The notes under the pieces were generated by a model. The model saw only the letters and a program-made list of their open reading frames with translations. It was not told where the DNA came from and made no database searches. Source: Amoebophrya sp. A120 (lineage: Eukaryota; Protista; Dinoflagellata). From it: a DNA stretch of 64,000 bases. This document shows, one piece after another, positions 1 to 64,000 of the stretch. Position numbers and translations under genes: made by a program. The stretch lies in the NCBI GenBank assembly GCA_905178155.1, contig CAJINV010000014.1, positions 1,505,984 through 1,569,983 of the forward strand, in the 5' to 3' direction. Each line of letters starts with the position of its first letter. Positions within the stretch are counted from its first letter, which is position 1.

Positions 1-448
1 GTTCTTGCAGCTTACGTTGCACGGAGGATGGTGTTCCGGGATAGATCTGGAGCATTTAATTATGCTTCCACGAGGCTGCTCTGCCTGGTCGTCATTTTTT
101 AACAGCAGCTGGATCGTCCGGAAAGTTTGTAGCTTTCCGCGAACTAGATCATCTTCATGGAACCACAACCAGCGATAATGCCGTACTTGAATTCTGAAAG
201 TCGTGCCACTCTCCTCCTTCCCCTTTTACAATCACTACCTTGTATCTCTATTATAATAATGATTATTTAACTTGACGATGTTGACTCGGTGCCTTTTGTC
301 CCGTGAACGGCGCGTGTTGGCCTCTACTGCGACGCGAAAACGAGTCAAATCAAAATATACCTTTCCATGAAACTTGTTTTCATTTTTATTGTTTTTTTCA
401 TCTGTGAATGCCCTTGCTATGGAAGTATGAGCGTACGATAGCATAAAC

Positions 449-1348
449 ATGAGAATGACAGCAACTACTCCTGCTGCTCCAGTAGCGGCAAGAAAAACCA
501 GCGGCGCCCCCACTCCATCTCGTCCACCTCCAGTGTCTACAACAAGGAAAACGACAGGAGTTCCTCCGACCCTGTTCACCCTCGGGCACAGTACCCGCAG
601 CGTATCCGAGCTGGTCGAATTGTTGAAGGCGAACGACATTGGGTATCTGATTGATATCCGTGCCAGCCCGTTCTCTCGGAAAAATCCCCACTTCGACAAA
701 ACCTCCGAACTCTTGCAACAAGAGCTAAACCGAAACCAAATCCAGTACGAGCACTGCCCGGAGCTCGGCGGCGCGCCTGCCGGGAGCGAACCAGGGCGGG
801 GGATCTTTTGGAACCTCAGGCAGGAACGCGGACAGCGAAAGCTGCAAGAAATTGTGGATAGAGTGATCAAGAATAATTGTGTTGAAGATTATGATACAAA
901 GGAAGGAGTCCGAGTCGCGCCGCCCGCTGGTAGTACAAGTACTAGTTCCACGACGGCTGCAGGCACAACTATAGCTCATCCGACTTCTTCCGGGAGCAAG
1001 AACACGGCCATCATGTGTGCCTGTTTTGTTTGGAACGAGTGCCACCGGCAGGTGATTTCGCAAAGACTCGCGGAGCGAAACGTAACCGTGAAGCACCTGA
1101 CGGAAGTGGGAAAGCAACCCATTCCCCACCCGACAAGGATGTTATTCGAGCGGGCGTTGGTCGAGTCGCAGGGGGGGCTGGACCCGGATGACTATCGGGA
1201 GCAAATGATTTGCTTCCCGGTGGTGGATTTTAATAGCAGTTTTGGTTCCCAGATAAATGGAATGTTGAGCGGGAACTTTCTACTCCCTCAGGAAGTAGAC
1301 GAAGAACCTGTTGGAACGAAAAAGAAAACAAGATGGAAGAAAACATGA
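449..1348 (+). CDS. DUF488 family protein
   Basis: Intronless 299-aa ORF with LFTLGHSTRS..LIDIRASPFSR.NPHF..ELGG..AIMCAC..W.ECHRQVISQRL, the DUF488 motif series. Confidence 0.8.
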   Translation: MRMTATTPAAPVAARKTSGAPTPSRPPPVSTTRKTTGVPPTLFTLGHSTRSVSELVELLKANDIGYLIDIRASPFSRKNPHFDKTSELLQQELNRNQIQYEHCPELGGAPAGSEPGRGIFWNLRQERGQRKLQEIVDRVIKNNCVEDYDTKEGVRVAPPAGSTSTSSTTAAGTTIAHPTSSGSKNTAIMCACFVWNECHRQVISQRLAERNVTVKHLTEVGKQPIPHPTRMLFERALVESQGGLDPDDYREQMICFPVVDFNSSFGSQINGMLSGNFLLPQEVDEEPVGTKKKTRWKKT

Positions 1349-1958
1349 CAGAAACTAGGAAAAATGATCAAAGACGATGATTCAAGAAAACAAAAGCGAA
1401 ATATTAATCTTGGATGTGGGAGGCTCCCCGTTCTTCGCGCTTGTTGAACAAGCCTTGTTCTAGAAAAATACTTCTGCAAGGGTCTAGACCTAGAGATCCA
1501 GATCTTGTATGTACATACTGTCTTTGTGAGTGTGACAGAAATGGATCACGCCGGTACACTTAAGGGTCAGGAGCAGGGGCCGCGAGCAGGTTTTGCATTT
1601 GTAGATCAGAACCGCATTGAATACAGAACCGCTCTTTTCAGCTGTTGACCGCCAAACTCTACTTGCAGATCTAAATCATAAACTCCATTGGTTTCTATCT
1701 TGCAGGTTGGAGCACAGCAGCACCTTGTTATCATCAAGCAATCTAAGTTTCTGCCACCGTACAACTACAAACTGTTGCCGAAAATTGATACACTACGCTA
1801 CAATCTCAATCTGCGTTTTCTTGATTTGTTTTTCTTTTAGTTGCAAATTTATCGAAAAAGAAACTCTTGTGACCTGAAAATAGTTGTAAAGGCAAACTAG
1901 GACCACGACCACGGCGAAAAGAATAAAACTAAGTACATATTAGCTGCAAGACCACATC

Positions 1959-3221
1959 ATGGCGCCGTTCTACTTGTACTTGCTTACCGCGACATCCATG
2001 TTCTTTGTCTTCGACTCCACCGGCTGGACGACTACGGGTCGCGCGGTCTCATTTGTACAAGCTGTGCGCTCGTTCTCCGCGATGGCCCCGCGCGGGCGAG
2101 CGAGTAGTAGTACAGCAGATGTTGCTGCTGGAGGTCCTCATCGTGCGGTGTCCTCCTCTCCGGCGCGGAGGCCAGATCTGATCATAAAATCTGGGGTGAG
2201 TAGTTTGGAAGAGATAACGCGCCTCCCGTGGGAACTGTGGACAGCGACCGAAAGAAATGAACCGTTCAAAAGCAGTTTGCTTGGGTGGAAAAACCTGCGA
2301 GTCCGTCTCGCCTGGGCCACCGCCCCCTTTGTTCGCAAAGCGCAGGCCGAAATGATGCATATTGGAGCAGCTTCTTCAAAAAAAATCAAGAAGATGAATA
2401 AAGCCGAGGAGTATTTGCAGGGCAAGCTTTTGGAGCACTCCAAAGTCGTGGGAGACTTTTACGGCAACTTGCCGGCTGTAGTGGATGAGGATTGGGGACA
2501 CGACTTCATCAGGACCAAGCTGCCGCTCGACAAGCTAAGCGTTGCCGGGTCGGACCGCTTTAGCAGTGCCTACCAGCTCGTGGCCGAACACATCATGCTC
2601 CTCGATCCGAACACCGGGCTCCTGGTTGATGAAACGAAGGCGCTCGGGGTGGGCCCAGGAGAATTTTTCGAGGGGGAGCAGAAGCCTGAGTTAACGATTG
2701 TGAAGAGAAAGTTCTTAATTCCAGACGAGGACGAGTTGGATCGACTCAATAGGCTCTTCGACGCAATATTGCCCGAGGAGGAGGAGGATCTTCTGAGAGA
2801 TCTTGAAGAGAGTAGTAAAGAACTGGCGAGACGTAATGCTGGGGGAGATAGTGAAACAACTACAAGAACTAGCGGCGCTGGTGCAGCCCCTTCTGGACGC
2901 GACGCGAGCCAGGATGAAAATGAGCCCGACGCAACGTTAGGCAACACGAGCAACTCGAGTTGGTTGGTACGCAGCTTCACAAGTCATTTCCTTCGACTCG
3001 CAATAGCTCCAACCGTTGATCGGTACGGCATGAAGTTTCCCAAGCCGGTATCCCTGCAACAAATTAACCGTGAGCAAGGTCGTGCCCAGGCACCAGGTGA
3101 TACGACGTTCGCGATGCGTACAGCGCTCGGCGCCAGGATTGACGCGGAGCAGGCCTTGCTGATTTACGGTCCACGCGAAAGCTGGCAAGTGGAGAAAGAC
3201 GAAGCATCAGAGGAGGACTAG
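1959..3221 (+). CDS. Hypothetical protein with hydrophobic N-terminus (putative secreted), paralog 1
   Basis: 420-aa ORF starting MAPFYLYLLTATSMFFVF; close paralog at 6154-7422 with conserved frame. Confidence 0.75.
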   Translation: MAPFYLYLLTATSMFFVFDSTGWTTTGRAVSFVQAVRSFSAMAPRGRASSSTADVAAGGPHRAVSSSPARRPDLIIKSGVSSLEEITRLPWELWTATERNEPFKSSLLGWKNLRVRLAWATAPFVRKAQAEMMHIGAASSKKIKKMNKAEEYLQGKLLEHSKVVGDFYGNLPAVVDEDWGHDFIRTKLPLDKLSVAGSDRFSSAYQLVAEHIMLLDPNTGLLVDETKALGVGPGEFFEGEQKPELTIVKRKFLIPDEDELDRLNRLFDAILPEEEEDLLRDLEESSKELARRNAGGDSETTTRTSGAGAAPSGRDASQDENEPDATLGNTSNSSWLVRSFTSHFLRLAIAPTVDRYGMKFPKPVSLQQINREQGRAQAPGDTTFAMRTALGARIDAEQALLIYGPRESWQVEKDEASEED

Positions 3222-3825
3222 TTGACTTGGATCGTGATGTAATTGTCTTCCTAGAAGACGAGCATCATGAGCAAGAACAGCCAGAAGCCCGCGAGTCTGT
3301 TCATGTTCTTGTCTAGACTACTTTAACTTTTTGTCTTCGATTAATGACCTCTTTCCTTTGTTTTGGCTGGTACTTTGGAAATAAAACAAAACAAAAATTA
3401 TGCTGGTTGATTAATATGAGGCAGGTTTTGATGTGTATAATTTTTTTACTCGCTTGACTACTACCGCAGTCACTCTTACTCGCCCGCTTTCAAGTAAAGC
3501 GATCGATGCGAGGACTGATTTTGATACATCCGTCATTCTGATGATGATGAAGGTGAAGAAACAGAAAGAGACCCGTTGCTGGCTAGACTGTACTTTTCAA
3601 AAGATTTTTGGCGAACGATTTCTGCGCGTCGACGTAGATGATGGCCAAAATTTGGGAAAAAGATGAAGTGCGTCTTCATCGATGAAGAAGCTTCATCGAT
3701 AAAGATCTAAGATCAGTCACGACTTTTGAAATGATGCAGCGCCGAATTCTTATGTGCGACAACCTCTCAAGCGGGCGGCTTCGGTGCCGTGTATGACCAA
3801 AGTATGTAGTTGTTCTACCTCTTGG

Positions 3826-5290
3826 TAGGATTCGGATCTTTTTCAATTTCCCAAATCAAGCCACAGCGAAACTTCGCGAAGAGATCAGAAGGTAAAGAAA
3901 AAGAACACCGAGCTGACGCCGCGATCTCCAAAGAAGAGCAAATGACAGAAAAGAGAGGGACGTAGTGTAGGAAGGGTCGTGGATCAGTAGCACTGAGATC
4001 AAGCGAAAAGAAAAGACAAAGGAAAAAGAACGACGAAAAGACCAAGAAAGACTTCTTCACTTCATTCATTGCGCAGGGATTTTGAACGACTAATGGTGCT
4101 CAAAGATATCACGGTAGACCATGTCATATTGCGCACGACATAGCCCACGAATTCCGAGATTTGAAGTGATGAGCAATATGATTTACGAACCCGTTTGTTG
4201 ACAGCTCTCGTAATAGTCAGACTGAAAATCATGCGCGAAAAGGAAAGGAAAAAGAAGAAGCACAAACTCAAGGACACGACGCAAGATGTTCTATAAAAGA
4301 GGGAGAGAGATGACTTAGGGGTGGCGATTTGAAGTGTGTTGTTGATTGTTCCCACGGGAATGCCGTTTTACGGTGAAGACGATCAATTTGTATGTGAAAG
4401 ACCCTCGTGAAATTGCAATAAACGACGTGAGAACGCCTGTGCGAGTGACGTTGTGAATCAACATAGGAAGAAAAAGAAGACAAGGATAGTAACGAAGATA
4501 GAAAAGACAAGCACGAGAAGAACGACCAATATGCAGATGAAGAGAACGGAATCGCGAAGGAACAGTAGCTACCAAGCCAGAGCACGGGGCGGGAGGATCT
4601 GTCAAGTTCGGCAGGAGATAGAACAAGCGGCCTAGCGGGGAGCGAGGCAAAAAACGGGAAGAGAGAAGAAGGCCCTAGCAGTGGAGGTCATCCAGGACGA
4701 CTAGGATTCGGATCTTTTTCAATTTCCCAAATCAAGCCACAGCGAAACTTCGCGAAGAGATCAGAAGGTAAAGAAAAAGAACACCGAGCTGACGCCGCGA
4801 TCTCCAAAGAAGAGCAAATGACAGAAAAGAGAGGGACGTAGTGTAGGAAGGGTCGTGGATCAGTAGCACTGAGATCAAGCGAAAAGAAAAGACAAAGGAA
4901 AAAGAACGACGAAAAGACCAAGAAAGACTTCTTCACTTCATTCATTGCGCAGGGATTTTGAACGACTAATGGTGCTCAAAGATATCACGGTAGACCATGT
5001 CATATTGCGCACGACATAGCCCACGAATTCCGAGATTTGAAGTGATGAGCAATATGATTTACGAACCCGTTTGTTGACAGCTCTCGTAATAGTCAGACTG
5101 AAAATCATGCGCGAAAAGGAAAGGAAAAAGAAGAAGCACAAACTCAAGGACACGACGCAAGATGTTCTATAAAAGAGGGAGAGAGATGACTTAGGGGTGG
5201 CGATTTGAAGTGTGTTGTTGATTGTTCCCACGGGAATGCCGTTTTACGGTGAAGACGATCAATTTGTATGTGAAAGACCCTCGTGAAATT
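3826..5290. mobile_element. Non-autonomous element with 589-bp direct terminal repeats (TRIM-like or partial tandem) and 9-11 bp TSD
   Basis: 3826-4414 matches 4702-5290 (offset 876). Flanked by ACCTCTTGG at 3817-3825 and 5291-5299. Absent from the paralogous site near 8175. Confidence 0.85.
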
Positions 5291-5703
5291 ACCTCTTGGT
5301 TTTCAACATCCTATTCGTCCTTCTCTGTTACGATGGTAAAAATCACTATACAATGGACCGCACTCAGAAAGAGAGACAAGGGATGAGTTTATCTATAGCG
5401 ATAATGCAGTAGAAGATGTGGAAGTTCTTGCTGTTCACGTTCACCAGCAGACGGCGACCTTCACAAAAATACACATCAGTCATGGTTGCACAAGCAAGAA
5501 GATGGAGTAGATATTTGTGATGTAACAGCACAACTAGGTAGTGCGCAGATTGTTCATTTTTCTTCTTCGTGCGATCACCAGAAGTGCGACGTGGGTAGCC
5601 TTTCTATCTCTTTCTGTTAATCGATTATTCGAGCTGCATTTTTAACAAGCAGAAAACCAATTAGCGAATAATGCAGACGTTCTACTGGTACTGCACGAAA
5701 AAT

Positions 5704-8519
5704 AAAAATACTTCTGCAACGTTCTAGAGATCCAGATCTTGTATGTACTGTCAGTGTGACAGAAATGGATCGCGGTATGCCTAAGACTAAGCAGGACGGA
5801 ATGAGCAGCTTTTGCAGATCAGCATCGCGCAACTGAATAATGTATACGACTGCGCCCAGCAGTTGGACCCTGCTCAAGCTCTACTTTCAGATCTAAGTAC
5901 CTGAGTCTATTCGGTTTCTTGCAGGTTGTAGCAGTAGCACAGCAGCACCGTTTTATCATCAACCTCTAGTACCTGCGACCGCACGACAATAAACTGTTGC
6001 CGAAAAAAATTAATACACTACATGTACACTTCGTAGTGATTTGTTTTTCTTTTAGTTGCAAATCGAAAAAGAAACTGTTGTGAAAATAGTGAAGGAGAAC
6101 TAGGACCAGGACCACGGCGAAATAAAGAATAAAACTCATAGCACGCCCACATCATGGCGCCGTTCTACTTATACTACCTAAACCTACTCACCGCGACATC
6201 CATGTTCTTTGTCTTCGACGCCACCGGCGGGTGGACGACGGGTGGCGCGGTCTTATTTGTACAAGCTGTGCGCTCGTTCTCCGCGATGGCCCCGCTTGGG
6301 CGAGCTCGTAGTAGTACAGAAGATGTTGCTGCTGCTGAACCTCGTGCTGCGGTGTCCCCGGCGGGGCCAGATCTGATCATAAGCTTTGAGGTGAGTGGGG
6401 AAGAGATAACGCGCCTTCCGTGGGAGCTGTGGACAGCGTTCGAAAGAAATGCACCGTTCGAAAGCATTGAGCTCGGGTGGAGAAACCTGCGAGTCCGTCT
6501 CGCCTGGGCCACCGCCCCCTTTGTCCGCAAAGCACAGGCCGAAATGAGGAATATTGGAGCATTTTCTTCAAATATCGAGAAGAACAAAGCCGAGGAGTAT
6601 TTGCAGGGCAAGCTTTTGGAGCACTCCAAAATAGTGGGGGGCTTGGGCGGCAAGGGCAACTTGGCGGTTGTGAGGGGACGCTTCACGACCAAGCTGCCGC
6701 TCGACAAGCTAAGCGTTGCCGGATCGGACCGCTTTAGCAGTGCCTACCAGCTCGCAGCCGAACACATCACGCTGCTCGATCCGCGCACCGGCCGCTTGGT
6801 TGATAAAACGAAGGCGCTCGGGGTGGGCCCAGGAGACTTTTTCGAGGCGGAGCAGCAGCCTGCACTAACGATTGTGAAGAGAAAGTTCTTAATTCCAGAC
6901 GAGGACGAGTTGGATCGACTCAATAGGCTCTTCGACGCAGAATTGCCCGTTGAGGAGGTGAATCTTCTGAGCGATCTTGAAGAGAGTAGTAGAGAACTGG
7001 CGAGACGTAATGCTGGGGGAGATAGTCAAACAACTACTACAACTAGCGGCGCTGGTGCAGCTCCTTCTGGACGCGACGCGAGCCAGGATGAAAATGAGCC
7101 CGACGCAACGCTAGGCAGCACGAGCAACTCGAGTTGGTTAGTTCGCAGCTTCACAAGTCATTTCCTTCGACTCGCAATTGCTCCAACCGTGGATCGGTAC
7201 GGCATGAAGATGCCCAATCCGGTATCCCTGCAACAAATTCACCGGGAACAAGGTGCTCAGGCGCCAGGTTATACGTCGGTCGCGATTCGTACAGCGCTCC
7301 GCGCCAGGATTGACGCGGAGCAGGCCTTGCTGATTTACGGTCCACGCGAAAGCTGGCAAGTGGAGAAAGACGAAGCATCAGAGGAGGAGGACGAAGCTGG
7401 TGTCGTGGCCCGGGAAGCGTAGATGATGAGACATCGCTAAATACTATTTCATCTTCTCGCGACTGCCACCTTGAGCCCTCGTCACTAACTCACGGTACTA
7501 GTAACGGCTGTCGATCATTGATAGTGTCGGTCTGAGGACGAGAAGCTCGATCTTCAGGGTCGTCACAGTACTACCTCTTCCCGGGCTTGACTACTAGTTG
7601 ACTTGATCCTGATGCAATTGTCTTCCTAGATGAGCATCAGGAGCAAGAACAGCCAGAAGGCCGCGAGTCTGTTCATCATGTTCTTGGGAACGGTCCTCTA
7701 CAATACTTTTTGTCTTCGATTAATGACCTCTTTCATTTGTTTTGGCTGGTACTTACTCGTTTTGGAAATAAAATGAAACAATTATGCTTGTTGATTATGA
7801 GGCAGGTTTTGATGATGCATAATTTTTACTCGCTTTACTACTACTGTAGTCGCTCTTACTCGCCCGCTTTCACGTGAAGCGATCGACGCGAGGACTGATT
7901 TTGATACATCCGTCGTTCTGATGATGATGAAGGTGAAGAAACAGAAAGAGACCCGTTGTTGCCTGGACTGTATTTTTCAAAAGATTTTTGGCGAACGTCT
8001 TCTGCACGTCGACGTAGATGATGGCCAAAATTTTGGAAAAAGATGAAGAAGCTTCATCGAAGATCTCAGATCAGTCACGACTTTGGAAATGATGCAGCGC
8101 CAAATTTTTAGGTGCGATAATCTCTCAAGTGGGGGGGCTTCGGCGCCGTATATGAACAATGTATATAGTTGTTCTACCTTTATTTGCTTTTCTATTCTTT
8201 GTTACGATGGTAAAAATCACTTACACTAACGACCACCCAGGGGCACCGCAGTCAGAAAGAAAGAGCTTTAAACTCTATTATAAACGTTAGTGCAGTATTG
8301 TAGTTGACGTTCACCAGCACACGGCGACCTTCACAAAAATACACATCAGGCCTGGTTGCACAAGCAAGAAGATGGAGTAGATATTTGTTATGTAACAGCA
8401 CTAGCGCGCAGACAGTTCATTTTTCCTCTTCGTGCGATGGATCACCAGAACAAGTGCGACGTGGGCGTTGCGTTCGTAGTCTTTTTATCTATTTCTGTTG
8501 ATCAATTCAAGCTGCATTT
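5704..8519 (+). repeat. Tandem segmental duplication, copy 2
   Basis: Homologous to 1464-5641 without the 3826-5290 insertion. Confidence 0.85.
6154..7422 (+). CDS. Hypothetical putative secreted protein, paralog 2
   Basis: 422-aa ORF, paralog of 1959-3221. Confidence 0.75.
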   Translation: MAPFYLYYLNLLTATSMFFVFDATGGWTTGGAVLFVQAVRSFSAMAPLGRARSSTEDVAAAEPRAAVSPAGPDLIISFEVSGEEITRLPWELWTAFERNAPFESIELGWRNLRVRLAWATAPFVRKAQAEMRNIGAFSSNIEKNKAEEYLQGKLLEHSKIVGGLGGKGNLAVVRGRFTTKLPLDKLSVAGSDRFSSAYQLAAEHITLLDPRTGRLVDKTKALGVGPGDFFEAEQQPALTIVKRKFLIPDEDELDRLNRLFDAELPVEEVNLLSDLEESSRELARRNAGGDSQTTTTTSGAGAAPSGRDASQDENEPDATLGSTSNSSWLVRSFTSHFLRLAIAPTVDRYGMKMPNPVSLQQIHREQGAQAPGYTSVAIRTALRARIDAEQALLIYGPRESWQVEKDEASEEEDEAGVVAREA

Positions 8520-8545
8520 ACATTTTCAAAACCAGTGAACGAACA

Positions 8546-9307
8546 ATGCCGACGTTCTACCACGCAACCCCTGCGCGCAACCGGCACTCCATTGAGACAA
8601 GCGGCTTTCGCCCGGGCTCCGGGGGGTACGATGGTCCGGGGATCTACTTCTGCAAACGTCCAGAGGCGGCGATTAACCGAGCGCGCGTCCGTGGCGAGGA
8701 CGTCGTGGTTTTCGCTTGCGACATTGACAATGCGTACGTGACGAACGTGAACAACCAGGACAATTTCAAAGTCACCGAAAGCGACGCCGACGAAATTGAA
8801 ATCTTTGACACCATCCGTTACAGCAAAACCGAGGTGAATGAGATCAAACGTGACAAGAGCTCTGTTCTTGCGACAGGTCGTGGAGGTCCTGCTCGTGGAC
8901 GGTCGCAGAAACTAAATCGCTTTGGCCGAAGACGCTCGCGGAGCCGGTCCTCTTCTTTATTCTCGTCGTCTTCGCGAAAGCGCCATGTGCGTCGCACCGA
9001 GATCAGATATGATCCTGGCGCACGGAGGGTAGAAGTCAACCAAAACCTCCAGAATCGGATCCCGCGGTGGAACTACGCGACTTCTGCACCCAGTACACGA
9101 GCATCCGGAATATTAAACACGACGTCGCACTTGTTCAACACATCAACCACCTCACCGAGGACGACTAGAGTACAACCAGAGCCACCAAATGATTTTGATT
9201 TGTTTGACTATCCGGAACCGGAGCAGGGAACAAGCTTCGCTGGCTACTTGGGAACGGCCCTTTTGCTGGGTGCACTCGGATTGCTCGTGGTGGGGATGTG
9301 CGGTTGA
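8546..9307 (+). CDS. Gig2/PARP-like ADP-ribosyltransferase-domain protein with C-terminal transmembrane anchor
   Basis: ATG at 8546. MPTFYHAT..SIETSGFRPGSGGYDGPGIYF..VVVFACDID..EIEI fits the YHGT/GxGxYF ART pattern. RS-rich linker and hydrophobic tail GYLGTALLLGALGLLVVGMCG. Confidence 0.65.
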   Translation: MPTFYHATPARNRHSIETSGFRPGSGGYDGPGIYFCKRPEAAINRARVRGEDVVVFACDIDNAYVTNVNNQDNFKVTESDADEIEIFDTIRYSKTEVNEIKRDKSSVLATGRGGPARGRSQKLNRFGRRRSRSRSSSLFSSSSRKRHVRRTEIRYDPGARRVEVNQNLQNRIPRWNYATSAPSTRASGILNTTSHLFNTSTTSPRTTRVQPEPPNDFDLFDYPEPEQGTSFAGYLGTALLLGALGLLVVGMCG

Positions 9308-9874
9308 ACATGTTGTTAAGAGCGAGCAGGAGTTTCAACGAGAAATGAAACGACGAAAAGAGACAGCTGGTAGAAAAAGTGAGAAAAAAGAAAGCATCTT
9401 CATTTAGATCGAAGTAAAACTAAACGATCCTCATTCTCACTGGTGTTGCTTGTCTTGATACCTAAATCGTAGATTTATAAAGTTTTTAGTATATCTATAT
9501 CCCACCGACCACGATCAGGTAGTATTGGTCCTCATTCCTTTTATTGGTGGTGATGAATCAATATGATAATGATGATGATGTCGCTTTTTATCATTCCATT
9601 TACCATTTCCAACATGTTTTTGCCACTTCTAACAGATGGAGACCACCCATTCAAATGAGATACTGTTACATCTTGATATAGAATTTCCGCGGTGTTGGCC
9701 ATTGTGTTTGTTCCTCTGCGTCCAACAAAATTGGCGATGATGTGTAGTTTTCGCACCACCAACATGCAGTGAGTAGTTTTGCGCAGACTCACAGATAAGA
9801 CTGTTCTTTCACCGGAACTGAACTATCAATACGGTTGGATGAGAAGATGAAGGTTGCACCGTCGTGGATGCCTA

Positions 9875-10662
9875 GCACCAGGATGCAGCGGAGGCGACCT
9901 TCAGCAGCACAACGAGTGTGAGTGACTGACGGAGAGTACTAAGGGGAAAAGTTCAAGAATAAGAATCGGAGCAAAAATTGCTTAGGGGGCCCAGCGACGG
10001 TAGGTGCTGGGTCGCGTTGTTGTAGTTTTTTTGTAGTAAGTGCAAGACAAATGCCACACACAGACGAAAAAGGAGAAAATACAAAAGGCCGGCTGCGGCC
10101 CCACCCCCAGGCTGCGGCCTGGCGCTTCTATGGCCCGACCACCGCCCCGGCCCCGGCCTCGCCCGATGCTTTTGTTGGCCGGGGAACCCAAAAGGGGCCC
10201 GAGCCCAATTCTGTGGCCATTTCGGAGGGCCAAAAAATCTCAAGGGGGGGCCTCCGCGGGGGCTTTCGCGGGGGGTCTTCAGGGGGGTCGATCTTTCTAT
10301 TCTTGAAAACTCAACACCCATGCTATGGTGCCGATTTGGGGGCTCAGAGGGGGGGCGCCAATTTGCCGCTTCCGGACCCTCTTCGGAACCCCCCACCCTG
10401 TCCATTCTTGAAAACTCAACGCCGCTTAGTAATTGCCTACTTTCATGCTAATCACGACCTATAGGCAAAAAGGTGCGCGATTATTGAGGCTGCCACTTTT
10501 TTGTACCGAGTGTCCCCTCCAGACCGATCCGAAAGCGGGCGTGCGCGATGCTTCTGGGCGGAGGCGACCATAGCGCGATGCTTCCGGGCGTGCGCGATGC
10601 TTCTGCACCAGGATGCAGCGGAGGCGACCTTCAGCAGCACAGCGAGTGTGAGTGACGGAGAG
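9875..10662. repeat. GC-rich insert flanked by ~60-bp direct repeats
   Basis: GCACCAGGATGCAGCGGAGGCGACCTTCAGCAGCAC..GAGTGTGAGTGAC..GGAGAG at 9875-9936 and 10605-10662. Confidence 0.7.
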
Positions 10663-11385
10663 GCATATATAGTTTTTTTCAAGTAGTGGAACAATCACGA
10701 ATAGCTGCTGACCACGCAGCGCACAATGAATTCGGATTCTTGTTTTTCAATTCCTGAGAGACTTGTTCTTGTCACGTGGTCTGAGCTGACAAAAAGTCCT
10801 TTTTGTTTTTTACTGTTATATGTGACGCCTCCAAATGTGAATAGTTTTGGGTCATTTTGCGTCAGCGTCACATGCATTGAAAACAAATCGCAGAAAAACA
10901 AAAGTCAAAAGGTGTTTTAAATAACCGAACAAGGACCAGAACAGAACGAGCCAAGGACCAAATTCTTCGAAGTCGGACACGCCAGCATCATCGCAGACTA
11001 CGGAGCAGAGCGTGGGCAAAAGACGAGAGCTAGAAGTTGAAGTTCCGTCATGATGCGCGGCAACGAAGCGGAGCATCTTGGGCAAGAGGAACTGCACGAG
11101 CACGACGAAGAAGCGAACGGAAATAAGTGCGCAGCGTCTACTAGCACTGCAGCAGCGGTGGAACAGGAACTGAACCACTGGAACCAGTTTTCGTCGACTC
11201 CACAGTTGGATAATATTGTAATTCCGTAGTGCAAAAATTTGAATTTTTTCTTTTTTTTTTATCGCTGGATGTTTTGATTGAGCAAGAAATGTTCTACTTC
11301 AGTGCGCAGCGCTCCATTGGAAAAATAAAGACGAAAATGCTGGTCATTTTACATTCGTTCTTCTGATCTTTGAATACATAAAACT

Positions 11386-14300
11386 ATGTTGCATAATCTT
11401 CAGGGTCTCGACATGGCCGGCGCAACCACGAGTGCAGCTGCGCCTGCGATAATTCCTGACCAGGGTGCAGTTCCAGGCGTTGGGACTGCAACGGCCGATG
11501 AAGCAATTACCCTTGATGTTGTTCATCCAGGAGTGATGAATAGCCCGACCGCGGTTGCGAGCGAGGACGTGGCCCGCCAGGGTAGCAATGATGTCATCTT
11601 CACCGGCACCGCAAACGAAGACGAAAGTACGGGAGGCGGCGCGGAAAATAAGCGAGTAGATGAAAGAACAATAGTGGTCGGCGACCATGACCAAGTGGAC
11701 CAGTATAATCATGCCGGTGGTGCGACCACGTCGTGTACTACGTCCTCACCTACGACACTATCAAAAGAGCTCGAAGCGCCCAGCACTGTCGCGGATCAGT
11801 TGAGTACCATCGTGACCGCCGCTGCCGATCTGGACACCACGTCAACCACCGGAAAGGAGTCATGGCAAAAGCGGTCCACGGAAAAAGGGGAGCCCTCCAG
11901 CCGCAGCAGTCCGCGGGGCAGCGTGAGTGACGGAAATTGCAGTGAGGAGCCGCATAATTCATCATCAAACCGCGGCGTTTATTCATCTTCCGGGTGCATG
12001 AACAACATCACCAGTGGGAATACGAATACTTGCAACAGTGGTCCCCCAACTACTAGCGGGGCCGGAGGGGCGTCAACGTCTGGGTCCGGTTCCGTTGTCG
12101 TTGGTTCCTCCGTTCTGGCCGGGAAAAAGGGAGCTTCGAAAGGCTCTAATGTGAATAACCACTACAGAAAAGACTACACCAAAATGAACAACAGCCCGTG
12201 CGGTGTTGGCGGGCCAAGCAATCAGCAGATGAGTAACCGAGTAGACCACGCGATGAAGAATCAGAATGGGAATGGCTACAGGAACAGCACGACGAATAAA
12301 TCTGCTGGCAACTACGCCACCAGCTTCAATACTGGCGGCAAGGGCGGTGGTGGTGCTGGTGGGGGCCAGAATGCTCCTGTCGTGAGGAAAGACTACACGG
12401 CCTTGGCAATGCAGAATGAAAATCAAAGTCACCAGCAACATCACAATAACTACAAAAATCACTACTACAAAAACAACAATGCCTACGGGAACGGAGGTGG
12501 GGGCGGTGCGAGGATGAATCAGAAAAACAACGAGAGTGCGGGTCCTCTTCATGGCGGCTACAATAACCAGCATCAAAACAGGGCCGGATCACACACCAAC
12601 TATGGAAAAAACAATAACAATCAAAACCAGCACGCGAAAACCTACAACAAGAATTTTTCTAGCGGAACTTCGTCGCAACAAGATAGCCAGAATGAGGGAG
12701 GCAATAGCACTCATCGGATGAATAACAATCATCGTAATGCTGCTGGTGGAGGAGCTGGAGCCTCAGTCCACAACACGTCGGCCACCGGCGGTGGTGCGCA
12801 GATGCACGGTGCAGCTGGAAATGGTACCAGAAACTCGGCCGCTGCGGCTGCCGCTGGCGGTGGAGGTGAGCGCGAACAGACCTCCAACCAGAATCCAAAC
12901 GGAAACTACTTCAACCAACATTCTAAATATCAGCACCACAATCGGATGAATCAGCAGAGTGGTGGCCAGCAGAGGAACAATGCGAATACGAACGGCGCGG
13001 GGCAGCAGCAGCAGCCACACGGCGGATCATACAACAAGCACCAGCATTCATCAACCCACAACAAGTCCTCTGCGTATAATTCTGGTGCCGCTCCTTCAGG
13101 TTCTTCTTGGAACAACGCGGCCGGGGGAAATAACAGTACTACCAGCTATTCAGCGCACCACCATTCAAATGCTTCGCACTCCGCCAGCAACGGGACGTCG
13201 ACATCTAATGCCGCTGCGCCTGGCTTTTCCTCCTCCAATGCGGCCAATAAGAACAACTCCGACAAAAATTTTGTTGGAGGTGGAAGCCACAACAATAATT
13301 ACAGCAATAAGGAGAACAGCATGACCAGCGCAGCATCGTACAATTCGCAAATGAATACTGGCCACCAGCAGCCGAACCAACATGACACCAGCGCAGCTTC
13401 AGGAGCTACTACAACTTCTGGGCAACAAGTAGACCAGAAGCACACGACCACCTCCGGCCAGCAGCAGCAAGTGCACAGCACGTCTTTGATGGATGGCCGG
13501 TCGATGAATTACCATGTGCAGCTGGAAAAAGCAGTCCGGGGAAAGAAAGTGGAGGAGGCCTGGGCCATTTTGGAGGAGATGCAGCGGGATTTTGTGGTCT
13601 GCGACAAGTACGCGATATCCAGGATCTATCCAGGAAAAAAACCCATTCCCATCCAATTTGTCATGCAAAACATGCATAATTTCCTATGTTTGTCATGCAA
13701 AAAATGGATGGGGATGGGTGTTTTTTCCTGGATAGGATCCTGATGAAGACAGTAAACCACTACCACGACTTGAATCTATTGAAAAGAGGAATTGCCGTGG
13801 TGGAAACCTTTGTACACCAGCAGCCGCAGGTATAATTCGTTTTTTTTGTTTGGAATTGGGAAATTTGCATTGCCTATTTGCTTTGGTTCATGGCGTCACG
13901 TTTCTGGAACAAAAAAGCAAAACATCACCAGACAAAACGCAAGAGCCCCCTAGAATGAATGCTATTCAAATTCACGACGCTACGCCCCAGGACGTCGACG
14001 AAGTCCTTTTCAACTCGCTCCTGGACGCGTGCTGTCGCACCCGCGACATGGCACGCCTAGAGTCCATCCTGAACCAAATGCGGAAAAACGGCATCCAGCC
14101 GAGTTCCGTAACTCTAGGAATCTTGGTGAAGGCCTACGGCCAGGCGGGGGATATCCAGGCGGTGTGGCGTGAGTGGCTCCGCCTGAAGGACAACCTACAC
14201 GAGAACGCAAACGCGGTCACGTTTGGCTGCATGTTGGACGCGTGCGTGAAGTGTGGTAATTTTTTCTAAAATTTGGGTTTTCGTGTTCTTCCGTTGATGG

Positions 14301-17300
14301 TTTTTTCATCTCGGTAGATGAAGTGGAAAGCAAGCGCAACTACAGCAACAGGTGCAGACTTGTATTTTGACGGAGCCGAGAGTAATGTCGAGGTAGATGT
14401 AGTACCAGCCTGTTTATACTGTTTTGCATAAGTCGTGCCGTTTTTGTACCAAAGGACAGCATGAACACCCTCAGGCGACATCGAGAAGGCACTGTTCGTG
14501 TTCCAAGACATCAAGCGAATCGGCAAGCACCACAACACCATCCTGTACACCACCCTGATGAAGGGCTTTGGCATGGCCCGGAACTTGGACGGGGCGTTGA
14601 ACTTGTTTCGGGAAATGCGCGCCGAGGGGGTGCCCGTCAACACGATCACGTTCAACTCGATGATTGACGTGGCGGTGCGGGCGCACGACTGCGAACGGGC
14701 AGAGGAACTGTAATAGAAATTGAAATTCTTGATTTGGTCTGTGCCAGCTTTCAATATGATGTTGATGATAGATAAACATGACGATGACGGCGCTCAACAG
14801 AACAGCATCTATGCATCCTACAAGTCAAATAGTTCAACACAGTACGGTGCCCGTAGTTCTTCTTCTCGTTGGTAACTCGCATGTTGGACTAGTTGGTGTG
14901 GCGAAGCCGAACGAACGGAGCGCAGCTGAGATTGAATCAGTGAGTTTGAGTTTGAGTTTTAATTGAGCCTCCACTCACTTACACTCCGACTTCAAACGTT
15001 AGTGCTTTACTATCAGGTACCGCGAACTGGAAGAGACGAGCGGCATCGAGGCCGACCTGATTACCTACAGCACGCTGATCAAGGGGTTCTGCCAGGTGGG
15101 CAACTTGCAGAAGGCGCTTTTTTACATGGAGACCCTGAAGTACAAAAACCTGCAACCTGATGAGTTGGTGTTCAATTCCCTCTATCAAATGCAAAAGTGT
15201 CTGGGTCTGGAAGATTCTGAACCTGTGACGCTGTCTCTGGATTCTAAAAAAGTTTGATTGCATGACCGGCAACAGAACTCCAGTTTGTGCTAGCCGGAGA
15301 GGGCATTTCTCATTCGGTAGAGGCATCACAAAGGCCCCCTCTAAAAATCTGTCATGCTAGAGCATGCATCACAGACATCATGAGTCTTCCAAAATATGTA
15401 CGACAAACCTGGCAAGCTTCCAGACCCAGACATTTTTACATTTGATACCCTCCTGGACGGGTGCGTGAAGTCCAACGATCTGCAAACCGGGCTACACCTC
15501 TTCGAGGAACTGGCCAAGGAACTGCAGAAAACCTCGCATGTCACGTACCAGATTTTGCTCCGCTTGTATCGGAGGAGTGGGTACAGCGATTCGGAGACAG
15601 AGATGGCGATTCAGCAATTGTACTACAGTTGCAATGTGATGCTGCCGAACACCGCAGGAGGCGGAGCGGGCAATATTAACCATCATGGGAACAACCACCT
15701 TCACAACAATTCGTCTTCTAACGGGGCGAATGGTGGTAACAGCGGAGGGTCTTACAACAACTCGATGATGCACATGCAGGGTAGCAGCTACTCCATGGGA
15801 ACAAACAATCAGCAGCAGCTGCACCAGACTTCTCGCAACGGAAACAACAACGGTTCATCTGCCACCTACGGGCCGCACAGCAACAACCACATTGGAAGTA
15901 GTAGTGGAGGACATTATCACAGCAATAACTACAGCAGCAGTTTTTATCAAAACAACCAGGGCTCCAGTGTTTCCAACTTTCAGATTCAAGGGCCGCGGAA
16001 CAACGAGAATTGTATTCGGAATCACTTTCAGCAGGGGTGCGCAGCGACCACGAGCAGTATGATGCGGAGACAGGAGCAGCAGTCGCGGAATAAGTACATT
16101 ATTCCGTTGTATCATTTTTTGATTTCAAATTCCGTATCTGATTAGGTGATTTCAATTGTAACACGCACTTCATGCACAAGCTGCTTGTACTGGTAGATGA
16201 ATCGAAGATTTTTATGAGCACCTGAAGAATCAATTTAGTCCCTCCATCAACTTACTCGTCCAGCCGCCGTCGCGGCGAGAACTTTGGGCGGGACAATCGG
16301 GGTGCTGCTCCTCTGGGCGCCGGTGCTGGGTTTCTTGGGCAACAGGGAGGCGGGGGGCTGGGTCGCAGTTCTGGCTTTGTCCCCCCTCCTGCTGCTGGAC
16401 CGAGCGGCAGCATGGGTAATGCAACAAACGGCGGGCAATTCGGCGGCGCCTCGAAACATATTGATGGAAGTAACTGTGAACAGGGAGCAGCTGCTGCGAC
16501 TATACCTACCGGAGGTTCGTCGTATGGGAACACTGGTGTTGGAGCATCGAACAATATAAATTCGTACAACAATGGCACTAATAATACCGCGCCAGATCAT
16601 GGAGGTGCTGGCCCGCAACAACAGCACAGCCTGGGCTCCTGCAACAATCTTCCACAGCAGCACACTGCAAACCAACATGGAGGAGCTGCGCTCTCGCAGC
16701 AGCAGGATTATTTTCAGGGGTCCTTCTACAACGCCGGCGTGAATAGCACTTTAGACCAACACGCCGCTTACCAGAACCCAAATAACTACAGCAGCGGCCT
16801 CTTATCGACCGGCGGTACCACACCGGTGCACGCGCACCATCAAATTGCGGGCGGTGCCCAACAAAATGCCAACTTCAATCCATTACAGCAAGAGCACGCA
16901 TTTCAGCACGCTACAACTTCTATGAATAACAACCACGACATGGGTAGAGGAACAACATCAAATGGGTTCAGTTACAATCTGACTGCTGGTGCTATCAGTG
17001 GCCAACAAGGACATCAGCATCCCCAGCACCAGCAGAATCCGCTGCAGTTTGACAGCCAGCAGACGCATCAAAGTGGAGGGCATAGCCATAGCTTTCAAGC
17101 GCAGCTGCAGCAATTGGGCGGCTGCACTCCAGCGAGTGGCGTTATGAACAATCAGCACGGTGGTGCACTAGTTCCTGGAGTAGGACAGCACCAACAGCAG
17201 CAGCTTCACGACCAACAGTTCCAATACCACGATTTCCATCAAAACAGCACTGGAACATCATTTTTCAACAACCCTGCAGCAGCCGGAAATAACCTGTACG

Positions 17301-17692
17301 GAGGTGGTGCGGGTGGAGGTGGTACTTCTGCTCACCATCAAGGCCACCAGCCACAACTGCACAACTACGGCACGACCGGCGCTACTGCAAATAATATTAA
17401 TGCGAACGCCTGCGCAACTAGCTACAACGAAAGCACAGTATCTTCCTCCTGTGGGGGCAATGGAGGAGGTAACAAAAGTACGAGTGCCACGTTCAACCAG
17501 TCTTTTGAGTCGAAGTCCACTGCCGCAACGAATCAGTCACCGCAGGAGTCCATTGGGACCATGAACCACGATGCAATCCATGAGCGGATGTGCGGAGGAG
17601 CAGCCTCTGGAGCGGGCGCAGCTGGTGCGGGGGGAACGGCGGCGCTGTTGGAGCAGTTTCATGCTTCGTTGGTAAACGTTTTTTTACTGTAG
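11386..17692 (+). CDS. Pentatricopeptide repeat (PPR) protein with long N/Q/G/H-rich low-complexity ends; multi-exon, 3' end uncertain
   Basis: PPR motifs DEVLFNSLLDACCR, SSVTLGILVKAYGQ, NAVTFGCMLDACVK, NTILYTTLMKGFG, NTITFNSMID, DLITYSTLIKGFC, FNSLLDGCVK. They join in frame after removing introners 13627-13739 and 15183-15452 and GT-AG introns 13830-13990, 14256-14474, 14710-15016 and 16094-16263. A further exon up to ~18030 is possible. Confidence 0.85.
13627..13734. mobile_element. Introner, family A (TIR TATCCAGGAAAAAA..)
   Basis: TIRs plus GGATC TSD; removal gives ..ISRI|LMKTVNH. Confidence 0.9.
15183..15447. mobile_element. Introner, family B (TIR TATCAAATGCAAAAxTGTCTGGGTCTGGAAG)
   Basis: TIRs plus CCCTC TSD; removal gives FNSL|LDGC. 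Confidence 0.9.
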
Positions 17693-19463
17693 TTCTTTCA
17701 GGTTCGTGACTTTTTGAGGGACCAACGTCGATCGGGATGAAAAGGGCTTGCTGGTGGCGAACGTGTCTGGAAAATCAATAGTTCCCAGTCGAACCACAGC
17801 GATGGTCAAGAAAATCTATTGATTTCGAAACCGTACAAATTGAGGAGAAAAACTACAGACCGCCGCGAGCCAAGGATTACCCGGGAGACTACCCTCGAAA
17901 ATGCCGGATGCAGGCCTGTCCGCGGGAGGTGGTGCAGCAGCTACCAATGGAACGAACAATGCAGCTGGATCCTATTTTGCAGCGACAAATAACACGACAG
18001 GGGGTTACAGCAACTTCGGGGTGACTGAGTAAAAGTTTTGAAAACGAAAAATCGTGTTTTGTTGAAGAAAAAGAGATAATACCATGTACTGAAGAGTCTC
18101 GTCGTTCAATACCCTAGTGGAAAGAAAAGCTTGGAACTGCTCCAAATGGTGCCAATCCACTTCTACTGAAATGCTTGTTGCTCAATAGAAGCCAGCCTCT
18201 AGTATCAGCTACTCTTAGATTACTGCTTCTAGACAAATAACACGACAGGTGCAATTCGTAATCGTATGCAAAAGAGAGCAACATACCCATATTTCCAGTG
18301 CGATGAGCATGCTGACTCACGACTCAGGCTCCTCTAGCGGCCCTACAGAATCTCATATGACGCATTATTTTAGCGCCAAGTATGCCTATGCCGCTCCTAC
18401 GTAGCAGAAGTTGAGTTTTTATCATCCGCTCTACTCTGCTTCCAAGAAGTTGAAGTAAAGCTACCGGGGTACTACCTAAAAAAATTGTTGATGGCTCTCC
18501 TGTGTAAGTATTTATTCAAACGTCTTTTTATGGTTTGTTTCTCTATTTCCAGCTATGTTTTTGTGTATAAAGATAAACAACTACAGCAACAAATGACACA
18601 ATCTTCATGGTACTCTGCCACGATAATTTCCTAGTGTTGATGATGTAGCGTGTTTAACCGCCGTAGAAATTCGATGATAGGAAATATGTCTTTATTCTGA
18701 AGTTCAACATGCAGAATCTATAAAATGCACTTCTTTAATGTTTCAAGAACTCAAATGGAAAAAAGATGCAAATGCACTTCAAAATTTTACATGTTTCTCC
18801 TCATGGCCTATTCACAACATAAAACACATTCGCAGCACGATTCCATCGCTGGAATTCTCCATCTGTGGACGCCGGGAAAACTTTTGCTGCATGGTGGTCT
18901 GCTTTGAGTTTGACGTCAGTCTGCTCGTTGGACGATATGGCAGTTCTGCAACGATCAGGGAGGGAGGATAAATTCGCGGTTCATCCGAAAACTGACTTTC
19001 TTGATGATGATCGGCACCTAGCAGGCTGCGCATCGATCGGCAAATTGCACCGCTGCTGCTCCTCCAACTACACTACCGCATGATCATATGAGCGTGCTGG
19101 TTCTTCACGATTTGAGTGTGAGTGCGGGAGACATGAAGTTGTCATCGTAAACAACTTAAGCTAAATGCAGCATTGTTTTGTCGTTTTCTATAATCGCACC
19201 AGCATGTCGGGACCCTCGTTTCAGTTTCTTTCGTCATTCTTGCCTTCATTCAAGCAGATAGCGGTGATCTTGCGGCAGGTCCCAGCGGAAGATCGGGAAA
19301 GAACAGGACCGGCTCGTCGTTTTATTGAAACTGTCGGAGTCGGTGTTCTTGCTTGTGCGGAGATGGAGAACCAATGGATGCACCGGGCCACGACCGCGAT
19401 TGAAGCTAGGTGACCACAGATGCATGTTGTACTGTCCGCTGTGTACTAGCTTGTGTACGACGA

Positions 19464-20426
19464 GGACGTAACTGATCGGCAAAGTTCGCGACCTTGGAGC
19501 TGCTGCTATGTCTTCAACGGTCGTTAGCGTACAGAAGTGTGAATTTGCAGTGAATTTGTATTGCATGACTTGCATTTACTTAAAAGAGAAGAGCGCTACG
19601 TATTAGACACACGAGCCCAAGCATACCACATAGCCTGAAGGGCTGCTCGTCGCGTGGTGGCGCTTGCAGCACCAAAAGAGGTGGTCTTGCGGGGGCTCGC
19701 CGGGCTGTGTAGTGCGTATCTAGCGACCAGAGAAGGTGGGTCCTCGGGGGGCTCTTATTCTTCTGCGCGTCTGCCTCAGAAGTTCCTCTCCGAAATGGTC
19801 GAAAGGGAGGGCGACGCCTGAACACAGGGGCACTAGTTCAACATGTATGCTCTCACGAGTTGTGGTTGGCTCGGCTTGGACTTGGATATCTGGGAGCAGC
19901 CTCGGGTGGAAGGGGAGGCACGATTCGGCCGCGGACACTAGCTTGCTTCGCCTGCTGTGCTCTGCTCACAACTCCCTACGTGTCTTTTTGCCTCCGGAGC
20001 AAGTCTTATTCGACGTGATCCCCAGGTCAAGAATTCCCTTGGTGAATTTTGGGACTTTTTGTTTTGGCGACACTTTGTTGAAGCCCCAAAACGCGCTAGC
20101 GAATTTTGAAAAAGAGCCGGAGGACAAAACTCACCGGCGTCCTTTTCAAAATTCACCCCAAAATTCACCGAGCGCCACTTTTCGACCGTGATAAGCAAAG
20201 TTTAGCGCAGAAAAGTGCTCAAAAAAACGCACAAGTAGACCCTGGGAAGTGGGGCCGAGGGGAAAAGACAGGCGCCCGCTGTTGCCCTAAGCGCCTCTAT
20301 ATTCTGCCGAAAAGGCCTGGAGAGTTCACGCGCCTGCCGGATAGACGCGTCAAAGCTCTCGGCCGGGTCCTTTCGCCTTTGCTGGACGTAACTGATCGGC
20401 AAAGTTCACGACCTTGGAGCTGCTGC
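19464..20426. repeat. Insert flanked by 43-bp direct repeats, containing a nested hairpin at 20041-20169
   Basis: GGACGTAACTGATCGGCAAAGTTCRCGACCTTGGAGCTGCTGC at 19464-19506 and 20384-20426. Inverted pairs GGTGAATTTTGGG/CCCAAAATTCACC and GAATTTTGAAAA/TTTTCAAAATTC inside. Confidence 0.7.
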
Positions 20427-20441
20427 AGTAGGAGGGCCGCC

Positions 20442-23400
20442 ATGGTGAGCAACGCAACCGGGGGCAATATGAGCAGTCCGTTCGGAGGAGGTTCGGGAGC
20501 AGGGGCACTTTTGCCGAGCCACCACGACTTGCACAGCCCGGTCGTTCACCACCTCCCTCGGCAGCACCAGAATAAGATCGATGAGGAGCACCACGAGGCG
20601 AATGAGCAGTGTGTGCTCCTTGGGAAATTCGGCAGTCTTGGTTGGTGGCTGCAGGTGCTTTTGCTGGTTGTGTGTTTTGTATCCACAGTAAATTTTCCGT
20701 ACACGTACAAATGCGGTCTTTGCATGACAAAAATGGGCCCTACCCAGATAGCAACAAATGCTCTCGCCGCAGCAGTCCCAGGAGCCTTTATTTTGTTGTT
20801 GTCTCTCGGTAGTGATCACTTTGTCCAAACTTATTCTACCTAGAGTTTGTCGAGTAAGTCAGTGGCTACCGTTTTAAGTTTTAGAGAACGACAGGGACGC
20901 CCAGCCCTTAGCTTCCCAACATGACAAAAATGGGCCTCGATCCTAGTTTAGCATGACAAGTGTTGCGTTTCCAAAGATAGTGAAATTTGTGATGCGTTTT
21001 GTACATGTACAGGAAATTTGTATTGCATATTTTGTCTCCCTGATCTACAAGAGGTTCACCGACCCGGTGAGGAGAAGCTGGACCATCTGGTTTCTGGATA
21101 CCAGTAAGCAGGTAATAGGTACTAGTACTAGGAGCACTTATCATAGTACCGCTTTGGAACAAATCGAAGATGAGCCTTTTTGCATCTTCACAAATCGTGA
21201 CGCACGATCAGGAGCAGCTACAACAGCGTCAACCACTGAGATGAATTCAAATTTCAGTCTTCTTGCATTATTTAGTTGTTGACGTCGACGAACAACAACA
21301 AGCACAAGGCTCCTCCTTGAGCAAAAATGAAAACAACATGCTTACAAATCGCTACAGGGCGTCGCCGCCTGCGTTGTCCACGGACTCAACATTGCCTTGT
21401 CGAAGCTGTTTGCTTTCCTTTCCACCACACCGAACTCCGATGCCTGCAATTGGTACTGGCTGAACTTGATGCTGGACTGCACGCTGGGCGTCCTAGTCAC
21501 GTTTCTCTGCCTCCGCATTCTCTGCCGCGTCTACACCTCGGTCAGACTCGCGCTCTATGCAATGCAAAAGTATCGTACTAGTATGTATTGCTATTGCATT
21601 ACAAATTAGCCCAGCATTACAAATTGAATTTGTAATGCTGATTTCCCTTGAGAAAGAGATTTGTAATGCATAAATGCAATTAGAATTACTACGAGTACGA
21701 TACTTTTGCACAGGATACGCTCTACTGCCCGACGAAAGTGGCGAACTTCACCTACCGCCCGGAATTATGAAATGCAAAAGCATCGCACTAGTATAAATCG
21801 CATGACAAATTTCCTCAGCATGAAAAATGGAACTTGTAATGCGGATTTAGGTTAAGCTTAAGAGGGTAATGCATGACTGCGATTACTACGGGCACGATAC
21901 TTTTGCACAGGATAGGAACTCGCGAGAATTGGCGACTACGGAGACCCGATCGACTACAAGATTTACAAACGGCAACTGTTAGACTACCAGTTGATCATTA
22001 TCTTCAGCAAGATCGTGGTCTTGATCTTCGTGCAGGTCTTCTCGGATGTGTTGCTGTCGATCTCCGGCTTCATTTTGGGAATCTTCACGCCCTATCCAAG
22101 GGCGAAGCTGGTGTTTGTCATGGTGATTTATCCAGGAAAAAACACCCATCCCAATCCATTTTTTGCATGACAAACACAGCAAATTATGCATGTTTTGCAT
22201 GACAAATTGGATGGGGATGGGTGCTTTTTCGTGGATATGATTTGCCCCATCGTGATGAGCTGCTTGGCGTTGTGGGTGACCGACAACTTTTTGCAGTTTT
22301 ACAATGATTCGTTTGGCGACGTCGTCCGGGAGGAGCAGGAACTGGCCGAGAACGAATTGAAGGTAGACGAAATGGGAGGTGTGCAGCTTGACACGACGAT
22401 GCATGGGAGCAGTAGAAGTACACCAGAGGGACGAGGAGGACCCCCACACGGTCGTGGCCTTGCACGCGGCGCCGGTGGAGTTGTGCAGCACCATGCTATG
22501 GATGATTTTGTCGGCATCGGGGCTGCCAGTGCCAGCAGTAGCGGCCGCCCGTCGCGACCATTGACGCCACAGAAACAAAAAGTTTTGGATATCCACCAAG
22601 CGGATCACCTTCACGGCTTTATTTCACCTGCTGGAGACCAATTTGTTTATCAGGACAACGATGTCAGCATAGAAGATGCCGATGACGATCTATCTTCACC
22701 CGATTACAGAACCACAGCAAGAAGCAACAGAAACGGCACAACCGGGAAGAAGACGAGTGCATCTTCTAGCACGACCTCTTCGCGCCTCTACAACCAAATA
22801 GCAAGGCGGAAGAGCGACAGGGATTTGACGCTGAACGTAAAGCCAAGGCAAAACGCTGCTAATTCCTTCGCAGCAAACGTGATAGGTGGGGCCAGAACCA
22901 TGCTAGGAGGCGGCGGAGGTCGGAACAATGATAATAGGGCCACATCGTCAACATCGGCTGCAGCGACCTCTAGTTCGCTCGCCTTGGGAGTTGCGGGACG
23001 AGATGTGGCGGTGGCCAACATGGTTGCAGCTACACCGGGCGGAGGAGCTTCTTCGTCCTCATCAACTTCAATTTCGAGCAAAAAAGCTGGTACTAGTACG
23101 AAAACAGGAAGACAAGCAGCGAGCGCCACGTCATCATCAAGTGGTTTGAAAGCTTCTTCCTCGGGCTCCGTTCTTATGGACCATGTGGTAGTCGACGGTC
23201 ATATCGAAGATGAAGAAGAAGATCAACCTCAGCTCGCAGTGGAGACTCAGCTCTACAACTCCAAGACGACATCGTCCTCTGGTGAGAGCCGTATAATAGG
23301 ACGCGGAGTCGTGTCGACGTCTGCTGCGGTAAAAACCTCCGCAGCGGTCGCTGGTCCTGCTAGCGGACTCCTTGTTCAACATGGAGGGTACCAGCACTTC

Positions 23401-23472
23401 CAGTCTGAGGAGGAGGATCTTCGGGCCGGTACTTCTACTTCCACAGCGAGGACTACAACGGGAGTGGATTGA
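20442..23472 (+). CDS. STIMATE/TMEM110 (yeast YPL162C-like) multi-pass membrane protein, ~664 aa spliced
   Basis: Spliced frame gives LIYKRF.DP.RRSWTIWFLDTSKQ, CNWYWLNLMLDCTLGV, GDYGDP and KLVFVMVICP..LWVTDNFL. Four introners plus GT-AG intron 21112-21357; spliced length 1995 nt. Confidence 0.85.
20680..21029. mobile_element. Introner, family C (TATCCACAGTAAA.. / ..AAATTTGTATTGCATA)
   Basis: Imperfect TIRs, TTTTG TSD; removal gives VCFVSLIYKR. Confidence 0.88.
21556..21717. mobile_element. Introner, family D (TATGCAATGCAAAAGTATCG.. / ..CGATACTTTTGCACAGGATA)
   Basis: CGCTC TSD; frame restored (RLAL|YCPT). Confidence 0.88.
21766..21914. mobile_element. Introner, family D
   Basis: TSD GGAAT/GGAAC; frame restored into ARIGDYGDP. 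Confidence 0.85.
22129..22237. mobile_element. Introner, family A, opposite orientation to the 13627 copy
   Basis: TGATT TSD; removal gives FVMVI|CP. No GT-AG pair exists at any position within the TSD slide. Confidence 0.9.
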
Positions 23473-24139
23473 CGCGAGAACCACACGAGAGGGGCTGCGT
23501 GAAAATCCCCTTCTGTGATGAAGGTTGTCGTAGCGTGCCTACTACTATTCGGAAATTCGAACAGTGCTTGTTTTATTCTCTCTCATGATGTTCAACACGT
23601 ACATGATGTCTTGGCTTGACTTGCTCTTGCGCGTATTAAAACAGCTAGAACTTAAGCAGCGTCTGTAGCTGCAGCTTCCTGTCCTGTTTTTTCGGGCAGG
23701 CACCATTGTAAATGCATGAACGTCCACCAGACAAGAAGCACTGGATCTTGCATCACTGCAGAAGGTGCAGGGTGCAGCAAAATAGATTGCATGTTCTTCT
23801 GTGGCCTAAAAATGAAGACCAATCTCACGTCGTCTACCCACAGCTTCAATCTGTATCCGCAACTGGTGCTTGTCGCAACTTCACATCTTGTAAAGATGCT
23901 GCGGGCACCAGGGGCAGCATCGCATCGTTCTAAAGTAAGCTACAACTTGAACTTGCCAGCACGCAATTGAATCAATCGTTGCCGTTGAGTGTGGTCGGGA
24001 TCTTCATTTTTCAGTTTATGGAGCGCAGGAATGTACTGTAGCCTGTACAACCTGTACAACCACGACAGAGGAGCATTAGAGCATCACTACAGTTTGGTAC
24101 AACTACACATCATCAAAAAACGTTCAGCACGAGTCCAAG

Positions 24140-27100
24140 ATGGGCAAGGATAAGAAGAAGAAGGACAAAAAAGAGAAAAAGGAAAAAAAGGAGAAAAAAG
24201 ACAAAAGTGATGACAAAAAGGCCGATGCCGGCGCGGATTCTGCCGAGCCTAAGGAAGCCAAAAAGGACGCCGAGGATGCGAAGTCGGAGGCCGCTAGCGA
24301 TGCCGGCAGCGCAGCCAGCAAGAAATCAACGAAAAAGGCCGCGCCGAAGAAAAAACTCACTGCGAAAAAGAAGAAGCAGACCCTTTTGCTTTTGAAGGCG
24401 CAGCAGAAACGGGTGCAGGAAGTGCAGGACTTGTTGGACCAGGTGACGAAAGACCTGGATGCCGCGGAGAAAGTATGGCGCTCTCAAACGTTAGGTTACA
24501 CTCTCAACTGTTACATGATTTGTCATGCAAAACGAGCATCAACATCCACACAATTAAGCTAGGATAGTCACAAGACGAGTGCCTAGGATTGTCACAAGGG
24601 CAGGAAGCGAAACAGGACGAAGGAGGTACTGGGGTACAGGGCGGTCGGGCGCACGAGGAGGGCAAAGCTGGGGAGGCCGGGGGCCAAGAAGCTCCTGACA
24701 GGCAGAGTGTGAGTCAGGCTGTAGACACCCAGAAAGATCCGAAAACTAATTGCGGGACCGCAGTCGTTGATCCATTGCGCAAGTTCCACATGGGAACCGA
24801 CTGCCTCGCGTTATGCCGCGAGCTTGGTAAGGATTTGGGGAAGTCAAAGAATAATGGCGCTAAGGCCCCAGCGTCGGCCGACCGGACCTGTAGAGGAAGT
24901 GAGGCTGCTGGCGCCCCCCAAGTAGGGCACGCGGCTTCCTCGTCCTCCTCGATAGCGCACAAAAGGTACGACCAGCTCACGAGAAGCGAGCGCAAAAGGT
25001 TTCAGGTGGGGAGCCCAAGAGGCACAGGGAGCAGCTCGAACGAGCTGGCAAGAGGGAGCGCTAGCGCAAGTGCGGACAGAGACCAAGAGCGAGAGGCGGA
25101 CGCAACAGTGCGCGGGGATGCCACTGCATTAGGGGAAGAGGGAGGACAGGCAGTCAGCGCCCGGCGCGCTGATCCCAGCAGTGGGCCGAGAAGTCACAGC
25201 CGGGACATCAAGCAGGGAGTTGCCGAAGCGGCCCCCCCTCTCGCAAAGGAGTTTGGCACGAGGCAGCTGCCAGCGCAACAGGAAGCGCAAAAGAACAAGG
25301 GGGCGGCGGCTTCTGTCGAGCAGACGCAGGGCCCTGCAGAACCGGCAAAGCAGGCGAAACCCTTTGGGGAGCCCTTCGGGGTAGGGGTGGGAAAGTTCCA
25401 GAGGCTCCTGGATGTCGTCCATCTGATGGAGCCAGCCCACAGCGCGGATCAACAAGAAACGAGGGGGGACAGGCTGGAGTGCGAACAGCTTTCACCCAGG
25501 AGTTGGGGTGAGATGTTGCGTAGGGTTACAGGCAGGAAGAAGGGGGATTTCGAGTAGAGTAAATACTCGGCGTCCAGCTGCGTCAGTGCCTGCGCTAGGC
25601 AAGAGCAACACTCTGAACCACTGAAATTCGACACATTCAAATTGCAACACTCAGACTTTCCTTTTCTCGATGAGCAGACTGCAAAACAAGAAAAAAAAAA
25701 CAAAAGCAGAAGTGTAACATTAGCGGGCGCTTTAGCTCCTGCTCTTCGCTGCCTAGGCAGTCGAGTTCGCCTCAGTCGCGAGACCGTATTTGTGTTCGGC
25801 GGACGATACAGCGCCTGCTGATCATGTCGCGTTCTGCAACAGAAGCAAAGCGGTGGCAACAAGAATGAACATCGAAGGGCACCGGGTCACTACGTATGAA
25901 GGGGATTGCCGGTCACCCTTAAGTGGTAAGCTCCGAGACGAATCCGGTTTACGATCCCAGTCCCCCCTCCCACCCTTTGCTTCTGTTGCAGAACAAGGCT
26001 GCACTATGACTGCCATGCACAAACTAAGCCTTTAAGTTGTCGCTGTGCCCCAGGAGGGTTGCCGGTCAGCAGCGACAAACAACTGGTCGATGGTTTGACA
26101 ACTGTGGTCCGTGCAATTGCCCTGCTCGCCCGTGCCGCAGGTAAGGCACAAACGGTCCAGCCTCCCCTGTCTGGGCGGGGTTGCGGCTTAGGGGAGAGTC
26201 TCGCCCCTTAACCCAAAGGGGTACGTCGTCTCTTCCGTGAGAACAAAAACGTAAGGCGTAAAATGGGTCGGGTCCTGGATCGTTCTGTATGTTGGGCTGT
26301 CGCGCCCGGCTTGCTGGCCGGGCTGTGCCGATCAGGTGTGGTGGGTTGCTCCCGACTGGTTGGTACTTTTCTTGGGGCGACTTGCCGTGGTAGCGCTCGG
26401 CTTTTGTATGATGAGGTCGCCGAAAGTGCTCCCTCGCCCACCCCCCGGGGAGGGGATCCTTGACCTGTGGCGCCGGGAGCGGGTGTCCACTACATGACGA
26501 TGATGATGAAGCTACTTCGCATGACAAATTTTGGAAAGGCTAAACAGCCCCTAAATCTGTGCGGAATTTGTAATGCTACAAATGCAACCTCCCTTCTTTG
26601 ACTTTTGCCATTCTTGGATTACAAATTCATGTGACAGTTGAGAGTGTAACGTTTGAGAACGCCATAGAAAGCCGCAGATAAGGCGTTCCAAGTCGCCTCG
26701 GGTGGGAACACGGATGATTTGCGGGCGGACGTCCAGAAGGCGACCAAAGAAGCGGACTGGAAGCTGTCGCAGACGAGAAGGTCGAAGCGGGCGGTGGAAG
26801 CGCAGCTGAAGAAGGAAAAGGAGGAGCTCCAGAAACTGGCGGACAAAATTCGTGGGGGGAAAACGACCGCGGACAAACCCGAGCCGGAGAAAACGCAGTA
26901 CGACAAGGCGCTTGGGGATCTGGGGGACGATCGGCCGGTGTGGTCGGTGCCGCGGAACGCGAGCAAAAAGATGGGCGGACTGAACACGCCGGTCGTGGCG
27001 TTGGACCCGCGGGGGTTCCGCATCGTGCACAACGAAGTAGACCACAAGCACGGTACGGACGACGACTTCACCGAGTTCCCGAAACGACAAGCGCTGTTCA

Positions 27101-30100
27101 ACATGTCGGGACTGCAGGAGATGCGGTTTCAGGTCCGGCAGATGCGGTTGGCGAAACGGCTGGCAGCCGGGGACCCCGACGTGTTCCCCCGCGAATTTAC
27201 GTTCAAACTTACCATCGTTCGGGTGGAGAACATGACGGACAACGAACACTCGGTTTTCATCGCCGGTACCACCGCCCACAACTTGGCTCGCGCGGACCCC
27301 ACCGCCGCGCACTTCTATGAGGACAAGTACAACTACAGCGACCCGATCCCGCTGTTGAAGTTCCAAAAAGTGAAGCTCGCGAAGGAAAACGAGTTCTATT
27401 CGAAGCGCGTGGAGGGGAGCTACATCTTCCTGAAAGACATCGAACTGCGGCTAGACGCCTGGAGTCCCAGCTTGTACAAGATGAACGACTTCCTCGGGAC
27501 GGCGACGCGGAAGCTGTACGACCTGGCAAACGGAGAACTCTCCACCTACATGACCGTGACGCAGCCGATCTTGAACGACATGGAGGACCCGGATTCGATG
27601 CCCGCGGCGAACAAGGAGATTGACCGACCGGCGGAGGTGATGCGGGTGGGGCTTTGTTGCATCATGCAGGAGATGTACTACTTCGAAATCAGCTTCGCGG
27701 GGTTGCACTTTCTACCCAGAATCGTGAAACAGTTCGCGGACCCGAGCGAGCTGAGGCTCCGGATTTCCGCCCCCTGCGACATGTACGGCAATGTCGAGTA
27801 CTTCACGTCGGACTTTGGCAACGCGGATTACACGTTCGAGGACGGGGGTACCTTTCTGTACGAGGGAACCCGAACCTCGTTTCAATCGGAGTACGTGGAA
27901 ATTAGCATCATTTCCGGGATGCGGACCAAGGGCGCGGGCATCATCCCCCTCGCCGGGACGGACCTGAACTCTTCTGTTCGCGCCGTGGTGAAGGCGGTAG
28001 ATTTTCGCGAGAAGTCCTACTTTCTCGGGGTCTTGACCGGTTTTGTCGCCGTGAAAACGCGGTCGAAGCTCCTGCCCCCGGGGATCGAGGAGGACCTGAC
28101 CGACCCGACCATCCCGCGGCCCATGCAACCGCTGCAGCGCAGTTTGATCTTGACCCTGGACCCGAAGATGCAGTACCTGCTCGTGGAGGTGTACTCCGCG
28201 GACGGGTTGCCGGTCGCGGATCCGGACTCGCGCATCTCCAACCCCATCGTGCGGTGCAGCTACGTATCAAATGCAAATATGTCTGGGCGGTCCTCTGGAA
28301 ACCTGTGATGCTGATTTGCTGCTGGTTGCAACGCTTGCCATGGCAGCCACGCATGACAATTTTTTGAAACGCCTTCCGATGTCTAGCACGCATTACAAAT
28401 TACGCTTTCGCAACATAACAAAGGAAGCGGCTCTTCTGCTGCTCACGCAACACAGATTTTCTAGGAATGCAAGACACGCATTACAAGTTCCACGTTTCCA
28501 GACCCAGACGTATTTGCAGTTGATACTCCGACGGGATCGTGCTGGAAACCTCGGTTGCGAAAGACACAACCCGACCGGTGTACAACCAGTACCTGCACTT
28601 TCCGGTCCGCTACGCAAATCCCGCGGTGCGCACGGATCCGAAGCTCCAAGACAAGATCCTCCCGGTGGACATCATCAAGCGGGGAAATTTAGAAATCGAA
28701 GTCTGGCACCACAACGGCGTGACCACGTCGGAGCTCCTCGGGCGGGTCGAGATCGACCCGCATTTGATCATGCAGTACGGCGTTGTGAAGCCCCGCGCGG
28801 TCGCGGACCCGTCGGCGCAGGCCCGGCAGTCTTCCGGCGGGGTGGGCATGGACGGCGAGGAGCCGGAGGAAAGTATGGAGGAGTCTGTGGATTCGGACTA
28901 TTCCCTGAAAATTAACATCCCCATCCAATTTGTCATGCAAAACATGTAGTAAAAGCTCCGTTTGTGATGCAAAAAGTGGATGGGGATGGTTAATTTTCAG
29001 GGAATACGATCGCCGACAGCGACGCCCAGGCGGATTCCGCGGATGCCAAGCGGCAGAAGGACTTGCGGACGCAGCAGGCGGTATGGCGTTCTCAACTGTT
29101 ACATTCTCGACTGTTACGATGAATTTGCGATGCAAGAATGGCAAAAGTGATAGGGGGACTCTTGCGCGTCTTGCATGACAGATTTGGCACCGATTGTCAG
29201 CCTGTTTGGCCCTCTGAGAATTTGTCATGCGAAGCAGCTTGATGGTGTCGATTCTGAAGGCAATTTTGCATGACAAATCGCGTAACAGTTGAGAGTGTAA
29301 CGCTTGAGAACGCCATAGGCGGGGATCTTGACGTTTGGGATTCACCCCGACCTGATCAAACAGCAGAAGGTGCGGGTGTACTAGGAAAGCCTCAGAATGG
29401 AAATTCTCAAAGTGGAAATGATTTGTGATGCATGAAATGCGACACCAAAAAGGCTGTATTGCAGAGAACGCAATGGAGGCCGACTATTGTGCTTCTACGG
29501 CTTCAGAATTGAGCTGCTGATTAGCACGAGAGAAGGGCACCCCTTTGCCTAACTAGCATGACAGACACGTTTTGAGTGCCCGGGAAATTTGTCATGCGCC
29601 GACTAGAAATGGTGCTTCGACTGGAGTTGTTTTTTTGCATTACAAATCATTTACATTTCCACTTTGAGGATTTCCAACCTGAGGCTTTCATATCTACCAG
29701 GCGCGGAAGGAAACCCTCACTGGCGGGTGGATCTACACGAGCGCGCGGAGTTCCATCATATCCACAGAAAAAAACCCATTTACATCCATTTTTTGCATGA
29801 CAAATAGTGGATTTGGTACGTGTTTTGCATGACAAGAAATTGGATGTGGATGGGCATGGGTTTTTCTCTGTGGATGCATCACCTTCGACGCCTACTTCAT
29901 TCCCGACTTCTATGGAAGCGTCAGGTTTGAAATCGCCAAAGTTGAAATAATTAATTTGTGATGCATAAAATGCATAGCGCGAAATACGTGTGTTGCAGAG
30001 CAGGCAAGGGTGGCCGATTGTAAGCCTGTTTGGGGTTAGAGCTCGAGCTGTTGCAGTAGCATTAGAAAAACAGCCATCTTTGCCTAAACAGCATGACAAA

Positions 30101-32632
30101 CAACTCGATTTAGGCATCGCCAAAATTTGTCATGCGCCACTTGGAAACTGGGTTCCAACTGGCATCCATTTTATGCATCGCAAACTATTTCAACTTTGAC
30201 GATTTCAATCCTGATAGGTCCATAACTTCGCCCCGGATTTTGTCGTTCCGAGCCAGCCCGCGGAACCGTCTTCCGCGCCGGCGGCGGTGGACGCGCGCCT
30301 GAAGATGGTCGACGATTGGAACGAATTTTTCGACACCTTCAACCTGGCCTACACCTACTGGTTTATCGACGCCATTCCGCCACGCAAGCGAAGGTTTATC
30401 TGCACCACCGAGGCCATCAGCAGCGGGAACCTGGTCGGGGCGGCGGGCGGGGAGGCGCAAGCCGCCTTGAACCAAGCCCGGCAGGACGTCATGCTGCTGC
30501 CCAGTCTGATCCGCCACACCGTCCTGCCGGACGGCTTTCGGTACCAGGCGTATGTGCTGCACTGGCTCGCCTGCATTCCGTTCACCGTGTCGCAAAAACA
30601 ACACCAGACCCACTTCCTGGACCGGTGGCTCCCCGTGCAGCAGGTTTTACATGGAAAAAAGGGCTCCGTGCAGGACCACTGCGCTTTATTGTGCTCGATC
30701 TTGACCAGCCTGGGCGCCGACGCCTACGTCTGCAAGGGCACCGTGATATGGAATTAGTACAACAAGCTTGATGTTCATCCGACGTCTGTACACGGCGTAC
30801 AGATTCTTGCGTCACATCAAATTTCATCGACGAGTAGAGAACGCAGCTACTTTTCATGCGAAATAGGATGCAAGGAGAATCTTGTCATGCAGAAACCGCA
30901 CATGTACTTCTTATGTCTACGCGCCATCAAATGTACTGTGCATAAGCTCGGAACCCAGAGTTCGACCGGGGCGTGCCCAAGTACGCCGAGGAGCGGCTAC
31001 GGCTGGCGAGGCAAATTGTGTACCGAGAGCACTGCTGGGTCATGACGCGGGAGAAGTCGGGCACCGTGGTGTTCTGGGAAACCACGCAGGCCATCACCTT
31101 CCAATTGAAGAGGCGGTGGACGGGGAAGGCGATGGAGTCGGAGCACCAGTACCGCAAGCTCGTCGCCAATCAACAGGCGAAGAATGCGAAGTGGAAGAAC
31201 AAGGAGGACGACGAGAGAAAGGCGGACTCCTACGTTTTTTGGGACCTGTTGGCGCGCCGGAGGGACGCGCTCACTCGGCTGAAGGACCTGAAAAAGCTGC
31301 CGATCGTTCCCATGGCCGAGATGGGGAGCCAGAGCAACATGGTCGCCTTGCCCTATTACAGTATCGAAATCGTGTTTAACAAGGACAATGTGTGGGGCAA
31401 CCTGCGCAACCACGACCCGGCGTGGATTCGCTACGACCTCGACGATGACCACCAGTGGAAACCGCTCATGGAGATCGACGGTACGGAAAAGTGGTTGTTG
31501 CAGCGGAACGACTCCAAGTCGCTGGTGATTGGGCCTTCCTTCCGGGTCGTCGATAGCGAGCAGCAAATTTTGAAAATCCAGGCCGACGTGGAAGAGGCCA
31601 TCCGGTTCGCCCGGCTGCGCATCGGGCTGCAGACGAAAGTGTTCCGGAGCGCGATCCTCGGGGAGGTGCTATCCGAATTCCTGGACAACATGGAAAAACA
31701 GTGCCTGCTCGACTATCCACGAGTAAACGATTTCCCGCACAGGTATGTAAAGAAACAGACTTTATGCAAGTGTGGTCTCTGCAGCATCACAAAAAGAAAA
31801 TTGGCCTGCTGACCCTAGTCAGCATGACGAGTGCAGCTACACTGGTGTTGTTCTAAGTTCTGGCAAATAAATTTGTGATGAATTTTGTTCTCGAAACTGC
31901 GAGAAATCGAAATTTGAACTGCATATCAACCCATCGCACTGCACGAACATTGACGGCGCGGCCAAGTGTTTGCGAAAAGGCTCCTACGCCTGGGATGGGT
32001 CTCTGCTGACGACCAATATTGCCGCGGAGAAGTATCGCAAAAAAGCGAAAAAGCAGTGGCAGAAGTGGTGGGACAAGTACCGAGACATGGATATTCGGGT
32101 GGCGGGCGTGCCCATCCCGTATGCAATGTAAATTTCCCGTACATGATGTACAAAATGCATGACAAATTTCGCTAACTTGCAGTGCCCAACTTGTCATGCT
32201 AGACTAGGACTGAAGGCAAGTTTTGTCATGCAGAGACTGCATTTGTACGTGTGCGGGAAATTTACTGTGGATATCCCGGAGTCCACCACCTTCGAGGGTG
32301 TGCCGTTCCACCTGAGCACCATGGAGCTGCGTGAGATTCGGGCGTACATCTCCAGCAGCAAGGACGCGCGGCGCCTGTTCATGGTCGAGGAAGAGACTTC
32401 GGAGTACGTCGTGCAGGTGAACATCTACCCCTTGCAGCACGAAATCGGGTCGGTGTGGATTTTTCTCGGGCGCATGACCCGCATGACGGACGCCGAGGTG
32501 GCCGTCGCGGCGGCGGCCCAAGAGCGAACGATCGACGGCGCAAAGCGCGAGAAAAAGGAACGCGACGAACTAAAGTCAGCGGTCATGCGGGACCTCCTCG
32601 GCGGCCCGGAAAAGAAACAGGTGTTCGGGTAA
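24140..32632 (+). CDS. C2-domain, CEP76/CC2D2A-like protein with transglutaminase-like C-terminal region, ~1445 aa spliced
   Basis: C2 motif VEVYSADGLPVAD..SNPIVRC..LETSVAKDTTRPVYNQ. GSVQDHCALLCSIL..LGADAYVCKGT..HCWVMTR..VVFWE..PYYSIEIVFN..WGN matches CEP76/CC2D2A. Removing 10 introners leaves a continuous 4338-nt frame. Confidence 0.8.
24474..26666. mobile_element. Long (2.2 kb) introner, family E (TIR TATGGCGxTCTCAA..), with internal cargo
   Basis: TIRs plus GAAAG TSD; removal gives AEKAADKAF. Confidence 0.88.
28265..28525. mobile_element. Introner, family B
   Basis: TSD CTACG/CTCCG; restores the C2 domain (RCSYDGIVLETS). Confidence 0.88.
28899..29006. mobile_element. Introner, A-related (TIR TATTCCCTGAAAATTAA)
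   Basis: Near-perfect TIR, degenerate TSD CGGAC/CGATC; frame DSD|ADSDA. Confidence 0.85.
29082..29317. mobile_element. Introner, family E
   Basis: GGCGG TSD; frame QAGILTF. Confidence 0.88.
29382..29692. mobile_element. Introner, family G (TAGGAAAGCCTCAG.. / ..CTGAGGCTTTCATA)
   Basis: TSD TGTAC/TCTAC; frame VRVY|QARK. Confidence 0.85.
29759..29876. mobile_element. Introner, family A
   Basis: CATCA TSD; frame SSITFDAYF. Confidence 0.87.
29911..30224. mobile_element. Introner, family H (TATGG..TCAGG..GAAATCG)
   Basis: ACTTC TSD; frame PDF|APDF. Confidence 0.87.
30747..30944. mobile_element. Degenerate introner
   Basis: Weak TIR (TATG..AGTACA..TTGATG). TSD not recognisable (CGTGA/AGCTC), yet removing the element plus 5 nt restores the frame. 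Confidence 0.65.
31714..31925. mobile_element. Introner, family C
   Basis: TSD TCGAC/TCAAC; frame CLLD|PSHC. Confidence 0.82.
32120..32273. mobile_element. Introner, family C, opposite orientation to the 20680 copy
   Basis: TCCCG TSD; frame VPIP|ESTTFEG. Confidence 0.88.
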
Positions 32633-33980
32633 TAATCATCCTCATTTTTTAGTATTGAAACAACTTGCAGCCGCAGCGGCCGCTCTTGCGCAGCTTGTTC
32701 TGGCACAAGGGGACGACCGCCGTTTCTTGCAGGAGGAGCTCCTCCTATGTTCTTCGCAGGAACACGAACAGAAGCTCTCCTGTGCAGAGCAGATCCAGAT
32801 TGTTCGGTCATTCGGCTCTCCTGTGCAGCAGGTCTGATAAAGTCCTCTGCTCTCATTGATTCATCAGAACTCGGTTCTCGTAAAGCGATGAGATCATCTT
32901 GCACAGTTGATGTAAAAAGTATATCTACAATCTCGGTTTTTTTTTTGTTCTGGAGAAACATCATGGAACTTTCAACGCTATCTTTCAACATCGCCAAAGA
33001 ATTTGAACTACGGTGGTGCATCTTCACCCTGTCGATTCATCACTTTTGTTGTGCGCCAAGGCCAACCTTTGCCTTTGGACGCGATATTAAACAGTAGGCT
33101 GATCATGCTGATTTTCTTTCAGTAGTAATCTTCAGAAGATCAAAACATCGCGAATGCTCGATGCTCAGGTCCAGAACAGTTCTTCCCGTAGTTTATTTTG
33201 CCCCCCCAGTAGACTTGAATATCCAATGTATCGTCGTAGTATCTACCCATATGAATTACCTCAAGTCGTTGCCTTTTCGTAGCATTGTGGTCTTTTCGTT
33301 TTGCTAATTTGGCTATAAAAAACGAAAATCTATCGTGCGGTCGCTCGTCTTCGTAGTTCCCCATGCCTGCCCTTCATCTAGAACTACTAAATTTTCCTCT
33401 TGGCCTCCGCCGCTGGCTCTTGTATTAATTGAGTAAGAACTGTATCTCTTTCTCTTCATATATCGTGTTGTTCGTCTTTTTTCGCCGCTCCATAGATACC
33501 CATCTGCCTCTACCCCGTAGCTACATGGTATAAAGTAGTTTTTTTCTGTCGCGTCCGTCGTTTATTTCATAATCGCACGAAAAATCAAAATGACGAGTCT
33601 TGTTGGCTACCATCAATTTTTTAGCACTAAATACCTTCTCGCGCTTTCTGCAGTTGAGGCGTTTTTTTCCCCCAGCTAACATGATTCACCATGCTTCATT
33701 CGGGATAGAAAATTCAAATTATACAACCTGAAGCTTGATTGTTGTGGATGCCCCGTCCTCCGCAACAGGACCGAGAGTAAAAAAGAATGTTACCTCCACT
33801 GCGGTGCCGGGGCCTGTTGACCGCAAGCAGGAGTTGGCAACAACAATAAGAATAACTGATACCACCCGAACAAAGGAAGTAGAGCAGGTAGACCACGAAA
33901 TGGCGAGCATCATGATCCAAGGCAGCTGCACCGAGTACGAGTAGGAGCAGACAATCACAATTTGTCCTGAACTAATAAAC

Positions 33981-36900
33981 ATGATGATGCCTGGAGGACA
34001 ACTTTCCAGGCCGCTGCTTGTCGACCATGGCGGTGTAGAGGACGATGTTAAAAACAAGATGGCTCCTTCACACTCTCGTCCGCAGTCGGGCCACCTGCAG
34101 GAGCACAGCACTTCTTCCGCCCGGAGGAACCACCAAGCGGAGGATGTTGAGCCAGACGACCTCCACCTAAAGCCATTTGTGAGCAGTTTTTCGTCTGCCA
34201 ACGAGTTCAGCGCCCTCTTCTCACAAGCCTCGCTCACCCTGCCGAAACAGGCGATTTTGGAGAATTTTGTGCACCACAACCCGTGGGACATGCTGCAGGA
34301 ATCCGTGGACTTCTACGACTTCATGGCCCACCACCGACATTTCCCGAAGGTCAAGATTCCGCTGCGAGTGCAGGCCGCGACGGTCGAGCTCGCTTCGGTT
34401 TTTTTAGATCGTGGAGCGAGCAAGTGGAGTTTCGAGGCGTCGAGTAGAAACGCAAAAACTCCAAATGCAGATGTACATGAAGAACAAGTTCTTGCAGCGA
34501 TGCACAGAGCGGGTGCAAGGCGGGATCATGAGTCAGGAGCCCCTGCTGGTAGTTCTCCTTTCCAGAAGATGAGAGGACATCGAGAAGAGCTCGACTTCCT
34601 GCAATTCTTCGCCATCTTAGAGGCCGAGGATGTCGATGGCAGTACAGAGATAGTAGAAGTAGGTCATCATGCTCACCTTCCACCGGGTAAAAGCTCTAAG
34701 ATTACGAGGGCCACCAGCAGGACGAGTCAACATGAGGAAACGCGGCCAGTTCGTACCCCTGGCCGGCTCTCATCGGTTTCCTCTTTCGGTGCTACACTGT
34801 TGAGGCGGGTTGCGAAGCTAACACAATCGTTCACAAAACCCAGCACGAACTGGAGAAGCTTTGCGGCGCAGAGGGCCAAGGAGGTTCTTTTGGAATTGCA
34901 AGAAGCGGGAAGAACAGAAGCCGCGGTACAAGTAGAAGTAAACGAATCTGCGACAGCGCCGGCGTCAACAATAGCCTCGTTATCAATAGCCCAGCGAATC
35001 CTGGAGGAAGATTTCCACTTTTGCTACAACCTCCCTGTCACCGAAGAAAATCTGCGCGCCTTTCTTTGGGCTTTACCCGGCTACGCGGGCATGTTCCAAC
35101 GGATGGAACGGCACGAAGAAGAGCAGTCTCACTCTCGACGTGGTCTACTTCGTGAAGATGGAGGTCCTCCTCGTCGTGGCTTGACATCATCACCAGAAGC
35201 ACAAGCAGCTCCCAGACTGCTTCATTTCGCCGCCGTTTTGTCCACTTTTTTGCGCTCGAGTTTGGAGCATGACAAGACGCAAATCGAGATCGAGTATACG
35301 GGTCCGGAAGATGAAGCGGAGTCCGACATGCAAAACCCGTCGGCGGTGGCTTTTTTACAACAAAACATGGCGCGGCGGGAGGCTTTGGAAACGGAGTACG
35401 AAAAGGTCACTTTGCGGTGTATCTTTGGGACGACGAATAGTTACTCAGAAAATGTTGACGGTGAGGACAGCAAGGAGAAGGAAAAACATGGTGCCGCGCA
35501 AAATAGGGCTCGTCTCGTCGCTGGCGGTAAGACAACTCGTCCTGCGAGGACACTGTTCACGCAAGACAATCTGCACGATGTACGGACGCAATTAATTCTA
35601 AAGCAGGACGAGGAGCTGGCTGGGAAACAGCTGCATACTAGCGATCTTCATGATCCTCTTTTCTGCGAGGAGGTCGTAGGGCCAAAACAAGCTGCGGCCT
35701 CCGGTCCTCGTTCTTACAGGATGGAGACTGAGGATTCATTTTCTGCAAGAAAACTTCTCGCAAACAGGGTGAGAAAGATCCAGCTCTTCACCTGTATCGA
35801 CGAGCGGGAGTGTTCCTTTCGCAGACACGCCGAGCGGGTGGGGCAGGAGTTATTCTCTTCTATTACACATCAACATGATCATGATGAAGAAGAAGAATAC
35901 CAACAAGGGCGCAATCGTGCAGCTAGACTACAAGAACCAAGATCAAGATCTCCAGACGGCGTGGTGGTGGAAACCTTCGGCGTGCCAGGCTTTTTCGATT
36001 TCCCCATCCGATACCGACCTTGTTGGGCAACTGGAGGCGGAGAACACGGAAGCGATGCAACAAGTTCTTGCGGAGGTGTGATCACCCTTGCGCCGGAGGG
36101 TAATTTACCAAAATGCGTTTTGGTCGAGGAAGAAGTTCTTGAGGGAGCAGAAGGAAGAAGTTCTTCACTCATTTCATCTACTTCGGATAGTACAAGTTCA
36201 AACTCCGGTCCTGGTCCTTCGACAAGTTCAACAAACATCTCGACGCTCGCCTCCTTGCCGGCTCCTTTGATGCTTCTACGTGCTGCCGACCAGGTCTTGT
36301 CATCCTTGTTTCCCCGCCTAAGCGCAACTCCTTATCGCGCGGAGCTCTTTGCGAAGTTTGACTTCTACGTCCACGAGGTTGCCTATGGGTGTGTCAGGAT
36401 CGAAATCGACAAAATCGAAAAATTTGTGATGCATAAAATGTAGGGCACTGGAGGCCTGTATTGGGGAGCAGGCAAATGAGACCGGTTGTAAGCCTGCTTA
36501 GGGGTATGCAATGCGATGCCAGAGTAGCACGACGGGAGCGATATTCTTTGCCCAAACAGCATGACAGACTGGATTTGGGTGGTCCCGAAATTTGTCATGC
36601 GCCGCTTGCAAACTGAGGCTCCAACTGGTATCGATTTTATGCATCACAAGTTTTTCGATTTTGTCAATTTCGATTCTGACACTTCCATATTGCCGGGTTT
36701 TGTCCGGTCCGGAGCTTGCTCGTGTCCGCGGTTTTGTTCCCGTTTTTCTTCTTCAACTTGTGCCTGGTGTGCTGCTTCCCGGATTGGCGGAAAAAGGTCG
36801 TGTCGGACTGGTTTTTTCACAAACTATGACAATGCACAACTCCCCCTTCCCCTCATTTGTCATGCAAAATACCAAATCCACCCCTTGCCTCTTGGCACTG

Positions 36901-39900
36901 TTTGCATGGCAAGTTCTGGGAGCCCAAATAGCACTACACTCCAGTGAAAATTTGTCATGCAAAACCGGCACTCTTGCTGATGCTTGTACTGCCGCTCATG
37001 CAATACAAATGAGGGGGAGGGGGAGTTGTGCACTCTCATACAAACTTTTGAAGATTCCGAACGGGGAGTTTCCGCCGGCGGGAGATGTGGATCATCACGT
37101 TGAAGTTGTGGATCATCAAGAGGAAAGTGCTGTATTTCCGAAGATAAGTGGTAAGAACGTGAACGAGGAGAACTCGCCTTCTACAGTGTCATCACCATCA
37201 CGACTGCCTCCATCTATTCTAGCACAACCAGGATCTGCCATGCCGAAAACGCGCCTGAAAAGGCCTCTCCCCTACACGAACGAGGAAGCTGCGGTGCGGT
37301 TGGCGCGAGTTTTCAACAACATTGGTGGTGGGAAGAGGATTTTCGGAGATGAGGATGAAGATCATGAAGCAGATACTGTTCTTGCTGCTCCAACATCTTC
37401 ACAAGCACCATCAGCAAAGCAGAAACAGCAAGACAAAAAATTTCACTTGATTTTCGTCCTCGGGCACGGGTCTCGCACGGTGAACAACCCCTTCGATGCT
37501 GCCCACAATTGCGGTGCCTGCGGTGGCCGCGAGGGCGGGCCGAATGCGCGTTTGTTCTGCTCGTACGCGAACGACAGGGAGGTCCGGGAGATTCTGCGCA
37601 GCAAATTTCAGATTTCCATCCCCGACTCCTGTCTGTTCGTTGGCGGCTACCACGACACGAGCAGTGATTTTGTGGAGCTGTTCTCGGAAGACCTTTATTT
37701 GCTACTTGACGAAAGTTGTAAGACGGATGCGGGAGAACGAGAAGTGGAACAACTACGAGACGCCGGGCTGGTGCCGGATGTTGCTGTACCTTTTGAAGCA
37801 GGAGTAGCTTCTGATCTAGTTCGTATTACGTCAATCCAGAGAACAATCGCCCTCCTGCAAACTCATTGGCTGCTCGAAACGCGGAGAAGGAATGCACTGG
37901 AGCGCGTCGCGCGTTTCGGCCCGGTAGAGAGCGTGATTGCGACAAAAGCCGAAGCCCTACAGCACGTCCAACAGCGCGTGGAGGACCTGGGGGAAGCGCG
38001 GCCGGAGCTCGGGCACGCAACCAATGCGGCGATCGTGATCGGGCGCTATGGATTGCAAAAATGTCTGGGTCTGGAAGATTCTTACACTTGTCACGCACTT
38101 TTTGCATGAGCCACGATGTCTGTGATCCAGACCCTAGCAATACTATACAGATTTTTTGAGGGCTTCTTGATGCCTATTTCGCATGACAAATGCATTCTCA
38201 GCGTAGCACAAATCGCATTCCCTTTGGTACTCATGCAATACAGATTTTTTTGGAATCCAGACGCAGCATCACAAGTTGCATTCTTCCAGACCCAGACATT
38301 TTTGCAGTTGATAGGCGCCGGGAGCTGACGAAAGACAAGTTTTTCGCCAGACGGATTTTATCCAGGAAAAAACACCCATCCACATCCAATTTGTCATGCA
38401 AAACACGTATAAGATCCTGTGTCTGTCATGCAAAAAATGGATGGGGATGGGTTTTTTTCTGTGGATAGATTTTCCTGGTTTCCTACGACCCACAAAACGA
38501 CGATGCTCTCGGAACGAATTTGGAAACGCTACTCACGCCCGCGATTATCGTCTGCAGCGGAATCTCCCTGGAGTACCTGTTCAGCACGACGGACGGGGGC
38601 GCGGGCACAAAGGTGCCCATGAATTTGGTCGGCATGTTCGGGGTACAGCAGGGGGTGAGCGGGGATCTGATGCCCGGGCTGCCGACGCAGATGACGGAGT
38701 GGCACGTGCCAGTGCGGGCGGTTTACGTCGTGGATGGGAAGGTAGAGGCGGTGAAGGCGGTGTTGGCGAGAAAACTGAATTTGAAGAGAATCATCGAGAA
38801 CAACTGGGTGCGGTTTTTCGTGCGGGACTTCGAGACCGGGAAATTCTACCGGCAGCAGGAAAGAGGGAAATGGGTCGAAGTAGAGGTTGGAGGTGCTGGG
38901 GAGGAGAAAGAGCTAAATTTGCAGCCCGTCCACGAAGACGTTGTGGAACTACACGGGCATCAGCAGGAAGATGGTGTTGGCGGCCAGCACAGCGGCAATA
39001 CTTCTAGGCATAAGCATACAGGAGCTTCAATATTAAACAATCCGCCCGTGCTGGCCCCGGACTCCTCGGACTTCATCAATCGAAATAATTCAGAGGTGGA
39101 AAACGAAAAGAACTTCAGCAAGGCGGGAAGCGAAAAAAACCTCTCCTCGACAAAACACCTTTTCAATGTGGACAGCAGCACCGCACTTCTGGATGACCCG
39201 CCGCCCACACTGTCGACGGTGTCCACGGCGGACACTCTGATTGGGAACGGAGGAGGCGGGAACTACACTAGCACCGCACAAGGAGCTCCTCTCGTCGTGG
39301 TGGAACTAGCGACACCGCTGCACAAAAAGCTGGCGGATGTGGAAGAAGTTGAGGTTGTAGCTGCTGATGTAGTACTACTACAAGAAGGTGGACTTCCAAC
39401 GTTCAAGAACCGAATCGCGAGAACCCTGACCTACGTGCCAGCATCGGAGCAGATCCAATATGTCCGCACGTTGGTACATGGCGAACGGACTGCGTTCCTT
39501 GCGTCTCTGTTAGTCGGACTTTGTAGTACAGCGTTTGGATTCATCTACAAGGCGGCCGGTAATAGTTTTCTTGGTTCAGACGTTGAGTCGACGTCTCCCA
39601 TGGAAAAGATCGCAGCAGGGCAGAATGCGGCGGCGCCAGCACGGGAAAATCAAGCGGTTCCGGTTGCAACCAGTGCCAGAAGTAGTGCCAAAATGTTTTT
39701 GACAGACACGGCATCTGGTGCTTCAACGAGCACTAGTAGCGACTCCACTATCTTCTTCTTCAAAGACCTCGTCTACCTCGGTTTCAACCTGCTCGGGATT
39801 TTCACGATCTGCTTTTCCAGACGGTACCTCCACGGCGACTTTTTGTTTTCGCGGTTTCTCCTCCTCTCCGCATTCATGCTGGTCGGGTTCGATTGTTTGG

Positions 39901-41852
39901 CTTATAATCATCTTCCGGTAGATTCATCTAGCACAACTAGCAGCATCGATAGTACAATCATCGGAGGCGGACTTAATATGGAAGACAGCTCGCAACCGAC
40001 TGCGTCAACTACTACTACTCTGGGTTTTTCCCTGCTCTCCTACACGTCTATCTTCCTGATCGGAGCCTACAACGACCGGCGAGTAGTTGCCGAGAGCGCC
40101 ACTTTCGTTTTCTTCGTCTACTGCGTCTCGGAGCTGTGTTTGTTTCTCGCGATGACAAGCGACGGTTTTTACAAAAAAGACAACGGGCCGCTTCCCACGT
40201 TCGGTCGTGAGTCACCTTCAGACGTAGGAACAGTACACGGCGGTGACACGACATTTTTGACGACATCATCATCCTCATTCCAAGCGGTCCTGCTCGTCCT
40301 TGCCGCAACCCTGAAGACCTCCCAGTTCCCCTTCACCGAGCTGTTCCCCCGCGCGATGGAGGGGCCGTCGCCTTGCTCCGCGATTGGGTATGCGGTCTTT
40401 TCCGCCCATTCTGGCCTTGTCCTGCTCATCGAGCTGAATGGTCTCTGGATCAACAGCAAAGTGGCGGTTTTTCTACTGCTCCTCATCGGATCCGCAACGA
40501 TGTGCACGGCAACCGTCTCTGCGCGTCTCCGGGCCGACCGGAAGGGATCACTCGGGTCTGCGATCGCGGCCAGTGTCGGCGGACTGTACGTTGTACTTGC
40601 TGTATTGGCAGCTGGGTTTCATCATCTTCTTGACCACGGAAATGTTGAAATGGCAGCATCAAAAACTACTACCGGACCACGCACAGGAGGTGCACAATAT
40701 CAAATCTTGCACCCCTCCCCAACATCCTCCTCGTTTGTTTTGTTCTTAGCCCTGGCTCACGCTACTTTCCGGTGTATCCAGTTGCTATCAAGTGCAAAAA
40801 TGTCTGGGTCTGGAAGAGTGCGCGACTTGTCACGCTGCTTTTCCATGGCCCATGAGGTCTGGAATGCAGGACCTACCATGACAGATTCTGTGCGATCTCT
40901 CTCATGCCTATCCTGCATGAGAAACTCCCTCCCCACTTGGTCAAAACTGGACGACTTTTGGCAATCATACAACACAAATTTTTGCATGCTTCAGATTTAG
41001 CATGACAAGTTACCACCTTCCAGACCCAGATATTTTTACATTTGATAGTTGCTCCGGGCGCACAACATCATCCTCGAATACCACCAGTGGCGTGCGGCCA
41101 TGGGCCGGGGAAGGCAGTTCGCGAAGTTGCAAAATGAAAATGATGCACGAGCAGATAGAGCAGCAGCAGCTGCAGCACTTGATAATCAAAAGGACGATCA
41201 TGCTGAGATGAATTACTCCACCTCCTCCGCTGCCGACAGCATCATGCGGCCGACATTTCTGCCTCTTTCCACCAGCTTCCGCTTCTACTGGCGTTGCGCG
41301 AAACGGGGTTGCGGTAGTGACGTCACAGAACTGGTGTTGAGCGGGGTAATCGGGAACTTCTGTCGAGTGGTGAAAACTTGCGTGGTCGCTACTGTGGCTA
41401 TTTGCAACAGAAGTCAAACAGAAACAAGTCGAAGTACTAGACAAAACACACTGCAGCGGAGGTTCCTCCTCGCAATGGAGGCGATCCAAGAGCCGTGGCA
41501 GCGAAACCGATTTCAGTGCCAGTATGCTGCCGTCATTATTTTCCTTGTCCTCATCGAAGTTTTGAAACGACAGAGCGCTGCAGCGTTTCTTGATGATACT
41601 ACAACAACATCAACTATTGCATCTGCAGCGCATCACGTATCATCAACATCTTCCGTGTCAACATCATCTTCCTCTCTTTCTGACATAATTTTTAAAAGCG
41701 GTGGTGGCGCTGTGCTACTTGTTTTGACCCATATTTTCATCCCAGTAGTTCTGTTGCGATTTGTGTTTACCCACGTCTTGCACGCGAGGAGATTTCGGCA
41801 TAGCGATAACGTCAGTGCACAAAAATTGACACAGATAAAAAGTGGTCGCTGA
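33981..41852 (+). CDS. DabA (DUF2309/UPF0753, beta-carbonic-anhydrase-like) - DabB (NuoL/MrpA-like proton-conducting membrane subunit) fusion; putative inorganic carbon pump, ~2228 aa spliced
   Basis: DabA motifs: ENFVHHNP, LPGYAGMF, FTCIDERECSFRRH, ETFGVPGFF, GHGS..NNP..AAHNCGACGG, HDT, EARPELGHATNA..IGRRELT, RRIFLVSYDP, GISLEYLFSTTD, GAGTKVPMNLVG..GDLMPGLPTQM. NuoL/MrpA motifs follow: FSRRYLHGD..F.RF, KTSQFPF..FPRAMEGPSP, DRKGSL, HATFRCIQLL. Removing five introners gives a continuous 6687-nt frame. The start may lie in an upstream exon. Confidence 0.9.
36384..36689. mobile_element. Introner, family H
   Basis: ~55-bp TIRs, TTGCC TSD; frame EVA|GFCP. Confidence 0.9.
36825..37040. mobile_element. 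Introner, family I (TATGACAATGCACAACTCCCC..)
   Basis: CAAAC TSD; frame FHKLLKIP. Confidence 0.9.
38047..38313. mobile_element. Introner, family B
   Basis: GGCGC TSD; restores DabA IGR|RELT. Confidence 0.92.
38359..38467. mobile_element. Introner, family A
   Basis: GATTT TSD; restores DabA RRIFLVSYDP. Confidence 0.92.
40786..41047. mobile_element. Introner, family B
   Basis: GTTGC TSD; frame IQLLRAHN. Confidence 0.9.
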
Positions 41853-42626
41853 GCAACCGACGTCAATTGTAGCGACATGTTGACGACTACGATTTCTTCC
41901 ATATTAATTTGTGTCCTTGTAGAGTCAATTACACAGAGCAACATATGCAAATCTCTCTTGGGAACCAAGAGCATACTACACAAGCCGACCGCAGAGAAGT
42001 TTCTTGCACATGGATCCACCAAATGTCTAATGTCATACTGCGCATCACGTGATGACGCGTCGACTGCCGACGTATAATTTGCAGAGGTCTCGAACAACTC
42101 ATGGATGATTTCGTAATTTTTTTGATTTGAGGAAAACGAAAACAAAAGCAAAAGCCCGAAGATTTATTTGATTGGGCGGACGCTTTATTGCAAAGACATG
42201 ACTCCTACACGACATCATTGTCATACATTCGTTTCAGAAGCTGGCATACTAGTGTGTCGGTGTCCCTCCCTGCTTGTAGCAGTACATGGTCAACACCCTG
42301 AAGACCTCGAGGGCGTTCGTGCTGTGTCTGTGCCCACCTATCGTGCAGGAGTTGTGCAGCAAGTCAGTCTTCCGGAGTCACCAGACGCTGAGCTGGGCGG
42401 CACGACAATTCTCTTGGGAGGAAATATCAGGAGCGGAAATGGAAAAAAATGTTGTTGCTCCTCCTTCTTTCAGAGAGAGTCCTCGTGAGCAGAGATTGTT
42501 CAGACACAAGATCCAGACAACAATAGTTAGAGTTTGTCGTTTTCCGAGTGCCAACGAGGGGTTGTCTATACCGAACAGCTACAGTCCTAAAGATAGTTTC
42601 TTTCATCGCGCCATCCTTAGCATAAA

Positions 42627-45576
42627 ATGCCCGAAGCGACGCGCAAGCCGTCTTTCTCCGCTCCTGTGGAGCCGGCGTTTTCCGTCGATCCCGCGGACCT
42701 ACACGACGCCGTTGTCACCGCAACCAGGAAGGCGCTCCCAAACCCAACCCGCGACCGAAACTTGGTCGATACGGTGGCGCTGGCGACCAAACTCGCTCTG
42801 CAAAAGGTCGTGCCTGCGCAGAAGGTACTAGTAGCACAGGCGAGCAAACTTGTTCAGGCTTAACCTCAAGCTGCACACAAGTGACGTTGTACATGCAAGT
42901 CTAGTGGATGTCCTCAATGCTCATCTTCATTATGCTCATGTTGTCAACAGACTCCAATATCAGTACCAGTTCAAGCAACTGTGTCCTTTCCTGCTACTTT
43001 GATGTTCTTGTCCCCAACAACATGTAGCTCATGCAAATTGCAATTCCAATTGCCGACGAGGACGCAAGAAAAAGTTTCAAATAACAGCCCGCTGCCTCCA
43101 AAACGGCAGTCGGTGTTGCTCCCACAACTGCTGCTGCACCCCGCACCTCTGCACCGCCGCAATCCTCCAACACCGCCACGAAGTTGCAGAGCCAGCTGCA
43201 GAAATTACGTTTTTCCTACTTCCGCGAGTTGACGGAATTGCGGGACAGACTCCGGGACGAGAAGCTCGTGGACGCTGTGAACAGTTCGAAGAATGGCAGC
43301 CACGACGTGCCGGTGTTTTTCGACCCGACGGCTTTTCTGGATGACGTTCCGGACGAAGTGAAAGACCATTTGGAGGACGTGGTGTATGAACTGCAAAAGT
43401 ATCTTACTCGTTCTCGTACAAATTGCATATACAAATTTTCTCATCATGAGAAACGCAATTTGTAATGCTGTTTTACCTTAGGAAGAAGATTTGTCATGCA
43501 TATTTGCAATTAGATCGAGTGCGATACTTTTGCACAGGATATGGTCTTGGAAAAGACGAAACTGCTGCTCTTGAAACACTCGCGGGAAGATACGCTGAGG
43601 ATCAAGAAGCAAGATCAGCAGATGTAAATTTGCGGTTAAACTTCCATGTTTCCAAATGCAATTGAAAAAATGAAGGCTACTTCCATCTTGTTCTTTTTTG
43701 TTTCACTACTTATCGCCACGGGTTGAGCCATTTCGTAAGAAAAATGTGTGGAAATCTAAATCAAAATCACCGCAGCGCTGAGCTTCTCGCAGAAAACTCG
43801 CAGTTAAAAGAGCAGATCGAGGAGCAGAAAGCCCGGGTCCACAACGAGTATGAAGTGGCAGCCTGCAGCAATATTCCACGTCGTTCCCTCGTCGGTCTCA
43901 TTTGTGGTCATGCAAAGATGAAAGAGGAAATGGTATGGAGTTCGAAGTCCAACATCATTAGACCTAGTTCTAGCTGCACTTTGCATCGCGAACCCCATCT
44001 ATCGTCCTCACCTCCATCAGCACACGGGCAAGCAGGATGCTGCTGCAGCATGGCACGATACTAAGTTGGCATGCAAACACGACAGTGTAGTCCCGTGCTT
44101 CTGATTGCATCCCTGCTGCAATCATCTAGACAGGGGAAACATAACAAGACGTGGAAATTTTGCATCCTGACACCGAGACCGTGAAGCTGAAGATGAATGT
44201 GGACGAGTACAAGGAGCGCGAAATCCAGTACAAGAAGCGACTCGCCAGTCTCGAGCAGAGCTACAAGAAGTCCTACGAGGAGCTGGAGCAACAGCACAAG
44301 GACCAACTGGACGGCTTTGCCAAGGAGATTCTGCTGATAAAACAACAACAGGAGAATACGACTTCGACTACTTCGGCAACATCCGACGTGCGAGAAAAGA
44401 AACCCAGCAAGTCGAGTGATACTTCTCTTGGGCAAGTACTCGAGGACTTTAGTGAAAACAGCGAAGAACAATCTTCCAGCAGCTTCACAAATATCTCACC
44501 AGCAGCTAGAACCACACCATCGTCCGAAGTTGTACAGCCACACCCATCTGCCTTCAACATCCAATTCTCTGCCAAAGAACGGGAACAACACCTTGTCGAC
44601 TCTCAACTCGCGAAAGAGAACGAGCTGCTAAAGCAGGAGGAAAGCGAGCTGAGTAAGGAATTGGAGCAGCTGCGGTCTGATATGCAATACAAATTTCCAT
44701 CTGTTGTAGTACGAGTAGCACAAAACGCATCACAATTTCGAGTTTCGCCAACTTACAGCATGATACCACTTGTCATGCCGAATAGGATGGAGAGAACATG
44801 AAACAAAAGTTTTGCCATGCAGAAACCTCCGCATTTGTGTATCTCCGTGTACTACTGGAAATTCACTGTGGATATCGGAGAAGGAAAGATTGAGGACGAA
44901 ATTAGCGACGTTGGAGATGATCCAGGTGAACAAGAAAGAGTCAGGTAGTTTTGGAAATAAAGACAAAATAAAGCCGAAAAATCTCTTCGAACAGCAGTTA
45001 CAAGCGACGCCGGAGCTGGTGCTACAGGAGATGCAGAAAGAACAAACAGGTGATATTTTTGACGAGGATGCTGATGCAGCAAGAAGATCAAGATCATCAA
45101 TTGGCTGCACAAAGAGCAAGAATTCGACTTCGCCAAGCAAAACATCAGGTGGAGAACAACCAGCAGCATCTACTTCTTCAGCGGTTCTTAACATCGATTT
45201 GGACAAAATCAAACTGCCGGAGAAGTCCTACAAGGAGTTTCTTGGCCGGCGATACAACCCAAACGCACCCATTCCTCCTTCCGGGGTCTCGTCCGCAAGC
45301 ATTGCAGGGAGCCCACCGTCCTCTTCTCACGGAAGTACCCGATTTCCCTCTCCGTCAAGTGTGTCATCCAGTAAAAGCAGCTCACCACCAGGACCACCGG
45401 GGGGAACAAGCAGCGGTAGCGGAAGCAAAAAAGCGACAGCGAAGGTCGTTGCTCCGAAAGAGCCGTCGACGGCAAAGACAAAGGGTGTGGAATCCAAAAT
45501 GGTGATTTCGCGGCACTCATTGCTGCGCCGAAAAACTGCACCGGTAGGGGCGGCATTAGCGCCGCTAGCGGGGTGA
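42627..45576 (+). CDS. Hypothetical coiled-coil protein, multi-exon
   Basis: Exons joined through GT-AG introns 42825-43087 and 43624-43775 and introners at 43385, ~43849 and 44681. E/K/Q-rich heptad segments. The junction at 43849 is ambiguous by 1 nt. Confidence 0.65.
43385..43541. mobile_element. Introner, family D
   Basis: TSD TGGTG/TGGTC; frame DVV|LEKT. Confidence 0.85.
43849..44143. mobile_element. Probable degenerate introner
   Basis: TATG..CATA ends, TSD-like ACGAG/ACAAG and internal GTCATGC motif, but weak TIR; in-frame joining needs a 1-nt offset. Confidence 0.5.
44681..44874. mobile_element. Introner, family C
   Basis: TSD TCTGA/TCGGA; frame LRSEKERL. Confidence 0.85.
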
Positions 45577-46774
45577 AGAAGTGCGTGGATAGTAAAGTTG
45601 ATTCCGAGTCTTCGTTTTATCGTTTGTACAGTACTAGCTGCAATCTGCATCTGAAAAAGCAACGAACTTCTACTACGCCGGAATTTGAAGATACTTACTT
45701 AATTCTGTTAACGGAGTTGTAAATCCCGACTACTTCGTTCTTTTCGTTTCAAGAGGCCTCTCGCAATATTAGCGATATTACAAGTCTACACTTTAGCTTT
45801 ACAACAACATCAGCTATTTTTTACAGTACTGCCTACTACAAGTACAACAAGGAGATCAGGAGTAGCTTGATTAACAAGTTCTTTTTTTTTGGAACCGTAA
45901 CTACCAACACAACACGATGAAAACGTGCGCAAAGCCGTACCCTCAACATGATTTTTCGCAGCTCTTGGCGTTATCTTCAGAAGCAAATATTCGTCCCCCG
46001 AGGAGAACTTCAGAAAATAGAAGAGCGCAGATCGGTCCTTCAGCCGGTACTAAATTGAAGAAAAAGAAAAAGACACGACGTGGCCACGGTGCAGAATATG
46101 GCTCCCGCTCATCTCATGTTGCAGACAAAGCAGGCTAGTTTGTAGTGCTTTTCATTTTTGAAGAAGATTCAAGATTGTAATTGTATACGACACAGACGGT
46201 CGAATTGTTTCATACTTGCTTAAGTGCAGTAGCAGTCTCGCTCTCCTGAAAAAATGTTGCTGACTCTGTGTAAGGTAATTTCAAAAGCTTCTTCTACGGT
46301 GAAGTTCTTCTGTTTGTAAAAACTGGAGGCACGACTGAGATCAGGAAGATCAGCTGGATCTGCAATCGAGGTTCAAACACCTTCGACAGGTCCGCAAATG
46401 ATCGGAAAACAGTACGTTGTAGAGGAAGAAGGATCGTCAATTTGAACGATGGAAGACGACGAGATCAGATGTTGAAAAGATCCAGAAATAACTGACGACA
46501 AGAAAGAACAAGTAGAGCACGGCGATGCTGCTCAGGATCCCTTCTGCTCCAGTAACGTATGTTTATTCCACCGTTGTATAATCACGACTTTGTATGCGTA
46601 TGGTTACATCATCGATTTCCACCAAGCCACAATTCTGCTTCGATGGTATGAACAGCATTGATGACATTCAGCTTTAGAAGGACGAAGAAATAGAAATTGA
46701 AATGCATTGATTGAAACATCCGTTGTACTAGAAGTATTTCCGGGCGGCGGTGGTCAGAAAATATTTCGACTAAA

Positions 46775-48772
46775 ATGGCGGCGAAGAAGCGAAAACGGAG
46801 CAAGCACATGCAACAGCATCTGCAAAAAGTGTCTATGCAACAGCAGCAGGTGCAGGACAAGGACAACGCTGAGAAGAACCAGACACGCGGCGGCCATGAT
46901 GATCTCCAGTCGAATCATGTGGAAGCACCAGCCGCGCGACCAAGCGGCCAAGAACGTCCTAGCTCGTCAACGAGCTCGTCGCAGCAAAAGAACTACAAGG
47001 GTCTTCACGAAGTAGATGAGCATCAAGTTCTTGAAGGTGAACGCAGACGGGCGAAAAAACGAAAAGTTTCGAAGAAAAATGTGATCGTGGTGGCCGAACA
47101 GCCTCAGCTGCTTGGTGCCGAGACAACGATAGTAGACACCCCGGCGCCAGGACTAAAGGATGAACCTTCATCATTACCATCTACCAACATAGTCGTGTCC
47201 CAGCACGATATTTCTGCAGATTCAGAGTCAGAGCCTGAAGAAGAGACGAACCATGACTACTGCCGCACATGGAGTAACGCGCTAAGGACATCAAGTTGCT
47301 CTGCAGTATCAAGAAATAAACATTTGACAACATCAAAAAATATCGAAGTACCGACCACGACGACCTCCGGAGACCAGCTAGTGCCATTAACCTCTGTTGT
47401 AGACGGAAAAAATGATTTCACCCACTTCCGGTCCCTTTGCGAGGCGGTTTTCCACCATAACAAGCAGAGCTACTGGAAGCCGCGGGATAGCGAGCCGGCG
47501 AATATCTTCGAAAAACTCGCAGACGAGATCTATGATTTTCACATGTTACGACCAGCACGTAGGTGGACGAACACGAGCTGTGCAAAATCTGAAGAAGATG
47601 TTACAACAACGAACGTCATCAAGCCGGTAACCCGCGGTGGCGCCGAGTGGTGGGTGCAGGTACGCGATGATAGACACAGTGCGCAACAAGCAAGCGGTGT
47701 TCCACCTCCGTCTTACAGTTACAACCAGGGAGCATCTTCAAAGCAAAAACAGACCAACACCACCACCACCTCCCCTTCACTTGGGTTCCATTGGGACCAA
47801 GATTACGGCACAGCGGAGTGTCCCTTTCTCGGTACGGTGACCTATCTCGACAACGTAGGCGCGCCTACAGTAGTGCTGGACTACCCGAAAGATAACGAAG
47901 TGGATGAGGAAGTACAAGATGGAAGTCGTGGTGGCGCACCTCCACCGCCCTCAAACATCGGCAATAATCAGCGAAAAAATAAAACGATGAAGAAGAAAAA
48001 CAGGAGCAAAAGCGCTAGTACAAGAACGAACACAAAGCGTGTGATCGAAACCGGGTTTGTCAGCCACCCGGAAGCCGGGAAGCATTTGGCGTTTCAGGGA
48101 AATTTGTTGCACGGCGTTCCAGAGCAGTTACAGAAAACGACGACACGACCGGGCCTTGTTCATAGAAATTCTGTACCAGTATCTCAATCCAGAAAGCGCA
48201 TCACGTTCTTAGTGAACCTCTGGCCCGAGAAGGATAGCATCACCGATGTTCCCAAGTTTGACGTGTCAAAGCATTTTCCGGCAGTAAGAGAGGAGGAGCT
48301 GAGGCTGACGCTGAGCGGAGATACAGTGGCTGCTGGAGGTTTTGCTGATGACACAGCAGGTAATATCGGAACAGCTGCATCCTCCACCTCTTGTCAAGCC
48401 CTGCGCTTTGCGTTCAGCATGAGCAATAAAAGTGGAGGGCAACAAGAACTACACTGCAAAGGCGCTAGTCGTGGTGCAATAAAGCCTGACACTCCGGAGG
48501 AAGTCATCACCGACCGAGGGACCCCTGTTTGCGGGCTGACGTTTGATAACGGGGAGGAAGAGCAGTACGAACTTTGGTTGCCGGTTCCATCGATGGGAAG
48601 CTCTTCATCTACACGACCTTCGCGCATCAAGCACCAGAAGCAGAAGAGCAAGTCTCTTCTTGTAGCATCTTCACAGGCAGCTACTTCTCGGCCCCAGCAA
48701 GAACTGCCGTCAACACAGAAAGTGTATTTTCAGGGTGGAGCGCAAGCACCATGCTACGTGCTGCGGAGATAG
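46775..48772 (+). CDS. 2OG-Fe(II) oxygenase-like protein
   Basis: 665-aa ORF with GAEWWVQ, FHWDQD (HxD), TVTYL, P..GKHLAFQGNLLHGV (distal His) and RITFLVNLW (2OG-binding Arg). Confidence 0.65.
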   Translation: MAAKKRKRSKHMQQHLQKVSMQQQQVQDKDNAEKNQTRGGHDDLQSNHVEAPAARPSGQERPSSSTSSSQQKNYKGLHEVDEHQVLEGERRRAKKRKVSKKNVIVVAEQPQLLGAETTIVDTPAPGLKDEPSSLPSTNIVVSQHDISADSESEPEEETNHDYCRTWSNALRTSSCSAVSRNKHLTTSKNIEVPTTTTSGDQLVPLTSVVDGKNDFTHFRSLCEAVFHHNKQSYWKPRDSEPANIFEKLADEIYDFHMLRPARRWTNTSCAKSEEDVTTTNVIKPVTRGGAEWWVQVRDDRHSAQQASGVPPPSYSYNQGASSKQKQTNTTTTSPSLGFHWDQDYGTAECPFLGTVTYLDNVGAPTVVLDYPKDNEVDEEVQDGSRGGAPPPPSNIGNNQRKNKTMKKKNRSKSASTRTNTKRVIETGFVSHPEAGKHLAFQGNLLHGVPEQLQKTTTRPGLVHRNSVPVSQSRKRITFLVNLWPEKDSITDVPKFDVSKHFPAVREEELRLTLSGDTVAAGGFADDTAGNIGTAASSTSCQALRFAFSMSNKSGGQQELHCKGASRGAIKPDTPEEVITDRGTPVCGLTFDNGEEEQYELWLPVPSMGSSSSTRPSRIKHQKQKSKSLLVASSQAATSRPQQELPSTQKVYFQGGAQAPCYVLRR

Positions 48773-49867
48773 AAGAGCTGGTGCCCCGCTCTAATGGCAA
48801 AGTAGGAAGCCGACTCAGATTGAAGTGGATCTACTGCCCGATTGAGATGAACATGAAGTTATAAACCTATGCTGATGTTCATGTTGTAGTTGTTGAACTT
48901 GAACTATGTAGCCAGCGACGCTGTCGTGCTGTGAAATCGAAGACTGTTTTGCAGTGGAGCGACAAGTAAATAACTGCTCACGACAAGCGACATGGAACAT
49001 ATCAAAATTCTGCTCGGACATGTGCCCTTGATCGCGAGGCGCGGCCTCGCAGAGGCGACGACTTCTATTTCCAGCATTTCTTTCGCAAGCCCTTGAAGAT
49101 GATGTATGTTGCGCGAGCTCATCTTCTTCTAGTTCTCCCACTCTCACTCCGTCTGCGATTTGCTCATCTATTTGTTGAGAGATAAACAAAAAACTGCGCT
49201 TCAAAGTGTGATGATATTTAAGAGTCGCGAGGGTCGAGAGAGAATTATAATTGCAGGCGACCATGCTCCTGCGAACCTGTACCTGAGAGCAAAATGAGAA
49301 AAAATGTAAAGCTGAAGGTGTAGCCACGTTCTTGAGTGCTGTGAATGATGTTTGATATGTGACTTTTATTTTTTATACATTATCATCGTCTTCGAAAAAA
49401 ACGTATATTAGTAGGAGCTTTGTTTGCTGTACGGACGGCGGAGTGCGGTAAAACACTTCTTATCGAGTTGTTGCGCAACCTCAACCACGTAAATTGCTTC
49501 TTGATTTGGGTCGGGACTATTTCCTTTTCCAGAAGTAATCAATAGACGAAAATCATCATCAGCTGCTACTTGAGATTTGTGGCCATTGTAGCATCGACAC
49601 AGGAACAAGGGTTGTTCACGACCCTTCCTTGGTGATTCCGTTAGCAGGGCGCCAATCTTCATCAGCCGCACGACCATTTTTGTTCGGAGCCTGCTATTAA
49701 AGAGGAGCACGACGACCACCACCTGTGACGAGTTCGGGCCCAACAAGCTATCTCCGCACAGATGACGACCGTGGAGGCACCAGGTTGTACAACAATTACG
49801 CCAGCTGGAGGGGCAGAAGCTGCAGCGGCAGCATCAACATGCGCGGCAAGATCCACCTTGGATCATC

Positions 49868-52800
49868 ATGTTCGACGACGAGCAGATGAAATGCAAACAG
49901 AGTGGTCACGACATCAATACCAAAAACGCCGGCGTGGTCTCAAGAAGCCGAAGCAATGCGGCATCTTCTTCGTCCTCGGGCGGGTCGTCTGGAAATGTCG
50001 AAGAGGAGGTGGACACAAGTACTTCCGGCGACGTCCACAGAGAAATTTCCTCCGAAACTAACAAGCAAGCCGCGAGCGTCGCTGGTGATGCGACTGCGAG
50101 TAGCAGCTGTGCAACTTCTGGTACCGAAGAAGACGAGGAGAATCAGGATGGTCGTGTTGAGAAGCTGCACGATGAAGGCACAGAGAAAACGACGCACCAG
50201 GACCCGCACAACTGCCAGAATTCTTCGACTATGTTGAACTTGAAAACTTCTACATCGGACACTGTCACTGACCAGCAGCACGACCCACACCAGAACACCA
50301 TCAACCAGAAAACGAAAACTGGCAAGCGCAGCTCTTACACGAGCCGCCGCGCGTCCTCCTGTCCCTCCCCCGTTACCGTTTCCTCGCCGGGTAGTGATGA
50401 CGCGAATGAAATCTTGCACCACCTGCGCCGGAACTCCACGACGCAGTGTGCCGTAGGTTCTCCCTCCACTAGCAAAAATCTCGAGGCGCAGCTATCATCG
50501 CCGCTGCAAACAGATAAGCAACATGACGTGGGTTTTCTTTCCGAGCAGAAGCGGCGGTCCTCGTCGCTCTTATCCCGTTCCTTCGCACGAAAAAGCTGCA
50601 ACCTGTACAACGCAAACGTACAACAGCTGCAGCAGCAGAATCGCAGGCGGTCCAGCTATCTAGCTGCTAGTACCGGGGGTGCTGGAAGTTGTAGTAGTCC
50701 ACTCGGAGCTACTGCCAGTGCCGGAGGTGGTTCTCCCAGCGCAACGTCCTGTGGTGGAGCTGCAGTGGCTTTTTGGTCATCATCTCCCACTACAAGCGTT
50801 GGAGCGATGAACAAGTCTCATAACAAGAGACAGATGGTGAAAGAGCAACAGAAACGCCGGAAAAGTGGTAGTCGCAAGGAACATCACGGTAGTAGGGGTA
50901 ATATTTTGACGAGTTACCACCAACAGGAACACGTCCAGCCGTTTGAGGACTTGGCGCTTTATACAACAACTGCTTGCTCGTCCACGATTACACCGGGGAC
51001 GACCAGTGCTAGCGCCACAAATCATCATGCACATGCCGGACCAGGACCCCAGCAAGGTAATGCGCCGGAAGAACAGCAACAGCACGGTGGACAAGTCAAA
51101 CAAGGAAAGGAAGTAGAGAAACGGAAATCATCCAAAAGAGCCAGCGAGACAAGAAGTGACCGGAAGAACAGAAAGTCTACTTCTAAAGATCAGTTGCAGC
51201 AGAACTGCACCGCATCAGGCCACGCATCGCGCTCCACGACGAGCTTCTGTCCCTCCTCTTCCGCAAGTTTGGGAGCTGCAAAGAACCTCGTAACCGCGGA
51301 GGATGTTGCGGCGCTGCGTGACAATATGATGAACAGTCCCTCCACCGCCACGCCAGGTCCGCGTGGGAACAAAATTAACACCCTAAACGGACTATCCTCC
51401 GCAAAAGCATCAATATCGCGGCACTCGTAGTGATTTTTGCAATCATGCAGCACTAATCCGCCGGTTTTCTACCCGCGAATCCACTTGTAAGCTTGAAGCG
51501 ATTTCGTAGGAATTCGATAAGCTCAGTTTTGTAGCAAAGGAAAACTTCGCGGATCTAAAGATCATTATATAAACAGGGGGATGCGCATCCTATAAACGCA
51601 TACACGATCAAAATTTTACAGTATTCAGTTTCGGTTTCGTCCTTGATCCTAAATCGCGTAAAGCTAGGAATTCTTTTTTCGTCGAGGACTTTTCCCGAAA
51701 CACACTGTAAATTCACCATTCTAAAAATACTGAAGACTCAGCGGAGTCACACCGCTCTTCTGTTCGTATTCTCAACACACTAGCGCGCGCGTTGCTTCCA
51801 TATTCATAAGAGAGTTTTTTTCTGTCGACGCAAAGTCTTTCTTTGAGCTCTGGGTCTGTTTTTTCTTCCACTCGAAGCTTCTATTTTTTTCTCTCGTTCA
51901 TCTGGCAGCGCACAAAAATCAACAAACTCACTTCCTAGAATCAATTTGTATAAGTTGTTTTTTTCCCAGCCGGGTCAGGCTTCAGAACTCAGGACTCAAG
52001 ATAACACTCGAGCCGGACGCAACCGGCAGCCGCGTTATCATCAAAGCAAGCACGAAGGTATCTAATAGAGTTTCTTTCTGGAAAGCCCATGCATGAAATA
52101 CAGATCCATGCTTCCAGATTCGGACTCACTCTTTTCCGCAACTCTACCCAGGTATGCCAACGGTAGCCGTGCAAACCGAGAGCACGGGCCCAGACCTGGA
52201 GGCTTCTATGGCGGCGCTGTTCAAGCACAACGTCGTCATGCAGAAGGAAAGCACGAAGCTAATCAAGGAAGCCGAAGAGCTGCGCAAGCAGAATCAGCTC
52301 CAGTGCGCCAAGTGCGGCTACAACAAACTGCAGTACACCAGGATCCAAGTCGAGAAGCAGATTCTGTGCAGCGCGGTCGCGGAATGCGTTTCAACGGAGC
52401 CAGCAAAAGCGCTTCAGGCGTGCTTGCGAGAGCTGGGCCAGCGCCTCGGGAAAGCAGTCGACTACGCAAAAGCGGGCACTTCCGCTAGCGAAGCAGGTTG
52501 GGAACGACTGGAAGACATCCAGTGCGCAAACAACCGAGCGCTGACGGGTCACGACATTCGTGACATCCAATCCGACATCCGGGACTTCCTCGAGGACTAC
52601 CAGCGCTCCTACAACCACTTGCAGGAACTCAAGCGCTACCTCATCATGCTGAAAGTCCAGACGCACGGAATGCTGAGCGAAACACTGGCGCTAGGCGGTA
52701 TTATGCCGGAGCACAGAGCTCGGGTGATCCGGAAGTACACCGAAGCTCTCCATGACCACAAACTCGTCTTCGCCTTGTTGTTCGACTCCGACGAGGTCGA

Positions 52801-55800
52801 AGTGGACACACTGGACGAAGCAATGATCCAGTCCATCATCGAACTACAAATCGCAAGGAAGCGGATCCGGAACGGGGAAGACGTGATCGATGAATACGGC
52901 CTTCCAACCCGTTTTCCGACGCAGCGCGAGCAGACAGTTTTGCGACCACAAGCAACGCTCGCTGTAACCGGTGGCCAATACACGCCAACCGCCGGATCGT
53001 GGTGGATGAGGAACGAGAACCATGACCACACACGAGAAATTGATGATCTCGCGGGTCGCATATTGACCGCACTCAGAGCAGCCAGAGTGTAAAGCCCTTC
53101 ACTTGTACAATTTCAATAATTCTAAGCATCAATGTAAATTTCTGAAGCAATCCAACACACAAGTAACACCAGTAACATGAAATCTTGTGCAATTTCTTGG
53201 TATTCAACGGTAGTCCGAAAGCGCAAAGCTGAATCCCACACCAAAAATTCTTCGCTCGCCGCGGCTAAGCACCCAGCAGCTCTTGTTGCAGGCCGCGCGA
53301 GTGTTCTTTTCTCATGCTGAAATCAACCCACAACTCAGCTTCAGGAAAAAGAAATCGCTCAGTCGCATTCGTGCCTTCAGTCGTGTTTTTCCCGAAGGTA
53401 GGCCAGATTTCGTCATCGTGTTTTTTCTCATAGTCGCGTTCAAGCAGCGACTCCAATTTCGTGTTTTTTCCTTTTTAGAGCGATAAGAGAGAGCTTTTTC
53501 TTGTTTTTTGGTCCGCGAGAGTCACTTCGTCAACCTTTTCGCTTCGATTTGGCACGAAGTGCTTCACACTTTCCAGGACAGCTCTCTCAGTTTTAGTAAA
53601 AGTAAGTCAGTCCAGTTTTTCCCTCGCGTTACCACACAATGGCAGCCGACAAGAAGTGCACTATCTGCGACACCACGAAGGCCGACGCGCAGATCAAGTT
53701 CTTCTGCAAGAACCACTCCGCGGCCACGTCGTGCAAAAACTCCGTGTGCAACGAGTGCGACAAAGAAAACGGAGAATTGTGCATTCGCATGTTCGCCACG
53801 GTGAACCACTTGGACCCGGCTTACACGATCTGCAACAAATGCGACATGAAGTTGCACACCGGTCGGATCAAAAAAGTCGAGGCAACTCTGAAGGAAGCTG
53901 CTGGTGATTCTACACTGGCGGCGAACGTGATGGCTTCCGAGCCGTGGTGCTCGGGCTACGTCAATCTCACCGACGCCGAGCGCTTAGAAGGACTCAAAAA
54001 CTGCAAACGCCCGGCGGTAGTTCCTTTTTTTGCTTTCTTAAAATTGTTCATGCATCATGAGACCAGCATGACACTCCGAATTTTCAAACTCAAACTCCCA
54101 GTTCCGCGAAGTGGAATCCAGCCGCTTGGACACCTCGGAATTGATCTTAGCGCACCAGTCGCAGCAGTCGACCACCGGTGGTGCCACCTCGGAAGCCTTG
54201 TTCAAGGATATCAAACGGCAGAAAAACGACCACTACCGTTTGAAGGTAGTGTTTTTCTTTGCTGTAATCTTTCAGATTTACACTCTCCACCACTCTCATG
54301 TGTAATGTCCGGCTTCAATCCAACCACAGGATCTTTTGTTGCCGGCGCACGGTGGAAGCATTCCGAAGGCGATCCGCCACTACGAAAAGTGCACTCTGCA
54401 CTTCCCGGGCACTCCGTGCGCGCTGGTGGCGGCCCGCAACATGTTCTTCTTGAAGTACATTTTGGACACTTCGCAGAACAACGCCTCCAAGAAGGCGATC
54501 CACGCTGACCCGCCGATCAACTTGAACTACTCGGCGTGCGCGACCTTGAAGTCCTTCCACAAGAAGATCAGTATTTCTTGTTCCTTTCTTCTGCTTGATG
54601 CGATGCTCGCGATACCCATGCTTCGAGTTATCTTCCCTTTAATACTTTCAGAACTGCGCACGCGCATGGAAGCGACGAAGCAGGCGCTGTTCACGTCGTA
54701 CTTTTTGCCGGAGTTCGTGTACTCCTGCTGCGCCAACCTGTCGAGCCCGTCGGTGTTGGCTTCCATGCTGAACACCTTACCGCCCGCGACTAACCCGATC
54801 GCGGCAAGCGCGCCGGCGCCGAAGCGCACCCCGAGGCCGCAGCACACCCCGACCGTGCCGAACACTCCGCATAAACGGCAGGGGAACGATCAGTACAACT
54901 CTCCCAGCACCCAGTACTTGCGTGCGGGGGACTCCAGCCAAATGCTGCCGCCGGCCACACCGCCGCAGTACCACCGCACCGGCAAGCCCCAGGGCATCCC
55001 AATGTCGCCGGCGCCGACGGTCCCCTCGACCCCGTATAAGGGCGGACCGGCCGATCAGTCCCAGCTCGCCGAGATCCAGCGTATCCTCTCCGGGGCGAAT
55101 CGCGATTCGCAATCGGCCGCTGCGGCTTTCTCCTCCGCAAAATCGGCGCACCAGGGCGCGACCTACGAGTTCTTCACGAAGAACGGTTACTGTCGCAACT
55201 GCTTCTTACTGGGCAAGGGTCTCGGGCAGTTTCACGGACCGTCCTACGCGGAGTGCGAGCAGCAGGGCAGCCGTTGCCTCATCCAGTGCACGTGGTGCAA
55301 CGAAGGGCAGCACTGGTTGAACCAGTGCCCGCGGAAGAACGCCGGTCAGCCGTCCGCAAAGGGCAGCAGGGGCAAGGGCCGCTAAATGATGATCGCAATT
55401 TCTAGCAACAAGCACTCGCGCCAAGTTTTTTCGCTCGTTTCTTTCGGTACATTTCGAAATCATTTTCATCTTCAGTATCCAGCGGTAGGTGTCAGTCACT
55501 CAAGCCTGTGCATCGCATTCACTAAGTTAAGTTTCACAGGATTCAATCAATATTCAAGTAAAATTAACTTCAAATTTACGAATTTCAGTTAAAAAAATTT
55601 ATTTTGTGCCGCTCAGCAGCAGATTAAGGAGCAGTAAAGTATAAGTAAGTAGTCCTAGTTATCAGAGTTCCCATCTTCGCCACCTCATGACACGCAAAAG
55701 AGACAAACACAAGTTTCAAACATGGCATCGGGGAAAGTGAAGACAAGAAGTCAGTATTAGCGATTCAGTCACGGACTCGCACCGAAACAGAATCGCTCAA

Positions 55801-58800
55801 CATAGAGTGAGTCAATGAATCAACTCCATTCGTTTAGCAACTAAAATTTCGGTGTTTTGTGATTTTTTCTCGCGCAGAGGCGCGCTCGACGGTTGGGGAA
55901 GGCGCTCTGCCCATCATGAGTTACTCGTCGCTCATGCTCCAGCATGTGATGAAGCGGGCGCTTGGCGACGAACTGGCCGAAGAGCGTGGCATCAAGCTCC
56001 GCAAGGACTCCGAGGATCAAGCCAAGTTCTTCGCACAAAGGGCGTTCAACTTGCAGCAAGCGAACGCGAACGCACCCGCGGGAGAGCATGGCGACGCTCT
56101 CTTCGACGATTTCGAGGCTTTAGGCGCGGAAACTGCAATCCAGTCCGTACCGCAGGACCAGCTTGCGGCACCTCCGCAACAACAGGCTTCTTCCAGTTCT
56201 GCCTCGTCTTCTTCCGCACCAGCGATGAGCTCGCTAATCCAAGGTCAGGCAACGAGCAGCAGTTCTCAGATAAGTCAACTCGAACCACTCCCCAACATTT
56301 ACAACAACTTCATCGAGGACCCACCAAGCTCTCCGGAGTTCATGTCTGTGCCAGACCTTCAGGCACAGGTCCAAGCAATCAACGGCGGCACTTCAACAAC
56401 TTGGCTTCCGGCTTCAACCGGAGCGGGCTTTGTACACCAGCAACCCGCTCAATCATCCTCGAGCGGAAGCAGCACACAACCCGCGTCTTCCATTGCTACG
56501 GCACAGCACAAATACAAGCCGTTCGTCTCTTCGAAGCAATTAGATCTCAAAATCTTCCCGGAAAGACTTTCCGTGTTCCAGGAGTTCCCGCTTGACGAAA
56601 TGCGGCGAAGAGCGCTCGTGGCTGCAGCTACGCGATTCGCGGAAAGCAGCATAAGAGAGTCAACCTGTAACACCTATTCCGGCGTGTTGAGCTCGGTGGT
56701 GCCACGGATTTGCGAAGTGTTAAATTTCCAGCTTTGGCCAATCACTTCGGCATCCGAAGCAGAACTGTTCTTCACGGCTTTCGCAACTTCAAAAAAAGCA
56801 CATGCGAACCACGTGAACAAAACGTCGGGCAAAGTGAATTGGAGCAGCTTTCGCAGCATCAGCTCCGCCATTTCGGCCTACAACAGCTGCAGGACCAACG
56901 TGAACAATTTCTCTATGAGGAACAAGGACCGGTCTTTCCAGCGGATTTGGGAAGGTTTCAAAAGGAGCGCCGCTCACCCGGTAGCAGCGGACGCGAAGTT
57001 CGCTCCTTCAGAACACCACTTGGAGCGCATTCTGAAGTCGGCAAAGGACGATTTTGTTTCCATCTGCTGCCCCAACGACATAGCAGCAGCGCATCCCACC
57101 TGGACCAAGTCTGCATTCGAGGACAAGCAGGCCTTGCAGGTGGCCATCATGTTCCAGTACGCGGTTATTGCGAACGTCGGGTTTTACGGAGTGCGGCGCG
57201 CAGCCGAGTTGATTGCCTTCTCTTCCGATGATGTGGAAGTAAAAAGGCTGACGGCGGACCAGCATGCAGATCGACCGCGGTTTATCAAGTTAACGGTCAA
57301 AGAAGCGAAAAACGACGTCTACGCAAAGGGCGACTTTTGCATCATTCCGGCAAAGGTCGCAAACTACCTGCTGACGTGGATGAAATACGCGCACGCCTTC
57401 ATCCTGCACCACTTCAAAGCAAGATACTTGGCCGGGGCGTGCTCGCTGTTTTTCACGATCGGAACAACGAGAATCAAGACACGCGGTTGCCCTCTGTCGA
57501 AAGACGCACTCCGCAAAGGGATCAGGAACGCACTCACCGCGTTCGCACAAGTAACAAAGCCGATCTCGCTCCGCAGAGGCGGGGCGCAGTATTACGCGCA
57601 GATAGATCGCCACACGGCATGGGCCCAGGGCGGTTGGCGAAGTATGAGGATGCTTGACGAAGTCTACGCTCCGAAAGAAGACTCCAAGCTTGCCGCGGAG
57701 ATTCACGAGTGCTCCAGGGTGGGCGAACTCGAAAAGCAGCAAACCGCCATCATCAAGGCGATGGAGGATTGCCTCGCTATTCAGGACGCAGAAGGCATGA
57801 CCAAGCACCTAAATGACTTCAACCCGAATTTTATCGGCTCAGAAAAAATCAAAATCCACGCTCCAAAGATTTTCAAAAGACTCATGTTGAAAAATTTACA
57901 CAAGACGCACTTCAAGAAGCTGTATTTGATATTCTTTCCGGACATGGAATTCCCAGAAGGCACCAGCCAGCTGGCTGCCACCGCGAGCTAAGTCTTCTCG
58001 TTCCTTTGCATAAGTCTCTCGTTGAGAACTTGAGCTTCTGTGCTTTCGTGTACCAGCTTTCAGTGCTTGAGCTTTGGGCTTCAAAAAAAATTCAAAAGAC
58101 ATAAGACAGCCAGGCAACAGACACACAGCCGATTGACCCATTCTCGCCTAGTGTTCTGCTGTGGCGTCCTCGAGTTCGTCAGTAGTCGCCTCATCGTTTT
58201 TTTTTCTCAAAGTTCGTGAACCATTCGTGCGCTCATCGCATTGTCGGCATGAATTCCTCATGGTTTTTTTCAGTTTTTTGTTTTGCGACTCCTGCGGGTA
58301 GTTCTTCCTGTCCTTTTATCAGCGCACTTCTGCTCTCTCATTATCGCCTAGTACGCAGCATCATCGGAGAGATTGCATTCGTTTCTATCGTCGCGTCTTC
58401 GCTTTGACACTCTCGCTCCTTCCATCGCAGTCTTTGTTTTTCACCTGCACTTGTGGCAGGCGCGGTAGAATAATGATAATTTCGGAACGCACAGATGAGG
58501 AAGAACAAATGGGAACTCAGCCCACCTCAGAGTGGTCAGTCGAGGACTACAAGGCTCTGGGCATCCCGACCAACGACGTGGAAGTCCGCGAGTTCATTCG
58601 CAGCCAGGAGGGCCCGCAGGACGAATGGCGCGAGCAAGAGGACGACTTAGCCTTCGACGGTCTCTCCCTGTCGGCTAGACAGTGTTGTCGTTATGGCGCT
58701 CATCCCGACTTCATGACGCGCTGGTTTGGTGGTTTGAAGTTCAAGTGGCTCGCAGACTCTTTCACTCCGAACCGTACCGAAAATTATCCCGGCGCAAGCG

Positions 58801-61800
58801 CATACGAGGATATTTTCACGAAGGAAGTCTACCGGTTTGTGGAAAGCAAGAAAGTGTTGCTGTACGACAACAACGGTCCGCCCGATCTGGTTATAGCACC
58901 GGGCTCCATCATCCCGCAGAAAGGGAAATTCCGGTTAATAACGGACTGGCCAAACTCAGAAGTAGGAGTCAGTTCCAGCATATTCGCCACCGCTGTGAAC
59001 TACAGCAACTGGTGGCAACTTCTCGAGTTGATTGGCCCCGGTTCAATCGGCTTCGGCTGGGATCTACAAGACTGCTACCGTATTCAAAGTTTTTGTTTGT
59101 GATAAGTTCGCTTCATTTCTAGACAAATCGCGCTGACTTGGATTTCTAACTTCATCTCAAAAAACAGCCCACTGGATGATCCACCCGAGCTTCAGGCGAC
59201 TGCTCGGGCTGTCCATTCCGCAAACAAGCAGAACGGCGGTGCACTGTTTCTTGCCTTTCGGCCTCAATTGCGCCCCCGGAGACAACGACGAATCAGTGAA
59301 GCGCCTGATTTCCATGGCGCACAGTGCGGGTGTAGATGCGAAGATCCTGGACTTTGTGGACGACCTCAGAGGAATCGTTCCGCGCCCACTTTCGCACCGG
59401 ATGGACATCGCACAGCGCGAATTTAACAAGGTGTTTTTCATCCTTTCGACGTTAGGGTGTAGATTGCACACCAAAGCGGGGAAACTCATTCCTCCTTCCA
59501 CCTTCTTCCCGTGGTTGGGGTTCAATTGCGACACGGTCGACATGTCGTTCGGGGTGGAGGATGACAGGCTGGAGGACTGCCTCAAAGCAGTCCAGGAATT
59601 CAGAACCGAGATAGCAAGTGACCCAGGTTCCGCCACTACAGCAAGGAGGGCGGCGAAGGTCGTCGGGAAGCTCACCTCCATATCGCTCGCAATCGACGGA
59701 CCGTTGCGCAACTTGCAAAACAGTTTAAACGCGAGCGGTTGTTACGCCCTGTGGCAGTCCAGCAAAACCCACAATCCGAAGGTGGTGATTTGCAGCGAAG
59801 GAAAAGCCGACTTGGTGTGGTGGAGCGACACCCTCATCGCCAAACCAAGGGCGAGAATCCACTTCAACGGTTTGAGGAGTTTCTTGTGGCGCGAGGACGT
59901 GCTAGCATTCGGAGCCAACTTCTTCAGAAGCCTCGACCCCAACTCGTTCACAGCGTTCTCAGGGGATGCAGCCACGTCAGCGGGTTGGGGCGGGAAGTTC
60001 GGGCAGCAAAGTTTTGCCGACAGATTCCCGGTTTGGCTACAAGGGCAGTCGATAAACGTTTTGGAATATGCAACGCCACTCCTCATACTGCTACGAGTGG
60101 AAGCTGCGGACGCAAGCAAACTGTCGGGGAAAATTCTCCTTTACTACACTGACAACCCCGCTTGCAAAAGAGGAGTAAACCGCGGCAACTACTCCACCCC
60201 AATCTTCTGCAGGATCACGAGGGAGCTGAAGTCGCTGCTGGTCCGGAACAGGGCGGAACTAGTAGCAGCAAAAGTTTACGGCTCGCAGAACATTGAAGCC
60301 GATTTGCTGTCGCGCTTTGACGACAACATCAAATCGATCACGGACAACAGCCCGGAGAAGTTTCGGACGAGCAGAGCCTGGAACCACATTTGCAAGACGC
60401 TCCCGGGTCTGGCAATCGAGGCGTTCAGCTCCGCGGATGCATCAAGCACCTCCAGAAGACTGAGCCGATACTTCACGGCAAACAGTCCGCCGCTCTTCAG
60501 CTTCGAAGAAATTTGCGAAGTACGAAGCTGGTGGCTTCCACCGGCCGACCTGCTCTACGCAACATTGAAGTTTCTGAACAAAGCGTTGCAGCCAATCCCG
60601 GCGGCCAGCAGACCGAGGATAGCAATCTTAGTCCCAAAAATCAACAACAAATTCGCAAGTTTGCTCGGGCCGTTCGGGAAGCCAGTCATCAAATTCAAGA
60701 GAGGCAAAGACCTCTTCCGTTTGGAAGGAGTAAGCCACAACATCTCGGCCGATGACGACTATCGGGTCTACTCTTCCGTGCCATTGCACGAGTGGATCAA
60801 GAGCGACGCAGTCATCAACGTCCCCAGTGCCCAAGTGGAAAAGTTGCTGAAGAGCGCGGCGTTCATGAGAACTATCGGCGACACCAGCAAAGTGGACTTC
60901 TCGCCGATTGAGTACTCGACGGCGGATTGGATAATCCACATTTGCTGCGTAAAACCAATTCGTCCTCTGGGGATCGCAAGAGCGATATTCGCAGTCCACA
61001 AGCACGCGAATACTTACGACAAACCAGAATCTGCCAAACCCTTCGGCAGCTACGAAATTCTGAACAAAGTCGTGAACATTTACGCCATGAAGCTGCCGGG
61101 TATCGGCGACGGCGACGGTCGGCGACGGTCGGTGATGCAGCCGCGTCCCGCCTTCAAATCTTCGACTCGTGTATGATGGATTTGGCATCAAAAGCGGTGT
61201 CGTTGGGTATCTCGTCGGTCTCCATTCCGCTCAGGATCGGATGCGGGTCGTGTGGAGGCAGAGTCGCTGACTATGCTTTAGTCATCGAGCGATTCATCGC
61301 GAATTGTGAAAGAAACAACATCAGTGTGCGACTACATGACATTCCGACAAAACTCTAAATTTGTAAACCATTTGTTTCAAAGTCTAGTCTTGTGCAGTCT
61401 TTCGCTGGTTTCGCAACATAGTCTCTCTATTGTGCTTTTGATTGATAGCACGACCCTATACAATTTGCACACATGCATCAGATCCTTCGCGGAGTTACTC
61501 ATACTTATCCTGCTATCATGCCTTGCCACAAACTCAGCGGTCTTCGTCTGTTCGCGTTTCGATCACAGAAACAAGAGATCACATACAGGCAGAGATCCTC
61601 TCGTTCTCGCTGGGTGTCCGTCGACACGGATACGTGCAGGGCAGGAGCAAAATAAGATCCTACGAAGTTGACGAGCGAAAAATTGTAAGCTTGAAGCGAT
61701 TTCGTAGGAATTCGATAAGCTCAGTTTTGTAGCAAAGGAAAACTTCGCGGATCTAAAGATCATTATATAAACAGGGGGATGCGCATCCTATAAACGCATA

Positions 61801-63375
61801 CACGATCAAAATTTTACAGTATTCAGCTTCGGTTTCGTCCTTGATCCTAAATCGCGTAAAGCTAGGAATTCTTTTTTCGTCCCTCCCTCCACTCCCTCGG
61901 AGATTCCTTTCCTACCTCGAATTTCAAATATTTCATAAGCGAAGCTTTCCTATTTATATTCCTCACGTAATCCCAGTTCGACGGTCACCCATTTCTGCGA
62001 GAGGGGGTTTTTGCCACAAACTCAGCGGTCTTCGTCTGTTCGCGTTTGTTTCGATCACAGAAACAAGAGATCACATACAGGCAGAGATCCTCTCGTTCTC
62101 GCTGGGTGTCCGTCGACACGGATACGTGCAGGGCAGGAGCAAAATAAGATCCTACGAAGTTGACGAGCGAAAAATTTCAACATGACAAAATTTTCCATTT
62201 CTCATGCTAAAAGAAATGAACTCGTCATGCGATTTCTGCATACACCAAGACCAACTGCGATCCATCTTTTGCAATGCATACGAACCACCACCAACTCATC
62301 CTCCTCGGTGATGTCTTCCTCAACAAAGTCAAAGATGAGGTCGGGGACTATCGGCTCTGCCTACTCCTCCGGTAGTGAGCTCTTCGAGCTTGGTATGCAA
62401 TACAAATTTCCTGTACATGTACTGCAAGTTGGAGCATGCCACTTGTCATGCTGAATAGGATTGGAAGAAAAGTTTGCCATGCAGAAACCGCATTTGTACG
62501 TGTGCGGGAAATTATTTACTGTGGATACTTGGAAGAAATAACTCAACAAACTTAAACTCATCTTCTCCCGCCAAGCCGCCCAACAAGCAACAAAACGATC
62601 CTGATTTACTATTTACGTCGTCGACCCCGAAAAAGGACTCGAAAACGAGCATCAGCTCCTTTGACCACATGATGAACAACTACTCGCCGACCTTGCTGAA
62701 GACTCTGCTGAATTTCTCACCAACGGCCAGTATCGGTTCCTCCTGGAAAATATGCATTGCAAAAGTATCGCTATCGTACTAGTAGTATAAATTGCATTAA
62801 AGAAAGAAAAATGGAACTTGTAATGCTAATTCAGGTAAAAAGGTAGGTTTGTCATGCAAGATTACAATGAATTAGTAATGGCACGAGTGCGATACTTTTG
62901 CAAAGGATAGAAAATGTTGACAAGTGGAACAAAAAGCCCTAGCAAAGTTCCAACTGCGAAGGTGATGCCGCTATCTTCCACTTCTTGCGACAAGAGCAGT
63001 AAAAACGCTCTGGACTTCATCGACGTCACCGCAGCCGCGTTTCGGGATGAGGTCGCACCACTGGTGGAGGATAGCATCGATGAGACCACATCTCGGGATG
63101 TTCTCGCGGAAATGCAGCAGAGCAAATTCACCATCCGGGAAGATTCTTTTAGTAAGGCGGAGAAGGAGGGAAAACTGAAACTATCTGCCAGGAGCCGGAG
63201 CAAGTTGTCTCTGTCCAATACGAAGAGTAGCCGCAGCCCCTGCGGGTCGAGCAGAAGTACCAAGGAGCGTGGCACAGCGTCGTCGTCGGGCCGGAACTTA
63301 AAGAACACTCATAGTCGGCGAGGGAAAAGTTTGTGTTGCTGTTTCTACGACGAGAACGAGAACAACGTGGAGTAG
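49868..63375 (+). CDS. Hypothetical S/Q-rich low-complexity protein, split by an introner that holds the retrotransposon
   Basis: ORF 49868-~51392. Downstream exons ~62281-62393, 62533-62750 and 62915-63375 join in frame with each other. The join across 51393-62280 is off by 1 nt from the standard rule. Confidence 0.5.
51485..51683 (+). repeat. Split direct repeat A1
   Basis: 199 bp, one visible mismatch to 61683-61881. Confidence 0.93.
52154..53092 (+). CDS. Retroelement ORF1, unknown function (helical, CxxC)
   Basis: 312-aa intact ORF inside the element. Confidence 0.65.
   Translation: MPTVAVQTESTGPDLEASMAALFKHNVVMQKESTKLIKEAEELRKQNQLQCAKCGYNKLQYTRIQVEKQILCSAVAECVSTEPAKALQACLRELGQRLGKAVDYAKAGTSASEAGWERLEDIQCANNRALTGHDIRDIQSDIRDFLEDYQRSYNHLQELKRYLIMLKVQTHGMLSETLALGGIMPEHRARVIRKYTEALHDHKLVFALLFDSDEVEVDTLDEAMIQSIIELQIARKRIRNGEDVIDEYGLPTRFPTQREQTVLRPQATLAVTGGQYTPTAGSWWMRNENHDHTREIDDLAGRILTALRAARV
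53639..55385 (+). CDS. Retroelement gag-like ORF2 with N-terminal Cys-rich finger and C-terminal zinc knuckle; spliced
   Basis: CxxC clusters at the N-terminus; CRNC and CTWCNEGQHWLNQC (CCHC) at the C-terminus. Phase-0 GT-AG intron 54017-54329; probable in-frame intron 54571-54651. Confidence 0.7.
55916..57991 (+). CDS. Tyrosine recombinase of the retroelement
   Basis: GFYGVRRAAEL (R), EAKND (K), ISLRRGGA (HxLR box with His replaced), GGW.S..M..VY (Tyr). First ATG at 55916. Confidence 0.88.
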   Translation: MSYSSLMLQHVMKRALGDELAEERGIKLRKDSEDQAKFFAQRAFNLQQANANAPAGEHGDALFDDFEALGAETAIQSVPQDQLAAPPQQQASSSSASSSSAPAMSSLIQGQATSSSSQISQLEPLPNIYNNFIEDPPSSPEFMSVPDLQAQVQAINGGTSTTWLPASTGAGFVHQQPAQSSSSGSSTQPASSIATAQHKYKPFVSSKQLDLKIFPERLSVFQEFPLDEMRRRALVAAATRFAESSIRESTCNTYSGVLSSVVPRICEVLNFQLWPITSASEAELFFTAFATSKKAHANHVNKTSGKVNWSSFRSISSAISAYNSCRTNVNNFSMRNKDRSFQRIWEGFKRSAAHPVAADAKFAPSEHHLERILKSAKDDFVSICCPNDIAAAHPTWTKSAFEDKQALQVAIMFQYAVIANVGFYGVRRAAELIAFSSDDVEVKRLTADQHADRPRFIKLTVKEAKNDVYAKGDFCIIPAKVANYLLTWMKYAHAFILHHFKARYLAGACSLFFTIGTTRIKTRGCPLSKDALRKGIRNALTAFAQVTKPISLRRGGAQYYAQIDRHTAWAQGGWRSMRMLDEVYAPKEDSKLAAEIHECSRVGELEKQQTAIIKAMEDCLAIQDAEGMTKHLNDFNPNFIGSEKIKIHAPKIFKRLMLKNLHKTHFKKLYLIFFPDMEFPEGTSQLAATAS
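58404..61176 (+). CDS. Reverse transcriptase - RNase H - (DNA adenine methylase-like) polyprotein; spliced; 5' end uncertain
   Basis: KGKFRLITD, WDLQDCYPHWMIHP (across GT-AG intron 59080-59167), LPFGLNCAP, FVDD, PWLGF. RNase H: GDAA..GWGG, INVLE, TDN, NIEADLLSR. Then IEAFSS..RYFT..WWLPP..IAILVP, resembling the DIRS MT domain. Confidence 0.9.
61523..62176 (+). repeat. Split direct repeats B1-A2-(spacer)-B2
   Basis: B1 61523-61684, A2 61683-61881, B2 62011-62176 (4-nt indel versus B1). Confidence 0.93.
62394..62527. mobile_element. Introner, family C
   Basis: CTTGG TSD; frame ELGRNNS. Confidence 0.88.
62751..62909. mobile_element. Introner, family D
   Basis: GAAAA TSD; frame SWKMLTS. Confidence 0.88.
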
Positions 63376-64000
63376 AACAGTATATGTATAGCATACTGAA
63401 ACTGAAACTGAAGCTGCTCATCTAGCTCTATTGGGAGGGCGGGGTCAACAAACATGACTACTTAGCCATCTTCTGACGGTTCGAAGTTCGAGGAAATATG
63501 TAGTAGTGGTCCCATTCAATATTCAAATTTATGTTTACTTTTTTGTGAAGATCATTTTTGGTTTCATCTATGCCCAAAAAAAGTGCGATTCCATCTGCAT
63601 CCAGATCCAATGTCTTTGATGAAGCGTTGACATGATACACACAGCCCACTGATTAGTACCACCCCAAGCGCTATCGCCATACCACGCACACCTCAAGGTA
63701 GAACTGAAAAAGTATTAGCTCCACCCCAACGAACGAGCTGCATCAAGTACTTATAGATTTAGATACAATTTTCCTACTAGACGGCTATCCAGAAAATACA
63801 ACTCTACTCAGAGCTCGCGATGTCACGATTCGATAAGTATTGACTTCGCGCTAGTAGCTTCTTCTGTACGCGGTTCGCTACGTTTTCGCAATGATTTTTT
63901 TCGACGTTTGAAAGTAGGTTTCTCGTCGCTCGAAGATCTTCATCGCTACGTGTACGTCTACCTGATTGACACAACGAGGACAACATCATCGACACAAACT

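Follow-up and report, generated by a model that had tools for sequence, protein, structure and literature searches.

A single short motif, TTGT(C/G/A)ATGC (TTGTVATGC), recurs in every family of a group of short mobile introns in the 64-kb window (the whole stretch of DNA analysed here), and it is likely, with a probability that we put at about 65%, to be the site at which a single putative transposase, acting in trans, binds double-stranded DNA and would mobilize all of these families. We find 54 exact matches, 29 on the plus and 25 on the minus strand, where 2.07 are expected and where none of 100 shuffles of the window reaches 54. Fifty-three of them lie within 25 elements which begin with TAT, end with ATA and are flanked by a 5-bp target site duplication (TSD), two of these elements having one altered end base. 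The 25 elements total 5,130 bp, such that the motif density is 10.3 per kb within them as compared to 0.017 per kb in the ~58.9 kb outside, whose only exact match falls within apparent coding sequence, at chance level. At least one exact copy is present in 24 of 24 short elements, and at least two in 18 of them. In a k-mer count, the motif was the top 7-, 8- and 9-mer common to all seven families of the window. It is absent from 11 GT-AG introns (1,866 bp; picked by eye from the sequence rather than verified by RNA), and an exact copy occurs in 2 of 72 non-coding segments that lie outside elements; the parser that was used for orphan introns is noisy and serves only as a rough background.

The motif had been pointed out in an initial annotation of this DNA, which described it as usually present two or more times per element and as rare in exons and GT-AG introns, and which asked for enrichment over background. 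As an observation in the window this is confirmed by the counts above, and the motif is present at all eight places that had been named (9-mers starting at 13658, 20987, 21661, 24520, 28930, 29423, 36424 and 36857).

To find the elements, we looked for inverted repeats bordered by duplications and completed the set by eye; the family letters A to G are labels of this analysis (Table 1). They sit in genes in either orientation and have the features of miniature inverted-repeat transposable elements (MITEs), being short (median 209 nt), non-coding and present in many copies, with terminal inverted repeats that form stems, with TSDs and with 16 multi-copy families. In sequencing run X5 the summed contig depth is far higher over the elements than over single-copy stretches, though this is not a copy number.

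Table 1. Positions of the elements and of the lone outside motif in the window. Motif positions are starts of exact 9-mers with their strand.
Feature	Position	Strand	TSD	Motif	Remarks
Introner family A	13627..13734	.	GGATC/GGATC	13658+, 13690+	direct pair, 32 apart
Introner family B	15183..15447	.	CCCTC	15323-	plus three degenerate sites
Introner family D, reversed	20680..21029	.	TTTTG	20722-, 20951-, 20987+	
Introner family C	21556..21717	.	CGCTC	21596-, 21614-, 21630+, 21661+	
Introner family C	21766..21914	.	GGAAT/GGAAC	21800-, 21834+	
Introner family A, reversed	22129..22237	.	TGATT	22165-, 22197-	
Introner family F shell	24474..26666	.	GAAAG	24520+, 26519-, 26568+	~1.9 kb cargo; its eight ORFs without Pfam match
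Introner family B	28265..28525	.	CTACG/CTCCG	28351-, 28390-, 28478-	RNA-like contigs skip element + 5 nt
Introner, A-like subfamily	28899..29006	.	CGGAC/CGATC	28930+, 28962+	probably removed, from contig span
Introner family F	29082..29317	.	GGCGG	29222+, 29268-	probably removed, from contig span
Introner family E	29382..29692	.	TGTAC/TCTAC	29423+, 29589+, 29637-	left end TAG, not TAT; probably removed
Introner family A, reversed	29759..29876	.	CATCA	29795-, 29827-	right end ATG; probably removed
Introner family E	29911..30224	.	ACTTC	29956+, 30091-, 30127+	probably removed
Old D-like introner	30747..30944	.	CGTGA/AGCTC	30882+	inverted repeats and TSD decayed; spliced 30745|30949
Old D-like introner, reversed	31714..31925	.	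TCGAC/TCAAC	31784-	spliced 31711|31929
Introner family D	32120..32273	.	TCCCG	32157-, 32191+, 32223+	spliced, 159 nt skipped
Lone exact motif outside any element	35267..35275	-			apparent coding sequence
Introner family E	36384..36689	.	TTGCC	36424+, 36592+, 36641-	
Introner family G	36825..37040	.	CAAAC	36857+, 36952+	
Introner family B	38047..38313	.	GGCGC	38181-, 38266-	
Introner family A	38359..38467	.	GATTT	38391+	one-mismatch copy 32 nt further
Introner family B	40786..41047	.	GTTGC	41000-	
Introner family C	43385..43541	.	TGGTG/TGGTC	43460+, 43491+	
Probable old TAT..ATA element	43849..44143	.			putative boundaries; one-mismatch motif copies only (43905, 44066)
Introner family D	44681..44874	.	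TCTGA/TCGGA	44727-, 44770+	
Introner family C, reversed	51393..62280	.	CGGAC/CGAAC		split by 10.7-kb inserted element; degenerate motifs near 62180, 62199, 62222
Introner family D	62394..62527	.	CTTGG	62443+	
Introner family C	62751..62909	.	GAAAA	62818+, 62849+	

A much larger sample came from a motif-pair pattern search of metagenomes (25 of 64 parts scanned), which gave 137 loci, 118 of them from one assembly (prefix JACKZZ01), in which elements reach up to 93% identity with those of the window. This second assembly yielded 350 non-redundant elements, 339 of them with an exact motif. In families that the query had not targeted, the motif was present in 179 of 187 elements, with 402 matches as compared to 2.3 in shuffles, and clustering of 374 elements with the motif masked resulted in 16 multi-member families and six singletons, all of which carry it. 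A 5-nt TSD is exact in 310 and has one mismatch in a further 108 of 469 profile-defined copies; one locus of the second assembly, L238, is absent from the profile-based set. Elsewhere, the 19 metagenome loci from other assemblies contained no credible element (one weak candidate, L134, lies in a satellite), nor did 123 motif-pair loci in viral contigs, and of 25 loci in prokaryote genomes none had an element-like pair. Across the families the fuller consensus is A(A/T/C)TTGT(C/A/G)ATGC, in two to six copies per element and in both orientations. The central base over 858 sites is C in 378, A in 317, G in 158 and T in only 5, and T may be avoided here because it would create TATG, a word resembling the element end.

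All family ends are built alike, with a TAT(C/G) tip, an A-run at positions 11-14 and the first motif 36-59 nt in. In a family-balanced logo of the ends, TAT (which the search demanded) approaches 1.0 and A reaches 0.78-0.92 at positions 11-13. The TSD is 5 bp throughout and of arbitrary sequence, without base preference, so the target supplies no GT or AG; splice dinucleotides donated by the target can be dismissed, since there is no AG at TSD positions 3-4 and no G at position 5. The centre of the nearest motif lies 33-58 nt from the end in 74% of cases (family-balanced) and practically never closer than 33 nt, which bears out the 30-50 nt estimated initially. When orientation is taken into account, the first sites at 32 family ends cluster near 38 and 48 nt, with R 0.66 at a period of 10-11 and a nominal p of 0.0003, which, like the other p-values for spacing, is inflated because the families are related and the two ends of an element do not vary independently. 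A direct pair of motifs 31-33 bp apart is found in 13 of 16 family consensuses, and in 9 of the 12 untargeted ones as compared to 1.46 expected; preferred spacings of further copies are 31-34, 46-50 and 15-18 bp. The inner spacing (48/49/46-47) is common to families F and G, and what sets them apart is a gap of 10 bp at either end.

The spacing of the motif is thus that of the DNA helix, but the phasing is a tendency and not a rule. Among 653 within-family distances from end to site, shifts of 3-6 nt account for 140 and shifts of 9-11 nt for only 28, so that a preference for 10-bp shifts within families is unsupported, and a C subfamily of 24 copies has its site at 43 rather than 47, off phase by 4 nt. 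A strict end rule of the 12/23 type likewise finds no support; 38/48, 48/48 and 38/38 pairings all occur. What the elements do have are the features of subterminal repeats, namely repetition, proximity to the ends, both orientations and phased spacing, with off-phase variants.

For the 28.0-39.0 kb part of the window, with no exon coverage of the gene at ~34-39 kb, we compared the sequence with contigs from runs X1 and X3 of one sample, which we guess to be RNA. Four joins (28262|28529, 30745|30949, 31711|31929 and 32113|32273) each drop the element plus 5 nt, and a contig of run X5 is unbroken through 30188-32168. Five more elements between 28897 and 30225 were probably removed as well, in that the predicted and the observed remainder are both 215 nt. 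None of these nine, four by displayed join and five by span, has GT-AG ends, and elements in both orientations seem to be removed from one transcript (28899 and 29759). The TSD at 30747 is fully decayed, so that this one junction leaves no ambiguity: the cuts lie 1 nt ahead of TAT and 4 nt past ATA, a register with which the other three joins are compatible. A trace of selection at the RNA level is found in the terminal repeat of family C, where 49 copies have a mismatched U-G pair at position 21 as compared to 5 with C-A, regardless of which end is 3′ (column test, p 2e-7; 22 vs 7 with local strand calls). Substitutions elsewhere are strand-symmetric, the effect at position 21 does not grow with age, and a G-U excess outside family C is not significant (155 vs 137). 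This selection, in one column, points to the terminal stem and not the motif as a determinant of splicing. A search of the window for Rfam families found none; snRNAs encoded elsewhere lie beyond this search.

The initial annotation had read the motif as a common cis-code, bound either by the transposase or by a splicing factor. A cis-code is supported and the transposase branch fits, with no binder found, but the splicing branch fails on four tests. It is improbable that the machinery which removes the non-canonical introns recognizes the motif in RNA, be it as a protein site or as a branch-site-like word that functions in both orientations (its U-N-A core can be read from both strands), in redundant copies. 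Such a signal would account for a motif that is near-universal in non-canonical elements and missing from the GT-AG introns, and U1 snRNA is reported, in the part of the A120 description available, to be missing (PMC7789003). Two old spliced copies whose ends have decayed (30747 and 31714) both retain an exact motif, as motif pairs persist in other very old copies (L191, L184, L154), and 38 exact sites remain outside the family profiles, several of them paired. However, neither a strand bias nor a 3′-side bias is seen. With transcript strands of the second assembly taken from a codon model rather than from RNA (726 concordant vs 108 discordant pairs), the motif is sense in 556 and antisense in 545 cases, and insertions of family A, whose two sites share a strand, are split 7:7. 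The 5′-most site has diverged by 0.092 and the 3′-most by 0.101 (p 0.43, 196 copies), and by motif orientation the values are 0.130 vs 0.136; the end-most sites are better conserved (0.09-0.10) than the middle ones (0.16). Motifs that face each other in the terminal hairpin have no G-U excess (G-U 55 vs A-C 56), their central base being unpaired in 85 of 114, and the fixed gap of 31-33 nt would be unexpected between single-stranded sites. With TSD mismatch as a clock for age in 221 copies from untargeted families, the divergence gained after insertion is +0.039 (0.020-0.058) in the motif, +0.042 (0.016-0.068) at other internal positions and 0.041 in the terminal stem. When only conserved columns are compared (0.039 in the motif vs 0.057 in others, difference interval -0.035 to -0.001) there is slight protection, which speaks for a splicing signal; against it, motif-free copies are not in deficit (5 observed vs 6.0 expected of 236, a comparison of low power). 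Paralogues sharing an insertion, which would measure change after insertion directly, were sought and none was found. The motif does not have the marks of a spliceosomal branch site or splicing enhancer, strand-specificity, 3′ proximity and protection after insertion being missing apart from the slight effect in conserved columns. Nearest relatives agree in orientation in 188 of 366 copies, so that orientation is not inherited, as expected for DNA transposition; an RNA-mobile introner spreading by reverse splicing should inherit it and is rejected.

That the motif is a functionless relic of one ancestral element behind all families is very improbable and already close to refuted. The families had been called otherwise unrelated, and this holds only in part. 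No masked consensus matched another family's profile at E<0.001, but global alignment reveals deep homology between C/D, F8/F9, F8/F11 and A/A′ (reached by 0 of 100 spacer shuffles), with borderline cases in E/F12, F8/F14, F/G and E/F (1-4 of 100), and this homology and the near-neutral decay after insertion are what a relic would predict. In these pairs, however, identity is still 75-95% in the motif columns, which have not changed position, whereas the spacers are down to 54-67% (77% for A/A′), below detection by profiles; in F/G the figures are 41/44 vs 56% elsewhere, and in C/D 28/33 vs 62%. The motif was thus preserved through the radiation of the families. Nor does a relic explain the avoidance of T at the centre, and three tested pairs have no homology outside the motif (14, 27 and 56 of 100 shuffles). 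The initial annotation had named shared ancestry and neutral decay in old copies as grounds for abandoning the cis-code; both are partly real, but they remove the splicing reading only, since copies that move would be expected to retain a transposase site and copies that stay to let it decay. A different reader of the same DNA signal, unlikely in our view, would be a transcription or chromatin factor of the host that the elements have recruited to help in pairing their ends or in copying, with a cutting enzyme that reads only the TAT tip and the A-run. This fits all DNA-level results equally well, and the CATGCA half of the motif is one that we take to resemble apicomplexan AP2 sites. Also in its favour, and against a transposase site, neither a transposase nor an autonomous element was found in the window or among the 118 loci of the second assembly, long elements included; Pfam detected no transposase among 19 ORFs and the PDB had no match for a recombinase-like ORF, and the available part of Farhat et al. 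also reports none in A120 (PMC7789003). Such a host factor should, on the other hand, leave its sites in promoters or intergenic DNA, where the single match outside the elements and the two non-coding segments amount to no enrichment.

If the motif is indeed the site of a shared transposase, the subunits of this enzyme would occupy neighbouring motif copies along the same face of the helix, and the bound subunits could then pair two ends, cut at TAT and insert the element with a 5-bp stagger. Copies that move would have to retain motif and spacing, which may be why both survived while the spacers diverged; in a copy that has landed, the motif would be largely free to decay. What directs removal from RNA is then probably not the motif but the terminal hairpin together with its ends. 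A wider proposal, which we put forward tentatively, is that the TAT-ended families, in their hundreds, form one two-layer system, in which a single unclassified transposase, with TAT termini and a 5-bp duplication, reads the phased motif array in DNA and a U1-less splicing machine measures from the terminal hairpin in RNA. The cuts of this machine, 1 nt ahead of TAT and 4 nt past ATA, would not depend on the bases found there, so that any element landing in an exon, whatever its orientation, would be removed without a trace.

The elements match the published introners of Amoebophrya A120, whose inverted repeats consist of TAT, seven variable bases and an A-run, with direct repeats of 3-5 nt at the borders, and which are non-canonical, hairpin-forming, spliced and of very many families (PMC7789003, as far as available). 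The window elements have the same repeats, border duplications and removal without GT-AG, and given these features we regard them as A120-type introners and the window as probably that of A120 or a close relative. Where the available text of Farhat et al. 2021 treats splice positions as variable, finds no family-specific motifs in the inverted repeats and no transposase, and argues against mobilization by one (PMC7789003), we see a 5-bp TSD throughout and four displayed joins that agree with one register. Gozashti et al. 2025, in the part available, list the A120 families as DNA elements of 106-390 bp with terminal inverted repeats, their superfamily being unknown for 37 of 38 families among the rows listed (38 of 58); family 38 has a 5-bp TSD, TA/TA termini and 808-810 bp (PMC12130899). 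An 815-nt copy in our set, close to family 38 in size, is an ordinary F shell with cargo, and by this likeness retroelement homology may reflect captured sequence. No shared internal motif in introners is mentioned in the literature seen, including the available text of PMC7789003, PMC12130899, PMC11282704, PMC9860276 and PMC12005148, whose figures and supplements could hold one. Introners make up a large share of A120 introns, and the paper describing them left both the mobilizer and the splicing open. A motif that they all have in common unites the many families in one system, and it provides a defined bait for the protein and a signature for an autonomous element in the full assembly. The distinction between a motif at the level of DNA and terminal signals at the level of RNA also narrows the search for the unusual splicing mechanism.

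Subterminal repeats are known from hAT and CACTA elements, and a hAT subgroup with a 5-bp TSD exists, which we take as a lead only. A close parallel is the Emigrant MITE with Lemi1, a non-autonomous element whose repeated subterminal motifs are bound cooperatively by a transposase in trans (PMC1636448, as far as available). In Emigrant, hAT and CACTA, however, the motif belongs to one family, whereas here it spans 16 that barely align otherwise, and the elements described here are removed from mRNA without a trace. The IS3EU/GingerRoot elements, a group with an IS3-like DDE transposase, have TA..TA termini in common with those of the window, but their TSD is usually 6 bp according to the available text (PMC10045372), as compared to 5 bp here, where four joins skip the element plus 5 nt. 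The P element resembles our elements in combining a terminal inverted repeat of ~30 bp with a separate internal protein site of ~10 bp, whose two distances differ by about one helical turn (PMC7776569, in the part available). It has an 8-bp TSD and one short and one long end (PMC7776569), whereas our elements have a 5-bp TSD, mixed end pairings and motif sites that number two to six and occur in either orientation, and membership of the P element superfamily is therefore rejected. The cross-family motif appears to be new, and the kind of signal that it would represent, an internal or subterminal transposase site, is familiar from P elements and Emigrant.

Family C introners, read on the inferred RNA strand, carry U-G at position 21 of their terminal repeat in 49 cases, as against only 5 of C-A, an imbalance which indicates orientation-dependent selection on the terminal hairpin. 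Comparison of the left and right ends of each element gave, across all families, a mismatch of 37-64% at positions 4-7 of the terminal repeat but of 4-8% at positions 11-14, and we read positions 4-7 as a predicted open loop close to the hairpin base.

With respect to splicing, one join in the RNA-like contigs has an unambiguous junction, and the intron consists of 1 nt, TAT..ATA and 4 nt. Its start in this register is N-T-A, which is GTA-like, but with the first base free. An old TAT..ATA relic in the second assembly (a metagenome assembly, prefix JACKZZ01) is a GT-AG intron when read in frame, and it still keeps two exact copies of the motif TTGT(C/G/A)ATGC, 32 bp apart; the surrounding gene is, judging from its translation, presumably acyl-CoA-synthetase-like.

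In the two assemblies together, the elements show 640 substitutions of the A>G or T>C type, as compared with 249 of the C>T or G>A type. Insertions of 3 nt (262) and 6 nt (89) are in excess over those of 2, 4 and 5 nt (73, 48 and 32), counts that include changes inherited through shared ancestry. Total intron length in these elements displayed no frame bias.

Coordinates of features (window unless a locus of the second assembly, L147 or L191, is named)
Feature	Position	Remarks
Family C introner (example for position 21)	43385-43541	
Unambiguous junction	30745|30949	RNA-like contigs
Relic	L191 ~7530-7645	
10.7-kb element	51485-62176	split direct repeats, two ORFs
Split direct repeats	51485-51683 = 61683-61881	
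Second split pair	61523-61684 = 62011-62176	
Tyrosine recombinase-like ORF	55838-57991	by eye
Reverse transcriptase-like ORF	58302-61176	by eye
Family F shell with cargo	24474-26666	
Family F shell with cargo	L147 6184-6998	815 nt
Tandemly duplicated, diverged gene	~1960-3220, ~6150-7420	by eye
Near-identical ~600-nt repeat	3829-4450, 4703-5290	by eye

A family C introner is the host site of the 10.7-kb element, whose ORFs look like a tyrosine recombinase and a reverse transcriptase, an arrangement that, together with the split repeats, we take to match an Ngaro-type retroelement. Pfam returned no match for either ORF, nor did PDB for the recombinase-like one. Near the window start, a repeat lies between the copies of a duplicated gene.

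Cargo is present within two family F shells, and 736 nt of the window copy is 93% identical to the 815-nt copy from the second assembly. The shorter copy is about the size of the A120 introner family 38, termed 'Ginger-like' in Gozashti et al. 2025 (PMC12130899), a likeness of size, and the retroelement homology of that family may represent captured sequence.

Follow-up and report, generated by a model that had tools for sequence, protein, structure and literature searches.

The parasite Amoebophrya sp. A120 carries a genuine nuclear gene with five introns in which a DabA part and a DabB-like membrane part are joined in one polypeptide. The gene (GSA120T00022286001) occupies positions 33981..41852 on the forward strand of the window, the stretch of 64,000 nucleotides that was analysed, and its six coding exons encode a protein of 2,228 amino acids. 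On balance, the product may well be a proton-gradient-coupled CO2 hydrase, and an acidic vacuole is its probable site in A120. Energy-coupled one-way hydration of CO2 is described, in the literature covered, only for prokaryotes, in DAB/MpsAB and in the Cup proteins of cyanobacterial NDH-1. A single-chain eukaryotic version with organelle targeting peptides would, if true, be a new component of protist carbon and pH biology. Such a protein would also be a ready choice for increasing bicarbonate in organelles of plants or algae, into which multi-subunit pumps from bacteria are difficult to introduce.

Gene structure and introners

A first-pass annotation, made from the letters of the window, had removed five introners to obtain a frame of about 2,228 residues. 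This gene model is confirmed by a spliced contig of 7,891 nt from run X1, which skips all five introns at a depth of 97.5 and with zero mismatches in the listed pieces. The contig spans 33167..42242 on the forward strand, where the left end is inferred from 133 letters past the 5' side. That run X1 represents RNA is a guess from the shape of the contig and its match to the public gene model. The spliced frame is open over 6,687 nt, and its product matches the public Amoebophrya sp. A120 protein CAD7967840.1 exactly. An orthologue with the same architecture is found in strain A25. Together with the skipped host-type introners, it upholds the earlier view that this is a host gene and not a contaminant. 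Genes near the fusion include PPR and CEP76.

The five introns are Amoebophrya introner elements: they have direct and inverted repeats, form a repeated family and are spliced. All lie on the forward strand. Introner 1 (36379..36689, 311 nt) has a direct repeat of 5 nt and inverted arms of 56 nt, and introner 2 (36819..37039, 221 nt) a direct repeat of 7 nt and arms of 42 nt. Introner 3 (38042..38313, 272 nt) belongs to the same family as introner 5 (40780..41046, 267 nt), and introner 4 (38354..38467) is the shortest with 114 nt. Each of the five has a junction direct repeat of 5-7 nt. Their terminal inverted repeats are 32-56 nt long and 82-91% complementary, and four of the elements have relatives elsewhere inside the window. 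None has GT..AG ends, whichever register of the direct repeat is taken; a GC..AG reading is possible for introner 3 only. Non-canonical ends, junction direct repeats, terminal inverted repeats and repeated families are likewise features of the published Amoebophrya introners (PMC7789003). The commonest published sizes are 3-5 nt for direct repeats and 8-20 nt for arms, so the present elements are at or above these sizes and otherwise show no notable difference (PMC7789003).

Run X4 contains pieces of the exons at a depth of 2.5-10 and bridges zero junctions. Two raw RNA runs from 2026 with the same species label (X8 and X9) gave partial low-identity reads over introner sequence and none over exons. 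They probably come from another strain and are uninformative on expression.

The two halves of the protein

The first-pass annotation had also described a DabA domain fused to a NuoL/MrpA-like domain in a single gene. Both are recovered by Pfam on the same chain, PF10070 (DabA) with 326.8 bits against a cut-off of 25 and PF00361 with 42.5 bits against a cut-off of 21.5. The best full-length NCBIfam match to ND5/NuoL or Mrp A reaches 44.2 bits against a cut-off of 380, and Amoebophrya has no complex I (PMC7789003); both agree with the earlier statement that the gene is not nad5. The fusion shows no part that resembles DabC. Insertions account for about 1,030 of the 2,228 residues, and A120 is the most diverged member of its family, with 240 of 285 conserved columns against a family median of 97%.

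The DabA half opens with a helical N-terminal domain (approximately 34230..35420, forward strand as for all parts of the protein) that contains an ENFVHHNP motif and low-complexity insertions. The motif C605-x-D607-x-R609 (35793..35807) corresponds to the zinc ligand C351 and the Asp-Arg dyad D353 and R355 of DabA2. It is followed by the lid motif GVPGFF (35979..35996), which reads GI[A/G]GFFG in DAB1. The stretch from H985 to C1000 (37465..37512), with its NNP...CGACGG loop, holds the counterparts of the DabA2 zinc ligands H524 and C539. Four zinc ligands had been proposed earlier, and all four residues are in place (C605 at 35793, D607 at 35799, H985 at 37465, C1000 at 37510). In the solved DAB structures, however, zinc is held by two cysteines, one histidine and water, while the aspartate holds the water and not the metal (PMC13144422; 10.64898/2026.05.01.722082). 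Alignment to DabA2 thus points to a retained Cys2-His zinc site with an Asp-Arg dyad. Among 61 aligned proteins, D607, R609 and H985 are invariant, C605 is present in 60 and C1000 in 59.

Structure prediction, which had been suggested as a check, is consistent with a DabA-type core. The model of the A120 core (pLDDT 69.8, pTM 0.75) is low in confidence only in the insertions and one loop region. Its best Foldseek match is CsoSCA (E 2.8e-4), which is also the best match by VIA-align (2FGY, Z 12.4, rmsd 4.0, 273 aligned). The best fold match of DAB1 is likewise CsoSCA (10.64898/2026.05.01.722082). A full-length relative is predicted as one confident chain (pLDDT 87.7, pTM 0.89), and by Foldseek, in a library where no DAB entry appeared, it matched NuoL/ND5/NdhF chains only. 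The DabA half is predicted to have a beta-carbonic anhydrase pseudo-dimer fold of the CsoSCA type, and the membrane domain about 13 helices.

The active site differs from the known pumps at several positions. H1168 (38014..38016) stands at the site of a leucine that is strictly conserved in DAB1 and DAB2 (L825/L658) and is thought to block the rebinding of bicarbonate. Histidine is found here in 76/76 eukaryotic rows and in 78/79 rows of the bacterial relatives, hereafter called His-type. The site of W656, where mutation uncouples DAB2, is leucine in all 76 eukaryotic rows. A376, another site from the uncoupling screen, is proline in A120.

A hairpin of the DabA half (residues 799-843, 36375..36818, with intron 1 inside), hydrophobic and helical at 803-843, corresponds to the finger or elbow of the known pumps, and by likeness to them it would insert into the DabB part. 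The two structure papers disagree about what the finger does (PMC13144422; 10.64898/2026.05.01.722082). The finger glutamate of DAB2, E444, appears to be absent, with arginine at the aligned site. Eight residues before it lies the eukaryote-specific E799, which is acidic in 75/76 eukaryotic rows.

A long low-complexity linker (38880..39488) leads to the DabB-like membrane domain (39489..41780), which contains E1745, K1806, S1827, Y1831, H1837, K1882, H1954 and R1958 and ends in two C-terminal helices. K1806, H1954, R1958 and an acidic residue at 1745 are each found in 61/61 proteins, K1882 in 59 and H1837 in 58. Such strong constraint on buried charged residues suggests more than would be needed by a mere anchor. 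The K235/D185 ion pair, S256 and K310 of DAB1 and DAB2 are kept as K1806, E1745, S1827 and K1882. R182 is replaced by cysteine in A120 and is arginine or glutamine across the family. Loss of the essential TM8 histidine (H260/H229) abolishes the activity of both DAB1 and DAB2; this residue is Y1831 in A120 and tyrosine in 53/61 proteins. The conserved H1837, six residues further on, is a candidate substitute. The TM11 triad H339/H343/K347, mapped through NuoL/ND5 alignments and NuoL motifs, corresponds to L1950, H1954 and R1958. H339, which is needed in DAB2, is leucine or methionine in eukaryotes, whereas 67/71 bacterial rows have histidine; K347 is arginine. NuoL E144 has been lost in eukaryotes only; 70/71 His-type bacterial relatives keep it.

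Family, origin and relation to known systems

Among the closest known systems is DAB2 (DabA2/DabB2) of Halothiobacillus neapolitanus (PDB 9RD0/9RD8/9RD9; PMC13144422). It shares with the fusion PF10070 and PF00361, the C-x-D-x-R motif, the zinc His and Cys, the finger hairpin, K235/D185, S256, K310, H343 and the loss of NuoL E144. Unlike the fusion, which is a single eukaryotic chain with A before B, DAB2 consists of two chains in a bacterium. From DAB2 to the fusion, L658 becomes His, W656 Leu, H260 Tyr (with a His six further), H339 Leu and K347 Arg, and E444 appears to be absent. DAB1 (DabA/B/C) of Thermocrinis albus and H. neapolitanus shares the lid motif, the NNP...CGACGG loop, a D...RPE motif and CsoSCA as nearest fold, but differs by L825, the essential H229, D708 (Asn in the fusion) and its requirement for DabC (10.64898/2026.05.01.722082). 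CsoSCA, which is freely reversible, has a histidine at the Leu658-equivalent site, as in the eukaryotic family.

The nearest relatives are the His-type dabA-dabB operons of Planctomycetota, Verrucomicrobiota, Myxococcota, Bacteroidota and Nitrosomonas, with 31-40% identity in most rows. They share His658, Tyr260 with a His six further, Arg347 and the gene order A then B. The two genes are unfused in all 75 loci, among 80 genome loci, that have dabB on the contig. In contrast to the eukaryotes, these bacteria keep E144 (70/71) and H339 (67/71). Next after dabB comes SulP in 10/50 loci and SbtA in 1/50, which ties the bacterial sister branch to inorganic carbon. A second antiporter-like subunit accompanies 38 of the 50 relatives tested; the eukaryotic gene is without it.

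In eukaryotes, 71 clusters of the DabA-then-DabB type form one clade, which includes Paulinella, Apocalathium and Pseudopedinella. By its sequence, the A120 gene is a member of this patchy protist clade, which unites about 70 fusions from several groups of eukaryotes. The earlier proposal of a horizontal acquisition thus stands insofar as the gene is ultimately bacterial, but not as a private transfer into this parasite. The clade derives from the His-type bacterial branch rather than from DAB1 or DAB2, since the active-site leucine is replaced by histidine and the essential H260 by tyrosine; H339 was lost in eukaryotes alone. The proposed DAC/MpsAB type is accordingly unsupported in detail: the protein departs from the DAB1/DAB2/MpsAB kind, as it comes from another bacterial branch and differs at residues essential or strictly conserved in DAB1/DAB2. 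A first guess of a DAB1-like family was rejected, DAB1 having L825 and H229. No donor phylum was singled out by any tree, the mixture-model tree being a quick version.

Fusion of the two halves is also found in bacteria. In Acidimicrobium ferrooxidans a single-chain DAC combines both halves in one polypeptide, as do similar fusions, among them P0010; in P0010, however, B precedes A and the active site is of the Leu type. The bacterial A-then-B fusion P0009 is independent too, since placing it together with the eukaryotes is rejected by the AU test (p 0.0003). In the ESM Atlas, the fused clusters listed are only bacterial or without a recorded source. Two scans of viral contigs found no relative, and a viral origin was rejected; a phage search returned two Staphylococcus phage records without annotation, at 38%.

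The literature search found no description of a eukaryotic DAB, in line with the first-pass remark that no characterised example was known, and no functional test of any member of the branch, bacterial or eukaryotic. A paper on CO2 delivery in Paulinella mentions neither g60155 nor DabA or DUF2309 in its text and three supplements.

Proposed function and competing explanations

By likeness to DAB1 and DAB2, protons passing through the NuoL-like membrane part would drive one-way conversion of CO2 to bicarbonate at the buried zinc site. The proton path would be a rearranged one, through E1745/K1806, S1827, H1837, K1882, H1954, R1958 and perhaps E799. In A120, the protein would lie in the membrane of a lysosome or an acidic vacuole, its catalytic part facing the cytosol. 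The bicarbonate could serve carboxylases and the handling of CO2 and pH in a fast-growing intracellular heterotroph. The word pump is interpretive, because the gene comes from the His-type branch and residues essential or strictly conserved in DAB1 and DAB2 have changed. Several points count against this reading: the changes at H260, H339, K347 and E444, the exchange of Leu for His, the missing second antiporter-like subunit, the divergence of A120, its Cys at R182, and an atypical dileucine motif chosen post hoc.

The location is suggested by the N-termini, which sort by clade into mitochondrial-like presequences (13/19), signal-plus-transit peptides, and PL[LI] dileucine tails in the A120 group. 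Family members are accordingly predicted to be targeted to mitochondria, plastids or acidic vacuoles. In A120, PLL at residues 11-13 (34011..34019) is a candidate vacuole or lysosome sorting signal. The textbook dileucine motif has an upstream acidic residue, which the A120 motif lacks. Such tails occur in 9/14 members of the A120 group and 0/28 of clade I (shuffle mean 0.93; 0/2000 shuffles as high), for a motif picked after the sequences had been inspected. The A120 protein is probably not in the plasma membrane, and this clade-specific motif suggests that it is probably on an acidic vacuole.

A wider history can be put forward more tentatively. The ancient fusion may have been a eukaryotic vectorial carbonic anhydrase with a proton path unlike that of DAB1/DAB2. 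It would have acted at the mitochondrial inner membrane first, trapping respiratory CO2 as matrix bicarbonate. The ancestral gene, probably mitochondrial, would later have been retargeted to complex plastids, where it would be an overlooked component for CO2 recapture in the carbon-concentrating mechanisms of algae, and to acidic vacuoles in the dinoflagellate/Amoebophrya group.

The most serious competitor, though rather unlikely, is a reversible beta-carbonic anhydrase that is anchored in the membrane but uncoupled; it would have a canonical active-site histidine and a proton path that partly decayed after its partner subunits were lost. The universal histidine at L658/L825 in eukaryotes fits this reading, as do the missing H260, H339 and E444, the loss of NuoL E144 in eukaryotes only, leucine at W656, and the A120 proline at A376. 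Yet the DAB2 mutation L658Q did not free catalysis in vitro, and His658 and Tyr260 are common to bacterial relatives that keep the full antiporter arm. Several buried charged membrane residues are still invariant, and eukaryotes have gained the near-invariant finger acid. An uncoupled enzyme, if true, would reveal how coupling gets lost.

An improbable alternative is a role in pH or ion homeostasis, in which DabA, by sensing or turning over CO2/bicarbonate, gates the flux of H+ (or Na+) over an organelle membrane, as proposed for Na+-linked MpsAB. Amoebophrya was correctly taken for a non-photosynthetic parasite; it lacks a plastid and complex I, and hence has no Rubisco to supply. MpsAB has been argued to be Na+-coupled, and predicted targeting to three compartments would suit a general-purpose pH/carbon device. 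This role is proposed by analogy, however, and heterotrophic bacteria are reported to supply bicarbonate via DAB/MpsAB, so that non-photosynthesis requires no other role. Very improbable, and largely refuted, is that the gene in A120 represents a relic in decay, or else an artefact of contamination or false fusion. Its divergence and insertions could be read this way, but the long open frame with five cleanly skipped host-type introners, the A25 orthologue of the same architecture, the retention of all catalytic residues and the nearby PPR and CEP76 genes all oppose it. The natural substitutions at L658, W656, H260, H339 and E444 probe the two published coupling models directly.

Structure and setting of the fusion gene

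The + strand frames of the DabA-DabB fusion gene are broken at five places, each with terminal inverted repeats. The gene is covered by one 7,891-nt contig of a public sequencing run, X1 (depth 97.5, 0 mismatches in the listed pieces), which omits 36379-36689, 36819-37039, 38042-38313, 38354-38467, and 40780-41046. Joining at these skip points yields a single frame, 33981-41852, of 2,228 residues. This agrees with the first-pass annotation, which had proposed a frame of about that length interrupted by five introners, and which had correctly placed the residues that it predicted as Zn ligands, C605, D607, H985, and C1000, in the spliced frame. The product is identical to Amoebophrya sp. A120 CAD7967840.1 (P0001).

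Direct repeats of 5-7 nt occur at every one of the five junctions, and TA or AT lies just inside the repeat in all five introns. The same anatomy is described for Amoebophrya introners (Farhat et al. 2021, PMC7789003). Relatives of four of the five introns are found elsewhere in the window; further introners, from the families of introns 1, 3/5, and 4, lie at 13627-13734, 15182-15447, 22127-22237, 28359-28525, 28916-29006, 29392-29645, 29759-29875, and 29910-30224. The GC (0.53) and GC3 (0.56) of the gene fall inside the range of nine other long window frames. Among 25 neighbouring frames scanned, three gave informative proteins, of PPR and CEP76 kinds: a centrosomal CEP76 gene (30946-32632) is directly upstream, and a PPR gene (15384-16142) lies farther off on the same side.

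X1 was taken as RNA only by guess. Its size, 44 million letters compared with 106 million for likely DNA runs, and the contig ends near the gene fit with a transcript. The full-length fusion gene is real, and it looks expressed.

A separate frame at 431-1345 encodes a DUF488 domain (PF04343, 55 bits), which we take to be a mostly prokaryotic family. It is possibly a second transfer.

An undescribed eukaryotic clade and its origin

The spliced protein scores 326.8 bits against PF10070 and 42.5 bits against PF00361, both over the Pfam cut-offs. It is a member of the DAB superfamily outside both characterised subtypes. The absence of complex I, which the earlier annotation had invoked against a respiratory subunit, is borne out for Amoebophrya by PMC7789003, which also reports no plastid.

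A search with a compact relative retrieved 282 proteins. Among the 120 matches listed, 71 score at least 563 bits and the next 405, and those 71 are A-then-B fusions or pieces of such. Named members come from Amoebophrya A25, Apocalathium hangoei, Paulinella micropora, P. chromatophora, and Pseudopedinella elastica; the others are mostly metagenome or transcriptome proteins. An exhaustive phmmer search of 1.84 billion representatives yielded a handful of further members and no additional large group, and no viral relative was found in the viral contigs scanned. Two unannotated Staphylococcus phage records, H1 (OR849901.1) and H2 (OR845004.1), contain a DabA/MpsB-like stretch (38% identity), which may represent host sequence carried into the assemblies.

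Evidence for the host of these genes is provided by 82 other frames on 14 fusion-bearing contigs. Typically eukaryotic domains occur on six of the contigs (mitochondrial carrier; Integrator 3; DM10 with CASTOR1; kinase with EF-hands and PheRS-beta B1; TBCC; Cns1/TTC4), a eukaryotic-type RRP45 neighbour was seen as well, and none of the 82 frames showed a prokaryote-specific marker. The fusion gene is part of an undescribed eukaryotic clade. DAB/DAC systems are presented as bacterial and archaeal in the accessible text of earlier work (PMC13144422, 10.64898/2026.05.01.722082, 10.1101/476713, PMC8552792, PMC6689103, PMC10880623, PMC13399641), and the text of the DAB1 preprint, supplements aside, has no match to "eukary" (10.64898/2026.05.01.722082). 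As the first-pass annotation had supposed, no publication describing DabA from a eukaryote, alone or fused to DabB, was found in the openly accessible literature.

The prokaryotic comparison used the best 80 of 593 genome loci, from Planctomycetota, Verrucomicrobiota, Myxococcota, Bacteroidota, Bdellovibrionota, and Nitrosomonas-type bacteria. In 75 of these 80, dabB follows dabA as a separate frame on the same strand; in the other five the contig ends earlier. A fully supported branch splits 76 eukaryote-type rows from 79 bacterial rows (FastTree), and the split recurs with IQ-TREE on DabA and in a quick mixture-model tree on DabA and DabB.

The AU test sets the bacterial A-then-B fusion P0009 apart from the eukaryotic fusions as an independent event (p 0.0003, 24 rows). 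Together with P0403 and locus L052:83-2287, likewise independent bacterial A-then-B fusions and all three from Planctomycetota or near, it indicates that read-through from dabA into dabB recurs. The simplest reading is that a dabA-dabB pair was joined once by read-through, at an early stage of this eukaryotic gene lineage. P0350 (925 residues) is sister to all eukaryotic fusions (joint group support 100); it has no DabB part and a bacterial-looking N-terminal region, and may be a marker of the donor lineage or a gene fragment.

In the quick DabA and DabB tree, A120 pairs with A25, and next with Apocalathium and other proteins (support 98). The stramenopile Pseudopedinella adjoins Apocalathium (support 96), so that the gene tree differs from the species tree; gene transfer between eukaryotes is likely. 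Amoebophrya may have inherited the gene or acquired it at an early date from a dinoflagellate host. Three proteins on the A120 side of the tree, P0003, P0006, and P0046, have an additional hydrophobic, membrane-like segment ahead of DabA.

Catalytic and membrane halves

In alignments, C351, D353, R355, H524, and C539 of DabA2 (9RD0) correspond to C605, D607, R609, H985, and C1000 of A120, which are nearly invariant among 61 members. The best match of the predicted A120 core (735 residues, pLDDT 69.8, pTM 0.75) is CsoSCA, as is reported for DAB1 (10.64898/2026.05.01.722082). The characterised proteins have a conserved, non-canonical Leu at L658/L825 (PMC13144422; 10.64898/2026.05.01.722082). 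At this place His is found in 76/76 eukaryotic and 78/79 bacterial rows, the lone Leu belonging to the outgroup, the bacterial B-then-A fusion P0010. CsoSCA too has His at the corresponding site, where it may shuttle protons, and the homologues screened for the same preprint may include such His-type proteins (10.64898/2026.05.01.722082).

The predicted fold of the full-length relative P0041 is a single chain containing some 13 membrane helices (pLDDT 87.7, pTM 0.89), and the structural matches of this model are NuoL/ND5/NdhF. Of the DAB2 residues, D185 (as E1745), K235, S256, K310, and H343 are retained in the family. Relative to DAB2, eukaryotes and their bacterial sisters both have Tyr for H260, with a His six residues on, and Arg for K347. 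Three changes are confined to eukaryotes: loss of NuoL E144 (present in 70/71 bacterial rows), loss of H339 (67/71), and a new finger acid, E799 (75/76 eukaryotic rows). DAB2 is impaired by H260A, H339A, K347A, and E444A/Q and has likewise lost the interface glutamate (I151; PMC13144422); DAB1 is killed by H229A (10.64898/2026.05.01.722082).

A large hydrophobic frame follows dabB in 50 of 72 bacterial loci examined. At these His-type loci (in the set L081-L157) the frames comprise 38 second PF00361 (antiporter-like) proteins, 10 SulP (nearly all in Bacteroidota), one SbtA, and one unassigned. Together with the residue changes, these bacterial subunits suggest that the eukaryotic protein became stand-alone and lost the interface glutamate. 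Judged from sequence, its candidate proton path is rebuilt in part.

Coupled CO2 hydration by the A120-type fusion is the reading we favour by a modest degree. An uncoupled anhydrase is conceivable if rather doubtful, a pH or ion role is unlikely, and that the gene is a relic or artefact is very improbable. A120 retains 240 of 285 conserved columns, the family minimum, consistent with the rapid protein evolution reported for the genus (PMC7789003).

Predicted targeting

Presequences were scored by our own simple rule, which asks that the first 30 residues be rich in Arg, hold no more than one acid, and lack a signal-like core; truncated or too short rows were left out (clade I 16, A120 group 7, third group 2). 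A mitochondrial look was found in 13/19 of clade I, 0/8 of the A120 group, and 1/6 of the third group (Fisher p 0.0009, overstated since kin share traits). In the third group, a signal-peptide threshold is exceeded by two of six, and inspection by eye of P0072, P0078, P0331, and P0349 likewise shows a hydrophobic beginning that leads into a Ser/Arg-rich stretch, the pattern of complex-plastid targeting.

PLL is a common dileucine form. PL[LI] occurs in an N- or C-terminal tail in 9/14 of the A120 group, 0/28 of clade I, and 2/6 of the third group. No shuffle in 2000 reached nine such tails, for a motif picked after data inspection; its places within the A120 group are non-homologous, and the A120 copy has no upstream acid. 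Motifs of the dileucine type direct membrane proteins to lysosomes, vacuoles, and tonoplasts (PMC4649669).

Judged by eye, three fused proteins outside clade II, P0342, P0345, and P0347 (the last being the deepest branch among the fusions), begin with an Arg-rich, acid-poor stretch, which suggests that the ancestral fusion was mitochondrial. There are signs of retargeting of the clade to three compartments. In all three, the topology that we presume from NuoL helix order would place DabA at the alkaline face and let protons enter in its direction, the arrangement of the bacterial systems.

P0008 (Paulinella micropora g60155.t1) carries a long N-terminal extension that is basic and lacks acidic residues. 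The model published for how CO2 is delivered in this amoeba assigns PEPC and beta-CAs to the mitochondrion and, in its accessible text, does not include P0008 (PMC11194058), which is a candidate for a missing part of this delivery.
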